Shown: positions 1 through 64,000 of the stretch, in pieces
Numbering within the stretch: position 1 is the first letter of the stretch
How the letters are laid out: each line of letters begins with the position of its first letter
Assembly: GCA_004431415.1 (NCBI GenBank)
Contig: QPMI01000477.1
Coordinates: 62,001-126,000 of the forward strand
Length of the DNA: 64,000 nt
Direction of reading: 5' to 3'
Origin: Cyanophora paradoxa CCMP329
Taxonomy: Eukaryota > Plantae > Glaucophyta
Program-made: the position numbers and the translations under genes
The notes under the pieces: model-generated
Databases searched by the model: none
What the model saw: the letters and a program-made list of their open reading frames with translations, nothing else
What the model was told of the DNA's origin: nothing

Positions 1-94
1 TTCGAACGGAATCGGAATTTTCGGAAGTTCAATAATCTTCAATCGACTGTGTCTTTTGGAAAAGAACACTGTCACTGATCGATCGATATCCGAT

Positions 95-599
95 TAGGGC
101 TGTCGCGGTACGGCGCGGTAGCGGTAGACTGGTCCTACCGACCGGCCCGGTAGACTTGCCCGGTCTACCGTCATACAAGCCCGGTAGCCATACAAATTCG
201 CCCGTTGGGGGGTAGCCGGGCGCGCCCCGGGCACCCGGACTCCCGGGCCTCCCGGCCGCCGGGCCGCCGCGCCGGGCCCGCGCACCGCCGCGCGCCGCAC
301 CGCCGGCGCCCGCGCCGCACATCACTCTGCGCCAAGGTCATGGCTGACAACCACCCCGCACTTCCTCACAACTGGGGCTCCTCACCCCGCGGCCGCAAGC
401 ACAAGCTGTAGATGCGCAAAGTAGCGTGTAAACAGTTTAGGCGCGTAGCGCCTTGGAGCTTGACGAATTTTAGCTTGATTTTGCGTCAGTTTTCGCGTAC
501 TATGCGTGCCAGCCGTGACCTACCGGGCGTACCCGGTCGGTACGGGTCAGAGAGGTCTACCGACCGGGTAGAGGGGGGGGGTCTACCGTGACAGCCCTA
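95..599. mobile_element. Non-autonomous hAT-type MITE, 505 bp
   Basis: 16-bp TIRs TAGGGCTGTCGCGGTA (95-110) and TACCGTGACAGCCCTA (584-599) with 1 mismatch. 8-bp TSD TATCCGAT at 87-94 and 600-607. Repeated subterminal CTACCG/CGGTAG motifs at both ends. No credible ORF. Confidence 0.85.
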
Positions 600-1637
600 T
601 ATCCGATGATCGCGAGTCAAAAACCATAAAACCTCCCGGGTCCGAAATCCGGCTAGCGCAGCAGCTGCCAGTGCAGCGCGCGCTCCCGTCGCCTCCCGAC
701 TCGGCGAGTCCCGACTCCCGGGTCCCGAGTCCCGACTCCCGAGCCTCGGAGTCCCGACTCCCGACTCGCCGCCAGTGATGGCATTTTTTCTAGAAACATT
801 TCTAAAAACAATTTCGAAATCAATTTCGAAATTGTTTCCGAAAAGGTCCCGAGAGACCCCCCTAATTAGGAATTGTTTCTAATAAAGGGGGGTACCCTCG
901 TTTTGCCACATTCTGCGCGAAACACGGCGAAACAACGCAATAAAATGATAGGAAACGTGATAGAAAGGTTATATAACACGATAGGAGTCTATCGTAGACG
1001 TCTAGAACCGGAACTCAGCCGCCAACAAGGCTTGCAGGGGGTACGAGGTGTGAATTTCCCTTTTGTACTGTCGCATGTTCTGATGATCCGGAAGACACGA
1101 AACTGGACTGTTACCAATAAGGAAAGCATAAGAAGGTTAAAGGGAGCGTCAGGCATCAGCAGAAGGGCCCTCGGGAGGGGCCCCTGATTTCGGAAATATT
1201 CCAAAGAATTAATATCTCTCGTTTAGACGCTTATTTGCCAAAGAATACAGTGCTTTTGCGGTGCTTGGAATGTTTTCTATGGTGCAAATATTTGCACAAT
1301 CTTTTCCAAAGCTTGCAGAAAGTTTTCAGGGCAATTTTGGGGGAGTAAACTTTACCCAACACTGCTCTGGCCATGGGCTACTACTGGCAGGCTGTGGGCC
1401 TGTGGCAGGCACTGGCAGCAACTTGGCAACGTGCAACGTTAACGGCGGCAGCTGCAGCTGCGCATGCAGGCTGCAGCAACGGCGGCAGCACCGGTACCGT
1501 GGCACACCGGTACCGCTGGACGTCCGACGGTCCGACGGTCTCCGACCGTCGTACTTCAGTACGCGTCTAGCCGCCGAGCTCTCATAGTATAGCCTAGAAT
1601 CTGCATGCGCACCAGCATGCAGATTTGTTCGTCGCAG

Positions 1638-3249
1638 ATGGCACCAGCAAGTCTGCGCACAAGTCTGGCAAGCATTAATATTAGTTTCAGCATTGTTCTC
1701 GTGAGCTTCGTGCTCGCTGTCAACGTTGTCGGGCTCGAAACCTCTGCAGCTGTACAGGCTGCAGGCCTAGGTAGCGCTGCTCGTGGACAGGATTTCTGTC
1801 CCCACAACGTTAACGAGACATCAACGGCCGCGTACTTCTCGAGCGTTCATGATCACCTATATGCAAGCGATCCTGATCATGATCAGGAAGTTGAAGTCGC
1901 GGCGCGGGCTTTCAGCAGCAAGGCGCACTCCGGATCCATTCCTGCACCATCCATATCACGCTCTGCACTTCAAGGGCTTCCTCGAGCTCCGGTGAAGCGG
2001 CCGTACGCATACAAGAAGCGAATCACCTCCGCCAATCTCATCCATGTGAAGCCGACTAGCTCGACTGGACCTCTCCCCTGCGTCCCACCAACGCAAATAA
2101 CAACCTGCGCTCCGTGCACCGCCAACACAATCTCGTACAATACCCAAGACTGGTGTGTCAACGACTGTAACGCAGGGCAAAGCATCCTAGTCAGCAATGC
2201 TCCAAACTGCGCGTGCAAGTCACCGAACTCCGACGTAGGAGGCGTTTGTACAGGTACTTGGTCACGTGAATTGATGATAATGAAGTTCGCTTCTCTCTTG
2301 AGATCTAGATCGCCATCGCAGCTCCTGCAACGCCGAGCCCGTCGCCAAGCCCGAGCCCATCGCCGAGCCCGAGCCCATCGCCGTCGGCTTCTCCGAGCCC
2401 GAGCCCCAGCGCCTCGCCCAGCCCGTCTCAGGTCGTCGAAACCACGGCGACCCCAAGCCCCAGCCCCTCGGAGGTCGCGGCTGCCACTGCGACCCCAAGC
2501 CCATGGCCACTGCAGGCTGCGACCCCGAGCCCGCTGCAGGCTGCGACCCCGAGCCCCGCGGCCGCGCAGCAGATGATGGCCACGCCGACACCTTCCGCAG
2601 TGCCTGCTGTCATCGGGCCGGTTTGTCGTTCCCGTTTATCATTCTCTTGGCATTTTCACCCGGTAATCAAATATTATAATAACAGTTCGTATATACCGCA
2701 GAAAATTACTCGAGTCGTGGTCGCTGGTGTGGCGGGCGGCCTCAGTGGGACTACCCTTGTCTTCGATGCGAACAACACCGCCCGCCTTCCGACTCCGGTC
2801 GTTCAGACAAGCAAGGCTGGTGGCGTCGTCACCATCGTTGGCGAAGGTGTGAATGTATAAATCGAACCGATTGCTAAAATCTTTTTTTGATCATGAGCGA
2901 CGACCGAATCGCTGTAGGCTTTCCCGTCAGCGCTTCAATTCGGATCATTATTGTCAATCCGGGCAACGGCAAATCTTGCCAGGCGGTGAACCCCCAAGTC
3001 CCGACCAACACTACAATTACTTTCGGTAAGCCATATGCATGGCCATGCCAGACCATCTGCATCCATAAGCATCTCGCCATGATCATGACGCTTTCTGCCT
3101 CCCAGAGATCCCGGCCGTCGACACTTGCAACCGGAACAATCTGGGGCGCCAGCTGCTCCAGGACGCGTTTTCCGCCGAGTCTGGATACAACCTTCAGATC
3201 GACAGCCCCACCAATGCCTTCCAGGCCTTCGTGCGCGCTTAATTTTTAA
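1638..3249 (+). CDS. Multi-exon host gene for a secreted Cys-rich and Ser-Pro-repeat (HRGP/mucin-like) protein; boundaries approximate
   Basis: Hydrophobic N-terminus (ISFSIVLVSFVLAV) and a Cys-rich segment (CAPC..WCVNDC..CAC). After a probable GT..CAG intron (~2254-2321) the frame reads PSPSPSPSPSPSASPSPS..ATPSP. Further GT..AG introns follow downstream. Confidence 0.55.
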
Positions 3250-3309
3250 TTTTGCTTGCGTATGCGCATTGTTGCAATTGCCGCTTACGCATCATCGGTA
3301 CCAGACGCT

Positions 3310-3717
3310 TATTATTATGGGGAGGACCCCCCCCAAATCAAACCGCCGACAAGTCTGATTTTACCTTCAGGGATCCACCCCATTTTAGCGTCATCAACTA
3401 ACATTTTCCCTGAAAAATTTTAGACGTGTTACAAGTAGATGTGTTGATGGGAAAAGCATGGATATGGAGATTGGAGGGCGTGAGAGCGAGTACAGAGAAG
3501 CTAAACGAGGAAAATGCGTTAAGCTATAGCTAGGCGATATTAATGAGTACAGAGAAGCTAAACGAGGAAACGTGTTAAGCTCTAGCTAGATGTAATTGAT
3601 GTGTACAGAGAAGCTAAACGAGGAAAAAGCGTTAAGCTATAGCCGCACGTAAGGACGGGAGCGTCAGCCAGAAGGCTTCCTGCTCTTCGAGCCCCCAGAG
3701 CGGTCTGGTGCGGCCTC
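3310..3717 (+). repeat. Left terminal inverted repeat (408 bp)
   Basis: TATTATTATGGGGAGG...GGTGCGGCCTC is the reverse complement of 22760-23167, with no mismatch seen by eye. Contains three ~56-bp GTACAGAGAAGCTAAACGAGGAAA..TTAAGCT.TAGC units. Confidence 0.97.
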
Positions 3718-3858
3718 TGGAGATGTGTCGATGACTTTATCTTTGTTTTAATTGTTTTAATTCGGAGGGTCAAGTTCACGAGAAAACTTTGCGGACGCCG
3801 TGACGTGATGCTGTGACGTGGCGAGAAAACGGCGAGATACGTGACACACAAGAGAATG

Positions 3859-3900
3859 GCGCTGATAGTGCGCTGATAGTGCGCTGATAGTGCGCTGATA
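3859..3900 (+). repeat. 11-bp tandem repeat (GCGCTGATAGT x~3.8) upstream of pPolB
   Basis: Directly visible; lies between the left TIR and the PolB ATG. Confidence 0.9.
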
Positions 3901-4007
3901 TTGACATGATATAAAGGAAACGCAGACTATGTTATCGATCAGAGATTGATGCGTTGAAACGCCAAAAACAATAGACCTCCCAATATTCATTCTGAAAGCA
4001 TAGTATA

Positions 4008-7000
4008 ATGGCGAGCGCCGCAGTACTCAAAACTGAGCTGAGGAATTTAGCGACTGAACTCTATGAGAGTGGATATATTCGTGACTCCTTTCGAAACAAG
4101 CTGTTTCGTCTGACCGATACAAGCGGACGGACCTGGTCCGGAACGATTCGTAAATACATTGCGACAATGCTGCGACTGCGGAGCACAGTTCGTCCTGCTC
4201 GTCGTTTGCCTGAGTCAAGGGTAGCGGGGCATTTTGGTGCAATAGCAGCAGCGCGTGCAAACGCTGTTCAAGCCGAGGAGGCAATCCTAGAGGACGTTCC
4301 GAACATATTTCAGGAAGTCGAAGATGTTCGAGTAACAGAAGTCCTAGACGGCGTGCTTTCTCACAGACACCATCGCTATCCGAATTTGTTGTTTGATAAG
4401 CATGTGTTTGCGATCGCACCAAATTGGAACCCGGAGGAGGTAAAAACCATAGCGATCGACATTCTTGATCACTTGGGTGTGGCGGGAATGATAGGCCGGT
4501 TTGTGATTATCCGCTTCCGCTTCGAAAAAAATCAAATGTACACAACTCAGCTGATTCAAATTGGGCAAAACGGGCTTCGAGTTTTGACCGAGAGTTTGGA
4601 TGAGCGCATCGCGCAGTGGATGGCAGCTCAAATGTCGTACGAGGAAGATGATTTCTGGGTAGTAACATCGATTGAGGTGTTGATTGCAGACAACGCGGCA
4701 GGCGCCCTGGGGAACATCCCGAAACTGCCGTTTTACCACAGGACAGTAGATAAACTGTACTGCCCGATGTCACCAACTAATGATTGCGTGCTGGAGTGTT
4801 TTGAGTACGTAAAATTAAATCCACGGGGTTTAAGTCTGAAGACAGTGATTGAAAAATTAGCGAAGGCGCCCTATACGTCTATTCGAGAGCAGATGGGACT
4901 AGCGAAGGGAATGATATCTCTCGATTGCAGGACAGTGGAAACGATCTGCAGGTTTTATTCGATTGATGCAACCGTGACGGAGTGGGAAGCAACAAAGTTT
5001 AAGGAGCTTTTTCGAACTGAGCTGAGCTTTTCAAAGCGAGCGATACTTTGCAATATAGACGGACATTGTTTCCTCGTAAAGAACGAAGCAACACTGTCTC
5101 TTGAGAAGTGCCCTTGTTGCGGAAAGATGTTTGATTTGGCGACGCACCGAGCAAACTGCAGCTTTTGCAATCAGTGCAAGCGTGCTTACGACCCGCGGAA
5201 GGACCACACATCGGAATGTCAGAAAATGACGCGGCGGCAAAATGTGATCGGGCGACAAATCAAGCCCTGCAAACCGGAGACAGAATTTTCAGCGTTGGAC
5301 AGCGTTGTCTGCGCGGATTTCGAGACGTTTGCTCCTGATAGCAAGACGCATGTTCCATACGCTATGAGCTATTGCACGATCGATAATGGGGAGATATCAC
5401 CTTGCGAGGTTGTATATGGTGAGCAAACACTGGAGACATTCATGCGATGGCTCGAGCAACGCAACGAGAATACCACGTTGATTTTCTACAACGGGTCTGG
5501 GTTTGATTATATATTCGTCTACAAATGGCTTGTGCTTAATCGAGCGGAGACTGCCGTGAACGTTCTGAGATCGAACGGAAAAATTAAGAGTATGTCGTGG
5601 AAGACTGGTGCGGGAGGGAAAATCAGCACGTTTGATCCATGTCTTCACATCCAGGCCTCGCTAAAGTCGGCATGCAAAGATTACGGGTGCACGAATGTAA
5701 AGGGAGATTTTGATCATAACAAGATTAAAACGTGGGAGGATGTTGAGCGTTTTAAATCTGAATGGGAGCCGTACGTGGAAGACGACGTTAAGGCAATGAC
5801 AGAGCTTTACATTAAATATTCGACAGCAGTCTTTGATCTGTACGGCTTAAACGTGAACACGACGCAAACAACCACAGCTTCGGCAATGGCGTTCCAGATT
5901 CATCGGCAGACTTTGATCAATCCGATTTCGCTGCCGACCTACAAGGATGATCAGGTGCTGCGCCAAGCAATATATGGTGGTCGGTGTCTCCCATTTAAAC
6001 GCAAATTCGTCTCATCGGGCCCGGATGATTATTTAGTCGACCTGGATGTTGTAAGCTTGTATCCGACGGCTATGTACGAGAATTGGTTTCCGACTGGTAA
6101 GTACAAGCATATTACGTCGCCCGATGCACTGGACAGATTCTGCAAATTTGTCCAATCGAGTCAGCGTTCGCTGATGTTTATAGCGTGCGTGGACGTGACA
6201 ATTCCGCAAAATCTGCTGCTCTCTCCGCTGCCGCGGCATGAATCAAACCTAGGCTGGTCTAATCTCAAGCCAATTGAGCGTGGTTGGTATACGTCAGTCG
6301 ATATTAATCGTGCAATTAAACTGGGATGCGAGGTGACGAAGGTGCATGAGGTATACCTGTTTGATGGTAAAGATCAGATGTTTAAGACCTACATGGAGCG
6401 GATGTACTGCCAGAAAGCTAGATCTCGCAAGGGAACAGCTCAGTATGCAACATCAAAGATTTCCATGAATGGCCTTTACGGTAAGTATTGCCAGCGGCCT
6501 GTGATCACAACCTCGGATCTGGTGACATCATACAAGCGATTTCGAGAAATTCAGCGATCAGCGCAGATCACAGACATTTCAATTGAGTCAGACACGCGGA
6601 TGTTTGTCACGTACGAGATTGAGGACTCCAAGCGTGATAGAGCTGTCACTAAACCGTGCTTTATTGGTGCATTTATTCTGTCATATTCGCGGGAGATCAT
6701 GGACAGGTTCCTGGTTGAAATAGGCGCATACTGGAGCATTGATGCAATGCCGTTTTATACTGATACGGACTCTTTGATTGTCCATCGAAAATACGCTGAT
6801 CTGCTGCGTGCAAAAGGGTATATGAAGCCATCATATGATATAGCGACGGCAACAGATGCGGACATTTGCAGACAGGAACTAGGGAAACTTGACTGTGACA
6901 TTAAAGGGCGGATTGTGGAAGCGTATTTCATTGGGCCGAAGCTTTATACGTGTGCATTTGTACGTGACAGCGATTTGCAGCTTGACCTGCATGTACGCGC

Positions 7001-7334
7001 AAAGGGGATTCCGCAATCGTGGATCCAGGAGCACTGGCTGCCGGACGAAACAGAAGCAAGGAAGGAAACCATCGCGAACAGGACTGCTCTTGACGCTTAC
7101 AAACGCATGCTGGAGGACTCAACATATCAACCTCAGTGCATGATTGAATCAAAGCTAGCGCGTGTTTATAGGCCAAACGGGCGTCAGCGGGACAGTGGAA
7201 TCGGCTTTAGTTCGATTATTCAGATACCATTTGCGCGTCAACTCAACAAGTCGCAGTATACAAAGCGCAAGATAATTCCAGACGAGTACTATAGTAGTGT
7301 CCCTCATGAGTACCGAGCAAGCGAGTCGAATTAA
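4008..7334 (+). CDS. polB: Protein-primed family B DNA polymerase (pPolB) with a long N-terminal extension
   Basis: Exonuclease motifs ADFETF, FYNGSGFDY and YVEDDV. Polymerase motifs DLDVVSLYPTAM, KISMNGLYGK and YTDTDS. Confidence 0.97.
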   Translation: MASAAVLKTELRNLATELYESGYIRDSFRNKLFRLTDTSGRTWSGTIRKYIATMLRLRSTVRPARRLPESRVAGHFGAIAAARANAVQAEEAILEDVPNIFQEVEDVRVTEVLDGVLSHRHHRYPNLLFDKHVFAIAPNWNPEEVKTIAIDILDHLGVAGMIGRFVIIRFRFEKNQMYTTQLIQIGQNGLRVLTESLDERIAQWMAAQMSYEEDDFWVVTSIEVLIADNAAGALGNIPKLPFYHRTVDKLYCPMSPTNDCVLECFEYVKLNPRGLSLKTVIEKLAKAPYTSIREQMGLAKGMISLDCRTVETICRFYSIDATVTEWEATKFKELFRTELSFSKRAILCNIDGHCFLVKNEATLSLEKCPCCGKMFDLATHRANCSFCNQCKRAYDPRKDHTSECQKMTRRQNVIGRQIKPCKPETEFSALDSVVCADFETFAPDSKTHVPYAMSYCTIDNGEISPCEVVYGEQTLETFMRWLEQRNENTTLIFYNGSGFDYIFVYKWLVLNRAETAVNVLRSNGKIKSMSWKTGAGGKISTFDPCLHIQASLKSACKDYGCTNVKGDFDHNKIKTWEDVERFKSEWEPYVEDDVKAMTELYIKYSTAVFDLYGLNVNTTQTTTASAMAFQIHRQTLINPISLPTYKDDQVLRQAIYGGRCLPFKRKFVSSGPDDYLVDLDVVSLYPTAMYENWFPTGKYKHITSPDALDRFCKFVQSSQRSLMFIACVDVTIPQNLLLSPLPRHESNLGWSNLKPIERGWYTSVDINRAIKLGCEVTKVHEVYLFDGKDQMFKTYMERMYCQKARSRKGTAQYATSKISMNGLYGKYCQRPVITTSDLVTSYKRFREIQRSAQITDISIESDTRMFVTYEIEDSKRDRAVTKPCFIGAFILSYSREIMDRFLVEIGAYWSIDAMPFYTDTDSLIVHRKYADLLRAKGYMKPSYDIATATDADICRQELGKLDCDIKGRIVEAYFIGPKLYTCAFVRDSDLQLDLHVRAKGIPQSWIQEHWLPDETEARKETIANRTALDAYKRMLEDSTYQPQCMIESKLARVYRPNGRQRDSGIGFSSIIQIPFARQLNKSQYTKRKIIPDEYYSSVPHEYRASESN

Positions 7335-8493
7335 ACAAGCTTATTATGATCCTGAAACTGGTTTTCAGTCTGCAGCACGTTTAGCTAAGCGGCTTAATCT
7401 GCCGCTCTCAAAAGTGCAGGACGTGCTTTCAAAATTAACGACGGCACAGCGTTTTGCGAAAACTGTAAAGGAAAAGCCGTCCACCAGCATTATTTACGAG
7501 GAGCCCGAAAAGTATTACGAAGTTGATTTGATTGATGTCACCCCGTATGCAAGATCAAATCGAGGGATTACATTTATTATGAACGGAATAGATGTGACGA
7601 CGCGCAAAGCGTATAGCATCCCTATGAAGACGAAATCGGAAAGCACTCTGCTAGCCAGTTTGAAGAAATTGATTGATGAACTGCCCTCGAAGCCGGACGT
7701 CATTCAGACAGATCAGGAGTTTAAGGGAACCGCAGCAGCAATGCTGGCGAGTATGGGAATCAAGCATAATGCAGTGGAGGCGCATCGCCCGCAAGCAAAC
7801 GGCAAAATAGAAAGATTTAATGGTACGCTTAAGCGCATCATTGCGAAGTACATGGATGCGTACGACACGGACAGATATATTGAAAAGCTGCCTGCTTTTG
7901 TGCGCAACTATAATTCATCAGAGCATAGGTCGATCGGTACGTCGCCGAACGCTGCAGCAGAAAATCCGAAGGAGACAATTGCACGCAATGACTACCAGAG
8001 AGAAGCGTACGAGCAACAGCACTACTTTGCACAGGCCGAATTTAAAGTAGGCGATCGCGTGCGGGTACAGCTAGAGAAAAAACGTTTCGACAAATCTTCA
8101 AAGCCGACGTATTCAAAAGAAATCTATACGATTATGGAGATAGGTGGCTTTGGACCGCTGCTCAAATTTACGCTTTCGGGCTACGACAAAGCGGTGACCT
8201 ACCAGCGACTATTGAAAGTAGCGGCAGATTCAGAGGAACGTCGTGCTGGAGGAGCAGCACAGAGAGCTATGCAACGACGAAAGAAGGAGCAAAATCTGAT
8301 GCGAGAGAAACTAGACAAGAGTGATATAGAGAAAGCGCGCAAACTCGAGCGTTTGCAAAAGCAATTATTGACTGCAGGTAAAGAGAAATTGAACCCAGGA
8401 GGTGCAACAGCGCGCTGGTATTCGTCGTTCCAGAATAAAACTGCAGCGTACTCAGCCCCTGGCAATACACGGACTCTTCGCCCACGAGCGTGA
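7306..8493 (+). CDS. int: Retroviral-like (rve) DDE integrase of Polinton type
   Basis: YEVDLID..IDVTTRK, IQTDQEF, NGKIERFNGTLK and YNSSEHRSIGTSP, plus the Polinton-type C-terminal FKVGDRVR..FDKSSKPTYSKEIY. The ATG at 7306 overlaps the end of PolB. Confidence 0.95.
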   Translation: MSTEQASRIKQAYYDPETGFQSAARLAKRLNLPLSKVQDVLSKLTTAQRFAKTVKEKPSTSIIYEEPEKYYEVDLIDVTPYARSNRGITFIMNGIDVTTRKAYSIPMKTKSESTLLASLKKLIDELPSKPDVIQTDQEFKGTAAAMLASMGIKHNAVEAHRPQANGKIERFNGTLKRIIAKYMDAYDTDRYIEKLPAFVRNYNSSEHRSIGTSPNAAAENPKETIARNDYQREAYEQQHYFAQAEFKVGDRVRVQLEKKRFDKSSKPTYSKEIYTIMEIGGFGPLLKFTLSGYDKAVTYQRLLKVAADSEERRAGGAAQRAMQRRKKEQNLMREKLDKSDIEKARKLERLQKQLLTAGKEKLNPGGATARWYSSFQNKTAAYSAPGNTRTLRPRA

Positions 8494-8541
8494 AAAAGAA
8501 AGGGCTTCATTCACGCCCCTCTTTTTACAAATTTCCATCCA

Positions 8542-8817
8542 TTACAGCGCTATAACAACGCATTGTTGGAGGGACTCTAGCAACGCTAACTTTTCGTAAA
8601 TTCGATTGCGATAGCGGCGATTTGCCTCTAAGTGATTCTCACTGTTATTGCGTTGATATTTCAAACTGGCTTCAATATGCCGTTGCCGATAATCAGGATC
8701 TTCATTGTAACGACGGCGATGGTATTCTGCACGCTTTGCTTTCCTTGCCGCAGCGATTTCAGGGGTGACAACAATTGGCTTACGCCCAGAACGCTTTGGC
8801 GATGATTCAACATCCAT
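8542..8817 (-). CDS. Small basic protein, possibly DNA-binding
   Basis: KRSGRKP motif and a R/K/Y-rich helix (KRAEYHRRRY..NRRYRNR). Fills the gap between convergent and divergent genes. Confidence 0.6.
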   Translation of the reverse strand: MDVESSPKRSGRKPIVVTPEIAAARKAKRAEYHRRRYNEDPDYRQRHIEASLKYQRNNSENHLEANRRYRNRIYEKLALLESLQQCVVIAL

Positions 8818-8926
8818 TTCTTTGATTTTCTCGTCACAAACAAGGTGCAAAATCTTTTTATGGCATAAATCGCAGGTTTGTGATGCGTTAAATTCCGAAC
8901 ATAAAATCCGAGATATAATTCAAAGA

Positions 8927-9211
8927 ATGGAAGCAGACAAGCAGCGTCGCTGTGCCGCAGGAACAATTCGTTTCGGAAAGTTCCGTGGCGAAAGTCATCT
9001 TAAAGTAGTGTTTAGCGATCCGAAGTATGCCGAATGGCTAATGTCTTGGGAACATCTCCGTGAGTACGATAAAAGGCAGTTGCAGCGTGCTTTTGAAATA
9101 TGTCAATCGAACGATCTGTCAACAGTAAACGGGATGCTTGAATATGTAGAGCGAGAGAGGAAACCAACTGTAGAAGATCTTACAGATTTGCCCGATTTTG
9201 ACTTGCCTTAA
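8927..9211 (+). CDS. Small protein with an FGKxxG..DPxYxxWL motif (DUF3820/exonuclease X C-terminal-like)
   Basis: IRFGKFRGE..SDPKYAEWL; in-frame ATG at 8927. Confidence 0.65.
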   Translation: MEADKQRRCAAGTIRFGKFRGESHLKVVFSDPKYAEWLMSWEHLREYDKRQLQRAFEICQSNDLSTVNGMLEYVERERKPTVEDLTDLPDFDLP

Positions 9212-9240
9212 AGAGATCTCAATCTCAGATTGTAAAGAAG

Positions 9241-9804
9241 ATGGAGGTCACAATTCCAGAAGGCGCTGTAGCGATACCGCTTGGTGGAATTCGCAATCAT
9301 CGTCGAGTCATCGTTGCTTATGCTCTTGTTTCACAGGATGATGCTCAGCGCGTGCTTGGATTCCGCTGGAGTTTACATAATTTTGGATATGCTCAAACCA
9401 CGATCAACAGAAAGACCGTGTTGTTGCATAACTTCATCAGCGGCGAACTCGAAAACGGTTTAACTATCGATCATATCAACAACGATCCAAAAGATAATCG
9501 TCGCGAAAATCTTCGACTGGCAACAAAGCGGCAGCAGACTCTAAACCGTGGCCAGCAGCGCAATAACACCAGCGGTTTCATTGGTGTATCGTTCCATCAG
9601 CAGCGTGGTAAATGGCAGGCGTATTGTAAGATGAATGGGCGTCAAAAGCACATTGGTTACTTTGCAACCGCAGAAGAAGCTGCTAAAGCCAGAGACACCT
9701 ATGCCCTTGATCAAACTTCCGCCGAGGACCGTCCATTTCTGCGTCTGAATTTCACAACCGAATCCGCCGTCCACCCAGAGCTCCCTTCATCTGTGAGCTT
9801 GTAG
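9241..9804 (+). CDS. HNH endonuclease fused to an AP2 DNA-binding domain
   Basis: HNH motif IDHINNDPKDNRRENLR; AP2 motif NTSGFIGVS..KWQAY..HIGYFATAEEAAKARD. Confidence 0.93.
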   Translation: MEVTIPEGAVAIPLGGIRNHRRVIVAYALVSQDDAQRVLGFRWSLHNFGYAQTTINRKTVLLHNFISGELENGLTIDHINNDPKDNRRENLRLATKRQQTLNRGQQRNNTSGFIGVSFHQQRGKWQAYCKMNGRQKHIGYFATAEEAAKARDTYALDQTSAEDRPFLRLNFTTESAVHPELPSSVSL

Positions 9805-10381
9805 AATTCGCTTCAGACACATAAGGCGTTGCGGGCTTTACAGCAGCGTCATCGAGAGCTTGTGAAGCCTTCTCTTTTTCGTTTTTGAGATAGCGTAAAT
9901 CAGGTGCATCCATCACTCTTGTCTTAAACATTTCGCTTCGCAACATCTCACGAATTTTAGCTCTCTCTTGCTTGTCTTTTACGTAGCTCTCGATATTAGC
10001 CGATCGAGCCTCGAGATCTCGCAATTTAGCAGCTAGTTCATCAAATTGTGACTTTGATACCGTTGGTTGTTTAATCTTAGGACCTGAATAGCGTGGTTCA
10101 GAGGCCATGGCTTGGATAATTCTAGCAGCATCATCATCGATATCAGACTGCATTTCGTTTACAATTTTGACCTGGCTTTGTCGATCGTCAACCGCACTTG
10201 CATTAGCTGCTGCCGAGGCGATCGTTTTCGCTACAGGGGCATTTAATTGGGGGTTACTTGCGAGTTCCCCGCTAGGATTAGCAACAGCTGCGCCTTCAGT
10301 CGACCCACTTTCAACTAGTGGTTCAACAACATTAACCTTGCGTCTTTCACGATAACCCTTTTTAGGAATCCCGCGACCCAT
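9752..10381 (-). CDS. Hypothetical viral protein with basic ends and a coiled-coil, possibly a core protein
   Basis: 209-aa ORF with an A-rich start context, directly downstream of the ATPase. Confidence 0.65.
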   Translation of the reverse strand: MGRGIPKKGYRERRKVNVVEPLVESGSTEGAAVANPSGELASNPQLNAPVAKTIASAAANASAVDDRQSQVKIVNEMQSDIDDDAARIIQAMASEPRYSGPKIKQPTVSKSQFDELAAKLRDLEARSANIESYVKDKQERAKIREMLRSEMFKTRVMDAPDLRYLKNEKEKASQALDDAAVKPATPYVSEANSTSSQMKGALGGRRIRL

Positions 10382-10390
10382 CTTATTTTA

Positions 10391-11131
10391 TTAAGATAAG
10401 ATTTTAAAACGCTTCTTTTTGGGAATAGGCGTTGACTCTTCTTTCTTAGACTCTTCTTGTCTTAGCCATTTAGAGAAACGAAAACTCTTATCTTCGACAG
10501 CTTTATCAACGTACCAGGCCGTATCGTACTTGGTCCCATCAAGGACTAGACACTGATAATCATGCGCCCACTTTTCGAACATGGCTATAAACTCATCCTT
10601 TGGTAGGTGAGAAAACTCTCTATATATTGCCTCAAGTTCGGTGTGATTTGAATAGCTAAAGAAAAAGCAGTAATCACTGTTCGATCTTATAGATTGACTC
10701 AATGCTGTTAGCTTTTGCGTCATAAGAATCGTACTTATATTAAAATGACGACCTTGTGTAAAAAGTCGATTAACGGTCTTGCTATTTCGCAGATCAACAG
10801 TTTCAGAGGCAGCAACGAGATCATCCAATACAAGCAATATCTGCGGCGCTTTCTTTTTGTTTTCAATCAAATTGCGCTGTGAATCAATGATTTCTGCAAC
10901 GATAGATGGCTGAAAATCGTCGTAAAGCTCTTTAGTTATTGCAGAGTATTCACCATTGAATTTGGTGGCAGTGAAAACGACGACTCGGTTGATCTTTGGA
11001 TAGAGCAGTCGAAGCAGATGCTTTGTGCAATAGAAGGATTTGCCGCTATTAGACTTTGAAATAAACAGGGCCTTAAAAGGAACCCTCATTTCTCCCGGCT
11101 GGAACTTTGCGAGTTCTTGAGACGGATCCAT
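10391..11131 (-). CDS. A32/FtsK-like genome packaging ATPase
   Basis: Walker A variant SKSNSGKS, Walker B LLVLDDL and the A32 motif LFTQGRHFNISTILMTQ. The ATG at 11131 avoids overlap with the MCP gene. Confidence 0.93.
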   Translation of the reverse strand: MDPSQELAKFQPGEMRVPFKALFISKSNSGKSFYCTKHLLRLLYPKINRVVVFTATKFNGEYSAITKELYDDFQPSIVAEIIDSQRNLIENKKKAPQILLVLDDLVAASETVDLRNSKTVNRLFTQGRHFNISTILMTQKLTALSQSIRSNSDYCFFFSYSNHTELEAIYREFSHLPKDEFIAMFEKWAHDYQCLVLDGTKYDTAWYVDKAVEDKSFRFSKWLRQEESKKEESTPIPKKKRFKILS

Positions 11132-11156
11132 CAAAAAATAAACTACCGAGATACGA

Positions 11157-12545
11157 CTAGAGGTTGACCTTGCGAAGCCCTGCAGCATCAACAATTAGGA
11201 CAGTGTGCAGGAGTGCTCGTACCTGAACGTAGATCTTGTTGTTTGCATCGTATGCAGCAGGGTTCATGATATTCAGGAAGCAGCTGCTGCTGTTGGTGAG
11301 ATCAACAAAACCAGTTTGAGCAGCATTTCGAATCGATTTATCTCCACTAATGCAAAATGGCAAACCAGTCAGAACATATCTGTTAAGAGGCGCGTCTAGA
11401 TTTGAGCACTTGAACACATCAGCGATGAGTTCAGCACCTTGCAATAGAGGAACAGGCTCGTTTGAATAAAGCCGCTGGCCATTCAATTCGCAGGAAATAG
11501 TTATATCACGAGTATTTGCCTCGGTTTTGAGGACACTGTGTTTTCCGTCAGTTTGGTTCATATTTGTCTGCTTACGAATGCTAACAAAAAGGCCATAGCA
11601 GAGCCCACTGATTTGAGACAGATTAATTCTGGTTGGCGCACCAGCACCAGCATAAGTAATTGAATCAGCATCAACCCAGCCGACATCGGTAGCGGGAATT
11701 GCGATTCCAGACGTTTTGACTTTCTCAATCACCTGGGCAAAAGTGGCCTCATCAACGTTGATGCAATGAGCAATAATCTTTGGATTCGAAAGCTCCGGAT
11801 TGGCAGGGGTGACACTGAGAACATTGGGAGTTATATTCTGGCCGATGTTTGCAGGGGATGCAGCAGCAGCTCCCACGCTCCCAAGTCCATCTTCTTTAGA
11901 AGCATCACCGCCTATGGCATATTCTGTTACAAACCTACCACCATAGCTGGTTTCGACGAAGCCCTGGGCACGATCACGGAACCAAACCTCGACGGAAACC
12001 TCGCCAGATAGAGCACCAATCGGAAGCACAGAACCCTCCCAGGGACAGGGGATTTTTACACTGAAAATACCTCCAGTGCGATTGCTCCCCTGAGGTGGTG
12101 TTCCATGGAGCCAGCCACCGGATCGGTACTTCTTTTTAAGCTGAGCATCATCATTGAAAATCAGAGCGCTGTGAACAAGCCAGTCCTCGGGGACAATGTA
12201 GCTGTAGGAAGCATATTTGATTTCGATTCGCTTTACGAGAGCACCAACCGATCGCAAATAACCAGTGCGAACCAGGTCAGTGTCACCAGTAAATGCTGTC
12301 AGCTCGGGAAGGGTAAACTGGAGTTCGAGCCCCTGAAGGAAATTGTAGCGGGGCAGGAAATAAGTAACCCTCTTTCCGAAGCAGTCTCCATAGTCATTGC
12401 TTGGGTTGACAACAACACGCACAGGCTTTGTTTGGCTGGTTAGACCTAACATAAGCTCATTGTTCATGAAGAAGTCCTTTGCTTCCTGCGGAGTTGTCAG
12501 GAGCTCTTTGAGACCGAGCCGCTGCAAGTTTTGGGTAACATCCAT
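11157..12545 (-). CDS. Major capsid protein, probably double jelly-roll
   Basis: 462 aa, beta-rich, lying between the penton and the ATPase. FGKRVTYFLPR..LELQFTLPEL..ALVKRIEIK..DWL resembles the N-terminal jelly-roll of NCLDV-type MCPs. Confidence 0.82.
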   Translation of the reverse strand: MDVTQNLQRLGLKELLTTPQEAKDFFMNNELMLGLTSQTKPVRVVVNPSNDYGDCFGKRVTYFLPRYNFLQGLELQFTLPELTAFTGDTDLVRTGYLRSVGALVKRIEIKYASYSYIVPEDWLVHSALIFNDDAQLKKKYRSGGWLHGTPPQGSNRTGGIFSVKIPCPWEGSVLPIGALSGEVSVEVWFRDRAQGFVETSYGGRFVTEYAIGGDASKEDGLGSVGAAAASPANIGQNITPNVLSVTPANPELSNPKIIAHCINVDEATFAQVIEKVKTSGIAIPATDVGWVDADSITYAGAGAPTRINLSQISGLCYGLFVSIRKQTNMNQTDGKHSVLKTEANTRDITISCELNGQRLYSNEPVPLLQGAELIADVFKCSNLDAPLNRYVLTGLPFCISGDKSIRNAAQTGFVDLTNSSSCFLNIMNPAAYDANNKIYVQVRALLHTVLIVDAAGLRKVNL

Positions 12546-12617
12546 TGAAGTATATAATTGCAGTGAAAGAAAATAATTTCGGACGAAGTCAGGGGCCTTC
12601 TGGCTCCGCCGCTTAGC

Positions 12618-13574
12618 TCAATTTGACGAATTGATCCAAGGATATGTCTTTGACCTTTTCTGGAGCTGAAGCTTTGCAAGCTCGTAGACAACATCCCCAT
12701 TGGGTTCGTCTGGACCATAACGAATTTCGAGAATAAATGAGACAGGAGCTCCATTTAAATCAGCAATTCGCTGCATAAAATCGTAAATTTCAATAGTCAC
12801 AGAGTAGAGGTCCAGCTTTGAATAAACATACTTATACAAAGGAGTTGCTTCAGTAGAATCGTAGTAGGCCGTCTCACCAGGACGAAGGCTATTTGGAATG
12901 CTAATTTTGGCAAAGAAGCCAGGTATTGAAGTATTGGGCATACTGACAAGGTCACCAATTTCAGGAATGCGAAGGAGCACATGATCATCGGGAGTGACAT
13001 CAGGTTCATAAGCGCCCTCTATATATTGAACATCGACAGATAAATCCTTCGACCGGATCGGTAGAATTGATCTCAGCCCTAGAAGCTTTGCAGTTCTTTG
13101 AGCCCTTGCAACAGCCTGGTAGTTTCTGACTTCCCGCCCACCCTGGTTAGGTGGCAACATCAGAGCAATAAAGAACTCGAAGCTAGCTGTGAACCCTATT
13201 AATTTAACCGCTGAATTATACGTGCACGTGATACCAGTCCCCGTCAACCTTTCGTTTATCTTTGTCACAAGCGAGGTGACGTCGTAATTTCCAGGTGGAA
13301 TCGCAATGTTATTCCACGCACCAAAGCCTGGCTGAGGTGGGTCTGGTCCCTCATTTGCAGGATCATATTTGCACCAATATATATAGGTGTCAAAGACCAA
13401 ATCCTCTGCTGGATCGAGTATATCAATTGTGCTCATTGTGTTGGGGATCTCAGCTGATACCAAGCGCACAGCTTTCACATCCTGATAAACTTTAGGCAGT
13501 CTTACTTTAAATTTTGAGGTGGATGTCAGCTCATCCGCTTGGTGGCTTGCAATGCAGACGTAGTCCGTTGGCAT
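12618..13574 (-). CDS. Minor capsid (penton-like) protein 1
   Basis: FKVRLPKVYQDVKAVRLVSAEIPNT, IPPGNY, FFAKI and VTIEIYD..DLNGAPVSFILEI match the single jelly-roll penton pattern of PLVs and NCLDVs. Confidence 0.82.
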   Translation of the reverse strand: MPTDYVCIASHQADELTSTSKFKVRLPKVYQDVKAVRLVSAEIPNTMSTIDILDPAEDLVFDTYIYWCKYDPANEGPDPPQPGFGAWNNIAIPPGNYDVTSLVTKINERLTGTGITCTYNSAVKLIGFTASFEFFIALMLPPNQGGREVRNYQAVARAQRTAKLLGLRSILPIRSKDLSVDVQYIEGAYEPDVTPDDHVLLRIPEIGDLVSMPNTSIPGFFAKISIPNSLRPGETAYYDSTEATPLYKYVYSKLDLYSVTIEIYDFMQRIADLNGAPVSFILEIRYGPDEPNGDVVYELAKLQLQKRSKTYPWINSSN

Positions 13575-13602
13575 CTTTTTTATATCAGTTAGAGAATAAA
13601 AA

Positions 13603-14519
13603 ATGGTCGAAGACAAGCATCGACGCTGCGCCAGGCTCAGCTTTGACAGTAGAGACAGAAGGCCAATCGATTCAGAGGCAAACTTTGTGCTAGAAATAAA
13701 TGAACCTATAATCAATCCAGTTGCTGTTCGACTTACCCAGTGTGAGTTCGCAAACAGCCTTTACACGAGCATTAGAGATGAGTATCTTTCGATCACCTTC
13801 CCAACATTTGGACGGAAAATCTGGCAGTTTTTGAGCCTGGTATAATTACTACTGCAAATATGGGCGAAACAGATCTTTACAACTTTGGCCTATCGTTTAA
13901 GTTTGAACTGGGGGGAATCGTAATGGCATATTTCAAATTGTTTCGGGACCCAGAGACACTGAAGATGTCTGCCTATTGCAACCGTTCCTGCACAGTCACC
14001 TGCCAGTTCAAAGCTCTATCGAATCTGCTAGGGCTGAACCGATATGAGTCTCTCCAGCTGTCTCCTATCGTGTTTGAAGGAGGGAAAAGATCAGTAACTG
14101 CAGCTGAGCGATATCTCGAGGTTGCTGGCATTCCAGTAACACCTTCACACCCTGAATATGGCGTGGATTTCACCGAAAGAATGCGGAGTGAGCCACTTGG
14201 TTATGCTGTCGAATTTCCAAAGATAATTGACATGAACAGCGACCAGTATCTATTCCTTGTCTGTGAAGAGCTTCGACCATTTGCTTCAAAGCTTCGCCGT
14301 GGGGCCAAAACAATGTGCAACTACGGGCTTGCTCGAATTCAAATGAGTCAGGACGTTGGCAAATTCGTTTATATAAATCAGGATCATCAAGGCGAATGGA
14401 TCTCCATCGAAGAGCGTCTTGTGCTGACTTCCTTGCGACTGCGCATTGTAGACAGAGATGGTGATGATGTATTACTGAATGGATTGCCATGGTCTGGGGA
14501 GCTCCAGTTCATCACTTAG
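13603..14519 (+). CDS. Minor capsid (penton-like) protein 2, split by a -1 frameshift between 13782 and 13843
   Basis: The 5' ORF reads FDSRDR..NFVLEINEPIINPVAVRLTQCEFANS. The 3' frame reads VFEPGI..QYLFL..LARI..LRLRIVDRDG..LNGLPWSGELQF. The two halves together match one penton. Confidence 0.75.
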
Positions 14520-14703
14520 GGAAAGTCGCCAGAGTCGCAGACAAGCAGCGACCGCTGCGCCAAACTGATTTGAAAAGTCGCAGACAAGCCGAAGGCAAGG
14601 AGCCCGAAGGGCAAGAATGCCCATCTTGGCTTTCGCCTTCTTGGCTCCGCACAGCTCGGCTGTGCCTCCGCCCCGTTTTATTTCTTGGCACAATATATAA
14701 AAA

Positions 14704-15066
14704 ATGTCGCAGTTGATGCCCATAGCTCAGATTGAAAAGTACTTACCGTTGATGCGGGACAAAAAAGTATCACTTGTTGCGATTGGAGATAAGCCAAGCA
14801 CACAAACAAACCTAGGTTTTCTGCAAGCTTACCGCCGATTTGGTCCTGACGGAATCAAAAAGGAGCTCGCAACCAAAAACAGTCGGCAGACAAGCAGCCT
14901 CGGCGGCGCCCAAACTTGGTATCAGCGAAGAGAGAATTACATTAAGAGGCGACTGGGAGGGCGTAATGGAGCACCATTTTGGGAGAAAGATAAATCTGGC
15001 AGAACTATTCCAACACGTCTTGGACTCTCTCTGATTTCCTGGGCATTCATGCCGCCGCCTAATTAA
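14704..15066 (+). CDS. Hypothetical viral protein, 120 aa
   Basis: TATATAAAAAATG start context. GFLQAY..WYQRRENYIKR..PTRLGLSLISWAF recalls an uncharacterised large-DNA-virus protein family (from memory, unverified). Confidence 0.7.
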   Translation: MSQLMPIAQIEKYLPLMRDKKVSLVAIGDKPSTQTNLGFLQAYRRFGPDGIKKELATKNSRQTSSLGGAQTWYQRRENYIKRRLGGRNGAPFWEKDKSGRTIPTRLGLSLISWAFMPPPN

Positions 15067-15325
15067 TGTAACGTCCCCGGAAATCAAGCCGGAATGCATT
15101 CACATTTATAAATTCGTTTGTTATAATTTGCACATAGTTATATACCTGTGGGGTGATCAAGTGCGAGTCACTATGCATTAGATCGAAGCCTGTCATAGAT
15201 GGGTTTGCAGCAAGCACATTTGCTAGGACCGTGTTTTCAAATAGTGCCCCGTCTCGTAAATATCCTAAATTGGTCAGAATGCTGAAATTAAATAGAACTC
15301 CGGCGGCAAAGGCTGGCCCATACAT
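15059..15325 (-). CDS. Hypothetical protein, 88 aa
   Basis: ATG lies 2 nt after the patatin stop. Its stop overlaps that of the convergent gene (TAATTAA). Confidence 0.55.
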   Translation of the reverse strand: MYGPAFAAGVLFNFSILTNLGYLRDGALFENTVLANVLAANPSMTGFDLMHSDSHLITPQVYNYVQIITNEFINVNAFRLDFRGRYIN

Positions 15326-15327
15326 AA

Positions 15328-16542
15328 TTATTTGATGTAGCTCAAAAGGCTTTGGAAACTCGACTTTAATCCAGGATTAGGTAAAGTGCCCCCTTGGAAC
15401 CCTGTTGAGTTAGGTCGAACGTGAGAAGGTGGGTGCAATTCCTCAAAGTCGTTGCTTGTGATGTTTGCATCTGGAATTATAAACCAGTTGACATCAAATG
15501 GCGGCTCAACTGTTAAGGTAGACGATATGATAAGTCTCTCATCGTTCAGTATGTCGTAGTTCGCCAGTAGAAAGCTACAGAGTGCATTTATTTTGTTACT
15601 GATTTCGGTTTGTTTCAGCCATAAATCAGTTGTGGAAATCAAATAAGAAATATTCGAAGGCGAGGCATCATCAAGCTTGCTCATGACTGCAGCTGGCAGC
15701 GGAACACTTAAACGCCAGTATCTAGTTAGATTCCTATCTGCATCAACTGGAAGCAGTTCCTGCATTTGAAAGTGCGATTCCAGCTCGCTACCAGCCATTA
15801 GCATAGAAATGATTGGGCTGCCTGAGAGGGATAGAATCCAGCCCAGAGCGCCCCAGCCTGACGTCTCCGCATTTGAAAAGCCTGCAGTCAATTGCTCACT
15901 GGCTTGGACCTCGCCACAGCTAATGCTCACAAGAACAATTGGATCCTCTGCATCATAAATTTTGCTGGCGTGGCTGAGTGCAGCAACTGAGGGATTATTC
16001 AAACAGGCGATGGCCCCGTCAACAAGGTTTTTGTCTCCTAGAACCTTCGGTGGAAAGAATGTTGGCGCTGCAGAAGATGCTCTAACTGCATCACGAATCA
16101 GCGTGCTCGAGTATGGCCCATCTTTGGTGAAAACTACGGGCTGCATCCGAACTGTATCAAACGCTGTAATTAATATGTCTTTGGTCGATTCTGCAATTGT
16201 GTAGTCTAGGGCAACGTCTGTGAGCACCGACTCTAGAGGGTTTGCATCATAGCGGCTTCCTGAGAGCAAGCTTGTGAGTGATCTCGGATTTGCAAATATT
16301 ACAGGTAGGTTCGTTTGATATAAACTGAAGATATCACCTGCAGAATATCGATAAGCGAGAACAGAGCCTGGAGTTGATGGGATAGCCAAACCGGCCGCTA
16401 TTATTGCCCCTGTTGAGGTGCCTGCAAAGAAATCAAACAGTTGTGGAATTGCTTTCCCAGTAATCGCCTCGATCCGCTGTAGAATTCGGGCAATGACTAT
16501 GCCACGAGCACCTCCACCTGATAGTGAGAGAATGACCTTCAT
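15328..16542 (-). CDS. Patatin-like phospholipase
   Basis: LSLSGGGARG oxyanion motif, GTSTG nucleophile, SSAAPTFF and DGA catalytic Asp. ATG at 16542 in a TAAAAATG context. Confidence 0.93.
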   Translation of the reverse strand: MKVILSLSGGGARGIVIARILQRIEAITGKAIPQLFDFFAGTSTGAIIAAGLAIPSTPGSVLAYRYSAGDIFSLYQTNLPVIFANPRSLTSLLSGSRYDANPLESVLTDVALDYTIAESTKDILITAFDTVRMQPVVFTKDGPYSSTLIRDAVRASSAAPTFFPPKVLGDKNLVDGAIACLNNPSVAALSHASKIYDAEDPIVLVSISCGEVQASEQLTAGFSNAETSGWGALGWILSLSGSPIISMLMAGSELESHFQMQELLPVDADRNLTRYWRLSVPLPAAVMSKLDDASPSNISYLISTTDLWLKQTEISNKINALCSFLLANYDILNDERLIISSTLTVEPPFDVNWFIIPDANITSNDFEELHPPSHVRPNSTGFQGGTLPNPGLKSSFQSLLSYIK

Positions 16543-16566
16543 TTTTAAAAGGGGGCTTATATAAAA

Positions 16567-19350
16567 ATGTCCTACATCTTGAAGAAGCCAGTGCCACTTC
16601 GTAAAGCTCCAGATCTCGTGGATGATCGGCATATAAATATTCGCGTATTTGGAAGCATCTTGGCAGACTACAATGCTGATCGTGACATCCACAGGACCGA
16701 GTTTAATCGTCCAGCTGCATTAATTCTGCGCAACTCACATGTTGGCGCCCCGGATATTGCACAGAGATTTTGTCTGGGTCCAGCTGAGAATTATGTTGCT
16801 GAAATAATCGGATCCAGGGCGTTGCCGCGGCACCTGCGAATTGCCTCCTCAGGCACAGTTTCCAAGTATGATTCTGGTAGATTAATCTTTAGGCTCCAAA
16901 ATGATAGAGGGGTCCACACATCAGCTCTACGTCTAATTGATGAATCCAATGCTGTCACAAACAAGACTGCTGCTCAAATTACAGGGCGAATCCTCCTTGG
17001 TGAAGACGCAGGGATATCAGTGCTAGCATCACAAATCCAGCCGTTTCCCTGGGATTTACTTTTTACAGCTGCACGAGAAGCAAATATTCTATTCGGGTTT
17101 GATGTAAATCAAATCGATACCGAGCCAGCCACCAGGTTAGATATTCCTGGATGCACGTTTGGCTCGATCCTGATGGAAGCTGATAGGCACCTGCTCCCCG
17201 CATTGCATGATAGATATGACCTAGGGCTTCGCACCAGGCAGTGGCGAAATATTCATGGAACAAGTATTTACCAAGACGGCAAAAAAGTGATCACTGAACC
17301 GGAGATAATAAACATTTTCAACTACTACTTTGGACCTATTGTCCCTATACCACCTATACCACCTCTTCCAGGGCTACCGAAGCCTCCAACCCCGGATGGA
17401 CCAGGTCGAGAGCGAGTTGCTGACGAGACAGTTCCTTTCGGTCAACATATTGTTAGTTGGGAGCAAGTTCGCAATAAACCTATATTTGAACCGAAAAAAC
17501 AAATAGATGAACAGTATTTACCTCCTGAAATCGATATCGATCTTGATAATATACCGCTTGAATTTCCACCTGAGGATCACAGACATGTTTGGAGTGAGAT
17601 CGATGAGCAACCCGAGTTCGCAAAGTCAGAGCTTCCTGTCACACTAGCTGTCTCTCTCTACAAATCAATCAACACCCCTGAAAGGTTATATTTGAATGAA
17701 CACTATGTCCACAGGCAGGGAATTCGTGCCAACACTGACATGTCAGGCTCTTTGTTTGTACGGATTCCCCGCGAAATGGAGATAGTTGCTGCAGGTGGAA
17801 ATATCGGCTTGCAGGACACATTTCCCAGTATTTATGTTACAAACTACTACGCCTCTGACATCGAAATGACATCTGTTCTCCCTCCTTTTCTCCCTCCTTT
17901 GCCTTCTCTTCCATTAGATCCTCTTGCTCATGCTGATTTTCATTCTGCAATCCAGATCAACGTAACAGATGTTAGCGATTTAGATTCATCAAGACCGAAA
18001 TTAGTTTTCAGCCGAGAACGTCTTTTACCAGATGCTTTAATTGGAAACCGAGATGATTATAAGAAATGTGAAATAGCATGGGTCAAAACGAATTATAATG
18101 GTGGAGTTCCTGAGGGTCTTTTAGAAATAAATCAGAGAGCCGCAGCGAAAAACATTCACAACGAAAACATTTCAAGAGTGGTAACAGAGGATTATCTGAG
18201 AGACAATGGAGCAACAATCATCGCAGGAATTGCTGTGGAGGGTGCTTACCTTCCTCTCACTGGTGGAACTGTCACAGGTGATGTTCATGCTCCGAATTTC
18301 CTTGTTGATACTCCAAATGCTCAGACATTTCCTGTTGTTCACCCAGGTGCTGAATATATATTAGATGCAAACACTCCAATTAGTAGAGTCGAATTACCAA
18401 CGAATTTCACCTTTAATCTTGTGGATGTGTTCCCAAACAGCCATAATCTCATGTATTTCTCTTCTGAGAATTACCTTTCAGGTGCATTTTCGCCCATTGA
18501 ACTCTCCATACCAAAGCAAAAGGTGAGCTACAAAGAACTCACAGATGTCCCGGCAGGATTTAGTGGTAAATGGACTGATATTACGGAGAAGCCAACTTGG
18601 AGTAGTGTAGCATTCACAGGTGATTACTACGATTTATCAAGAATTCCCGATTTCACCACTTATATACCTCGTTGGATTGATCAAAGTGTAATTATATCAG
18701 AATCTACACTCCCTTTCAATGGGACATGGGATAGACTATTTACTAAGCCGAATTTGCATGCTGTTGCCACAAGTGGTGATTACAACGATTTAACTAACAC
18801 CCCTATTGCACCGACCTTGCATGCTGTGGCTACAAGTGGAGACTACAATGATCTCATTAATACACCAAACTTGCATGCTGTGGCTACAAGCGGGAACTAT
18901 GACGATTTAATTAACACACCCACTTCGCCACCTACTCACAATCACAGCATAGAGTTGCTCACGAATTTCGGTAATTATGTGAATCCAAATGCATATGTGC
19001 AACAAGGGACAGCGGATGTAGTTATACCTAATCAAGTTTATACAGTAGGGCAAGTGTTTACAGCATCAGGAACCGTTACATTTTCTACCCCATATTATAG
19101 TGATCCAATAGTTAATGCTACTCTCGAAAATGATATTATCTTAACAAGTGTCAATTTTACAAACAGCATATATATCTCCGCTGAATTTGTGAGTGGGAAC
19201 CGTGTTGGTTTCAAAAATAAATTCACTTGGATTGCTATATTTACTTGTTACTCGGACATCAATTATACGAATGTGCCCCAAAACGAAAGAACCCTTAAAC
19301 TCCATTGGATTGCTGTCGGACCTCTCCAAAACAATAATATTCTCACGTAA
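16567..19350 (+). CDS. Large fibre/spike-like protein, 927 aa
   Basis: Phage tail-fibre-like repeats (WEQVRNKP, WTDITEKP, 3x LHAVATSG.Y.DL.NTP), YLPLTGGTVTG, LLP..DRYDLG..WRNIH, Pro-rich hinges and a C-terminal GTVTF..P..WIAVG beta domain. Confidence 0.8.
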   Translation: MSYILKKPVPLRKAPDLVDDRHINIRVFGSILADYNADRDIHRTEFNRPAALILRNSHVGAPDIAQRFCLGPAENYVAEIIGSRALPRHLRIASSGTVSKYDSGRLIFRLQNDRGVHTSALRLIDESNAVTNKTAAQITGRILLGEDAGISVLASQIQPFPWDLLFTAAREANILFGFDVNQIDTEPATRLDIPGCTFGSILMEADRHLLPALHDRYDLGLRTRQWRNIHGTSIYQDGKKVITEPEIINIFNYYFGPIVPIPPIPPLPGLPKPPTPDGPGRERVADETVPFGQHIVSWEQVRNKPIFEPKKQIDEQYLPPEIDIDLDNIPLEFPPEDHRHVWSEIDEQPEFAKSELPVTLAVSLYKSINTPERLYLNEHYVHRQGIRANTDMSGSLFVRIPREMEIVAAGGNIGLQDTFPSIYVTNYYASDIEMTSVLPPFLPPLPSLPLDPLAHADFHSAIQINVTDVSDLDSSRPKLVFSRERLLPDALIGNRDDYKKCEIAWVKTNYNGGVPEGLLEINQRAAAKNIHNENISRVVTEDYLRDNGATIIAGIAVEGAYLPLTGGTVTGDVHAPNFLVDTPNAQTFPVVHPGAEYILDANTPISRVELPTNFTFNLVDVFPNSHNLMYFSSENYLSGAFSPIELSIPKQKVSYKELTDVPAGFSGKWTDITEKPTWSSVAFTGDYYDLSRIPDFTTYIPRWIDQSVIISESTLPFNGTWDRLFTKPNLHAVATSGDYNDLTNTPIAPTLHAVATSGDYNDLINTPNLHAVATSGNYDDLINTPTSPPTHNHSIELLTNFGNYVNPNAYVQQGTADVVIPNQVYTVGQVFTASGTVTFSTPYYSDPIVNATLENDIILTSVNFTNSIYISAEFVSGNRVGFKNKFTWIAIFTCYSDINYTNVPQNERTLKLHWIAVGPLQNNNILT

Positions 19351-19370
19351 TTATAAAGAGCAATTTAAAG

Positions 19371-20282
19371 ATGACAACTGTATTCACGCCTGTGTTTTCT
19401 TTGAGTGCAAGTGCTGTCCACAATGTCCAACACACTGTTTATGATTTATCTCCAAGCCACCCTTCAACTGAAACAGCCAAAACCGATTCTTTTAATGAAC
19501 AAAGCATACTCAGAGTCAAAGAACTCCGAGCTGACAAGGCTGATGGAGTCGTTAAAGCTACTCAAATAATCGTATCGAATCGACCCGCAATCTCTTCGGG
19601 GCTGGTCACCAAAGAAAATCTATATGAAGGTCAACAGGATTCCAAAACGGCTTTTAATCCGGCTGATAGGAATTCGGCGGCTTTCCAAGTTTACAGTGGC
19701 GGGGCATGGATTGGGACTGGCTTGGGGGTGAATGGGAATGCGACAGTTAGTGGGACAGGCTCATTTACTGGATTACTCACAGCAAGTGGAGGAGTAAATG
19801 GAAGCACTGGGACTTTCTCAGGGCTTCTTACAGCAAATGGAGGAGTTACTGGAACCACTGGCACATTCAGTGGCAATGTTAAAATGAATAGTCACCCAAT
19901 GATGGGAAGATATGGAACCGCAGCAGGGGGAACCGGAAATACAGATGTGAAATTTGTCGACTATACCACTGGGTTTACAAGACTTGGGACATCAACTTTT
20001 GCTGAGGGTCGGTTTACCTGTCAAACAAAAGGAATATACGTTGTTCATGGTTCTGCATTAACAGATACTATGGCATCAGGCACAGGTAAACTGGAAATTA
20101 AGATAAACGGTAGTTCTGTGAGTCAATTTAGATTTATGATACCAATTGCTAATCTATATACTGGTATGGCAACAGGTGGTGTGGTATCACTTTCCCCGGG
20201 CGATTATGTAGAGATGTGGGTTCAGAATGCATGGAGAGATAGATGTGGACTTTATATAGCCATGCTAACCGCCATCGATTAA
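19371..20282 (+). CDS. Fibre paralog 1: shared N-terminal module, Gly/Thr shaft and C1q-like head
   Basis: LRVKELRADKADGVVKAT module, GTFSGLLTANGGV repeats and C1q-like GRFTCQTKGIY..VVSLSPGDYVEM. Confidence 0.8.
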   Translation: MTTVFTPVFSLSASAVHNVQHTVYDLSPSHPSTETAKTDSFNEQSILRVKELRADKADGVVKATQIIVSNRPAISSGLVTKENLYEGQQDSKTAFNPADRNSAAFQVYSGGAWIGTGLGVNGNATVSGTGSFTGLLTASGGVNGSTGTFSGLLTANGGVTGTTGTFSGNVKMNSHPMMGRYGTAAGGTGNTDVKFVDYTTGFTRLGTSTFAEGRFTCQTKGIYVVHGSALTDTMASGTGKLEIKINGSSVSQFRFMIPIANLYTGMATGGVVSLSPGDYVEMWVQNAWRDRCGLYIAMLTAID

Positions 20283-20304
20283 TTTTATTGCCTTAGAATA
20301 AAGA

Positions 20305-20568
20305 ATGTCGAACATATTCGAGGTGATTTTATCGAATACTGAAAAGCTGGCAATGGAATATATTGCGTTCTCTCCTGCTGAATGGATTATTAATGTAGTG
20401 AAAAGTCGTGCAATGTCGGCAACTGATGACATAGTAGCCAAAGAGGTTCAATCTTGCATTGCCGCTGGAATTCCGATTCCACTCACAAAGGAAGCGATTG
20501 TAGAGCAAGCGTTTAATCGGGGGACTGTTCGAAAGGCAAGCGAAATTCCTGTGAGTGCTCCTATGTGA
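20305..20568 (+). CDS. Small protein, putative fibre chaperone or partner
   Basis: 87 aa. EKLAMEYIAFSPAEWI.N..RA..DDIV..GIPIP..AF recalls small phage proteins found next to C1q-type tail fibres (from memory). Confidence 0.65.
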   Translation: MSNIFEVILSNTEKLAMEYIAFSPAEWIINVVKSRAMSATDDIVAKEVQSCIAAGIPIPLTKEAIVEQAFNRGTVRKASEIPVSAPM

Positions 20569-20693
20569 AGAATTCGAAGAATGAGAGATGGGTTTATTGT
20601 TATTTTTCATAGAGCATGCATAAGAAAGGCATGTATCTTGCATGTCCTTCTTGAAAGTCGTTTATTTTTCTTTCCTTCTTAGTAAAAGAAGCA

Positions 20694-21548
20694 ATGGGTG
20701 AATATAATCGAGTTCAACTGCCCATATATTCCCTTGGATCCCCAGCAATGCACTTTCGCCAGCATGAAGTTAATGATGAGGTTCGTGGTTTAGAATCAAC
20801 AGAGAGACCCAATTCCAATGGTAACTCTTTTGATAAGAATTCGATTATTCGAGTTAAAGAACTGAGAGCAGACAAGAATTCGGGTGTGGTTAAAACAACT
20901 CGACTCCTTGTCTCAAATGCGAACTTCTTCCAACCCACTAATGGAGGTCCTGATGCTTACAGTGTAGACCTGAAAGCCCTCGATTTTGACAAGAATTCTG
21001 CTGCTGTAACTGTGAGATCAGGTGGAGCATTTATTGGTGGTGGTTGCAGAGTTTCAGGTCAACTCTCCTCATCAATTGCATACAATGATGTCCCAGATAC
21101 TCTCGATCAAAATGTGGAGAACCCACAACGAATTCGGTTCTATACACCAGTTGCACAGCAACCTTTTCTTCACTTCTATGTTGCATCATCTGTCACTCTT
21201 GAAAATTCAGAGTTGGTTTCCATTACAGGAACTGATCGTGTGAGAAGGAATATTCCTCTTCCCACAGCAATGCTTTCGATGTGCAGAGCAAACAACAATC
21301 AACCAGGTCACAATTACCTATTCTTTGTTCAAGCATCAAATCATTTCGGTCGGGGATATTGTGTATATAACAATTTGACATTTACTTATGATTTGTTTGT
21401 CACTGAGGTAGGAGTTTACAATACTATGATTATGGGACTGAGAACAGATATAGCAGCTGTTTCGGCACTTCGTGGGGTGAATGTTGCTGATATCTTTACA
21501 ACCGGATTTTACCAGGAGCCAGATGTTATTGACGATCCTACTCCGTAA
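20694..21548 (+). CDS. Fibre paralog 2
   Basis: IRVKELRADKNSGVVKTTRLLVSNANF and SAAVTVRSGGAFIGGG are shared with paralogs 1 and 3. Confidence 0.8.
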   Translation: MGEYNRVQLPIYSLGSPAMHFRQHEVNDEVRGLESTERPNSNGNSFDKNSIIRVKELRADKNSGVVKTTRLLVSNANFFQPTNGGPDAYSVDLKALDFDKNSAAVTVRSGGAFIGGGCRVSGQLSSSIAYNDVPDTLDQNVENPQRIRFYTPVAQQPFLHFYVASSVTLENSELVSITGTDRVRRNIPLPTAMLSMCRANNNQPGHNYLFFVQASNHFGRGYCVYNNLTFTYDLFVTEVGVYNTMIMGLRTDIAAVSALRGVNVADIFTTGFYQEPDVIDDPTP

Positions 21549-21574
21549 AATATATATATATATGTTTAATATAA

Positions 21575-22408
21575 ATGGCTGAACCACCTCCAATTGAGCG
21601 TATTGTTACAACACAGCTTTCATTAGCTGCACCAGCTAACCACGTTCTGCAGCATGCTACTTTCGATGATGTAGAAGGTCTGCAATCGACCGAGGTTCAA
21701 CCGACAATGAATACCTTCGGATCTACACATAAACTTAGATTGCAGGAACTCAGATGCGATAAAAATAATGGTATAGTTAAGACAACGAAACTTCTTGTCA
21801 CAAATGCAAATTTTAGCGCAAATTATGGCGATCCAGACAGCTATAGCTCCCCTATTTCGACTTATTCTTTCGAATCTCGTTCTGGAGCTATTAACTGTCG
21901 AAATGGCGGCGCATATATTGGTGATGGTCTTCGAGTTGGCGGAGCTGTTGGTGCTCCTCTCTTTGTAAACGACACGCCAAACCCGATCGACAATCTGACG
22001 CGGATTCGGACGTACGTGCCCAGTATGAATGCACCATATATTATAAAGATCTTTCCAATCGTTGTTAATGAGCAGACGTCTGTAGTTGATTCTCTTGTGG
22101 AAATTGGTGATCACTACAAGGTAGTAGTGGATATCCCACCTGATATTTATGCTCTTTGTCAAGTAGAGGGAGGAACACCCAATATTTCAGTTGTGATCAC
22201 TCCATATGACAACTTCGGAATTGCTTACCATGGTGTAAATTTCGGTCTTGAAGACTACCAGTTTTTAGTAAGAGCCACAAAGTTTGGAATCTACAAGTGC
22301 ATTCTCTATGCAGAAAGAACCGATGCTATTGCAAAACAAAATATGTATGCAGAGTACGTGGGGACAAACAGGTATTTTCCTATATTCGGCAGCGATACGG
22401 CTCCATAG
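21575..22408 (+). CDS. Fibre paralog 3
   Basis: LRLQELRCDKNNGIVKTTKLLVTNANF and SGAINCRNGGAYIGDG are shared with paralogs 1 and 2. Confidence 0.8.
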   Translation: MAEPPPIERIVTTQLSLAAPANHVLQHATFDDVEGLQSTEVQPTMNTFGSTHKLRLQELRCDKNNGIVKTTKLLVTNANFSANYGDPDSYSSPISTYSFESRSGAINCRNGGAYIGDGLRVGGAVGAPLFVNDTPNPIDNLTRIRTYVPSMNAPYIIKIFPIVVNEQTSVVDSLVEIGDHYKVVVDIPPDIYALCQVEGGTPNISVVITPYDNFGIAYHGVNFGLEDYQFLVRATKFGIYKCILYAERTDAIAKQNMYAEYVGTNRYFPIFGSDTAP

Positions 22409-22443
22409 CTTCCTTTGTTTTTTTTATATTTTTCCAATAATAG

Positions 22444-22761
22444 ATGGATCTGCTCCGTAAATGCATGGACATGTTCCATCTCAACGTCACCAGCAAATTG
22501 AAATGCAGTTGCTGCGAGACAACTATTAACCTCGAAATATCTGACACTGAGGGGTCCCGCACCCCTGATACTCAGCTATCGCCTAATAACACACCCGGGA
22601 CTTCTAGGTCCAATTCTCCTTTTACGCGATCTGACTCACCTGTACCTTGGCTTGATGCTGAAGGTCGAAGATTATCTTGGCCACCCCCAAAGCCGCTGAA
22701 AAGAAGGAAGTCCTTGCTATCAAGTTTCCGAAAGGAGAAGCAACCCGATCAAGTGGAATGA
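22444..22761 (+). CDS. Small hypothetical protein (KCSCC motif, Ser/Pro-rich, basic tail)
   Basis: AATAATAGATG start; the stop codon overlaps the inner edge of the right TIR. Confidence 0.6.
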   Translation: MDLLRKCMDMFHLNVTSKLKCSCCETTINLEISDTEGSRTPDTQLSPNNTPGTSRSNSPFTRSDSPVPWLDAEGRRLSWPPPKPLKRRKSLLSSFRKEKQPDQVE

Positions 22762-23167
22762 GGCCGCACCAGACCGCTCTGGGGGCTCGAAGAGCAGGAA
22801 GCCTTCTGGCTGACGCTCCCGTCCTTACGTGCGGCTATAGCTTAACGCTTTTTCCTCGTTTAGCTTCTCTGTACACATCAATTACATCTAGCTAGAGCTT
22901 AACACGTTTCCTCGTTTAGCTTCTCTGTACTCATTAATATCGCCTAGCTATAGCTTAACGCATTTTCCTCGTTTAGCTTCTCTGTACTCGCTCTCACGCC
23001 CTCCAATCTCCATATCCATGCTTTTCCCATCAACACATCTACTTGTAACACGTCTAAAATTTTTCAGGGAAAATGTTAGTTGATGACGCTAAAATGGGGT
23101 GGATCCCTGAAGGTAAAATCAGACTTGTCGGCGGTTTGATTTGGGGGGGGTCCTCCCCATAATAATA
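22760..23167 (-). repeat. Right terminal inverted repeat (408 bp)
   Basis: Reverse complement of 3310-3717, followed by the TSD GACGCT. Confidence 0.97.
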
Positions 23168-25149
23168 GACGCTGGCCAATGTAATAGCTTCTTTTGGTTT
23201 TTCATACGTACACAGAGCAACTCAAATTAAAACAAATTTAATGCGTGCGCAGGCTTTCAAGTGGACGGCATCGACTTCGACAGCGTCGGCGGCCGTGTGC
23301 GTGATGCCGATCGCAATTCCGGCTTAATTATTTATTTATACCCGTATGCATATGCGTGTCTATCTCGCAGGCCGTTCGTGTCGATGGCATCTGGATCCGC
23401 GCTGCCAAACCTTGCGGCAGCAGTGATCTCGGCTGCACTTGCAGTTACCTTGAGCTTGGGGATTCGAATTTCTGCTCGTTTCTGAGCACAATGGCAATTG
23501 CAAGCTCGGCCGATACCATGCCTTCGACTATATATGCTGCAGTAGACCAAGTCCCTGCATAAAATCTCTTTCGGTTTTCGTTTTGACTTTCGGTAGATTA
23601 GGTAAATTAAACTTGAAAGCTTCTAGCGGTCCTTGCAATTGTACCATTCATGGAATGTTATAGCTATAGTTCTTGACAGTATATGCATACACGTGCATAG
23701 ATATCAGATAGTGCACAGATATATAGTACTAGTCGCGATCGCGCGCGCGCGCATGCACATATGTGGCTCGGCTGGGTAAGGCTACACGGTGCATACGCAT
23801 ATGCATGTGCAACCCGTCTAGCTTCACAGCGCTAGCTGGTCATATATGCATGCATATGACCCCAACCGGCTGGCCCCAAGGCCGGAGACCCCAAGTGCAC
23901 GTGCACAGGCCCCCAGCGGGCCCAGCCCAGCCCCCCACGACCGGTACCCCCCCCCCCCCCCCCCCAGCTGCAGGCCACTGAGGCTGATTATGAGATCTCG
24001 TTGGGCCTTCGAAAATTCCGAAGGCATTCATGATCACAGGATCCGGAGCTAAAAGATCTAGATCTAGACAACTATATATAGCTATATATAGCTATAGGCT
24101 GCGCATGCATCTTGCGATTAATATTGTCAACCCTCGATCGTAACTTATTAAGCACATGTGCGCATGCATGCGCATCGTTAACGTTCATGGTCACTTAAGA
24201 TCAGATTAAATTACAGTTCATGCCCTGATCAATTTGTATCAATGGTCATAATGGGAGCGTGAGAACGACCCACAAAGCGCTCGAGCTTGCGAGACTCCAA
24301 GCGCGATTTGGCATGGGTAGCATTGTACCCCTTGGGGCCATCCATTGTTTCCATCCATTCGAATGGCGCAAGGAAGAACATCGTCAGTATCCTGCGCATG
24401 CGAAGCCCTTTAGCTTTTCATCACTCGAAAGAAAACAAAAAGGGGGGGGGGGGGGGGGGGGATTCGAAAAGGGCCAGCTGGGGTAACGTGTGAAGCTCTC
24501 TAAAAGGGAGCTCGAGGGGTTACACCACCGCTTTTTTAAAAAAACAAAAACGTTTGCACCGCTTTAAACCTTTCGTGACGGGGGCGCCCCTGTGCACAGC
24601 TGCATCGTGGCAGAAGAGCGAGTCCTGGCGACGGACGGCAGGTCAGAAAGAAGTTGATATCTAGATCTGGACGATTTCGCTTAATAAACTTGGGAGAAGC
24701 GATTGGCGCAGAAGTGAAGCGTTTAGTATGCGATAGGATGCCTCTTAATACATATTTGATGTTCACTATCGCGCGGATGCAGTACGCGATTTTCCTGCAG
24801 CTAGGGCCACACGAATTCGAGGAGGAACCGGCCAGTTTCGCGGCGGGTTAGCCGAGCTAGCAGTGCGCCCGGCCGGCGTCTTATTGCCCCAGCGTTCGAG
24901 TCCCGGGAAGGGCAGTTGGGGGGAGCGGGGGGGCCTGGGCGGGCCTTGAGCTGCCTAGAGCTGTCGAGGGCTGAAGAGGGGGCCGGGGCGCGGCCCCGGA
25001 GAGCGCCGACTTTTGCATAGAGCGGCTTTCGCGCGGAAGTTAAATTATCCTCGATCTCGCCTGATCTAGAATGCACCCCAGACGTGCTCGCTTCTGCGCC
25101 AATCGCTCACTGTGCCCCGCTAGAATTTCTTCTGGATTGGTATGGCATT

Positions 25150-26850
25150 TATTGAGCACGCAATGAAAGTTCTTCACGAAGGCTCGCCTCCGTCAAAGTG
25201 TTGAATTTAAGAACCCAACCTGAGGATCAAAATGAACCAATATTAATTGCAGGCCTGAGCTCGCGCCATGGACAAAAGCAATATCACCTGGCGGCGCTCT
25301 TACGCTCAATCCCAGGTTCTGTGCGATCGGTTCCGGTTCCGGAATTATTCATTAGCGAATGCTCCGAAAGTTCCAAACAAGATGCGCATCCTCTGCTCAC
25401 TGGAAACTCGGTGTGGCCGCCTTCAAAATCGTTATTCAACCAAATAAGGATTCCTGTCCTGAACTGACGCCCGTCTCCGAATCTGTCACAGTGTCAGTGT
25501 CCGACCAAAGGCTGTCGACGAAGGCAGGGCCCGTTCGCGTGGTAAATAATCTTTGCAAGATTACAGCGTACTTTGTGTACCAGTCGCTGCAGTCTTCGGC
25601 GCAGCACGCGTCCGTATGATAGCCAGTGTGGAACGAGTACTCCTCGACCTTCTCAGGGTTCTATCGCATGCGCAGCAAGTCAGGGCCTGGTTCACTCCTG
25701 CAGAAAACTTCGGCACATTCTAATTAATAGTCACGAACGCGTGCCTGGGTTGCGGCCATTATACTGCAAGAGAAGTACAAATGGAAGAAAACCGCGTCAT
25801 GATCAGCGTGCAAAATGTAAATATACGGATCCGGATCCGGATCGCAGGACGCACTTGTTGATGTACATCTTTGCACGCAGATCGCTGTAGCTGTACGTCG
25901 GCCCAAGGCGCTGGATGAGTCGATCGACAATGTCCTTCAACCGCGTGCGATTGTCCAGACCCGGAACTGTCATCATCATGTCAACGTCGACGTCGACCGG
26001 ATCTAGATCTAGATATAGAATAGATATAAGATCTAGAGAAGACGGAGACTTTAAATGGCTTCACGATATCGATCAGCTAATTTATATATAAATCGACACA
26101 TGCATATATATATGCCGCAGTGCCGCACAGTGCGGATTGATGTGTTGCTTGTAGACTGCAGCTTCCAGGCTGCGATCTGCCTCCTCGTTGAGATAATTGA
26201 TTTCCTCTGCGTTCAAGAAGTTGAAAAGCTGCGCGCGGCAAATTAAAGACTTTGAATTCGTTTCCTTGCTCCCTCGGAAATTCAAGAGCGCGAGTGCGCA
26301 CCTCGGGCTCCTCATACGGGCCGTCGACGTTGGCCCGTTCAGATGCATGGTCATGGTCATGATCAGCTGCAGTAGTCGCAGCGATGAACTCATGATCACC
26401 TGCAGCTGCAGCCGCAGCCGCAGGCATGGTGGCATCGCCTCCGCGAGCTGTACTACACGGCTCGTGCACATATATATCACCGTCATGTCCATCTGCGCAT
26501 GCGCAATCGCGAGCTTCATTGGCCATGTACTACGGTACGTGTACACGAGCACAATGCATATGTGCACCGGAGTCGGAAACTTGCGCTGCCCATGTGCATA
26601 CATGCGAGGCCGCCAGTAGGCAAAGTGCCAGCAAGAGCGAGATCGGCAAAGAGCTCGAGGCTCTAGATCTCATCTTCGAGCCGGCCGCGGCTCCAGCTGT
26701 GCTCGTGCTATACGAATTCGAATGTATGGAGACCGCGGTCGCGTCCAGCGCCTGCTGCGAATTCGAATGCAGCTGCAGCGCCATGTACATGCGGCTCCGC
26801 GGCCGACGCCCTCGTACGCGTTTTCTGCAGCTGCAGACAGCGCCCATGGC
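25150..26850 (-). CDS. Multi-exon host gene, 2OG-Fe(II) oxygenase / prolyl-4-hydroxylase-like; boundaries approximate
   Basis: Minus-strand exons read GYHTD (HxD, ~25610-25624), GILIWLNNDFEGGHTEFP (25401-25454) and NLGLSVRAPPG. The distal His was not located. Confidence 0.5.
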
Positions 26851-27512
26851 CATATAACGCATCTGCGTTCCGAGAGTCATACATATATATAATATAAAGT
26901 GAACGGCTGCGTATACGTACCACGAGCACGCATATGTATTCTGAGTTCGAATGCACTAGTACTAGTACTTCGGCACCCGGGTCGAAACTCGCATCAGCGA
27001 GCGAATACTATATATGATACGCCTTCGCGTATACGTACGGTATATATAGACTCTGAGCCTCTGAGATACCGGCCGACTCCCGGACTCCGGGAGTCCGATA
27101 CGCCGCGCGGCCGCGGGCGGCGGGCGCCGCCGCGCCGGGCGCCCGGCCCCGGCGGCGCGCGCCGGGCCGCGGCCGCGGCCGGGCGCCGGCCCCGCCGCCG
27201 CCCGCGGCCGGCGCCAGCCGGCGGCCCGGCGCCCGGGCCGCCGGGGCCGGGCGCCGGCGCAATGTCGCTCGAATTTTTACGTAATAACAAAATATAAGCG
27301 ATGCAATTAATTAATTGCGCAACGTTAACCGCTTATATACTCGATCCGATGATCGATATATCGTACCATAGTATCATAGTCTGCACACTGGTACCCTCTT
27401 CAAGGGCCTCTTGGCTTCTTCCGTCCTATTAAACCGTCTGCACACGTACGGTGACGTACCGTATAAAACAATATTAATGCGCTCAATATTAATGCGTTTT
27501 TGGACCCGGACC

Positions 27513-27553
27513 CCTACGGGGGGTTCGCCCCACCGTAGTCTCTCAAAAAAAAA
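27513..27553 (+). mobile_element. Short hairpin+poly(A) retroposon, copy A
   Basis: CCTACGGGGGGTTCGCCCCACCGTAGTCTCTC followed by A9. The same sequence recurs inverted at 37416, 42497 and 60337. Confidence 0.75.
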
Positions 27554-29526
27554 TACACTATAAATTAAAATGCGGCACTAAATTAATGCGTTTTGAAATT
27601 TTTTGGTGAATTACCGGCCACAGTCTCTAGACACCAGCACTGCGGGGGCTGCCCAGGGGGCATAGAGACAAAAAAGCAAAATAACTAAGACAAGAGCACG
27701 AAGAAAGATAAGACAAAGAGCCAAAATCGACAATAAAAAAGGAAAGACACAGAGCTCGAGACAGATCGATTGCGAGAAGAGACGATAAATCGAGCAGATC
27801 TAGGGACAGAGGATAACTGACACGAAGAAGAGCCAGAGCTAGAGGATAACTGACACGAAGAAGAGCCAGAGCTAGAGATACCATCAATATCAGAAGGAAT
27901 TACATCACTAAGAAGCGGGGGACAAAATTGAGAAAGATAAAGAACAGGAAGAAGACAAGTAAGAGGAACAACAAGACGACATGGAGGCGGAGGCGAAGCA
28001 GGACGATGCGAAAGGGCAGAGCTACGGCACGAGGTCGAGGAGGACACAGGAGGCGGAGCAGGCGGATCAAGAGCAGGCAAAAGAACAGTCAAAGGAATCA
28101 CTAAAGCCGGCCGGGGTCGAGGCGGGCAATCGAACTGCAAACGACGGCGAACAACAGGTCGAGCACGAGGACTATAGCTAGTATTGAAACTAACTCTAGC
28201 ATCAACACTACGATCAGAATCCGAACCAGACCGAACTAAACTAGAAGACGAAGAAGTACGCCGGCGCCGGCGGGATACGATCGCGACCAGCGAAGCAGAA
28301 GACAAGGACAAAGGCGGTAGTCCGGTATCAAGAACAAAGGCCGGAGGGTCCGGCCCGGCAAACCGCCGGGGGGAAGTAGAAGGAAGCCTTTTTGCTGCAA
28401 ATGTGGGGTATACGTACAGACCGCAGTTTCTTAGCGCTTCAATATTATAAATTTATAATGCGGCCCCAAATTAATGCGGCCCCATATAATGCGAACTTTG
28501 CGAAGTTCGGAAGTTCTTCCCCCCGCGTATATTTATGAAATATATACAGCCACTGATCGAACCGGCCACGCTCTGTACCCGGGTTCTGCAGCACTGCGGC
28601 AAAGCGCTCAGCGGCTCAGCGGGCCCGGGCGCTAGCGCTCATCGGCGGAGTCATCATGGCATCGATCGGCCCGGCGGGCGCGGCCGTCCGACGGTCGCGG
28701 CGACGCGGCGGCGTCGCCTCGAGCTCGAGCTCAGCACTGAGCTCAGCAGCCTCAGCTGCAGCGAGCCGCCTGCGGGCCGCGGCCTGCCTCTCTTCGGTAC
28801 GCCGTAGTACGGTACTACTAGTATTCCGAAGTTCGGTAGCGGTACCGGTGGGCGGATCGAGCCCTCGGAGGGCGGACCGTCCGACGCAATAGTAGTCGGT
28901 CGGGCGCGCTCTGATATCGATGGACGTCGATAGAGATCATGGTCACCGGGTGCCGCAGTGCGATGGCGCAGGGGCACGAGCCTGATCATGGCCACTGGGC
29001 CATGAGCCAGATCTGGCCGCGGACCCCGGCCCGCCGCCAGCGTCTTTGAGCTGCATGCGCAGCTGCAGCGGCGACCTCAGCGCGCTGCCCCTGCAGCTGC
29101 CATGTCGCTTCAACCGCTGTCATGGCCAGACAGCAGCAGCCACGTGCACGTGCGCGCCGTCTCAACGCTATTGCAAGATCTAGATGCAGATGTGCGCACG
29201 GTACCGGTTGAATCCCGCATCCGCGCATGCTCTCGCGGATCGCAAGTGTCTGGCGACTACCCTGTTAAGCGTTGCACTTGCAATCGCAGGCGCCAGCGTC
29301 CCGCACAAAGCGGCCGTCAGATGTGGCCATGGCGCCATCGATCTCAGAGCCACATGGCCATCACGTGCACGGGCGCCGGAGCGGCAGCGAGGCGCGCGAG
29401 ACCCATCGCGAGGCATGGCGCTCGCAATTGCACGTGGAGCGTCGGCTGGATCGCGAAGGGCACCGCAGCCCGTCGCGGTTGGCGCCAACGCTGCAGCTGG
29501 CCATCGACGGCGCGGGGCTGCAGGCG

Positions 29527-32191
29527 ATGCACTTTCAGCTGCCCCCCGCGGACGAGGAGCAGCGCTCCGTCTGGCGGTTCATGCGGAGCGCGCTCGAGTC
29601 GAGGCCCGCACCGCGCTCGGCGGGCTCGAGCGCTGCAGCCGCCGCCGGGGACAGGAGCCGCGGGGGCTTCTGGGCGAACGCGCGCGCGCTCGGCCTCATC
29701 CTCGGGGGCCCGTCCCTCTTCGGCGCCCTCCAGTTCGGCCTCCCCTACCATTCGATCCCGCACCACGTCGGCCGAGCCTTCCTGCTCGGCCTGCTGACTT
29801 CCCTGGGGGCCGGCGCGAACGGTGACTTGCACGCGCGCTGACTACAGATCGGCTTTGACTTGAAATTCCGCCCGGCAGGCGCCTTCTGGTTCTCGACGTT
29901 TACGCGGGCCCCGCTCCGGAGAATCTCCCTCGCTTACGCGGCCCTCTTCGTCGCTCTCTCCTCCGCTCTCTTCGCGGCTCTCGACGCCGCCGTAGACTGT
30001 GCGTCCGCAGATTCATCCGACGTCTCTTGGGCGCCCTCGCGGTGACGCGGCCCCCGCATGCGCAGTGGCTCGAATCCCGTTCGCCACTCTGGGGCTGCTA
30101 CTTATCTTCCTCGTCTCCAACCAAATCTGCTCCCGCCTGCTCGCTCGCTTGTATTTTCGGCGGGTTGGTTCCATCTTCTACGGCGGCGGCGCGGCCTCCA
30201 GCTCGAATCCGGACGTGGCTCTGCCGTCCAGCTTTAGATCGGCGCCTGGATCCAGCCACCCCTCCCGCGCCTTCGTCGTCGTGGGGCGATTCCAGGTACC
30301 GATGTTCGCGCGCCCCGGCCGCTGCAGCTCGCCTCTGATGTTCGTTGCAGTCGTTGAGCAGTCTTTTGCTCGCGGTATGCGAGACACTCCCCCCCCCCCG
30401 CCCCCCCCCCCCCTCTTCTCCCCGCCCCCGCCCCCCCCCCCCCCCTCTTCTCCCGCCCCCGCCCCCCCCCCCCCCCTCGCGGTATGCGCCCTCCCCCCCC
30501 CCCTCCTCCCCCCCTCTCCCCAGAACCCCGCCTTGCGCTCCTTCGGCCACCTGATGCCCCGCCTGCAGATTCTAGGGGGTTACCTGTTCCTTTTCTCGTA
30601 CATACGGTCGACAGTCGTCCAGGTCGGCAAAGCTTTGGATTCGCGAAGGCTGTTAGCACTGAGCCGCGGCCGGTCGATTTCCGCAGGTTTTCCTGAACAT
30701 CGCCGTGACTTCCGTCTGCTTCTTCATCGTGCTGCTCCAGCTCAAGCTGTTCGGCGGCTCGCTCCTGGCAAGCATGCCACACGGCGACGCCGCCGTAATC
30801 CACGTCCTCAACATGATGTGAGCCTTGCTTGAGCCCCTCAGACTCGCACCTCCGTCAGATCTAGATTCTCTCGTGGCGGGCCCCCTGCAGCTAGCTATGA
30901 CGCTGACGGAAAGGCGGGCAGGATCAACGTGCGCGTGCTGCGCCAGCTCGCCTTCTTCCAAGTGAAGTCGGTCACCGTCTACCTCGTCTCCATCGCCACC
31001 GACCTCCTCTCCCTCCTCCTCCCCCTGCTCCTCCTCCTCCGCCGCTTCGCCCGGCCCTTCGCCCGCCGCGCCGTCCCTTGGCTCCGTGCCCGGTCGGCGG
31101 TCCCCGCCGACGCGAGGCAAGGAGAGGGGGCGAGCACGCCGGCCCCCACGTCTACGGACGCTGCGACGATTCGGAGTCCGAGCCGCGTCAATCCGACGCC
31201 GGCATCTGATGGCGCCGAACGTCCTTCGTTGTCAGAGCACCCCGCGGAGCGGGCGAGCGGCAGCAAGGGCATCGATATCGCCGCCTCGTCATCTCTGTCG
31301 ACGCGAAGCGCCCACGTAGCCGCCCCGGCCGCGGGCGACGCGGTGTCGATCGCGAGCCGAAGCCCGACTTTCGACCGGGGGTCCGGAACCGTGGCCGGGG
31401 CTGCAGATCCGGATGCGAGCCTCTGGGTGTACAACGTGCAGCACGGCATCCGGTTCGCCCCCCGGCTCGCTCGCTGGGACTCTAGATCTCGATCTGCAGC
31501 TGCCGCTGAAGCGCGCGCAGGACGATGCTGCTGTGGAACGCGGTGGTGGCGTGGGCCGCCTGCGCCATCTTCGCCACCGCCGTCGCCGTCGCCCGCTTCG
31601 GCCCGGGCGCCGCCTCCTTCCCCTACTCCCCCGCCACCTTCTCCCGCGCCGACTTCGAGAACGCCCTCATCTTCTCGGCGGTCACCGCGTGCGCCGCGTT
31701 TTCTGTAGCTTCAGATCGATGCCGATGTCGGTCCGCTCGAGATCTGACTCACGGCGTCGGTCGACCTGCAGCGGGTTCAACGCCGCCGTCGTTGCCGCCA
31801 TGCACGCCGCGGCTGCCTTCTTCCCGAACCTGCGGGACCACCTCGGCCTCGCCCCCTCCTGGCGCTTCCTCCGGTGCGCGGCAGCCCTCCTGTCACCGCG
31901 TCTCCTTGCTCTCGATGTCGTGTCCTTTGATCCGGACTCTTGGGTTCGCAGCGAGCACGCCTTCACGCTGGCCTTCATGTTCTGGCCATCCACCGGCTCC
32001 GCTTTAATTGCGTTCAACCGCCAGGTCCGAACACCCCCCGCCCCCCCCTTCCCCCCCTGTTCTCACCCCCCCCCTCCCTCTACCCCTCCTCCCCCCCGTC
32101 CCCTATTTGCTTTGCTGATTCGACTCCGCGCACCCTGCAGACCAACATTTACTACTTCGTCTTCCCCGAAAATTACGTTCCCCTGTCTTAA
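29527..32191 (+). CDS. Multi-exon, multi-pass membrane protein, tandem copy 1; start uncertain
   Basis: Hydrophobic exons (ALGLILGGPSLFGALQFGLP, ISLAYAALFVALSSALF, LLWNAVVAWAACAIFA) separated by short GT..CAG introns. Ends NIYYFVFPENYVPLS*. Confidence 0.65.
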
Positions 32192-32395
32192 GCTTGATGG
32201 GCTTGTACCCTCCGGGCGCCCCAGCAGGGCCCAGCTGCAGGCTCTCGGCGCGTCCGCCCTTCTCATGGCCTCCTCCAAGTCCGCCCGCGGACCCGACGCC
32301 TTCGAGCCGGGCCCCAGAACGCCACAAGGTGTGCGCATGGTTTTTCTGCTCAAGGCCTAAATCTCCGCCGGAATGACGTTTTCGTCAGATCCCAA

Positions 32396-32833
32396 TGTTG
32401 AGCTAGAAATCCCCCATTCCGGTGCCCTAGGGGTGGCACGGGATTCTAGACAACAGGTTTATAGAGTGACTCTGACCTGCAGTGAGTGCAAGACCGGCCC
32501 CAGCGTGATGCAGGTTCAGCAGTATGACAGTACTCGTAGATTTGATCCGACAGAGTTTCACTACTCTAGTCTCTCTACTAGGCCGATCTCCGGGAATGAC
32601 AAAATCCCCTAAACACGCACGCGCCGGGCTCTTGAAGCCCTCACGCTGTCGTCCGAAGCTCTCATGATCAGATCATATGATCCGGTCAGACGGCTCAGAC
32701 ATATGAAAAGCAAGCCGCTGGATTTGAACCCGAGTCTCTAAGTACGCCGAAGCGAACTGCCGGAATTGAACCCGGGTCTCTACGAACGGCAAATTCTCTA
32801 ACGCTGCAGCCGCCTAAGATTTCGCCCGCGACA
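32396..32833 (-). repeat. 3' LTR (438 bp)
   Basis: Direct repeat of 36970-37407; no differences seen by eye. Confidence 0.95.
32706..32815 (-). promoter_or_regulatory. tRNA-like Pol III A/B-box segment inside the LTR (second copy at 37280-37389)
   Basis: The minus strand reads GGCTGCAGCGTTAG (A-box-like), GGGTTCAATTCC and GGGTTCAAATCC (two B boxes), then TTTT. Confidence 0.6.
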
Positions 32834-34821
32834 TTCGTCGCAGCAGAGAAAAGCCGTCCTCGGCGCCTGCTACCCCACCCGCGACGTTCGTCGCAGCAAA
32901 ATGCGAGGCCTAGCATATGTAAACGTAAATCAGGTCCTGAAACCTCAGTACCACGAAGAGGTCAGGCCAGAAAATACGGATACGAAATCCGACACTGAAG
33001 GCTGCAAAAGCAAAGCCCTCTGAGAACCTCGGAAATATAATTAATGCCTGCGTGCGAAATTCAGAAGACGTGCTAAATGAAAAGTGGCCGAGGCGTTCTA
33101 ACGCCCTGACGGCCCTAGCAGCACGAAGGCTGCACTAAATCTAGCAGCTCGAAGGCTGCAATACCTAAATCAGAGAAAATCAGAAACTGGCAGAGTATAA
33201 CTAAAGCTTCACATCTAGAGCTCAGAAAATATTTCTGAAGCTCAGGTACAAGCTAAACTCAACGATATGAATCGTGATCACGATCGATATTCTAAAATCA
33301 GAATATCGAGATATCGATCGCAAATCGAACAGCTCAAGCTGCGTACTGCTACTTGGCTGCGAGCTCGAGCTTGAGTCGCTGCAGATGCTGCCTACTCGCC
33401 GCGCGCTGCGGCTGATATGTACACGATTTGTACAAATGCTTCGAGCTCCAGCTGCGGCTGCCATGAAGAACGCCGACAGCTGCATACATACGCGTTGCAA
33501 ATGCGAGAAACGCAAATATGTATAATGAGAGGTCGATGCAAGGTGCGGCCATGCTTGAACCAGCATCGCCAGCACGACTCTCTCGACGAGGGGCAGTCTT
33601 GATTTGGGAATGACAGCGCCCTCGTGGACTTGCCGTGGACGTTGGCCTTGCAGACGCCGCAGCTCCTTCAACGTCGGCGAAGTCTGGCCCCTCCGGCCTG
33701 CGTCTGAATCTGTAGACGGCGAGAAAACGAGGGAGCCCTGTACATCCAAACGCGGGCGCCGCCGCGATGAGTACTTCCAAATTTCCACTCGTGATCTCTG
33801 AACCGCCTGACAAGATCCTCCGCCGTTCGACCCGAGAATTAAATTGCGGCCGGACGCACAGCTAAGGTGACGGTTGCTGTGTGCCCGCCGGCGGTAGGTG
33901 CGATTGCACGTCGAGTCCGAAGACCCAGAAGGTCCGCCGGGGATGCTCTATCCTCCGCCGGGTCAGGAGCACGACCAGAGCCGGTGCCGTCCGTAGCCAA
34001 CAGGAGATTGTGGCGTCCCACTCCCCCCCGAAGGCCAGGCGACTTCCACACCCTTCCGTCGTCCCCTCCTTGATTCCAAGCACGACAAAGGCCGGTTCCA
34101 TCCGACCATGGGAGGTGCGCTTGCCTTGTCGTCCTCTTTCTTGTTGAAGTCAAGCCCGCTCCTCACGAGACGGACTGCATCTCGACGACGCCGCGTCGAG
34201 ACACGCTTGACTTGAGTGTAGTAACCCCACGGCGACGATAACGCTGAGCTCGCGTCCGTCTGATGCAGGGCCGATTCCGGTCTCGTCGGATGGGTGTCAA
34301 CCGGTCCAGTGCTGTCCTGAGCGCCCTCCTGTCACGAGCAGGTCCGCGCCTCGAGCGAGACTTCGGGCATCCCACCCTCCACGGTTGTCCTCCCGCTCAC
34401 GACTGTCCACAGCGCCCTCCTGGGTTCTTCCCATCCTGGCCAGGGCATGGGCAGGTCCGCGCCTCGGTCGTGAACGCCGGTTCACCGGATCGGAGCGACG
34501 CCTTCTCCAAATTGTACAAATTCACGAATTCGAAGTCCGACCAGACCAAGCTCCTGGTCATGATCATAATCAAGTCACGGTCAATCCAGACCTTCAATGT
34601 CAGAAGAAAGGCCGTCGCTGTCGCAGGTGCGCGCAGTCCAGCACCGCGAAGCTGCCACCGCTCCACCCTCAACTTGAGAAGTGCAGCTGAAAATCACAAG
34701 TATACGCCACCACGTCGCAGAGACCACACCCCTCTTCGCGACGATATAAATCCTCATTGCTCCTCCGCTGGTCTTTTAATTCGCTTCACAGGCGGAGACC
34801 GAACCGCCATGGCGTATACTT

Positions 34822-35997
34822 TCACTTCGCGCCCGCCAGACTGCCGGAGCTCCGATATTTCTCGAGCTCCTGCTGACAGGCTGAATATTGCACTTGCAGC
34901 TGGTTCAACTCCCGTTGAAGTCGCTTGCTACAGACGGTAGTGTTGTGCGAGCCGCTCTTGCATTCATCGCACCAACGAGGCTGTCCGCCGCCCTGACTTG
35001 AAATTAACTTCAGCTTCTTGCTGTCGGGCTCTTCGATCGCGACGTCGTCCTCCTCGAGGCGATGACGATCAGGGAAGGCGGAAAGTTGAGCAACAGGAGC
35101 TCTTGCCGCTGCAGTAGAAAATTGATTGTCGGTCCTTGCTTGCTGCAATCGACTCTCGAGCGCGTTGCGCGACCGAACTCGACTGAAGAATTCGCGACTC
35201 CACTCCGCCAGATTATTTCTGGAGCCCTCCGGAATTTTACTCATAAGCTTGATCATTGACGGTGAAGTGATCGAATCCGACGACATTATTTCCGCGATCA
35301 ACATCTCGTCGGAGAACGAATCCTGAAGCTGCAGTAGACGACGAAGAATAACAACATTATTTATAAAAGCTTGCGCATCCAGCTCAGATGGATTTGCCAG
35401 CGCAGAGAAGCGACGTCCCGCCGTCTTGATAGTGTTCTTCAGAAGCTCGAATTTGTTGCCAGGCACCAAGCCGAGCAGGTGCTCACGAATTTGTGCCCAC
35501 GACGTCATGTCCAAGTCGCCATTGCCCGACTTCGTAGTCATGACACCCAGCACAGCCGTCGAGAAGGATCCATGCAACGGGTCACTTGTCGAGCGCTGCA
35601 GCGAAGACAGTGCAAGCTCTGCCAACGTCTTGTCGGGTTCTGTGTATGTCGGAGGCCGGATACAAATTGTTAAACGTTCCAGCGACTCGACCCACGACAG
35701 TACACCCGTATTAGTCAAAGGAGGAATTTTCTCCTTGAATTCTCGCAGTTCGTGGTGACGTGTTTGCATGTCCAGGTTGCCAGTTAACGCGTCCAGTGCG
35801 TTCTTCAACGTGTTCTCGACTGCAGCAGCTGCTACCGCTGCCGGGGCCGCAACAGGCGCCGGAGCTGGTACCGGTGGTGCAACTGGAGCCGGAGGCGGAG
35901 CTGGCGCAGGCGCAGGAGCAGGCACTTGCGCTCCATGGCCAGCCGCCCCGTGACCGCCGCGTTGGCCTCCGCCCCTGCCCCGTGTACTCGGAGCCAT
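34822..35997 (-). CDS. gag: Gag-like protein with a CCHC zinc knuckle
   Basis: 391-aa intronless ORF between the LTRs. CDECKSGSHNTTVC fits CX2CX4HX4C, preceded by a helical capsid-like region (SWVESLE..SWAQIREHL). Confidence 0.85.
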   Translation of the reverse strand: MAPSTRGRGGGQRGGHGAAGHGAQVPAPAPAPAPPPAPVAPPVPAPAPVAAPAAVAAAAVENTLKNALDALTGNLDMQTRHHELREFKEKIPPLTNTGVLSWVESLERLTICIRPPTYTEPDKTLAELALSSLQRSTSDPLHGSFSTAVLGVMTTKSGNGDLDMTSWAQIREHLLGLVPGNKFELLKNTIKTAGRRFSALANPSELDAQAFINNVVILRRLLQLQDSFSDEMLIAEIMSSDSITSPSMIKLMSKIPEGSRNNLAEWSREFFSRVRSRNALESRLQQARTDNQFSTAAARAPVAQLSAFPDRHRLEEDDVAIEEPDSKKLKLISSQGGGQPRWCDECKSGSHNTTVCSKRLQRELNQLQVQYSACQQELEKYRSSGSLAGAK

Positions 35998-36969
35998 GGA
36001 GAACTTGAGCTAGACACGTCCGCCCGCCGCTCGATACCGAGCGCCGCGCGCAGTACTAGTGCAGGCCCGCGCGCCCCTTGGGCTCGAGTTCGAATTCAGA
36101 CGTCGACTCGTGTGCACGCCCAGTCGCAGACGAGGCTTGAGAGTTGCGAGTTCACTTGCGACAGCACTAGCTCCACTAGTACAGAAGCTTAAGTGCGCTC
36201 GGCCTCGCAGCGAAGCCGAGAGCCGCTCACGGTCGACCGCGCCGCGCGCAGCCTCCCCGCCGGTGCGCCGCCGCGCGCGCGCCCGCCGATGCGCCGCGCG
36301 CCCGCGACCGGCGCGCACGCGCTCGCAGGCTCGAGCTCCCCGCCGCAGGTCCGCCGGCGCGCAGCCGGGATGCCGGCGCGCGCCCCGGTTCCGGATCCGG
36401 CGCTCCGGATCCGGCCGGCGCCCGCGGCGCTCCGCGGATCCGGATCTCGCGCGAGGTGCAGCGCCGCGCCGCGCCGACGAGCCGCCGATCTACAGCCCGG
36501 TCTGCAGTGCAGACGCTGCGACGAGCGAGCGGCGATCAGCCCTGCGACGCGTGCGTGGCGCCTAGATCTAGAGCCTCGGAGCTAGCCCGGCTAGCCGCGA
36601 CGTCGACGTCGTCGCTAGCTATAGTGGCGGCCGGCGGCCGGCATGCGCGCGCACGCGCCGCGCGCGCTAGCGACACCGGGTCCGGAGCCCAGCGCTAGCC
36701 CCAGTCGCGACCCAGGACGGATTGCAAAGGGATGTATACGCATCTTTAAGCAACGCGTAGGCGCGATGGCGCTGGCGGCAGCGTCCGCTCACCCGCGATA
36801 GGTTGCGCCGAGCGGGAAGGGGTTGAACGAATGCGCGAAACGGTTCTGGTCAGCGCACAGCGACTTCTGAAGGCACAGCGACTATGCGCATGAAATGAAC
36901 GCGAGGCGAAGCTCGCTCGGCCAGCTCGCATGCGCAGAGCCAGCGTTCGCGTTTGAGCAGCCCCCAAGA

Positions 36970-37407
36970 TGTTGAGCTAGAAATCCCCCATTCCGGTGCC
37001 CTAGGGGTGGCACGGGATTCTAGACAACAGGTTTATAGAGTGACTCTGACCTGCAGTGAGTGCAAGACCGGCCCCAGCGTGATGCAGGTTCAGCAGTATG
37101 ACAGTACTCGTAGATTTGATCCGACAGAGTTTCACTACTCTAGTCTCTCTACTAGGCCGATCTCCGGGAATGACAAAATCCCCTAAACACGCACGCGCCG
37201 GGCTCTTGAAGCCCTCACGCTGTCGTCCGAAGCTCTCATGATCAGATCATATGATCCGGTCAGACGGCTCAGACATATGAAAAGCAAGCCGCTGGATTTG
37301 AACCCGAGTCTCTAAGTACGCCGAAGCGAACTGCCGGAATTGAACCCGGGTCTCTACGAACGGCAAATTCTCTAACGCTGCAGCCGCCTAAGATTTCGCC
37401 CGCGACA
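36970..37407 (-). repeat. 5' LTR (438 bp)
   Basis: Direct repeat of 32396-32833. Confidence 0.95.
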
Positions 37408-37415
37408 CCAACTCA

Positions 37416-37471
37416 TTTTTTTTTTGAGAGACTACGGTGGGGCGAACCCCCCGTAGGTAGTGATATTAACA
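37416..37471 (-). mobile_element. Short hairpin+poly(A) retroposon, copy B
   Basis: T10-GAGAGACTACGGTGGGGCGAACCCCCCGTAGG flanked by the direct repeat CCAACTCA (37408-37415, 37472-37479). Confidence 0.75.
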
Positions 37472-39541
37472 CCAACTCAGAGTCTGATGTTCAACGGTTA
37501 TCATAGTATATTATAATCAGAGCTATATATATATAGCGATAGGTCGGCCTTGCAATTGGGGAAAGGAGAGGCCCTTAGGTCTGTTGGTCACTTGTCACAA
37601 AATTTTAGAAAGCGAAATTCGTATTTTTGAAGACACCTACTACCCCATTTTAGACCCTGGGGAGCACGATGGTCCGGCCCGTTTTCCTATGAGAGGCCTC
37701 TAATGGGCAGTAACAGCACGTCGAAAAGCATCGAAAAGCATTTTCACGAAAAGCGCAAATAACATTGGTCGTCCGAGTCGAAATTTGAAAATTATTAATT
37801 TCAAGAGACCGCACCCCATTCGCTAGGAAATAGTTTCCAAATTAACGGAGCGCCACGGGGCCGGCCAGCAAATTTGTATGAGTCAGGGTCGTTGTGTGCC
37901 ACCAGGTGGGTTTTAAATATACTTGATGCGTTAGTTGAAAGATTATCAAAATAAACAATTTAGACAGAGCCTTATTACTGCGAATTACATTCAAATGATT
38001 CATAGATTATCATTAACCACCTCCAAAAAGCGCCGAAAGTCGTTTTCATTCAGCTGAGACGACCAATGGGCCCCTCGGGGCCTGTACTCGGTACAATGGC
38101 GGCCGATTGGGCCCCGCATCGATATCTGTACCCTTGCGACACAATTTTGTACCCTCTTACTTGAGTGTGTACCCTTGCCGAGTGGACCCCCCTATTTCTC
38201 CTCCCCCCTCCCCCGTAACCGCGCGCGGTTGCGGGCCCCGTTTTAAAACAAAGAGCGGCCACCCTCACGCCTTGAGACCCCAAGACCCAAGGCCACTCCT
38301 GCTCCGCAGGGACTCGCTTGTAAAAAACATACTATAGCTATAATTATAAGTAATCGGTTGTCGCGGCCACTCGCGCTGGCATATGCATGCAGCCCCGGCC
38401 CACTTGCAGCGGCCCACTTGCTCCATCGGCCGCGGGGCTGCAGCTGCAGCAGCTGCTGCAGCTTCACCCGCGGGCTCCTGCGCTCGCGCACGCGCGCAGC
38501 ATGCTCAGGGTTCGTGAACGCTGGACAGCGCGATGCGCGCGAACCTGGAAATGTGGCTGCTGAGCAGGGAAAGCGCTTCCGGGCTCAGGCTCGATCGAGC
38601 TAACGCAGCTGCGCATCATATCATGGGCCTTCATCAGGCTTCATGGCGCATATTGCAATTGATCATGACCGATTCATGTCATCGATTCATGACCCCAATT
38701 CCTGTACATGCCTACGTATACCAAGTACCCCCCGACCACTCATTGCAGCAATTTGCAGGCTTTATTTTGCAGCTTGCGCATGCAATTGCAAGTTAAGGTG
38801 ACTCAGTGAAAGCTTAAGGCACGCAGTGCCACGCACCGAGGCACGGCCGCGGAGTCGGCGCGGAGCGGCGTGGCGCACCGCGCCGCCGCCTCAGAAATCG
38901 ATACCAGTAGTCTCCTGAGTCCTGAGCTGCACGGAGCCTGCACGGCCGCTTAACGCAGGCAGCGCAGGCTGCTGGGTCGATGCGATGGTTCAGAGGCACG
39001 AGCCTGATCATGGCCATGAGCCAGATCTGGCCGCGGACCACGCCGCCAGCGTCTTTGAGCTGCATGCGCAGCTGCAGCGGCGACCTCAGCGCGCTGCCCC
39101 TGCAGCTGCCATGTTGCTTCAACCGCTGCCATGGCCAGACAGCAGCAGCCACGTGCATTTGCGCGCCGTCCCAACGCTATTGCAAGATGCACATGTACAT
39201 GTGCGCACGGTTGAATCCCGCATGCGCGCATGCTCTCGCGGATCGCGAATGTCTGGCGACCACCCTGCTAAGCGTTGCGCTTGCAATCGCAGGCGCCGGC
39301 GTCCCGCTCAAAGCGGCCGTCGGATGTGGCCATGGCGCCATCGGTATCAGCTGCAGAGCCCCATGGCCATCACGTTCACGGGCGCCGGAGCGGCAGCGAG
39401 GCGCGCGAGATCCATCGCGATCGAGAGGCATGGCGCTCGCAATTGCAAGTGGAGCGTCGGCTGGATCGCGAAGGGCATCGCAGCCCGTCGCGGTCGGCGC
39501 CAACGCGTACGCTGGCCACGGACGGCGCGGAGCTGCAGGCG

Positions 39542-42398
39542 ATGATGCACTTTCAGCTGCCCCCCGCTCACGAGCCGGAGCAGCGCTCCGTTCGGCGGTT
39601 CATGCAGAGCGCGCTCGAGTCGAGGCCCGCACCGCGCTCGGCGAGCGTTGCCGCCGGGGACAGGGGCGAGGGCCGCGGGGGCTTCTGTGCGAACGCGCGC
39701 GCGCTCGCTCTCATCCTCGGGGGCCCGTCCCTCTTCGGCGCCCTCCAGCTCGGCCTCCCCTACCATTCGATCCCGCACCACGTCGCCCGAGCCTTCCTCC
39801 TCGCCCTCCTCGCTTCCCTGGGGGCCGGCGCGAACGGTGCATTTCACTCGAAACGGGCTCCAGCCCTCTAGATCTAGATCTGCCGAGGTCGCACTCGCGG
39901 CAGCTAAATATACCTTAGTAGAGGTTGAGCCCGTCCGGCAGGCGCCTTCTGGTTCTCGACGTTTACGCGGGCCCCGCTCCGGAGAATCTCCCTCGCGTAC
40001 GCGGCCCTCTTCGTCGCCGTCTCCTCCGCTCTCTTCGCGGCTCTCGACGCCGCCGTAGACTGTGCGTCCGCAGACTCATCCGACGTCTCTTGGGCGCCCT
40101 CGCGGTGACGCGGCCCCCGCATGCGCAGTGGCTCGAATCCCGTTCGCCACTCTGGGGCTGCTACTCATCTTCCTCGTCTCCAACCAAATCTGCTCCCGCC
40201 TGCTCGCTCGCTTGTATTTTCGGCGCGTCGGCTCCACCTTCTACGGCGGCGGCGCGGCCTCCAGCTCGAATCCGGACGCGGCGCTGCCGTCCAGCTTCAG
40301 ATCGGCGCCTGTATCCAGCCATCCCGCCCGCGCCTTCGTCGTCGCCGGGCGATTCCAGGTACCGATGTTTGCGCGCCCCGGCCGCTGCAGCTCACCGCTG
40401 ATGTCCGCTGCAGTCGCTGACCACTCTTTTGCTCGCGGTATGCGGTCCCTCTTCCCCCCCCTCCTCCTCCCCCCCCCCCCCTTCCCCTCCCCCCCTCCTC
40501 CCCGCCCGCCTTTCCTTCCCCCTTCCCCCCCCCCCCAACACCCCCCCCGTCCTCCGCCCCCCGCCGCCCTCCCCCACCCGAAATCTCCCTTGCGCTCCTT
40601 AAGTCACCTGATCCCCCGCCTGCAGATTCTCGCGGGGTACATATACCTTTTCTCGTACACACGATCGGCAATCGTGCAGGTCGGCAGCGCTTCGAATTCG
40701 CGAAGCTTTAAGACTGCCAGCGCTGAGCCGCGGCCGGCCGCTTCTCGCAGGTTTTCCTGAACATGGCCATGACGTCCCTTTGCTTCTTCCTGGTCCTGCT
40801 CCAGCTGAAGCTGTTCGGCGGCTGGCTCCTGGCAAGCATGCCCCACGGCGACGCCGCCGTGATCCACGTCCTCAACATGATGTGAGCCTTGCTTTGCTCC
40901 CCGAGCCCCTCGGCCCCCCTGCCCCGGCCCCGAGGTTTCCCCGCCGGTCCCGCCCCGCCCTTCTGAGGGGGCGCCCGGCAGGACGGTGGTGCGCGTGCTG
41001 CGCCAGCTCGTCTCCTTCCAAGTGAAGTCGGTCACCGTCTACCTCGTCTCCATCGCCACCGACGTGCTCGCCCTCCTCCTCGCCCTCCTCCTCCTCCGCC
41101 GAAGCTTTGCGCGGCACTTCGCCCGCCGCGCCATCGCCTGGCTCCGCGACCGATCGACATCGGCGGCCCCCGCCGAGCAGCTGCACGCGAGGCGAAGGGG
41201 GGCGGCGGGTGCGCCGGCCGACGTCCCCTCGTCTACGGACGCCGCGTCGATATCGATCCGGGGTCCGAGCCGCGACAGCGCCAGCGCCAACCCGACGCCA
41301 GCATCCGATCGCGCCGAACGCCCTTCGGTGTCCGAGCACCCCGCGGAGCGGGCCGGCGGCAGCAGCAAGGGCATCGCCGCCTCGTCATCTCTATCGACGC
41401 GAAGCGCCCACGCAGCCGCCCCGGCCGCGGGCGACGCGGTGTCGATCGCGAGCCGAAGCCCGACTTTCGACTGGGGATCGGGACCCGTGGCCGGGGCTGC
41501 GGATCCGGATGCGAGCCTCTGGGTGTACAACGTGCAGCACGGCATCCGGTGCAACCCCGGCCCGTCTCGGACCGGCTCGCTCGCTCGGGCCCTCGGTGTG
41601 CCGCTGAACCGCGCGCAGGACGATGCTGCTGTGGAACGCGGTCGTCGCGTGGGCCGCCTGCGCCATCTCCTCCACGGCCGTCGTCGTCGCCCGCTTCGGC
41701 CCCGGCGCCCCCTGCTTCCCCTACTCCCCGGCGACCTTCCCCGACGCCGACTTTGCGAACGCCCTCTTCTTTTCGGCGGTCACCGCGTGCGCCTCATTCC
41801 CTGTACATATACAGCTTCAGATCGATGCCGATGTCGATTCGCTCGAGATCTGACTCCACGGCGTCGGCCCGCAGCGGATTCAACGCTGCCATCATTGCCG
41901 CCCTGCACGCCGTCTCTGCCCTCTTCCCGAACCTTCGAGAGCAGCTCGGCCTCGCCCCCTCCTGGCGCTTCCTCCGGTTCGCGGCGTCCCTCCTGCACTC
42001 GCACCTCCCGGCCCTCGGTGCCGCCTCCTTTGATCCGGACTCGTGAATTTGCAGGGAGAACGCCTCGACGCTGGCCTTCATGTTCTGGCCGTCCACCGGT
42101 GCCGCTTTAATTGGGTTCAACCGCCAGGTCCGAACACTCCGCGCCCCCCCCCCCCCCCCCCTCCCCCAACAACAACAACACAACAACAACAACAACCACC
42201 CCTCGCGCCGCGTCCCTATCGCCGTCCCCCCCACCCCCACCCTCCGCTCCGGAGTCCCCCCACCCACACCCCCCACCCCCCGCCCCCTCGCGTCCCGTAT
42301 TTGCTTTTTGCTGATTCGACTCCGCGCACCCCTACCCCTCCCTGCAGTCCAACATATACTACTTCCTCTTCCCCCAGAATTACGTTCCCCTGTCTTGA
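39542..42398 (+). CDS. Multi-exon membrane protein, tandem copy 2 (most divergent); start uncertain
   Basis: Exon-by-exon paralog of copy 1. Ends SNIYYFLFPQNYVPLS*. Confidence 0.65.
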
Positions 42399-42496
42399 TG
42401 TGCTTTTGCCTTCCAGGCACCCCAGCTGCCTGCGCATGCAGGCTCTCAGCGCGTCCGCCCTTCTGGCGGCCTCCGAGAGCTAGCGATATTATTATC

Positions 42497-42537
42497 TTTT
42501 TTTGAGAGACTGCGATATGGGGCGAACCCCCTGTAGG
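42497..42537 (-). mobile_element. Short hairpin+poly(A) retroposon, copy C (diverged)
   Basis: T7-GAGAGACTGCGATATGGGGCGAACCCCCTGTAGG flanked by the 16-bp direct repeat TAGCGATATTATTATC (42481-42496, 42538-42553). Confidence 0.75.
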
Positions 42538-44018
42538 TAGCGATATTATTATCAAAGCTAGCGAGAATTATGAAACGTATTTTAATTATAATTATAAGTA
42601 ATCGGTTGTCACAGTGTCGCGGCCGCTCGCGCTGGCATGCAGCCCCACCCCACCGGGGGCGCGTAGCCGGCTTGCAGCCCGCGGTGCCTCTTCGAATTCT
42701 GCGTTCGGATCCCCTATCGATATCCGGAGACGCCCCCTCCCCCCGAAATTAGACGCTTAGCTATAGATTTCACCTTTCGTCTCGATCTCTGCGCGTTTAA
42801 TTTCGTAACATCTTTGAGCTCTTGGCGCCTAGCGCCACTGCACCATCAGGTTCCTCGGGGCCTGTCCGTCCCAGTTGGGCGGGCCCGGGGCGGCCGCATT
42901 GATCATGAGCGATATACACCGTCGGGGCGGAGCCCTCACCCCTCCTCATGGCCCGGATTCATAGGTCTTCATGGCATTTGATCATGATTGATATTGCAAT
43001 TGACCGATTCATGTGATCGATTCATGACCCCCTATTCCTGTATCATGCCATCATTCAATGATCATTGCCATGATGCCACTACGCATACCAGCCTATTACC
43101 AGGTACCCCCCGGCCAGAGAGTCCGACGTCGACGGTCATTAATTTCAGCTTGCAACTTAAGTTGAAAGCGTAAGGCGCCGCTTAGGCGCGCACGGGGCGG
43201 CGCTGCGCCGGCGCACCGCGGCACCCGGGCCGTGGCACCGCCGCGGAGTCGGCGCGGAGCGGCACCCGGATCCGGGAGTCGGCGCGGAGCGGCACGCCGC
43301 GCGCGCCGCCGCCTCAGCCTGGCAGAAATCGATATCAGCAGTCTCCTGATCATGAGCTGCACCGCTTAACGCAGGCAGCGCAGGCTGCTGCGCGCTCGGT
43401 ACGTCCGACGCACTAGGGCATCGGATCATGGTCATGATCATCGGATGCGATGGTTCAGAGGCACGAGCCTGATCATGGCCATGAGCCAGATCTGGCCACG
43501 GACCACGCCGCCAGCGTCTTTGAGCTGCATGCGCAGCTGCAGCGGCGACCTCAGCGCGCTGCCCCTGCGCATGCAGCTGCCATGTTGCTTCAACCGCTGC
43601 CATGGCCAGACAGCAGCAGACATGTGCACGTGCGCGCCGTCCCAACGCTATTGCAAGATCTAGATGCAGATGTGCGCACGGTACCGGTTGAATCCCGCAT
43701 CCGCGCATGCTCTCGCGGATCGCGAATGTCTGGCGACTATCCTGTTAAGCGTTGCGCTTGCAATCGCAGGCGCCGGCGTCCCGCTCAAAGCTGCCGTCGG
43801 ATGTGGCCATATGCATGGCGCCATCGGTGTCAGCTGCAGAGCCCCGTGGCCATCACGTGCACGGGCGCCGGAGCGGCAGCGAGGCGCGCGAGATCCATCG
43901 CGAGGCATGGCGCTCGCAATTGCACGTGGAGCGTCGGCTGGATCGCGAAGGGCATCGCAGCCCGTCGCGGTCGGCGCCAGCGCGTACGCTGGCCACGGAC
44001 GGCGCGGAGCTGCAGGCG

Positions 44019-46716
44019 ATGATGCACTTTCAGCTGCCCCCCGCCCACGAGCCGGAGCAGCGCTCCGTCTGGCGGTTCATGCGGAGCGCGCTCGAGTCGA
44101 GGCCCGCACCGCGCTCGGCGGGCTCGAGCGCTGCAGCCGCCGCCGGGGACAGGAGCCGCGGGGGCTTCTGGGCGAACGCGCGCGCGCTCGGCCTCATCCT
44201 CGGGGGCCCGTCCCTCTTCGGCGCCCTCCAGTTCGGCCTCCCCTACCATTCGATCCCGCACCACGTCGCCCGAGCCTTCCTGCTCGGCCTGCTGACTTCC
44301 CTGGGGGCCGGCGCGAACGGTGACTTGCACGCGCGCTGACTACAGATCGGCTTTGACTTGAAATTCCGCCCGGCAGGCGCCTTCTGGTTCTCGACGTTTA
44401 CGCGGGCCCCGCTCCGGAGAATCTCCCTCGCTTACGCGGCCCTCTTCGTCGCTCTCTCCTCCGCTCTCTTCGCGGCCCTCGACGCCGCCGTAGACTGTGC
44501 GTCCGCAGATTCATCCGACGTCTCTTGGGCGCCCTCGCGGTGACGCGGCCCCCGCATGCGCAGTGGCTCGAATCCCGTTCGCCACTCTGGGGCTGCTACT
44601 TATCTTCCTCGTCTCCAACCAAATCTGCTCCCGCCTGCTCGCTCGCTTGTATTTTCGGCGGGTTGGTTCCATCTTCTACGGCGGCGGCGCGGCCTCCAGC
44701 TCGAATCCGGACGTGGCTCTGCCGTCCAGCTTTAGATCGGCGCCTGGTTCCAGCCACCCCTCCCGCGCCTTCGTCGTCGTGGGGCGATTCCAGGTACCGA
44801 TGTTCGCGCGCCCCGGCCGCTGCAGCTCGCCTCTGATGTTCGTTGCAGTCGTTGAGCAGTCTTTTGCTCGCGGTATGCGAGACACTCCCCCCCCCGCCCC
44901 CCCCCCCCCCCCTCTTCTCCCGCCCCCGCTCCCCTTCCCCCCCCCCCCCCGCCCCCTCCCCGCCTCCCACCCCCCCACCCCCCTCCTCCTCCTCGCCCGC
45001 CTCCCCTTCCCGCCCCCCCCCCCCCCCCCCCCTCCCCCAGAACCCCGCCTTGCGCTCCTTCGGCCACCTGATGCCCCGCCTGCAGATTCTAGGGGGGTAC
45101 CTGTTCCTTTTCTCGTACATACGGTCGACAGTCGTACAGGTGGGCAAAGCTTTGGATTCGCGAAGGCTGATAGCGCGCGCTGAGCCGCGGCCGGCCGATT
45201 TCCGCAGGTTTTCCTGAACATCGCCGTGACTTCCGTCTGCTTCTTCATCGTCCTGCTCCAGCTCAAGCTGTTCGGCGGCTCGCTCCTGGCAAGCATGCCC
45301 CACGGCGACGCCGCCGTGATCCACGTCCTCAACATGATGTGAGCCTTGCTTGAGCCCCTCAGACTCGCACCTCCGTCAGATCTAGATTCTCTCGTGGCGG
45401 GCCCCCTGCAGCTAGCTATGACGCTGACGGAAAGGCGGGCAGGATCAACGTGCGCGTGCTGCGCCAGCTCGCCTTCTTCCAAGTGAAGTCGGTCACCGTC
45501 TACCTCGTCTCCATCGCCACCGACCTCCTCTCCCTCCTCCTCCCCCTCCTCCTCCTCCTCCGCCGCTTCGCCCGGCCCTTCGCCCGCCGCGCCGTCCCCT
45601 GGCTCCGTGCCCGGTCGGCGGCCCCCGCCGACGCGAGGCAAGGAGAGGGGGCGAGCACGCCGGCCCCCACGTCTACGGACGCTGCGACGATTCGGAGTCC
45701 GAGCCGCGCCAATCCGACGCCGGAATCAGATCGCGCCGAACGTCCTTCGTTATCGGAGCACCCCGCGGAGCGGGCCAGCGGCGGCAAGGGCATCGCCGCC
45801 TCGTCATCTGTGCAGCTGTCGACGCGTAGCGCCCACGTAGCCGCACTGGGCGCCGCGGTGTCGATCGCGAGCCCGAGCCCCGTTCTCGACTCCGGATACG
45901 GACCCGGGGCCGGGGCCGGAGCCGGGGATCCGGATGCGAGCCTCTGGGTGTACAATGTCCAGCACGGCATCCGGTTCTCCCCTTATTGCTCGCTCGCTCG
46001 GGCCCTCGGTGTGCCGCTGAAGCGCGCGCAGGACGATGCTGCTGTGGAACGCGGTCGTCGCGTGGGCCGCCTGCGCCATCTTCGCCACGGCCGTCGCCGT
46101 CGCCCGCTTCGGCCCGGGCGCCGCCTCCTTCCCCTACTCCCCGGCCACCTTCTCCCGCGCCGACTTCGAGAACGCCCTCATCTTCTCCGCGGTCACCGCG
46201 TGCGCCGCGTTCCCCCCTATAGCTTATCGATGTCGATGCCGATGTCGATGTCGGTCCGCTCGAGATCTGACTCACGGCGTCGGTCGACCTGCAGCGGGTT
46301 CAACGCCGCCGTCGTTGCCGCCATGCACGCCGCGGCTGCCTTCTTCCCGAACCTGCGGGACCACCTCGGCCTCGCCCCCTCCTGGCGCTTCCTCCGGTGC
46401 GCGGCAGCCCTCCTGTCACCGCGTCTCCTTGCTCTCGATGTCGTGTCCTTTGATCCGGACTCTTGGGTTCGCAGCGAGCACGCCTTCACGCTGGCCTTCA
46501 TGTTCTGGCCATCCACCGGCTCCGCTTTAATTGCGTTCAACCGCCAGGTCCGAACAACCCCCGCCCCCCCCCTTCCCCCCCCCTGTTCTCACCCCCCCCC
46601 TCCCTCCCCCCTCCACCCCCCCGTCCCCTATTTGCTTTGCTGATTCGACTCCGCGCACCCTGCAGACCAACATTTACTACTTCGTCTTCCCCGAAAATTA
46701 CGTTCCCCTGTCTTAA
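44019..46716 (+). CDS. Multi-exon membrane protein, tandem copy 3; start uncertain
   Basis: Near-identical to copy 1 over most exons and introns. Ends TNIYYFVFPENYVPLS*. Confidence 0.65.
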
Positions 46717-47385
46717 GCTTGATGGGCTTGTACCCTCCGGGCGCCCCAGCTGCAGGCTCTCGGCGCGTCCGCCCTTCTCATGGCCTGCTCCAAGTCCGCC
46801 CGCGGACCCGACGCCTTCGAGCCGGGCCCCAGAACGCCACAAGGTGTGCGCATGGTTTTTATGCTCAAGACCTAAATCTCCGCCGGAATGACGTTTTTGT
46901 CAGATCACAACTATCCCAACTCTCAGAGTCTGATGTTCAACGCTTATCATATTATATTATAATCAGAGCTAGCGATAGTCAAGAAACATACTATAGCTAT
47001 AATTATAAGTAATCGGATGCCACGGCCACTCGCGCTGGCGTGCACCCCCACCTGCAGCTACGCACAACGGGGGGCCTAGGCCTGGCGCGGGCGTGCAGCC
47101 CGCGGCGCTTCAATTATTCTGCGCTCGAGGACACCCCCTTCCCCCCCCCCCCCTCTCTCCCCCTCTCCCCCGCAAATCATTCTATTCCCCATATGCATCC
47201 TCTGCGAATTTCAAAAGAGCTAGTCCGGAATTCATTCAAGAAAAAAAGCAAACAAAAATCGATACAAGCGCAAAAAGCTCGTCGGCGCGAGCAATATAAA
47301 AATACGTCCATACATAAAGAATTCGAAAGTGCGATAATACTACGAGGCGGCCCGCTGGCTCCGGACGGCCGCGCGGGTGCTATAA

Positions 47386-50300
47386 TTAGGCCTCCTCGAC
47401 GGGGAGGGAGGCGGGGTCGGGGCGGCCGCTGTCCGGGGCCGCCTCGCCCCCCGCCGCCGCCGGCTCCTTCCCGCCGGCGACGGCCACCATTCGGACGGCG
47501 GGGACGGCCCCCGGCGGCGAGCGCGCGCGCGGCGGCCCCGGCGCCGCCGCGAGCTCGAGCTTAGGCGCCCCCTCGAGCTCCGTCGGCGCCGGCTCCGCGA
47601 CGGCGGCGGCCTGCGCCGCGAGGCGCGGGTCGAGGCGGTGCGCGAGCGCCGCGAGGCGGTTCGCCGCCGTGTGGTCGGAGAGGGCGCGGTAGCCCCGCGC
47701 CGCCGCCTCGATCCCCCGCGCTCCCCCTTCAGGCACGCCAGCGCCTCCGCCGCCGCCGCCGCCTCCGCCGGGCGCTCCGCCCGCGCTCGCCGGCCGAGGC
47801 GAGGAGGGCGCGCAGGGCGCGGGCGGCGCGGCGCGGGTGGCCCTCGAGGGCGGCGGCGCGGGCGGCGAGCATGCGGTGCTGGGCGCGGGCGAGCGCGTCG
47901 CTCCGCGCGTGCCGCCCGAGCAGCGCCAGCGCGTCGCCGCACATCCGCCGCGCCTCGGCCGGCGTCAGCTCCGCCGCCCCGCCGCCGGCGGCGCCGCGGG
48001 CCGAGGCGGGGCCGGCCTCGCGGTGCTGGGCGGCGGCGGCGGCCTCGGCGGGGAGCTGCAGGACGAGCGCCTCCGTCTTGCCGGCCGCCACGACGCGCGC
48101 CCGCTTCCCCTTCCCGCCCCGCCGCGCCGCCGCCTCCCGCTCCCGCGCCAGCGCCGCCGCCGCCGCCGCCCGCGCCGCCTCCACCGCCAGCTGCGCCGCC
48201 GCCGCGCCGGCCGGCCCGAGCGCCGGCCACGCCGCCGGCAGCTGCGCCGGCGCCAGGGGCGTGGGGTCGCCCTCTCGTGGGGGGCATGAGGGGCAGGAGG
48301 TAGCGGGGGGCGGGGCGGGGTCCCGAGGGGAGGAGGCGCCCCGCCTCCGCGCACTCCTCGATGCAGGCGTAGTCGAGCAGCGCGTCGCAGAGGCCCGCAA
48401 GCACCGGCGCGCTGCACAGCTCCACCGGCGCCGCGCCCTCCACCTCCGCCCCCGCCCGCGCTCCACGCCGCCGCCGCCCGCCGCGCCGGCGAGCGGGCGG
48501 CGCGCCTCCGGCTGCCCGCCCTCCGTGCCGAGGGCGTGCGCGCCGCTGCCGGTCTGGAGCGGGGCGACGGCGCGCGCGTTGGGCCGCACCGACATCGAGA
48601 CGCTGGCGTGGATGCGGGCCGAGCCCGGCTGGTGGGCGAGCCCGAGACGGCCGCCGCCGCCGCGTCCGGCGAGAGCGGCTGCTGCTGCCCCGGGCGCCAG
48701 TGGCCCGCCCCCGCCCCGCCCCCGCCGCGACGCGCGGCCGCTGCGCGCCGAGCACGGCGGCGTGCGCGGCGCGGAGGGCCGACGCCGCCGCCGCGCGCGT
48801 CGCCTCGCGCTCGCTGCGGTTCGACCGACGGTCACGTTGCCGCCGCCGAAGCGCGCCGTCACGCCGCCCGAGCCGGCCGCCGACCAGACGGCGGCGGCGG
48901 CTGCGTGCGCAGCCGACGCGGCGATGGCGGCGGCGGCGGCGAGGGCGAGGCGGCCGACGGCGGCGTACTCGGGGCGGTGCGGGGCACCGCCGGGCTTGAG
49001 GGCCTCCTCGGCGTCCTTGCCGCGGCCGCTGCCGGCGAGCATCGCCGCCCACAGCGCCCGCGCCAGCGCCCCGCTGTTCGCGTCGCTCCGCGCCTCCGCC
49101 GACTCCACGCTCTCCCGCGCAAGCTGCGCGCGCGCGGGCGGCCCCGCCAGTCAGCGGCCGGCGGGGCGCGGGGCCGGGCGGGGCGGGCGGGCACCGAGAT
49201 GGCGGCGTCGAGGTCGGCGGGGTTGGCGCGGAAGGCCCAGCGCAGGGCGGCGAGGTGCAGGCCGGCCGCCTCCGCCAGCCGCTGGTCCCCGGAGCTCCGG
49301 CTCCGCTCCAGCGCGCTGCGGGGGCGTGAGGCGAGGGCGACCGACCGACCGAGCAGGCGGGCGGGGCGGGGGCGGACTGTGTGAGGGCGAGGTAGGCGTC
49401 GTCGCGGCGGGCGTCGGCGAGGAGCATGGCGCCGTGCGCGAAGTGCACCGCCCCCGCCGCCGCCAGCGCCGAGGGCGGCGCCCCGGGCCCCGCCAGCCCC
49501 GCCTCCGAGGCCGCCGCCAGCGCCGCCTCGCGGTACCGCCGGGCCCGCGCGCCGTGCCCGCCGCCCCGCAGCAGGCCGGCCAGCGCCGCGTACAGGCGCG
49601 CCCCGCTCTCCGCCGCCCGCGCCCGCTGCGCCCGCGCGTGGAAGGCCGCCGCCGCGCGCACCAGGTCGGCGGGGGCGGCGGCGGCGTCTCCCGCCCGCCC
49701 TCCCGCCCCGGCCCGATGACCACGTTCAGCGCCCCGCGCGAGCCCGGCGCCCCCGCCGCAGCGGCGGCGCCGCGAGCGCCTCCGCGCCCGAGCGGGAGGC
49801 GCCGGGCTCGGGCGGGCGGCGGGCGGCGGCGTGGAGGGCGGCGGCGGCGGCGGCGAGGGCGTCCTCCGCGGCGTTGGCCCCCGCGACGACGGCGTGGCGG
49901 AGCTGGAGGGCGCTGCCCGAGGCGGCGAGCCCCGCGCAGCGCCGCTCGTGCACGGCGGCGGCCTCGCCGAGCACCGCCGCCCGCTCCCACGCCGCCGCCT
50001 CGGGGCCGCCCAGCGAGACGAGCCAGAAGGGGTCGTCGCGGGCGGCCGCCGGCGGCTCGGGCAGCTCGGGCGGGGCGGGGCGGCCCGCCTCGAGCAGCGC
50101 CCCCGCGCGGCGGCGGTGCAGCGGCGCGAAGGCGTGCCGCAGGCGCTGGCGGAGGCCGCCGAGGGCCGCCGCGAGGCGCAGGCGGAGGGGCGAGGGCGGC
50201 ACGGGCCGCCCCAGCAGCTCCAGCGCCCGGCACAGGCTCGCCTCGGCCGCCTCGAAGAGCCCGAGGTCGGCCTGCGCCGTCGCCAGGAAGCGGAGCCAGC

Positions 50301-50617
50301 GGGCGGAGCGCAGGCGCCAGGCGGGGCCCAGGCCGCGCCCCGGCACCGCCGACGAGAGGAGCGCCTCGGGGACCAGGGCCGGCATGCTGGCGCGCCGCTC
50401 GCCCCCGCCCACGCCGCCGGCCGCCTCCGCCGCCGCCTTGGCCAGCGCGTTCAGCGGCACGAGCTGCCGCCGGGAGCCCGAGAAGGGGAGCCGAGGGGGC
50501 TCGCCCGCACCGCCGTCTGCAGGCCGCTCGGCAGCCGCCGCCGCGACTGGTTCCGCGACTGCGGCTTCGAGACCACGGGCTGCGGCGGGCCCGGCTCGAA
50601 GGCGGCAGGAGGGAGAG

Positions 50618-50653
<36 letters not shown>

Positions 50654-53600
50654 CGCGGACCTCGGTGGAGGAGGTGCGGGGTACGCCCGGCCCCCGGTCC
50701 GTCTCGCCCCCTTCGTCCCCGTCCGGGTCGCCGATACCCCGCGACAGCGCGTCCGCCAGCTCCATGATCTGAGGGGGGTACTCAGCTCCCCGGTTCGCAG
50801 GGGAAGAAGGGAGGGGGGTACCGTGGTGTAGATGCGGAGGACCTCGGCGCTCGAGTGCGTCGCGATCGCGTGCTCGCCCTCCTTCTCGAGGTACCCGATC
50901 GCCTGCGGGGTACGCGAGTGAGCGGCGGGCCGCTCTGGTCCAAAAGGAGGCGAGGGAACGCACCCGGGGGTACTCCTCGGCGAGGTGGTAGTGGTAGGAG
51001 AGGAGGGGGTAGAGGTGCGGGTGGCGGGAGCCGCCGGGGAGGGCGCGGGCGCCGGCGGCGCGGGCCCAGGCGTCCCACGCGGGGGAGGCGCCCTGGGCGG
51101 CCTGGGCGGCCGCGAGGACGGCGCCCTCGATGTAGCGCGCCGCCGCCGCGTGCAGCACGCGCCGCATCGACGGCGAGAGCAGCTGCGCGGAAGAAGAAGG
51201 GACTCTGAGCGCCGGCCGGGAAGGCGCGAGTTCCTCGAACTCGCGGAACGGCGTACCCCGTAGGCGACCTCGACGAGGAGGGCGGAGCTGAACTCGAAGG
51301 CGGCGCCGGCGCCCACCATCCTGCCCCCCGCCACCGCCGCGTTCAGACCGCCGCGCAGGAGCCGGGGCGCGGGGGCGAAGGGCGGGCGGGGGGCACCCGG
51401 GGCCGTCGTCGAGGCCCTCGGAGGAGATGTCCTGGAGGCAGCCGGCCTGCACCAGGCCCTCCAGGATCTCGTCCACCTGCGCCTCGTCAGGCTCTGCAGT
51501 CTCGCTCGGGACGAGGGAGGGCGGGCCTGGGCCTCGTCGTAGCCGCCCTGGTCGTCGGCGGGGGCGTCCGAGAAGCCGCCCCCGGCCGCCGAGCGCTGCA
51601 GCGACGCCAGCGCCGAGGCCCGGAACCGCTGCCCCAGCACCGACGCCACCTGCGGGGGCCGGTCAAGACGGGCAGGTCCCCATTCGAGGCGCGCGGGGGC
51701 GGGGCGGGCCTTGAGGGCGTAGGCGAGGACCGGGGGCAGGCGGTCGACCTTGGAGGTGAGGGCGCCCTTGAGGTTGTCCGGCACCGTGATGTTCGTGAGC
51801 GGCTGCAGGATCGTGCACCGCCCGTTCGCCACCTGCAGGCGCCCCTCAGCCGAGGCGGGGCGGGTCGGGGCGGGGCGGGGGCGGGGCGGGGCGGGGGCGG
51901 GCCTCGAGGACGCCGGGCATGCGGGCGATGGACTGGGCGAGCTCGACGGTGAAGTGCGGCTGCCCCGCGCTCTTCGCGTAGATAAAGTCCGCCAGCGCCT
52001 GCGCCCGCATCCGCTGGATCAGCCGGGCCGGGATGCGGCGGGGTGGGCCGGGACGGGGGCGGGGGCGGGCCTTGGGGAGGAAGCGGCGGCGGACGCCGAG
52101 GGCGCGGGCGACGAGCGGGGCGGCGTCCTCGGGGCCCAGCGGCCCCAGCCGCACGAGCCGCGTCGACGCGCTCTGCGCGATGGCCGCGTAGAGGCCGGCC
52201 GAGGAGTCGCCCTCGGGGAGGGGCCGGCTGGTGGCCACGAGGAGGAGGCCCGAGGGCGGGGCGCCCTCCACGAGGGCCGCGAGGAGGGCCAGCGAGCGCG
52301 AGTCGAAGGCGTGCAGCTCCTCGAGCACGAGCAGCGCCGTCTTGCGCGCCGCGAGCCGCCGCACCAGCGAGACCACCAGCGCCTCCACCGCCTTCGAGCG
52401 CGCGTCCCCGCGCGGCCCCGCCCGGCCCGGGGGCCGGCGCGGGGCCGCCGGCGGGCCGGGGCCGGGCCCGGGCCGGGCCGGGGCCGGGCGGGGAGGCGCC
52501 GGGGCCGGAGAGGGAGGCGAGGCGCCGGAAGGAGGAGTTGGCGGGGAGGTGGAAGGAGCCCGAGGAGAGGCGCCCGGCGGCCGCCAGCGGCACCTGCGCC
52601 CGCAGCGCCGCGCCCGAGGCCGAGTCCGAGGCCGAGGCCTCCTCGGCGCGGGCGGCGGCGCCCAGGGCCGCCGCGATGGCCGCCAGCGTCGAGTTGAAGC
52701 CCGGGGCCGACTTGCTCGGGCCCCCGCTGCCCGTCACCGTCGCCATGCCCCGGGGCCCCGACGAGGCGGCGGGGCGGCCCTGCGAGGCGGCGGCCCCGGC
52801 GACCGAGGCGTGCTTCATCGAGGCCGCCGCGCTGTGCGGCGCCGAGTCCCCGGCGCCGGCGCCGGCGCCGGCGCCGGCGGCGGTGCTGTGCTCCCCGCCG
52901 GAGAGGTGCGAGAGGCCGATCTCGGACGTCGAGAGGAGCTGCGGGGCCGTCAGCGGGGCGGGGCGAGGCGAGGCGGGGCGGGCGCGGGGCGGCAGCACCT
53001 CGACGAGGAGGTGCATGGCGCGGCGCTCCTCGGGGGCGAGGGCGGCGAGGATGGCCGCGTGCACCGCGGCCGCCGGCGGGCCGGCCAGCGCCGCAGCCGC
53101 CGGGGAGGAGGAGTTGGCGTTGGGGCCGCCGCCGCCGCCGAAGGCGGGCGGGGTCCCGAAGGAGGGCGCCGCGCTCGAGTGGCGCACGCTCATGCGCGCC
53201 CCGAAGTTGGTGCTCGTCACGCTCACCCGCGTGGACCTGCGCGCGGTGAGCGCCGGCCGGCGGGGGCGCCGAGGCAGCCGCGCGGGCGGGGCGGGGCGCA
53301 CGCGTGGCGGAGGAAGCGGGGCGAGGCGGTCTCGTGGTTGGGCGTGCCGGGCTGCCATTCGACGCGGGGCGAGACGGAGCGGGCGTGCCCGTGGGGCCCC
53401 GCTGGCCCCAGCGCTGCTCGCGGCGGCGGCGGCGGCGGCGGCGTTGCTGGCGGCGGCGGCGCGGAGGAGGAGGGAGCCCTGGCCGGGCGGGGGCGGGAGA
53501 GGGACTGCATGAGGCCCGTGGACTGGGCCGAGCGGACGGAGCGGGAGTGGAGGCTGACGAGGCCCTCCAGGTCGTTGGCCGAGTTGGTGCGCGACGGCCC

Positions 53601-54232
53601 CGCCCCCGCCGCCGGCAGCAGCGGCGGCGCGAAGCCGATGGCGGCCACGGTCCGCGCGATGGCGGCCTGCGCGGCCTCGTCCCCGGAGGCGTCCCCGCCC
53701 TCGGTGCCCCGGTGCCGCATGGAGGCGCCCGGGCTCCGCGCCGCCGCGCCGGCCGCCGCCGCCTCCGCCGCCGCGTCCGCCACGAAGTCCTCCAGCAGCG
53801 TCTGCGGGGAAGAAGCAGAACGCTCAGAAGGACGGAAGGGGAGGGGCGTGGGCGGGGCGGGCCTGGAGGACGGGGGCGATGGCGTGGTAGGCGACGGTGC
53901 GGCGGTGGGCGAGGCCCTGGCCCGCCGCGATCAAGTCCACCCCCGTGTCCTCCGCCTGCTCCAGCGCGTACCCCACCAGCGTCGTCTTCCCGATCCCGGC
54001 TGGGGGGGGGGGGGGGGGCGAGTCAGGGGGGGCAGGGTGCAGCGGGTGGGGGGCGGGGGCGGGGCACCTCGCCCTCGATGAGGATGACGGGCCGGCCGGG
54101 CCCGAGGCTCCCGCGGCGCGACTCGGAGCGGGAGCCGGCGCGCCGGTGCCCGCCCGACGCCCGCCGCCCGCTGTGCGCCCGCGCCAGCCTCCGGCCCTCC
54201 CCCGCGCCCCCGGCGCTCCCCGTCCCGCCGGC

Positions 54233-54266
<34 letters not shown>

Positions 54267-55999
54267 AGGGCGCGGGGCGTGTGGAAGCCGTTGCCCTCCT
54301 GGCTCGACCGCCTCGCGAAGTTCGGCGGGCTCGCAGCCGCCGCGGAGGCCGTCCGCGAGGCGGCCGCGGAGGCGATCACCAGAGCCGTCACGGGCGACGG
54401 CGGCCGCTCCGGCTCGCCGGCCCCCTCCTCCGCCTCCGCCTCCGCCTCCGGCTCGGGCTCGGCCTCGGTCTGGGCGCCCTCGGTTTCGCCCCCCGAGTCC
54501 GAAGCCGCCTCCGGGTTGTCCCCGGAGCGCAGCGCCAGATCCTGCCCGCCGGCGCCGTGAGCGAGGCAGCGGCCAGCAAGGCTGCGGGGCAAAGGAAAGG
54601 CGTGCGTGCCTGGACGGCGTCGGCGAGGATGCGGCGCTCCTCGAGGCGCCCGACGAGCCCGCTCGTCATCGCGCTCGCCGTCGACCGCAGCGACGTCTTC
54701 TTCTGCTTCTTCACCTGCGGGGTGCGGTGCGCTCGGCGGCGCCCTTCCCCGCCTCCCTAGACGGGGGCGGACCTGGTAGACGGCGACGGGCTCGGCCTTG
54801 CCCTTGAGGGGCACCAGCCCCATGTACTCGGCGTCGATCTGGTTCTGTTCGCCCCCGCCCGCCCCCTCAGCGACCGGGCGGGCGGGGCGGGGAGGGCCCG
54901 GCACCATGGTGACGTCAAGGGTGGCCGAGTCAATGAGGACGACGCCCTCGCGGGGGCGCGCGTAGGAGGAGCCCTTGCTCATCAGCCGCGCCGCCAGGTT
55001 CACCGACGACGAGAAGATGTCGAACTGCGCGGCGCGCCCCGGCGCCTCAGGCGAGGTGAGGGACGGGCCCGGCGGGGCCGCTGCAGGCGCGGGGGGCGGG
55101 GCGGGGCGGGCCTGGCGGAGGTGGGCGGCGGCGCCGACGAGGCCGCAGAAGACGTCCCCCGTCGAGATCCCGATGCAGGCCGAGACGCCCAGGTTCCCCA
55201 TCTCCCGTGCGATGTCCAGCCCTGCGCCCGGTCGTTCAGACGGAGCTCGCCGGTCGGGGCGGGCGGGCGGGCGAGCGGGCGGGCGGACCGTTGAGGACGG
55301 CGTGGAGGCCGTCATCCTCCGTCGCCACGAGCCCGTGCGCGATGATCACCACCACGCCCTTGTCTAAAGACGGAGGGCAGGCAGCGTGTCGGCAACGCAC
55401 AAACGCAGGGGGGGAGGGGGAGGGGGAGGTCCGGGGGTACCGTCGAAGATGAACTTGAGGACGTGGCCCCCGTACGTGTCCGACAGGTCGAAGAGCGCCG
55501 TCGCCACCGCCTGCGGGGGGTACGCGCCCGCCCGCTCGCTCGGGAGGGGAGGGGAGGGGAGGGGGGTACGCGTGCCTGGAGCCGCTTGGCCTCCAGCGCG
55601 AGGTCCGTGAGGGAGACGAAGAGCCTGCGGAGGGCGAGGGGCGCGCGTCGGGGGCCGAGCGGGGGCGGGCGGGCGACGGAGGGGGGGGTACAGCGTACAC
55701 GCTGAGGCGCCTGAATTCGGCGTAGAGGGCGGCGGACTGGGCGGACTGGGGGGCCGGGGCCACTGAGCCCCGGCGGCGGCCGGTGGGGAGGGACGGGGCG
55801 GGGCGGGGGCGGTGGAGGGGGGGGGAGCTCGAGCGCATCCCCCGCGGCGGCGGCGATGAGGCTCGTGAAGCCGCCGCCGACGGGCGCCGGGGTCCCGGCC
55901 AGCGCCGGCGTCACGGGCCGGTGCGGCGAGGAGGAGCCCGAGGCCGGCCGGCCCGTCCGCGCGCTGTGCGGCGTCCCCGGCTCGCCCCGGCCCCGGCCC

Positions 56000-56030
<31 letters not shown>

Positions 56031-58035
56031 GATGCCGCCGGAGGCGGGGGCGGCGAGGGGCGTGGAGGGCGGGGCGGCCTCCTCGTAGTCCATCTTGGGG
56101 AGCATGTCGGCGACGCGCCGCCGCACGAAGGAGGGCGCGTAGAGGGCGAGGAAGGGCGGGCAGAGGCGGCCCTCCAGCTGCAGCGGCCCCAGCGCCGGCA
56201 CCGGCGGCACCGCCGGCAGCGCCGGCGCCCAGCCCGTGACCACGTACGCGAAGCCGGAGCCGGGGCTGGAGGGGCTCTGCGGCGCCCCCGCGGAGGCCGG
56301 GGCGGACTTGCGGGGCGTGGCCTGCTCGGACGTGGGGACGGAGCTGGGGAGCGGGGCGGCCTCGGGGCTCGCGGGGCCCTCGACGGCCCCCGCCGGCCCC
56401 GCGATGGGCAGCGGCGTGCACGCGAACGCCGCCTCGCGGAGGTGCCGCCACGCCGACGCCGCCGCCAGCACCTGTCCGCCCCGCCCCGCCCCCCTCAGCC
56501 CCGGCCCCCCGCACCCCCGCCCCTCCGCGGCGCCCGCCGGCGCACCTGGCCGGCCCTGACGTACTTGTCGAGGACGCCGAGCTCGACGAGGGGCGCCCCC
56601 GACACGAAGTAGAGGAAGCGGCCCTCGATGTTCAGCAGCGTCTCCTCCTCCTCGCCCTCCTCCTCCTCCCCGCCCGCCCCCGCCCGCCGCTCCTTCTTGC
56701 CCCCGAGGTGGAACGCCGTGAAGCGCCCCGAGGCGAGCGTGATCTTGAGCGAGAGGGCGCCGGCCGCCTTGGAGGCCGGGGCCGGCGGGGCCGGCGGCGC
56801 GACGGTGGAGCCCGTGCGCCGCATGTGATGCCCCGCCATGTCCTGCGCGGCGGCGGCGGCGGCAGCGGCGGCGGCGGAGGAGCCGAGGTCGACGGCGTTG
56901 GAGCCGCGGCGCTCGGGCTGCCGGGCGCCCCCGCCGCGGTCGCTCGCGAAGGCGCGCTGCATCTCCAGCCCGCAGCGCGCCGCCGCCGCGCAGCAGCGCC
57001 TCAGCGCCTCCTCCTCCTCCCGCGACCCGGGCGCCGGGCGGCCCTCTCCGATCCACAGCGACAGCACCGCGTCGCCTGCGGCGGCGGCAGTCGGCGCGCG
57101 GCGCGGCGGCGCGGCGCGCTGCCACCTCCAGAGACCGCACCGCTGAAGGATATGGGAACGCCCCCAAACTCAGTGATGATGGCCAGCTGACGCTCGAAGA
57201 AGCCATTGATCTGCGGTCGGCCGTTTCGGGCCCGGCGAGCGGCGGGGCGCGGGGGCCGCACCAGGGTCCACAGGTACTCGATCCCAGCGTCTCCCTTTGC
57301 GCCTGCGCCGCGGCGGCGTTAGCGGGCGCGGCGCTGGCTCGAGGTGGTCGCACTGTATTCATCGCAGATCCGCGTGAAGCCTGCGGCGGACCAGAAATCG
57401 GTTCAGGAACCGTAGCTACCGAAGGTCCGTTGAAGCGCACCTGAGAGGTCCACGAACGACGCGCAGCCAACGAGCTCTTCTGTGTCGCCCCCGCGCGGCA
57501 GCAGGTCGACCGGCGAGTTGATTATCCGCTCCACAACATTCCTGATTATGATCAGATGGGGCAGATGATCAGACAGGCTGCGCGGCGGCGCCGCAGCTAC
57601 GCGGCGGTGGGCTATGCTTGGCCTCCGAGTACAGGCGCACCTCGCCACCGAGCGCGAGAAGAAGGCCTCAATTGCCTTGTTCTGCCTCGAAGCGCCCTTC
57701 TGCAGCAGGAAGCTCTTGGCCCCGAACCGCTTCATGCTCTTTTGCGGGCCTGGCGGCCTCTCCTTCTCCGCCATTGCTGCTGAGGCTTCTACTAGCGCTT
57801 CTACTGGCCCCGAAGGGCCGCTCACGTTCAACTGCCAGGGCTGCCGCTGGCTTGGCGCATCGGGACGGACATCGGTTTCTTGTACCCGCCTGCGCCTCCC
57901 GCCCCCTTCCAGGTCGCCTCCAAGGCTCCGACAACGCGATGCTTCCTCCGAAATGCCTCCGAAATCCGATTTGGTGCGTGCTGCTCGATCGGCTGCGGTT
58001 GCAAGTCTGGAGGCCGCTGTTTGCCCTATCTTCAT
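47386..58035 (-). CDS. ADCY10-like soluble adenylyl cyclase: two class III cyclase domains, STAND ATPase and helical tail; many introns
   Basis: C1: FVDLSG and SFSG|DAVLSLW. C2: KFIFD|DKG, IGISTGDVFCGLVG, VNLAARLM and PLKGKAEPVAVY. NTPase: LVGRLEE, ILIEGE|AGIGKTTL, LLVLEELH, SAGQPHF and SKVDRLPP..LK|VASVLG. Confidence 0.88.
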
Positions 58036-58339
58036 CTGCTTCCTAGACGGCTAGATCTGATCATGATCGAAAGTTGCGTTACATCGCTTGTCCTGGTGCG
58101 CCTTCCACGCTTCGCGGCGCCTCCCTGCCATTCGGCCTGACGCGGCCATTCTGCAGCTGCAGGGCGGGCACGGCCGCTGCCGCTGCCGCCGCCTACGGCG
58201 CAAGCTATCCGTGAGTTGCCTGAGAGCCTCCGTTGCATCGCTTCTAAGGTTTCGCCCGTCCGCAGCTACACCTACGCACGAGCTCGAGCCGTGGTCACCC
58301 GGCCCCCGCCGCGTCGGCTGCCACCAACGCGGCCCTAGC

Positions 58340-59270
58340 GAAGGCGCCCTGGAACACGCAGGCCCAGCAAGCGGCCACGCCCGCGCAGCCTTACGCCAAC
58401 TACTTCGGGTGCGCCCCGCCCGCTCCTCCGACCCGCGGGCGGGCTTCCCCGCGCGCGCTTGCTGACGCCCCGGCAGGGGCTACTACGGCGGAGTGGCCGC
58501 GCCGCCCGCCTCGGCGCTCGCGGCGGCGGCGGCGTCTAAGCCGACGACGCCCACGGCGGCCGGCGCGGCGGCGGCGGCGGGCTCGTTCGCGCTGGGCTCC
58601 CACCAGCTGCCGGCGGCCGGGGCGCCCGCTGCCGGCGCGCCGGCACCGGGCGGGATCAAGTTCGGCTGGAACCCGCACAAGGCCGAGATCAAGCCCAAGC
58701 CGTGCGCCCCGAGCCGGCCTGCTTGCAGTGCGTCCCGCTCAAACCGCGCCGCGCAGGGCCGGCATCGCGAACGACGCGGCGATCGCGGGGGCGGCGGCCG
58801 CAGCCGCCGCAGCGGCGCAAATCAAGAAGGCCGCGATGCCTCCGGCCACGGCGGGGCGCCGGGGGCGGCGGCGGGCGGGGCGGCGGGAGGGGCGGCGGGA
58901 GGGGCGGCCGGCGGGGCTTCGCACTTCCCACCCAACCTGAAGGCCTGGGTCGAGCGGGCGTTCCAAAGGTGCCCGGGCCCGCCCGGGCCCGCGGCCGGCC
59001 GCCCCGCGCCTCATCGCGCCCCGCAGGTGCAAGACGGACACCGACCGCACGGCCCTCGAGGCGACCCTCCGCAAGACCATCACCGCCGTGCGGCGTACCC
59101 CCCTCCCGCCGGGGTACACGGCCCCGAGCGGGCGCGGCAGGTCTCCTCCAAGGGGCCGGGGGCCCTCTGGCAGCACGAGTGGGAGAAGGAGCCGCTGCCC
59201 GAGTGCGCCGTACCCCCCTCCAACGTTAACCCCGGCCCTCCGCCCCCCTCCCCCTCCGCCCGCTGAAGCC
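58340..59270 (+). CDS. SAC3/LENG8(Thp3)-like N-terminal fragment, multi-exon; extent uncertain
   Basis: Spliced reading FPPNLKAWVERAFQR|CKTDTDRTALEATLRKTITA|VSSKGPGALWQHEWEKEPLP resembles the conserved motif of LENG8/Thp3/SAC3A. Confidence 0.55.
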
Positions 59271-60336
59271 GCCCCCGCGCGCAGCGTCTCGCCAGATCTA
59301 GAGCGGCCCGGCGGCCATACACGTGTACCCCCTGGGCAGACCCCACAGCGCTGTTGTCGAGAAACGGCGGCCGGATATTCAGCAGTGACACACCAAAAAG
59401 TTTGTCTCTCCTCCTCTTCGATCTCGGTCTCGGGTTTTCTCGTCCGTCGCCTCTTCTCGGTCTGTCTCTCTTTTCCTTTGTTGTCGCTTTTGGCTCTTCT
59501 TTCAAATAAAAGACTACGATCAGCTTCGCGGAGTCATCCTCAGCTTCGAATTCCGCCTGGACTCGGGAATCGGAGACGTCAGATTTCGCGAGCGATCGAG
59601 CGAACGTCGACGTGACTCGATCATGATATATAGCTAGCTATAGCGCTGGGCCGGCGCGGACTCCGCGGAGCCCTCAAGTTTCAAGGCTTGGGAGAGTATA
59701 CTGTAAACGCAGGAATCTTCGACGGCGTCTTTATTTCGTCTATAGCTATATTCGTCAGACCTGCACTTTGACGAATATTTGATACTCTTGAAGTGAAATT
59801 GTGTATGGACAGGGGTACTAACGGCTGACCCGTCTATGACGGAGTCGCGGGGCTGACGAAAATATGATTCTGTCGGGTTTTCGGGTATTGTCGAAATCAA
59901 GTCTAGATCTCGACGAAAATTTCTATATATAGCTACGTATACGTTTACAGTATACGTACATGCATATGCGCGGGTGACGCGCGGCGGGTCTCGATCGCAA
60001 TCGCAAGAGTCGCAATCATTGATTCGCAATCTTTAAGTTGCATGAAATCCAGCGCTAGCTGCAGGCTGCAGGCTGCAGCCTGCAGCCTGCAGGCTGCATG
60101 CGCAGCTGCAGTCACTGAGTGCAGCCTGCCAGGCTGCGGGCTGCATGCATATGCAGCCTGCAGGGACAACAGCTGCAGTGAACACGATCAGCTGCGCATG
60201 CATATGCGCATACTGGTATGCATGCAGGTACGAACGAATCAATTCCCGGGGGGGGGGGCAAATTGGGGGAATTTGCTGGGGAAATTCGGGGAATTTTGAA
60301 AAAACGCGGTGACGACGTGACGCGTACGCTTGAAAC

Positions 60337-60374
60337 TTTTTTTTTTTTGAGAGACTACGGTGGGGCGAACCCCC
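60337..60374 (-). mobile_element. Short hairpin+poly(A) retroposon, copy D (more 5'-truncated)
   Basis: T12-GAGAGACTACGGTGGGGCGAACCCCC flanked by the imperfect repeat CTTGAA(A)C. Confidence 0.7.
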
Positions 60375-61033
60375 CTTGAACTTCTCGGATCTGGAAGGAT
60401 TAATGTATTGTTTTTCTAGATCTGCGCATGCCGCTCGTACGCGGCGCGCGCGTCGACGTGCATGTATACTGTATACATACGCGCATAGAGTTCATGATTA
60501 TGATCAGCGGCGTATATATATCATGTATACGTATACGTATACGTATACATATATGTGACGCGACGCGACGCGTATACGTACGTATACGCGACGACTACGC
60601 GTACGTATATACTAGTACGTACGCCGTGACGGTACCGTATATATATGTATAGTTGTATACTATGATATACTAGTACTATGATATGATATTCCGCGGCGGA
60701 ATTTCCGCCGCTCGCCGCGCGATCGATATCGGGGGCCGGCGCGCGGCGCGGCGCCCGGCCATATGGCCATGGCCAGCCGGCGCCGCCGGCATCCGCGGCC
60801 GGCCCTGCAGCTGACCGGCCGCGGCCCGCGCGGGGATCGATCGCGAGGAGCCTTACGTATACAAGTTAAGTTCAACGGTTACCGTAGTACCGTAGTACAC
60901 TTGCAAGTTACACTGCAGCAAGTCTACCGTTCTCAGCCTATAGCTAGACATAAATATAAGGTTCGCGATCGATTAATATTGCAACGTTAACGATCATCGG
61001 ATATCGATATATATATAGCCGGCGCCGCTGATC

Positions 61034-62700
61034 ATGATCATAAGCCAGCCCGACGTTGACATCGATATCGTGCTCGTCCCTTCTCGACTCTCCGCGAGCT
61101 CGGATATCGATAGGACTGTTAAACGTTCATTTATGGATCTGCTCCGAAGCATCCGTCGTAGATCTAGAGCGTGGCGGCGCGTCGAGCCCTCTCCAGAAGC
61201 GATTTCGACGGCGGATGTCTGCATAGCGTCGATTACGAGTGCCGGCGCGACGTCGACTCTAGATCTGCCACGTGCACCAGCTGCAGCTTCGGCACCATAC
61301 GCATATGCATGGCCAGCAGTTGTTGAGAGTACAGGTGCTGCCTCTTCCGATCGATCCCTCCCGATCCCTTATAATTACGTATACGTATACGTATCGCCAG
61401 AAATCGATGCAGAAGCCGGCAGGGCGCGAGCTCGAGAACTGTACGAATACGATTGTGATCATGATCATGAGCCAAGATTGAAGTCGGCCGCGAGCTCGAG
61501 GCCCGCGCCGTCGGCGCTGGCCTTTCCATGCGCGGATCCAGATCTTGATTTATATAGCTGCAGCAGCCTGGTCGCGAGCGAGTCGGATTCGGAGACAGAG
61601 CTCGAGCGAGCCCCATCAAGCTCCGGATCCCCGTCCGGCCTCTCTTCGCCATCATCCGGATCCATCGCGTCAATTGCAAGCATCTCTATCGCCTCCTGGG
61701 CCTCGGCCGATCATGATCGCGATCGCGAGACCCCTCAAGCCCCCGACGCGGCCAGACTGCCTATCCGCTTGAAGCCCCTCCCGGGGCTCATGACAAAGCC
61801 GGCTCCGCGCGAGCCCGTCACTCGTGCAAGCCTGATTCGACTGGTGCGCTGCTCGAGCTCGCGCACGTCTGCTAAATCAATTCTAATACGTATACCTGAA
61901 TCGATATCTCTCTTATCATTTTGCTCGTAACTAACCACATCTTGCATGGACTCGATTCGATCTTTGCACGTGCACAGTTGTGGAACGCTGTGAGCGTGTC
62001 AAATGCTTGTGATGTCGGCATTGGCCTGCAGCTGGACAAATACAGCTGCAAGGTGCAGTCTAGATCTCATGGTCAGCCCCCCCGTTCAAACATCGCTGCG
62101 CGATTTCTCGGGGCCATGCTTCCGATTTCGAAGAAACTCAACTTTGAACAGTACGAGGTGATCATGAATCTGAGTTGCAATTGACGCTCCTCTCTCTTAT
62201 CTATTAGTATTTGACTCGTAACCATCGCGATCAGACTTTCCACACCTGCTTGCAACGCTGCATGTGGAAACAGGGACCGGATGATCCTTTTTGGGACTAC
62301 CGAGACGCCTTGCAGCTCGCCCGGGTGAGGACTTGCACTATCTACGTATACGCGATGCCGTGGCTGCGGTGGTCATCTAGATCTTTGAGCTTCAGAGCAG
62401 ATCAACTGGAAGATCGACAGCGGCAAGTTCGGTGTAATGAGCCGCGAGGCGTTCGAGCGATCGATGTCGACTCTGACCGACGCGTACGTCGAAGTCACCG
62501 GAGAGCAGCCGATCGCCGTCCCGATCCGCCTCCTCCTCATCGGGGCAGGCCTTCCCGACGACCTCGGTGTCGCCTTTCTTATCGTCATCGCCGAGGTGTG
62601 CAGAAATACAAGAAATCTAATCTATAGATGCAATCGTGCGAATTCGAAGTACTGAAACAAGAAACGGCTGATTTTTCTTTTGTAAACGTATATTTCCGCA
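61034..62700 (+). CDS. Possible multi-exon host gene of unknown function
   Basis: Long Ser-rich ORF (61034-61930) followed by exon-like segments bounded by GT/AG. No family recognised. Confidence 0.3.
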
Positions 62701-64000
62701 GGTAGTCACCACGACAAGCGCGCCCTGGCCATCGCATTTCAGCCGCCATTCGCATGCATATGGTCTGAATCGAACCCATGGCCAGCTGCAGCATGCGCAT
62801 CCCCTCGAGCTCGCACTCCGTCAGTGGACTGGTGAGCTCGCAACTCCAATCGCATAGGTTATAATTATTCGGATAACATCGATCGCGATCGAATATCTAA
62901 TGAGATGTATCTTTTCAGACGTACCTCTTTCCTCTGCCACTCCCAAGGCAATTCTTCGCACCCTCAGCAGGCACCAGCTGCCCCCCAAGTCTCAGCTGCC
63001 GCAATCCCCTCTAAATCTGGCGACGAATGTGCGCATGCGGCCTAGTCCTGGCGTGGGCGGGGAAAAGAGCTCGCCGAAAAGCTCGGTCCCTCGAGGCGGG
63101 CGCATGCCAGCTGCGCATGCGGCTAGCGCTATAGCTAGCGCTGTCGCGGCACCGACGGAGCTTCAGAAGGCCGCCCTCCACCGCCGCCTCTCCATCCTCC
63201 TCGATCAGCAATGCCCGTAAGTAGCTATATAGGCCTAGGCGCTAATTTATAACCAGTTAGTAAATATACACGCATTAAAAGTATAATCGATCCATCCAAC
63301 AAAGATATGCAGTGATCATGACGCAGTCATTTGATCGATGAATCAGTACTTGTGCCGCAGTGTACAGACTTAGGGTATTTATATATAAGATTTAGACCTT
63401 TTCATCCTGATGGCAACCAGTCGCGCTATTTTTTTAATTATATTTAATGTTCAGTTGTTTTTTGTCTCTGATATCGATGCATTAGACAATAATGATCGAT
63501 ATCATGATACAGTCTCCAGTTTTGCAAATGAACTTCGGAACAAGTGCTGGCTCGCTGGCTTACCGTACCCACGAATTCGAATTTTCGAATTCGAAGTGAC
63601 CTATGATCAGTGAAGACATGTGCACCGTGCGGCGGCCGCGGGCAGCTGCAGGGGCGCGCACGCGTTGGCGGGCCTATTAATATCGCCACTGTACATGTTT
63701 TGCCGGGGGTCCTACGTATATACGGTTAAGACCGTCAGACCTCCTATTGGTTTTTGATCCTAGAGCATAACAAGGGTGCCACGGTGAGATGTAGATAGGC
63801 ACTATATAGCTAATTAATTATAACAGCTCAGAGACCGTTGGAGGTGGAAATTCTAATTTAGCGGGGCGAGCGGGGACAAGAATCCGATGATCATTGAATT
63901 GGTCGAAATTGCATCCGATGCATATGCATATGATCCAAGTATATCCGGAAAATGAAGAAACTCCGGATCCCCCGCCCGGCGCCCCCGCGAGTCCAGCTCC

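Follow-up and report, generated by a model that had tools for sequence, protein, structure and literature searches.

A near-intact, young Polinton-like virus integrated in Cyanophora paradoxa, probably one copy of an already catalogued multi-copy family

Does the insert at positions 3310–23167 of a 64,000-nucleotide stretch of Cyanophora paradoxa CCMP329 DNA (contig QPMI01000477.1; the whole stretch is termed the window) represent a distinct viral lineage with an unusual gene combination, as a preliminary description proposed, or one copy of a family already in print? Its boundaries within the window are as follows.

2900..3309, + strand: exons predicted for the upstream part of an interrupted host gene, with introns at 3026-3105 and 3231-3304
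3304..3309, unstranded: left copy of a 6-bp target-site duplication (TSD), identical to the right copy
3310..3717, + strand: left terminal inverted repeat (TIR), 408 bp, containing 2.8 copies of a 56-bp repeat (3488-3643)
3859..3900, unstranded: 3.8 tandem copies of an 11-bp unit, located upstream of pPolB
22760..23167, − strand: right TIR, 408 bp
23168..23173, unstranded: right copy of the TSD, identical to the left copy
23174..23485, + strand: exons predicted for the downstream part of the interrupted host gene, which closes with a Ser/Thr linker and a hydrophobic tail

Consistent with the preliminary description, the two TIR arms of 408 nt are 100% complementary and are flanked by a perfect 6-bp direct repeat. 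The roughly 20 dense open reading frames (ORFs) reported there resolve into 18 genes (20 ORF pieces) that cover 17,998 nt of the 19,042-nt inter-TIR span. GC content is 45% in the element compared with 56% in the left flank and 52% in the right, and no Rfam match lies within positions 1-30000 of the window. The element agrees with the definition of a Polinton-like virus (PLV) as a 14–40-kb unit with TIRs, an integrase and a TSD, and carries the double-jelly-roll major capsid protein (MCP), A32 ATPase and penton that mark PLVs in the broad sense. These data support an integrated, near-intact and young PLV; the earlier wording, 'intact, recently inserted', holds except that the reading frames contain two frameshifts rather than one. 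The predicted host reading frame resumes across the insertion site, with introns of 72-80 nt, and the insertion likely interrupts a gene for a predicted surface protein. This apparent knock-out would be an example of insertional mutagenesis by PLVs.

The same locus could be an assembly chimera or a false consensus of several family copies, given that no contig spans the full stretch, that many window alleles are missing from the contigs of the sequencing runs and that polishing of multi-copy EVEs may yield a false consensus, according to Bellas 2023 (PMC10120064). However, the perfect TSD and the continuing host frame with its short introns argue against this explanation, as does the detection of element DNA in 20 of the 24 sequencing runs listed, and we consider it highly improbable.

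The left half of the integrated virus carries the replication and integration genes.

4008..7334, + strand: DNA polymerase B of the protein-primed type (pPolB), 1108 aa, PF03175 at E 3.7e-52
7306..8493, + strand: rve (DDE) integrase, 395 aa, PF13683 at E 4.6e-9, overlapping the end of pPolB
8542..8817, − strand: 91-aa basic ORF, no family match
8927..9211, + strand: 94-aa ORF, weak match to an exodeoxyribonuclease X C-terminal motif (NF005937, E 3e-4; PF20600, E 0.27)
9241..9804, + strand: HNH-AP2 endonuclease, 187 aa, PF13392 (HNH_3) at E 5.6e-11 and PF00847 (AP2) at E 6.8e-6
9752..10381, − strand: 209-aa ORF with zero Cys and zero His

A motif check found both the exonuclease and the polymerase motifs in pPolB, whose best relatives are about 34% identical. 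A quick-version pPolB tree, built from 54 rows (23 of 48 locus matches kept by length, and the best 30 of 120 listed proteins) without named references among them, gives no placement of the element. An rve homologue accompanies pPolB in 16 of 62 pPolB loci. The two Pfam domains bear out the HNH-AP2 protein described previously.

The capsid and packaging genes occupy the centre.

10391..11131, − strand: A32-type packaging ATPase, 246 aa, PF04665 (Pox_A32) at E 1.6e-9, above the cut-off and supported by alignment
11157..12545, − strand: double-jelly-roll MCP, 462 aa, from its fold and its 64% match to protein P0001
12618..13574, − strand: penton 1 (a minor capsid protein), 318 aa, adjoining the MCP
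13603..14519, + strand: probable second penton, about 305 aa, with a frameshift near 13800
14704..15066, + strand: 120-aa basic ORF, no family match

The MCP is 64% identical over 100% of its length to C. paradoxa protein P0001; the exact sequence is absent from the protein collection searched. A search of 1.84 billion representatives returned eight matches, at least three of them spurious, and no MCP neighbourhoods were found in viral contigs or metagenomes. The predicted MCP structure (pLDDT 55) retrieved the iridovirus MCP (Foldseek E 6e-16) and the PBCV-1 MCP (2e-15), and a structural superposition gave Z 20.4 and an r.m.s.d. of 4.1 over 331 aligned residues. This medium-confidence model scores Z 17-20 against NCLDV capsids and 11-12 against mavirus and Sputnik, a ranking that does not place the element, as structure libraries contain few PLV capsids. 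Penton 1 reached Atlas values of 0.97-0.98 to the DUF5901 and V18-19 clusters, with recognition below threshold, and its single-sequence fold (pLDDT 35) was too poor for structure search. By Atlas features and fold, MCP and penton look most similar to Nucleocytoviricota proteins. Of the two pentons described earlier, the first is supported by its Atlas values and its place beside the MCP; the second is probable, judged from a weak sequence similarity to penton 1 that is collinear at the N and C termini (z 2.7-2.8 and 1.8; hhalign E 0.055 and 0.35), and a scan with it gave no matches. PDB sequence searches with the MCP profile or penton 2 returned nothing useful, and scans of viral contigs with the A32 ATPase, whose alignment is strongly diverged, gave no matches. 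The longest ORF of the ATPase has a start at 11188. The single match of the 120-aa ORF, to a phage, was dismissed as a chance similarity of 13 residues.

The right half encodes a lipase and fibre-like and spike-like proteins.

15059..16542, − strand: patatin phospholipase with a C-terminal domain, PF01734 at E 2.4e-25, frameshift near 15373
16567..19350, + strand: fibre-like protein, 927 aa, with 54-nt (18-aa) repeats, PHROG 17509 (function not annotated) at E 9e-15
19371..20282, + strand: spike-like protein, 303 aa, with a C1q-like head (PF00386, E 0.0034; PDB 4f3j, E 0.0019)
20305..20568, + strand: 87-aa ORF
20694..21548, + strand: 284-aa paralogue, with the N-terminal module (about 120 aa) common to the paralogues
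21575..22408, + strand: 277-aa paralogue; its identity to the 284-aa ORF is 35%
22444..22761, + strand: 105-aa ORF, its end at the right TIR's inner edge

The patatin recognized previously is evident from its Pfam match. Its relatives are mostly bacterial and metagenomic patatins of 29-38% identity among the 120 matches listed of 1,544, and this list contains no fused glaucophyte patatin. The frameshift near 15373 severs a C-terminal domain of about 105 aa, which matched nothing in family or PDB sequence searches. This domain is putatively discoidin-like, judged by eye from a motif and from the Bulzu 2025 text. The 303-aa ORF is a paralogue of the 284-aa and 277-aa ORFs. The '~6-kb fibre block' corresponds to a 5.8-kb block at 16567-22408, for which 'fibre' is our inference; a PDB sequence search with the fibre-like protein gave nothing useful.

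Is this gene combination unusual? None of the 61 six-frame ORFs across the element (≥75 aa, E≤1) matched a peptidase family, whereas the same library detected Peptidase_C5 in 2 of 95 ORFs of control loci; a two-sequence profile from these control proteases reached a best E of 0.7 over 358 frames. The preliminary description was therefore right that no protease is recognizable. A hidden protease was considered and rejected on these scans, and the sole ORF of suitable size, the 209-aa one, lacks Cys and His. PLVs other than Gosseviruses and Polintoviricetes typically have no protease. In Bulzu 2025 (PMC12220804), Table S6 tallies 156 glaucophyte elements with protease in 0, rve in 85, lipase in 89, pPolB in 49 and HNH in 40, an MCP-POL profile matched 2 of the 156, and the text describes patatin–discoidin fusions. 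Because these tallies show the same content, the combination is the norm of the family and not unusual as first proposed: like the C. paradoxa endogenous PLV set, our element is protease-less with rve, lipase, HNH and pPolB. Two pentons are on record in Trimcap B PLVs.

Bellas 2023 (PMC10120064) lists the 64% MCP relative as an endogenous-virus MCP (supplement 2, HHpred sheet row 106) and counts 366 MCP genes in the C. paradoxa genome. Many related element copies are present in DNA runs of the same organism, and the element is likely one copy of this multi-copy Cyanophora family already catalogued. No host gene matched a named protein (0 of 10 exact matches), and the analysis placed the element in Cyanophora through the one viral homologue. 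Among the 15 joints listed of 25 (flanks of 70 nt each), none was an empty-site joint.

Where a single frameshift had been reported, we find two, near 13800 in penton 2 and near 15373 in the patatin gene. If both were real, the element would be a defective copy of a family that spreads as a self-synthesizing transposon or with parts supplied in trans. The two breaks in the assembly are compatible with this scenario, as is a derivative lacking the MCP and both pentons (joint 11106 to 14875) in three of three DNA runs. Family contigs span both frameshifts with the frame open in four of four runs; at 15373 these contigs are relatives about 92-93% identical, not the copy in the window, which again allows a defective copy, but the first break is crossed with an open frame by a 163-nt contig that is otherwise window-identical. 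Moreover, both breaks sit in short C/G runs, such breaks are common assembly artefacts in multi-copy EVEs according to Bellas 2023, and catalytic motifs are retained in pPolB, rve, ATPase and patatin. We therefore regard a defective copy as unlikely and retain the near-intact virus.

The capsid half of the family is much more abundant than the pPolB module. In runs X1, X2 and X17, single-contig depth was 894, 2051 and 983 for penton 2 vs 113, 318 and 113 for a 1.2-1.3-kb pPolB contig, and about 36-45, 88-108 and 41-44 for the rarest joints, although contig depth here does not equal true copy number. This difference fits module swapping.

How does the element relate to known systems? With the C. 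paradoxa endogenous PLVs (PMC10120064, Tables S2-S4; PMC12220804, Table S6), it shares the 64% MCP match to a member and the protease-less state; genes for rve, pPolB, HNH_3, lipase and A32 occur commonly in the published set, and patatin–discoidin fusions and phage-tail-repeat fibres are mentioned. By contrast, two pentons per element are without mention in the accessible parts of Bellas 2023 and Bulzu 2025. With Maverick/Polintons (Polintoviricetes) it shares pPolB with rve, long TIRs, a 6-bp TSD, A32, MCP, penton and a size of about 20 kb, but it lacks their defining adenain-like cysteine protease, has an extra penton, patatin and fibre block, and has no named Polinton MCP among its MCP's sequence relatives. 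Aquintoviricetes (Gezel-14T/PgVV, TsV-N1, Tsv-S2a/S3b) likewise combine a protease-less MCP, mCP and A32 module with algal-genome integration, and a lipase and a fibre are both present in the Gezel virion. However, they have TVpol with a tyrosine recombinase instead of pPolB with rve and an alpha/beta hydrolase instead of a patatin, and our MCP falls outside all named Bellas groups. Mavirus/EMALE virophages (Virophaviricetes) share pPolB with rve, TIRs, the 6-bp TSD, many genomic copies and a helper-induced lifestyle, which is likely for the element; they differ in their cysteine protease and, on a medium-confidence model, in the lower MCP Z scores given above. NCLDV-like small viruses (Mriyaviruses, Zora, Zephyr; bioRxiv 10.64898/2026.06.19.733378) have a similarly Nucleocytoviricota-like MCP and penton, and Zora also matches in size and rve, but HUH, VLTF2/3 and Mriya48 were not recognized in the element; HUH and VLTF2/3 gave no Pfam match, and five small ORFs carry no annotation.

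The PLV class is thus already in print, the family very probably too, and a single locus changes little. The preliminary description had named an MCP and ATPase nesting within a described family of the same gene content as evidence against its reading, and for the MCP this is largely what the 64% relative indicates. What stands is that the Cyanophora MCP cluster lies outside any named group in the accessible published work; the only residual novelty would be an unnamed MCP lineage with a giant-virus-like modelled fold. On a bolder reading, which we consider doubtful, the glaucophyte elements form a deep unnamed lineage whose capsid module is nearer Nucleocytoviricota than those of other PLVs, swapping replication cassettes, still jumping into host genes and acting as virophages of an undiscovered glaucophyte giant virus. 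Their capsid module may then comprise a giant-virus-like MCP, two divergent pentons and several spikes on a shared anchor domain.

We consider it probable that the element is a near-intact endogenous PLV, a young copy of its multi-copy family, and that it stays silent until co-infection by a giant virus provides for transcription. By comparison with established families, rve would insert the linear genome, generating the 6-bp TSD, and pPolB would copy it by protein priming that starts at the TIR ends. The A32 ATPase would load the DNA into a jelly-roll capsid that bears pentons and several spike proteins, and the patatin would help to breach a membrane during entry. The depth data suggest that the pPolB–rve–HNH block may be one swappable cassette and the capsid module common to copies with other replication modules. 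Helper dependence is the weakest step, and we favour it only slightly. We propose it because no RNA polymerase gene was detected in the six-frame ORFs of the element, its genes, unlike the spliced host gene beside it, are readable without introns, just 24 and 28 nt are shared within two divergent gene pairs, and 12 of 18 starts follow an AT-rich motif vs 62 of 625 ATGs, a motif chosen post hoc and partly reflecting AT richness. In Tetraselmis, integrated PLVs become active solely when a giant virus is present, and giant-virus insertions occur in the C. paradoxa genome. Against helper dependence, a single mimivirus early promoter is present in the element, and it lies within a gene.

The same virus might instead be autonomous, relying on nuclear transcription by host Pol II and restrained by CpG methylation alone until stress or demethylation releases it. 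TsV-N1, a protease-less PLV, is reported to be autonomous, polymerase, integrase, spikes and lipase are all encoded by the element itself, and C. paradoxa silences repeats and viral genes through CpG methylation. Nevertheless, at 10 of 17 gene junctions the genes lie 9-35 nt apart, which leaves host promoters little space, and close TsV relatives are strictly helper-dependent; we judge autonomy rather improbable and keep to the helper-dependent virus. Searches of the literature found no virus described as isolated from a glaucophyte. The likely host Cyanophora grows axenically, so that induction of the hundreds of related copies is directly testable. No RNA run was among those listed as containing the element, and in a presumed-RNA run only three contigs contain short TIR-like pieces, which carry no information on expression.

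The 408-nt terminal inverted repeats (TIRs) that bound the element (3310–3717 and 22760–23167) are 100% complementary, and identical copies of a 6-bp repeat lie immediately outside both arms, in agreement with the TIRs and target-site duplication (TSD) of the preliminary description. The perfection of the TIRs, the intactness of the TSD and the presence of nearly identical sister copies all point to a young insertion. No empty site was found among the joints listed (contig junctions pairing two window positions), which is a weak test with 70-nt flanks. When the element was excised in silico, GT–AG introns of 80, 74, 72 and 74 nt were predicted to leave one open host frame with a Ser/Thr stretch and a GPI-anchor-like, hydrophobic tail at its end. 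Given this open spliced frame across the site and its ending, the element is likely, judging from sequence, to disrupt a host surface-protein gene. Around the insertion point (3231–3309 and 23174–23485), the models place either a predicted 12-nt micro-exon, which the element would split, or, with that exon skipped, an intron; the frame is kept in either model. The right TIR end and the first TSD base recreate a possible splice acceptor. The GC content of the element is 45%, compared with 56% in the left flank and 52% over the 5 kb that follow on the right. Its CpG observed/expected ratio (3310–23167) is 0.94 against flank values of 1.12–1.16, and TpG and CpA are slightly elevated, reflecting either mild methylation decay or foreign composition.

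In our gene model, 18 genes occupy 17,998 of the 19,042 nt between the TIRs. Pfam matches comprise pPolB, rve, HNH_3 plus AP2, the A32 ATPase and patatin, which bears out the HNH–AP2 and patatin genes described previously. The capsid genes are as follows.

11157–12545 (−), major capsid protein (MCP), 462 amino acids (aa)
12618–13574 (−), penton 1, 318 aa, adjoining the MCP
13603–14519 (+), frameshift-split ORF pair, putative penton 2

The MCP ORF has no Pfam match. However modest its confidence (AlphaFold from five sequences, pLDDT 55), the MCP model matched iridovirus and PBCV-1 major capsid proteins by structure at E ~1e-15, and VIA-align gave a Z of 20.4 for PBCV-1 (rmsd 4.1, 331 aligned) versus 11–12 for mavirus and Sputnik. 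Of the two pentons claimed, the first stands: Atlas puts it among DUF5901 and V18–19 penton clusters (0.97–0.98), with a recognition score under the tool threshold. The second matches penton 1 weakly, in a collinear alignment at both ends; its pieces are the best two of 19 ORFs against penton 1 (z of 2.7 and 1.8, with unrelated ORFs reaching 1.7; hhalign E of 0.055 and 0.35). We consider it quite probable from these alignments that the pair encodes a second penton.

As previously claimed, no protease is recognizable: none of 61 six-frame ORFs (at least 75 aa) matched a peptidase at E ≤ 1, whereas the same library identified two adenains (Peptidase_C5, E 4e-4) among 95 related-locus ORFs. A profile of these two control adenains reached a best E of 0.7 against 358 element frames. 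The sole unassigned ORF of the right size, which has no Cys and no His, was ruled out as a hidden protease. Because a protease is expected in Polintoviricetes and Virophaviricetes and none was detectable here, we do not file the element under either; it is a Polinton-like virus (PLV) in the broad sense, working like an integrating virus of the mavirus or Polinton type.

The gene combination, previously called unusual, is the norm of its family, given published glaucophyte counts, the rarity of proteases in PLVs and the double pentons of Trimcap B. In Table S6 of Bulzu et al. 2025 (PMC12220804), all nine protease columns are zero across 156 glaucophyte elements, and A32 (139), lipase (89), rve (85), PF03175 (pPolB; 49) and HNH_3 (40) recur; the standard MCP profile hits two. 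That study also describes a patatin–discoidin fusion and a fibre with phage-tail-repeat/H-lectin. Bellas and Sommaruga 2026 (bioRxiv 10.64898/2026.06.19.733378) report the core protease, among major PLV groups, only in Gosseviruses and two pentons in some Trimcap B members; the parts of that paper considered here do not mention Cyanophora. The sole MCP relative by word-index search is P0001 (64% identity, full length), labelled Cyanophora paradoxa in EukProt. Bellas et al. 2023 (PMC10120064) catalogue this protein among EVE MCPs, its HHpred match being an iridovirus MCP, and the 366 MCP genes that they count form two clusters, of 272 and 94, placed under no named group. Searching 1.84 billion representatives with a profile yielded four more relatives at 23–38% identity, two of them fragments; three other matches were treated as spurious, one of the three on inspection. 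Adintovirus-like sequences are also reported from C. paradoxa (Starrett 2021, PMC8502044).

Although a single frameshift had been claimed, there are two, near 13800 and near 15373; the second cuts the patatin frame, and a 105-codon frame runs on from ~15376. In all four runs examined, family contigs carry a one-base gap at each break that opens the frame. The contigs at 13800, where the break sits within a short C/G run, are otherwise identical to the window or one letter off over 163–259 nt, so an assembly error or private mutation is likely there. Those at 15373 are relatives only ~92–93% identical, and the open frame therefore describes the family state rather than this copy.

Twenty of the 24 runs listed, all under one organism's label, contain 54–63% of sampled element words. 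Summed contig depth at the MCP is ~25- to 40-fold above the pPolB start in all three DNA runs, a ratio inflated by overlapping short contigs. Single-contig depths in these runs are 894, 2051 and 983 for penton 2, 113, 318 and 113 for pPolB, and 36–45, 88–108 and 41–44 for the rarest joints. This suggests ~20 near-identical capsid copies versus ~3 of the element's polymerase, the depths not being true copy numbers. The best relatives of the element's pPolB are environmental proteins (~34–38% identity). Among 62 loci fetched with it, rve occurs in 16 and the element's MCP in none, consistent with the swapping of modules that Barth et al. 2026 (bioRxiv 10.64898/2026.10.13.758929) describe; they show transpoviron-like cassettes on a QPMI01 contig (the C. 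paradoxa assembly prefix in the tables of PMC10120064). A metagenome contig with pPolB and A32 encodes a DVNP-family protein (L030:6755–7258, −; E 3e-7) and a Dam methylase; a pPolB locus (L041:4354–12310) has six clustered kinase/phosphotransferase ORFs and a HIRAN domain. Two joints present in all three DNA runs mark family variants, one lacking the MCP and both pentons (11106 to 14875) and one linking the TIR inner region with the intergenic gap located at 14.6 kb (14601 to 3699); both could be derivatives that are non-autonomous or rearranged.

By analogy with established families, rve would insert the linear genome, copying would be protein-primed from the TIRs, A32 would package the DNA, and spikes plus lipase would mediate attachment and entry; in Gezel-14T, both the lipase and the fibre belong to the virion (bioRxiv 10.1101/2022.07.28.501842). 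Three spike-like ORFs share an N-terminal module of ~120 aa, a presumptive capsid anchor, and differ in their heads (one C1q-like), which would be alternative receptor-binding ends. Two paralogous spike-like ORFs lie in the element's two deepest bins of contig coverage (20582–21915), with many variants and loose ends, suggesting an expanded, variable receptor-binding cassette.

It is somewhat more likely than not that the element would wake only with a helper giant virus. In favour of such dependence, no RNA polymerase gene was detected in the element, divergent gene pairs are separated by only 24–28 nt, an AT-rich motif (defined post hoc) precedes 12 of 18 starts versus 62 of 625 ATGs, and integrated PLVs of Tetraselmis need a giant virus in order to wake (bioRxiv 10.1101/2025.10.09.676808). 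In C. paradoxa, the likely host, repeats and viral genes are methylated and giant-virus insertions are present (PMC12344493). By contrast, the mimivirus early promoter lies upstream of no element gene, and TsV-N1 is reported to be autonomous.

Elsewhere in the window we observed the following.

28959–32395, 38851–42162 and 43275–46910, three copies of a ~3.3–3.5-kb host segment, 82–93% identical
32396–37407, LTR element at the end of the first segment copy, with 100% identical ~438-bp LTRs, TG...CA ends and a 4-bp TSD
34822–35997 (−), gag-like ORF of the LTR element, with a zinc-knuckle-like motif
47000–58050 (−), very GC-rich region containing part of an adenylate/guanylate cyclase (PF00211, E 0.001)

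No pol domain was found in the LTR element, which is therefore probably non-autonomous, and it is probably very young. The GC-rich region is probably an intron-rich gene.

What the first reader, a model, noticed from the sequence alone, without database searches (positions are those of the whole stretch)
32706..32815. LTRs carry a tRNA-derived Pol III promoter: a possible tRNA analogue of Cassandra elements
Seen: on the element's sense (minus) strand, ~20-130 nt into each LTR, the sequence reads GGCGGCTGCAGCGTTAGAGAATTTGCCGTTCGTAGAGACCCGGGTTCAATTCCGGC, then GAGACTCGGGTTCAAATCCAGC, then TTTT. This is an A-box-like motif, two B boxes and a terminator-like run, resembling tRNA-Gly with the anticodon arm collapsed. 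Known: Cassandra TRIMs carry 5S rRNA Pol III boxes in their LTRs, and B boxes bind TFIIIC and can act as insulators. Inference: a gag-only LTR family using a tRNA-type promoter or insulator, or producing a small RNA. I do not know of a described example.
Basis: partly seen in the sequence, partly recalled or inferred. Interest (0 to 1): 0.8.

Follow-up and report, generated by a model that had tools for sequence, protein, structure and literature searches.

The report
Decayed tRNA-like piece inside retrotransposon LTRs
Both repeats of a young gag-only retrotransposon, probably in the alga Cyanophora paradoxa, carry a duplicated tRNA-type B-box motif ending in TTTT, but there is no A box and no detectable tRNA, and LTRs with tRNA-like inserts were already described in 2024 as Helenus.

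Summary
The quoted sequence is exact and lies at nt 20-128 of two identical 438-bp LTRs of a 5,012-bp gag-only LTR element (32396-37407, minus sense, 4-bp TSD TTGG).

What holds:
- Two perfect GGTTCRANNCC B-box/T-loop motifs lie 42 nt apart.
- They come from one tandem duplication of a 33-nt "T-arm + 7-nt acceptor strand + T-run" block (27/33 identical).
- A TTTT run sits exactly where a tRNA gene would end.

What fails:
- The A box is no better than chance (5 of 8 positions; 99.7% of shuffles do as well).
- ARAGORN at default settings and Rfam find no tRNA. A relaxed ARAGORN cloverleaf scores at p≈0.03.
- The fold is no more stable than shuffled sequence.

The 5-kb RNA cannot be a Pol III product: the sense strand has 16 T4 runs, and a TATAAA lies at LTR nt 371.

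My best reading is a decayed tRNA-gene or SINE-head remnant in U3 of a Pol II-driven element. Pol III or TFIIIC use is unproven.

The idea is not new. Kojima 2024 (PMC10886601) named tRNA-bearing TRIMs Helenus.

This scan has also noted tRNA-like LTR cassettes on other DNA of this genome: s1-512769 (a follow-up agent called it Helenus), s1-509706 and s1-509873. I could not fetch those sequences or any sister LTRs.

The parts
32396..37407 (-). Whole LTR element, 5,012 bp, non-autonomous, with gag as the only recognisable gene
   Evidence: The terminal repeats are identical. The ends read TG..CA and the 4-bp TSD TTGG lies at 37408-37411 and 32392-32395. A paralogous locus at about 46900-46925 lacks the insertion.
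36970..37407 (-). 5' LTR, 438 bp
   Evidence: 100% identical to the 3' LTR; sequence read.
32396..32833 (-). 3' LTR, 438 bp
32751..32825 (-). Unit 1: weak cloverleaf-like stretch, LTR nt 9-83 (same at 37325-37399). The acceptor-like helix is GCGAAAT/AGTTCGC with 6 of 7 pairs.
   Evidence: Found only with ARAGORN -ps80, score 87.8. 3% of shuffled LTRs score as high. Fold z-score -0.14.
32762..32772 (-). B-box / T-loop motif 1, GGTTCAATTCC (same at 37336-37346)
   Evidence: Rfam aligns only this 11-mer to a T-loop.
32708..32740 (-). Unit 2: tandem copy of the 3' half of unit 1, LTR nt 94-126 copying nt 52-84 (same at 37282-37314)
   Evidence: 27/33 identity, score 36 against a maximum of 20 in 1000 shuffles.
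32720..32730 (-). B-box / T-loop motif 2, GGTTCAAATCC (same at 37294-37304). A sister copy reads GGTTCGAATCC.
   Evidence: The variant 37299 T>C on the + strand is seen in DNA contigs of runs X5 and X6.
32706..32709 (-). TTTT run directly after the 7-nt acceptor-like strand GGCTTGC of unit 2 (same at 37280-37283)
   Evidence: It is one of two T4 runs in the LTR.
32458..32463 (-). TATAAA at LTR nt 371-376, the likely Pol II core promoter (same at 37032-37037). It places the tRNA-like block in distal U3.
   Evidence: The role is inferred.
34822..35997 (-). gag-like ORF, 391 aa, with a CX2CX4HX4C zinc knuckle
   Evidence: No Pfam family. No relatives in the word-based protein search. Atlas feature hits point to Retrotrans_gag, zf-CCHC and Ty3_capsid clusters at about 0.92.
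36955..36966 (-). Candidate primer-binding site TGGGGGCTGCTC, 3 nt after the 5' LTR
   Evidence: The primer tRNA is not identified. The region has no complementarity to the LTR's tRNA-like block above chance.

Best explanation
The block at LTR nt 9-128 is most likely a decayed remnant of a tRNA gene or a tRNA-derived SINE head that became part of U3 of this LTR family. Its 3' half (variable region, T arm with B box, 7-nt acceptor strand, T-run) was later duplicated in tandem.

The element itself is a Pol II-driven, gag-only, non-autonomous LTR retrotransposon. Transcription probably starts about 30 nt after the TATAAA at LTR nt 371 (inferred). The tRNA-like block is therefore copied only as part of the 3' U3 of the genomic RNA and regenerated in both LTRs at each round.

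It is not the promoter of the genomic RNA. In this copy it lacks an A box, so it is not a complete type-2 Pol III promoter. Any present role, such as TFIIIC binding or U3 enhancer activity, is secondary and unproven.

Shown: the anatomy, the duplication, the B boxes, the T4 position, the absence of an A box or tRNA, and the multi-copy family. Inferred: the tRNA origin, Pol II use, and the lack of Pol III function.
For: - Both motifs are exact GGTTCRANNCC matches, followed by 3 nt, a 7-nt strand and then T-runs (TT after unit 1, TTTT after unit 2). This is the layout of a tRNA gene's 3' end.
- Only two T4 runs exist in the 438-nt LTR, and one sits exactly there.
- A 6/7 acceptor-like helix encloses a 75-nt stretch of tRNA size. 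The ARAGORN relaxed score of 87.8 is reached by 3% of shuffled LTRs.
- A sister copy carries the canonical GGTTCGAATCC, so the purine at T-loop position 57 is kept.
- Precedent: tRNA-derived sequence in LTRs is documented as Helenus, and partial tRNA matches occur in 'not a few' Repbase LTRs. A follow-up note reports a Helenus-type TRIM with a decayed tRNA-Tyr in this same genome. I did not check that note.
- Pol II reading: TATAAA at nt 371, 16 T4 runs on the 5-kb sense strand, and a gag ORF that needs an mRNA.
- Contigs from runs guessed to be RNA span the whole LTR and the internal/LTR junction, as expected for long transcripts rather than a discrete small RNA (records 8 and 9). This is weak evidence.
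Against: - Rfam's tRNA model finds nothing beyond an 11-nt T-loop, and ARAGORN at default settings finds nothing.
- The A box is at chance level.
- The fold energy equals that of shuffles.
- T-stems pair at only 3 of 5 positions in the standard register, read directly from the sequence.
- B-box matches occur by chance about once per 64 kb, and three unrelated ones lie in this window. The two boxes count as one event.
- I could not compare the block with this genome's own tRNAs or with sister LTRs, so the tRNA origin is not proven.
- Identical LTRs give no information on selection.
Confidence: 0.5

Rival explanations
1. Chance resemblance. The 42-nt spaced repeat is an ordinary U3 enhancer duplication for Pol II factors whose core happens to match the B-box consensus, with no tRNA ancestry.
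For: - No tRNA by ARAGORN at default settings or Rfam.
- A box at chance level.
- No excess fold stability.
- GGTTCRANNCC is expected 1.13 times per window, and three unrelated matches are present.
- The relaxed ARAGORN score is only p≈0.03.
- Tandem repeats in U3 are common in LTRs (established knowledge).
Against: - The T4 run lies exactly 3+7 nt after the B box, as at a tRNA gene's end.
- A 6/7 acceptor-like helix sits at tRNA spacing.
- The same genome reportedly has Helenus-type TRIMs (not checked by me).
Confidence: 0.25
2. Functional Pol III unit. TFIIIC binds the B boxes, and Pol III makes a roughly 115-120-nt RNA from each LTR, ending at the TTTT. The RNA would be a by-product or a regulator of the family, as proposed for Helenus/TRIMp3.
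For: - Two consensus B boxes and a T4 run in the correct order on the sense strand.
- The B-box purine is kept in a sister copy.
- Cassandra and Helenus are precedents.
Against: - No A box.
- No upstream element can be constant, because the block starts 8 nt inside the LTR.
- No discrete RNA is visible, although contigs cannot show one.
- It cannot serve the element's own 5-kb RNA.
Confidence: 0.12
3. TFIIIC-only site, like yeast ETC sites or SINE B-box insulators. The paired B boxes at the outer edge of each LTR bind TFIIIC without Pol III and act as a chromatin boundary around the element.
For: - B boxes without an A box are what ETC sites look like (established knowledge).
- The boxes are paired and lie near the outer LTR edge in both LTRs.
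Against: - There is no direct evidence.
- Nothing is known about TFIIIC sites in glaucophytes.
- Variation within the block among copies gives no sign of constraint, though only a few variants were shown.
Confidence: 0.1

Closest known systems
Helenus (TRIMp3), Kojima 2024, Biology 13:119, PMC10886601
   Same: - LTR retroelement with tRNA-like sequence inside both LTRs on the sense strand.
- GGTTC of box B conserved.
[quoted passage not shown]
- Non-autonomous.
- 4-bp TSD, as in animal Helenus.
   Different: - Helenus elements are 311-1263 bp TRIMs without ORFs and are thought to be transcribed by Pol III. This element is 5,012 bp with a 391-aa gag ORF and a TATAAA in the LTR.
- Helenus keeps the box A signatures TRGCY and YGG, which are absent here.
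- Helenus is not reported from glaucophytes or any alga (Table 1).
Cassandra TRIMs (5S rRNA-derived Pol III promoter in the LTRs; Kalendar et al. 2008, as summarised in PMC10886601)
   Same: A small-RNA-gene-like block sits inside both LTRs and is followed by a T-run.
   Different: - Cassandra carries a 5S-type promoter (box A, IE, box C), not a tRNA type.
- It is 565-860 bp with no ORF.
- Pol III transcripts have been shown for it. None of that is shown here.
tRNA-derived SINE heads (SINE2) inserted in LTRs
   Same: A decayed tRNA-like head with a B box. Kojima proposes a SINE2 insertion into an LTR as the origin of Helenus.
   Different: - No SINE body or tail is recognisable.
- No free-standing copy exists in this window.
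- No TSD surrounds the block inside the LTR.
ETC (extra-TFIIIC) sites and SINE B-box insulators
   Same: B box without a usable A box; paired sites.
   Different: This comparison is functional only. No binding data exist for this organism.

Membership tests
Helenus / TRIMp3 | TRIM architecture: total length about 0.3-1.3 kb, two LTRs, no protein-coding region | tested here: not met
   The element is 5,012 bp with a 391-aa gag-like ORF.
Helenus / TRIMp3 | tRNA-like sequence in the LTR with a conserved box B (GGTTC) | tested here: met
   GGTTCAATTCC and GGTTCAAATCC on the sense strand of both LTRs.
Helenus / TRIMp3 | Box A signatures (TRGCY ... YGG) upstream of box B | tested here: not met
   There is no TRGCY in LTR nt 1-61. 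The best A-box match is 5 of 8 positions, reached by 99.7% of shuffles.
Helenus / TRIMp3 | PBS, PPT and a 4-5 bp TSD (integrase-mediated insertion) | tested here: inconclusive
   The 4-bp TSD TTGG and TG..CA ends are met. A TGG-starting candidate PBS is present, but its primer tRNA is not identified. No clear polypurine tract lies next to the 3' LTR.
Helenus / TRIMp3 | Transcription of the element by RNA polymerase III | not testable with these tools
   Only contigs were available, and they cannot show starts, ends or a small RNA. Sequence argues against it for the 5-kb RNA: 16 T4 runs on the sense strand.
Cassandra | 5S rRNA-derived sequence in the LTRs | tested here: not met
   No Rfam 5S hit, or any other hit, in the window or the LTR.
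tRNA gene or pseudogene | Cloverleaf recognised by tRNA finders or a covariance model | tested here: not met
   ARAGORN at default settings finds 0. Rfam at gathering threshold and at E<=10 finds no tRNA. Only ARAGORN at an 80% threshold gives a hit, score 87.8, p≈0.03.
tRNA-derived SINE (SINE2) | Free-standing copies outside LTRs with their own TSD and a LINE-type tail | tested here: inconclusive
   No copy exists outside the two LTRs in this 64-kb window. There are no related loci in metagenome or viral collections. The rest of the genome could not be searched.

The most novel reading that the evidence does not exclude
The same B-box-bearing LTR would be shared by this 5-kb gag-coding element and by the ~1-kb TRIMs that the scan noted elsewhere in this genome. 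Those TRIMs are 1053 and 1099 bp, which would fit two 438-bp LTRs plus about 180-220 bp. One LTR would then serve two polymerases: Pol II for the gag-bearing form and Pol III (or TFIIIC) for the miniature form or a small LTR RNA. That would be the first Helenus-type system in an alga and the first with a protein-coding partner sharing its LTR. Kojima 2024 considered that kind of sharing unlikely.
Probability: 0.1. Interest if true: 0.65.

Novelty: new variant of a known kind. Interest (0 to 1): 0.3.

Why it matters
If the block is tRNA-derived, the habit of LTR elements capturing small-RNA-gene sequence (Cassandra, Helenus, Ajax) would extend to glaucophytes and to a protein-coding, Pol II-type element. 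It would also offer a decayed intermediate for asking whether such captures start as promoters or as passengers.

There is a practical side. Such blocks can inflate tRNA or SINE predictions in genome annotation.

As it stands, this is a modest annotation point. The idea is already published, the A box is missing, and function is untested.

Tried and rejected
- **Self-encoded primer.** I looked for complementarity between the 70 nt after the 5' LTR and the LTR's tRNA-like block. The best local score was 15, reached by 251 of 1000 shuffles. Rejected.
- **Stable structured RNA.** Fold z-scores were -0.14 (75 nt), +0.14 (120 nt) and +2.1 (unit 2). Rejected.
- **CpG decay as the cause of GGTTCA in place of GGTTCG.** CpG observed/expected is about 1.0 in the LTR and 1.14 in the window. 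Not supported.
- **Fetching sister copies.**
  - The gag protein found no relatives in the word-based protein search.
  - No exact gag gene is on record.
  - A degenerate 23-nt pattern found three unrelated AT-rich metagenome contigs and no viral contigs.
  - The search of earlier findings by sequence was blank.
- **Tandem Repeats Finder and the bacterial promoter/terminator scan** found nothing in the LTR.
- **pol remnants.** Seven other ORFs of the element have no Pfam family.
- **tRNA-gene targeting of the insertion.** There is no tRNA gene in the window.
- **Possible tRNA-Tyr origin.** From memory, the T-loop plus 3' T-stem (GGTTCRATTCCGGC) resembles eukaryotic tRNA-Tyr, the isotype another agent named for a TRIM in this genome. 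I could not test this and do not rely on it.

Full report
**Observation**

On the minus strand the quoted strings occur exactly at 32814..32706 and again at 37388..37280.

A self-comparison of the window shows two 100% identical direct repeats, 32395-32833 and 36969-37407. Read on the minus strand, they start with TG and end with CA, giving 438 bp each (32396-32833 and 36970-37407). They are flanked by a 4-bp target-site duplication TTGG.

A 93%-identical paralogous locus in the same window (43446-46910) runs straight through the equivalent site without the element. It therefore serves as an empty-site comparison.

The only convincing ORF is 34822-35997 on the minus strand:
- It is 391 aa with a CX2CX4HX4C knuckle.
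- It has no Pfam family and no relative in the word-based protein search.
- Its language-model features sit next to Retrotrans_gag, zf-CCHC and Ty3_capsid clusters at about 0.92.

Seven other ORFs have no family. The description 'young, gag-only LTR element, sense strand minus' therefore holds. Earlier notes of this scan place the genome in the glaucophyte Cyanophora paradoxa. I did not test that.

**What the tRNA-like block is**

In LTR coordinates the features are:
- GGTTCAATTCC at nt 62-72.
- GGTTCAAATCC at nt 104-114.
- TTTT at nt 125-128.
- TATAAA at nt 371.

Both 11-mers fit GGTTCRANNCC exactly, which is the B box or T-loop with a purine at position 57. That pattern is expected 1.13 times per 64 kb, and three unrelated matches occur elsewhere in the window. 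With the stricter GGTTCGANTCC and one mismatch, 13 matches are found against about 5 expected. A B box alone is therefore weak evidence.

The two boxes are also one event, not two. LTR nt 52-84 and nt 94-126 are a tandem duplication, with 27/33 identity and score 36 against a maximum of 20 in 1000 shuffles.

Each copy reads: AGAGA, a T-arm-like hairpin, 3 nt, a 7-nt strand, then T's (TT after the first, TTTT after the second). That is the order of parts at the 3' end of a tRNA gene with its terminator. Only two T4 runs exist in the LTR, and one falls exactly there.

**Tests of tRNA identity**

- ARAGORN at default settings finds no tRNA in the window.
- Rfam finds nothing at gathering threshold. 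It finds no tRNA at E<=10 on 551 nt or on 96 nt. Only the 11-nt T-loop aligns, at 3.2 bits, to the tmRNA model, which is in the tRNA clan.
- With ARAGORN's threshold lowered to 80%, a 75-nt cloverleaf appears at LTR nt 9-83. It has an acceptor helix GCGAAAT/AGTTCGC with 6 of 7 pairs, a 5-bp T stem with a 6-nt loop, a poor D arm and anticodon TGC.
- Its score of 87.8 is reached by 12 of 401 shuffled LTRs, about 3%. The same setting also gives an obviously spurious antisense hit in the LTR.
- The fold is no more stable than shuffles, with z = -0.14 for 75 nt and +0.14 for 120 nt.
- The claimed A box fails. 99.7% of shuffles do as well.
- The TRGCY signature that Kojima reports for Helenus is absent from nt 1-61.

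**Family and expression**

Contigs from four public runs of one organism were laid on the element.

A contig matching the paralogous empty site gives a rough single-copy depth of about 107 in run X5. Against that:
- LTR bins sum to about 1800-2700.
- Internal bins sum to about 500-1300.

The family is therefore multi-copy, very roughly 5-10 elements plus extra LTRs. Contig depths are crude.

Among the few variants shown, two lie in the block:
- 32776 G>A on the + strand makes GAGATCCGGG in unit 1.
- 37299 T>C on the + strand makes the second box the canonical GGTTCGAATCC.

The box stays within consensus but is not invariant. One contig lacks LTR nt 114-226. Most variants were not listed, so conservation could not be measured.

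In two runs guessed to be RNA:
- One contig covers the whole LTR and runs on (record 8).
- One contig bridges the internal region into the LTR (record 9).
- Diverged gag copies are present.

This fits long read-through or genomic transcripts, or DNA carry-over. It says nothing about a small RNA.

I found no way to fetch sister LTRs. The protein look-ups, one metagenome scan and one viral-contig scan gave nothing related.

**How it most likely works**

The 5-kb sense strand has 16 T4 runs, the first at LTR nt 125 and nt 230. It must also be translated into Gag. The LTR has a TATAAA 67 nt before its end.

The genomic RNA is therefore almost certainly a Pol II transcript. The block lies in distal U3 and is carried only in the 3' U3 of that RNA. 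It cannot be a Cassandra-style promoter of the element.

I read it as a decayed remnant of a tRNA gene or SINE head whose 3' half was duplicated, with confidence about 0.5. The rivals are:
- A chance or enhancer repeat with no tRNA ancestry (0.25).
- A functional small Pol III unit (0.12).
- A TFIIIC-only, ETC-like boundary (0.1).

A self-encoded primer is rejected, because there is no complementarity to the PBS region above chance.

**Comparison with what is known**

Kojima (2024, PMC10886601) described Helenus, which are TRIMs of 311-1263 bp with tRNA-derived sequence in their LTRs. They occur in rust and agaric fungi, six animal phyla and Selaginella. Together with Cassandra and Ajax they form the TRIMp3 group.

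That paper also notes three relevant points:
- Many Repbase LTRs contain part of a tRNA.
- Helenus rarely encodes a plausible tRNA.
- Pol III use by Helenus is still unproven.

The present element shares the tRNA-like B-box block in both LTRs, non-autonomy and a 4-bp TSD. It fails two defining features: it is not a TRIM, and it has no box A. I therefore do not file it as Helenus. It is a related variant, a protein-coding Pol II-type LTR element carrying a Helenus-like remnant, in a lineage not listed for Helenus.

**What the scan already holds**

Three other first-reader notes describe TRIMs with tRNA-type cassettes in LTRs elsewhere in this genome: s1-512769, s1-509706 and s1-509873. A follow-up agent filed s1-512769 as a Helenus-type TRIM with a decayed tRNA-Tyr that keeps both boxes.

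I could not read those sequences, so whether they share this LTR is open. Their lengths of 1053 and 1099 bp would fit two 438-bp LTRs plus a short core. That is the basis of the novel case, to which I give 10%.

**Verdict**

- Interest is 0.3.

Noticed in passing
window 37416-37476 (minus strand), directly upstream of the 5' LTR: A ~50-nt hairpin plus A11 mini-retroposon is flanked by an 8-bp duplication TGAGTTGG. The LTR element's own TSD (TTGG) is the last 4 nt of the second copy, so two different retroelements inserted at the same spot. Contig depth there is about 59,000 in X5 against about 107 for single copy, so this mini-element is very abundant. It matches scan note s1-515661.
   Followed up: partly
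window 28959-32395, 38979-42162 and 43446-46910: Three paralogous ~3.4-kb segments are 83-93% identical to one another. The LTR element sits at the end of the first, and the third provides the uninterrupted site, although with 11 extra nt (CTATCCCAACT) at the junction.
   Followed up: partly
window 32821-32899 (minus strand): A 21-nt motif TGCTGCGACGAAYGTCGCGGG occurs twice, 59 nt apart. It contains the palindrome GCGACG..CGTCGC. The second copy straddles the start of the 3' LTR. DNA contigs show a copy with this region duplicated again (joint 32868>32825 with 19 nt between). No clear polypurine tract abuts the LTR.
   Followed up: no
window 34212-34352: Inside the element, downstream of gag, contigs from the runs guessed to be RNA reach their highest depth (276 in X16) with about 10% divergence. 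A related sequence elsewhere seems much more expressed than the element itself.
   Followed up: no
window 3310-3717 and 22760-23167: Perfect 408-bp inverted terminal repeats bracket a ~19.9-kb segment. Other notes of the scan call it a Polinton-like virus.
   Followed up: no
window 32387: Contigs from both runs guessed to be RNA follow the LTR for 8 nt past its end (to 32387) and then diverge into 289 and 624 nt of other sequence. Neither the local flank nor this copy's internal region explains that (records 1 and 8).
   Followed up: no
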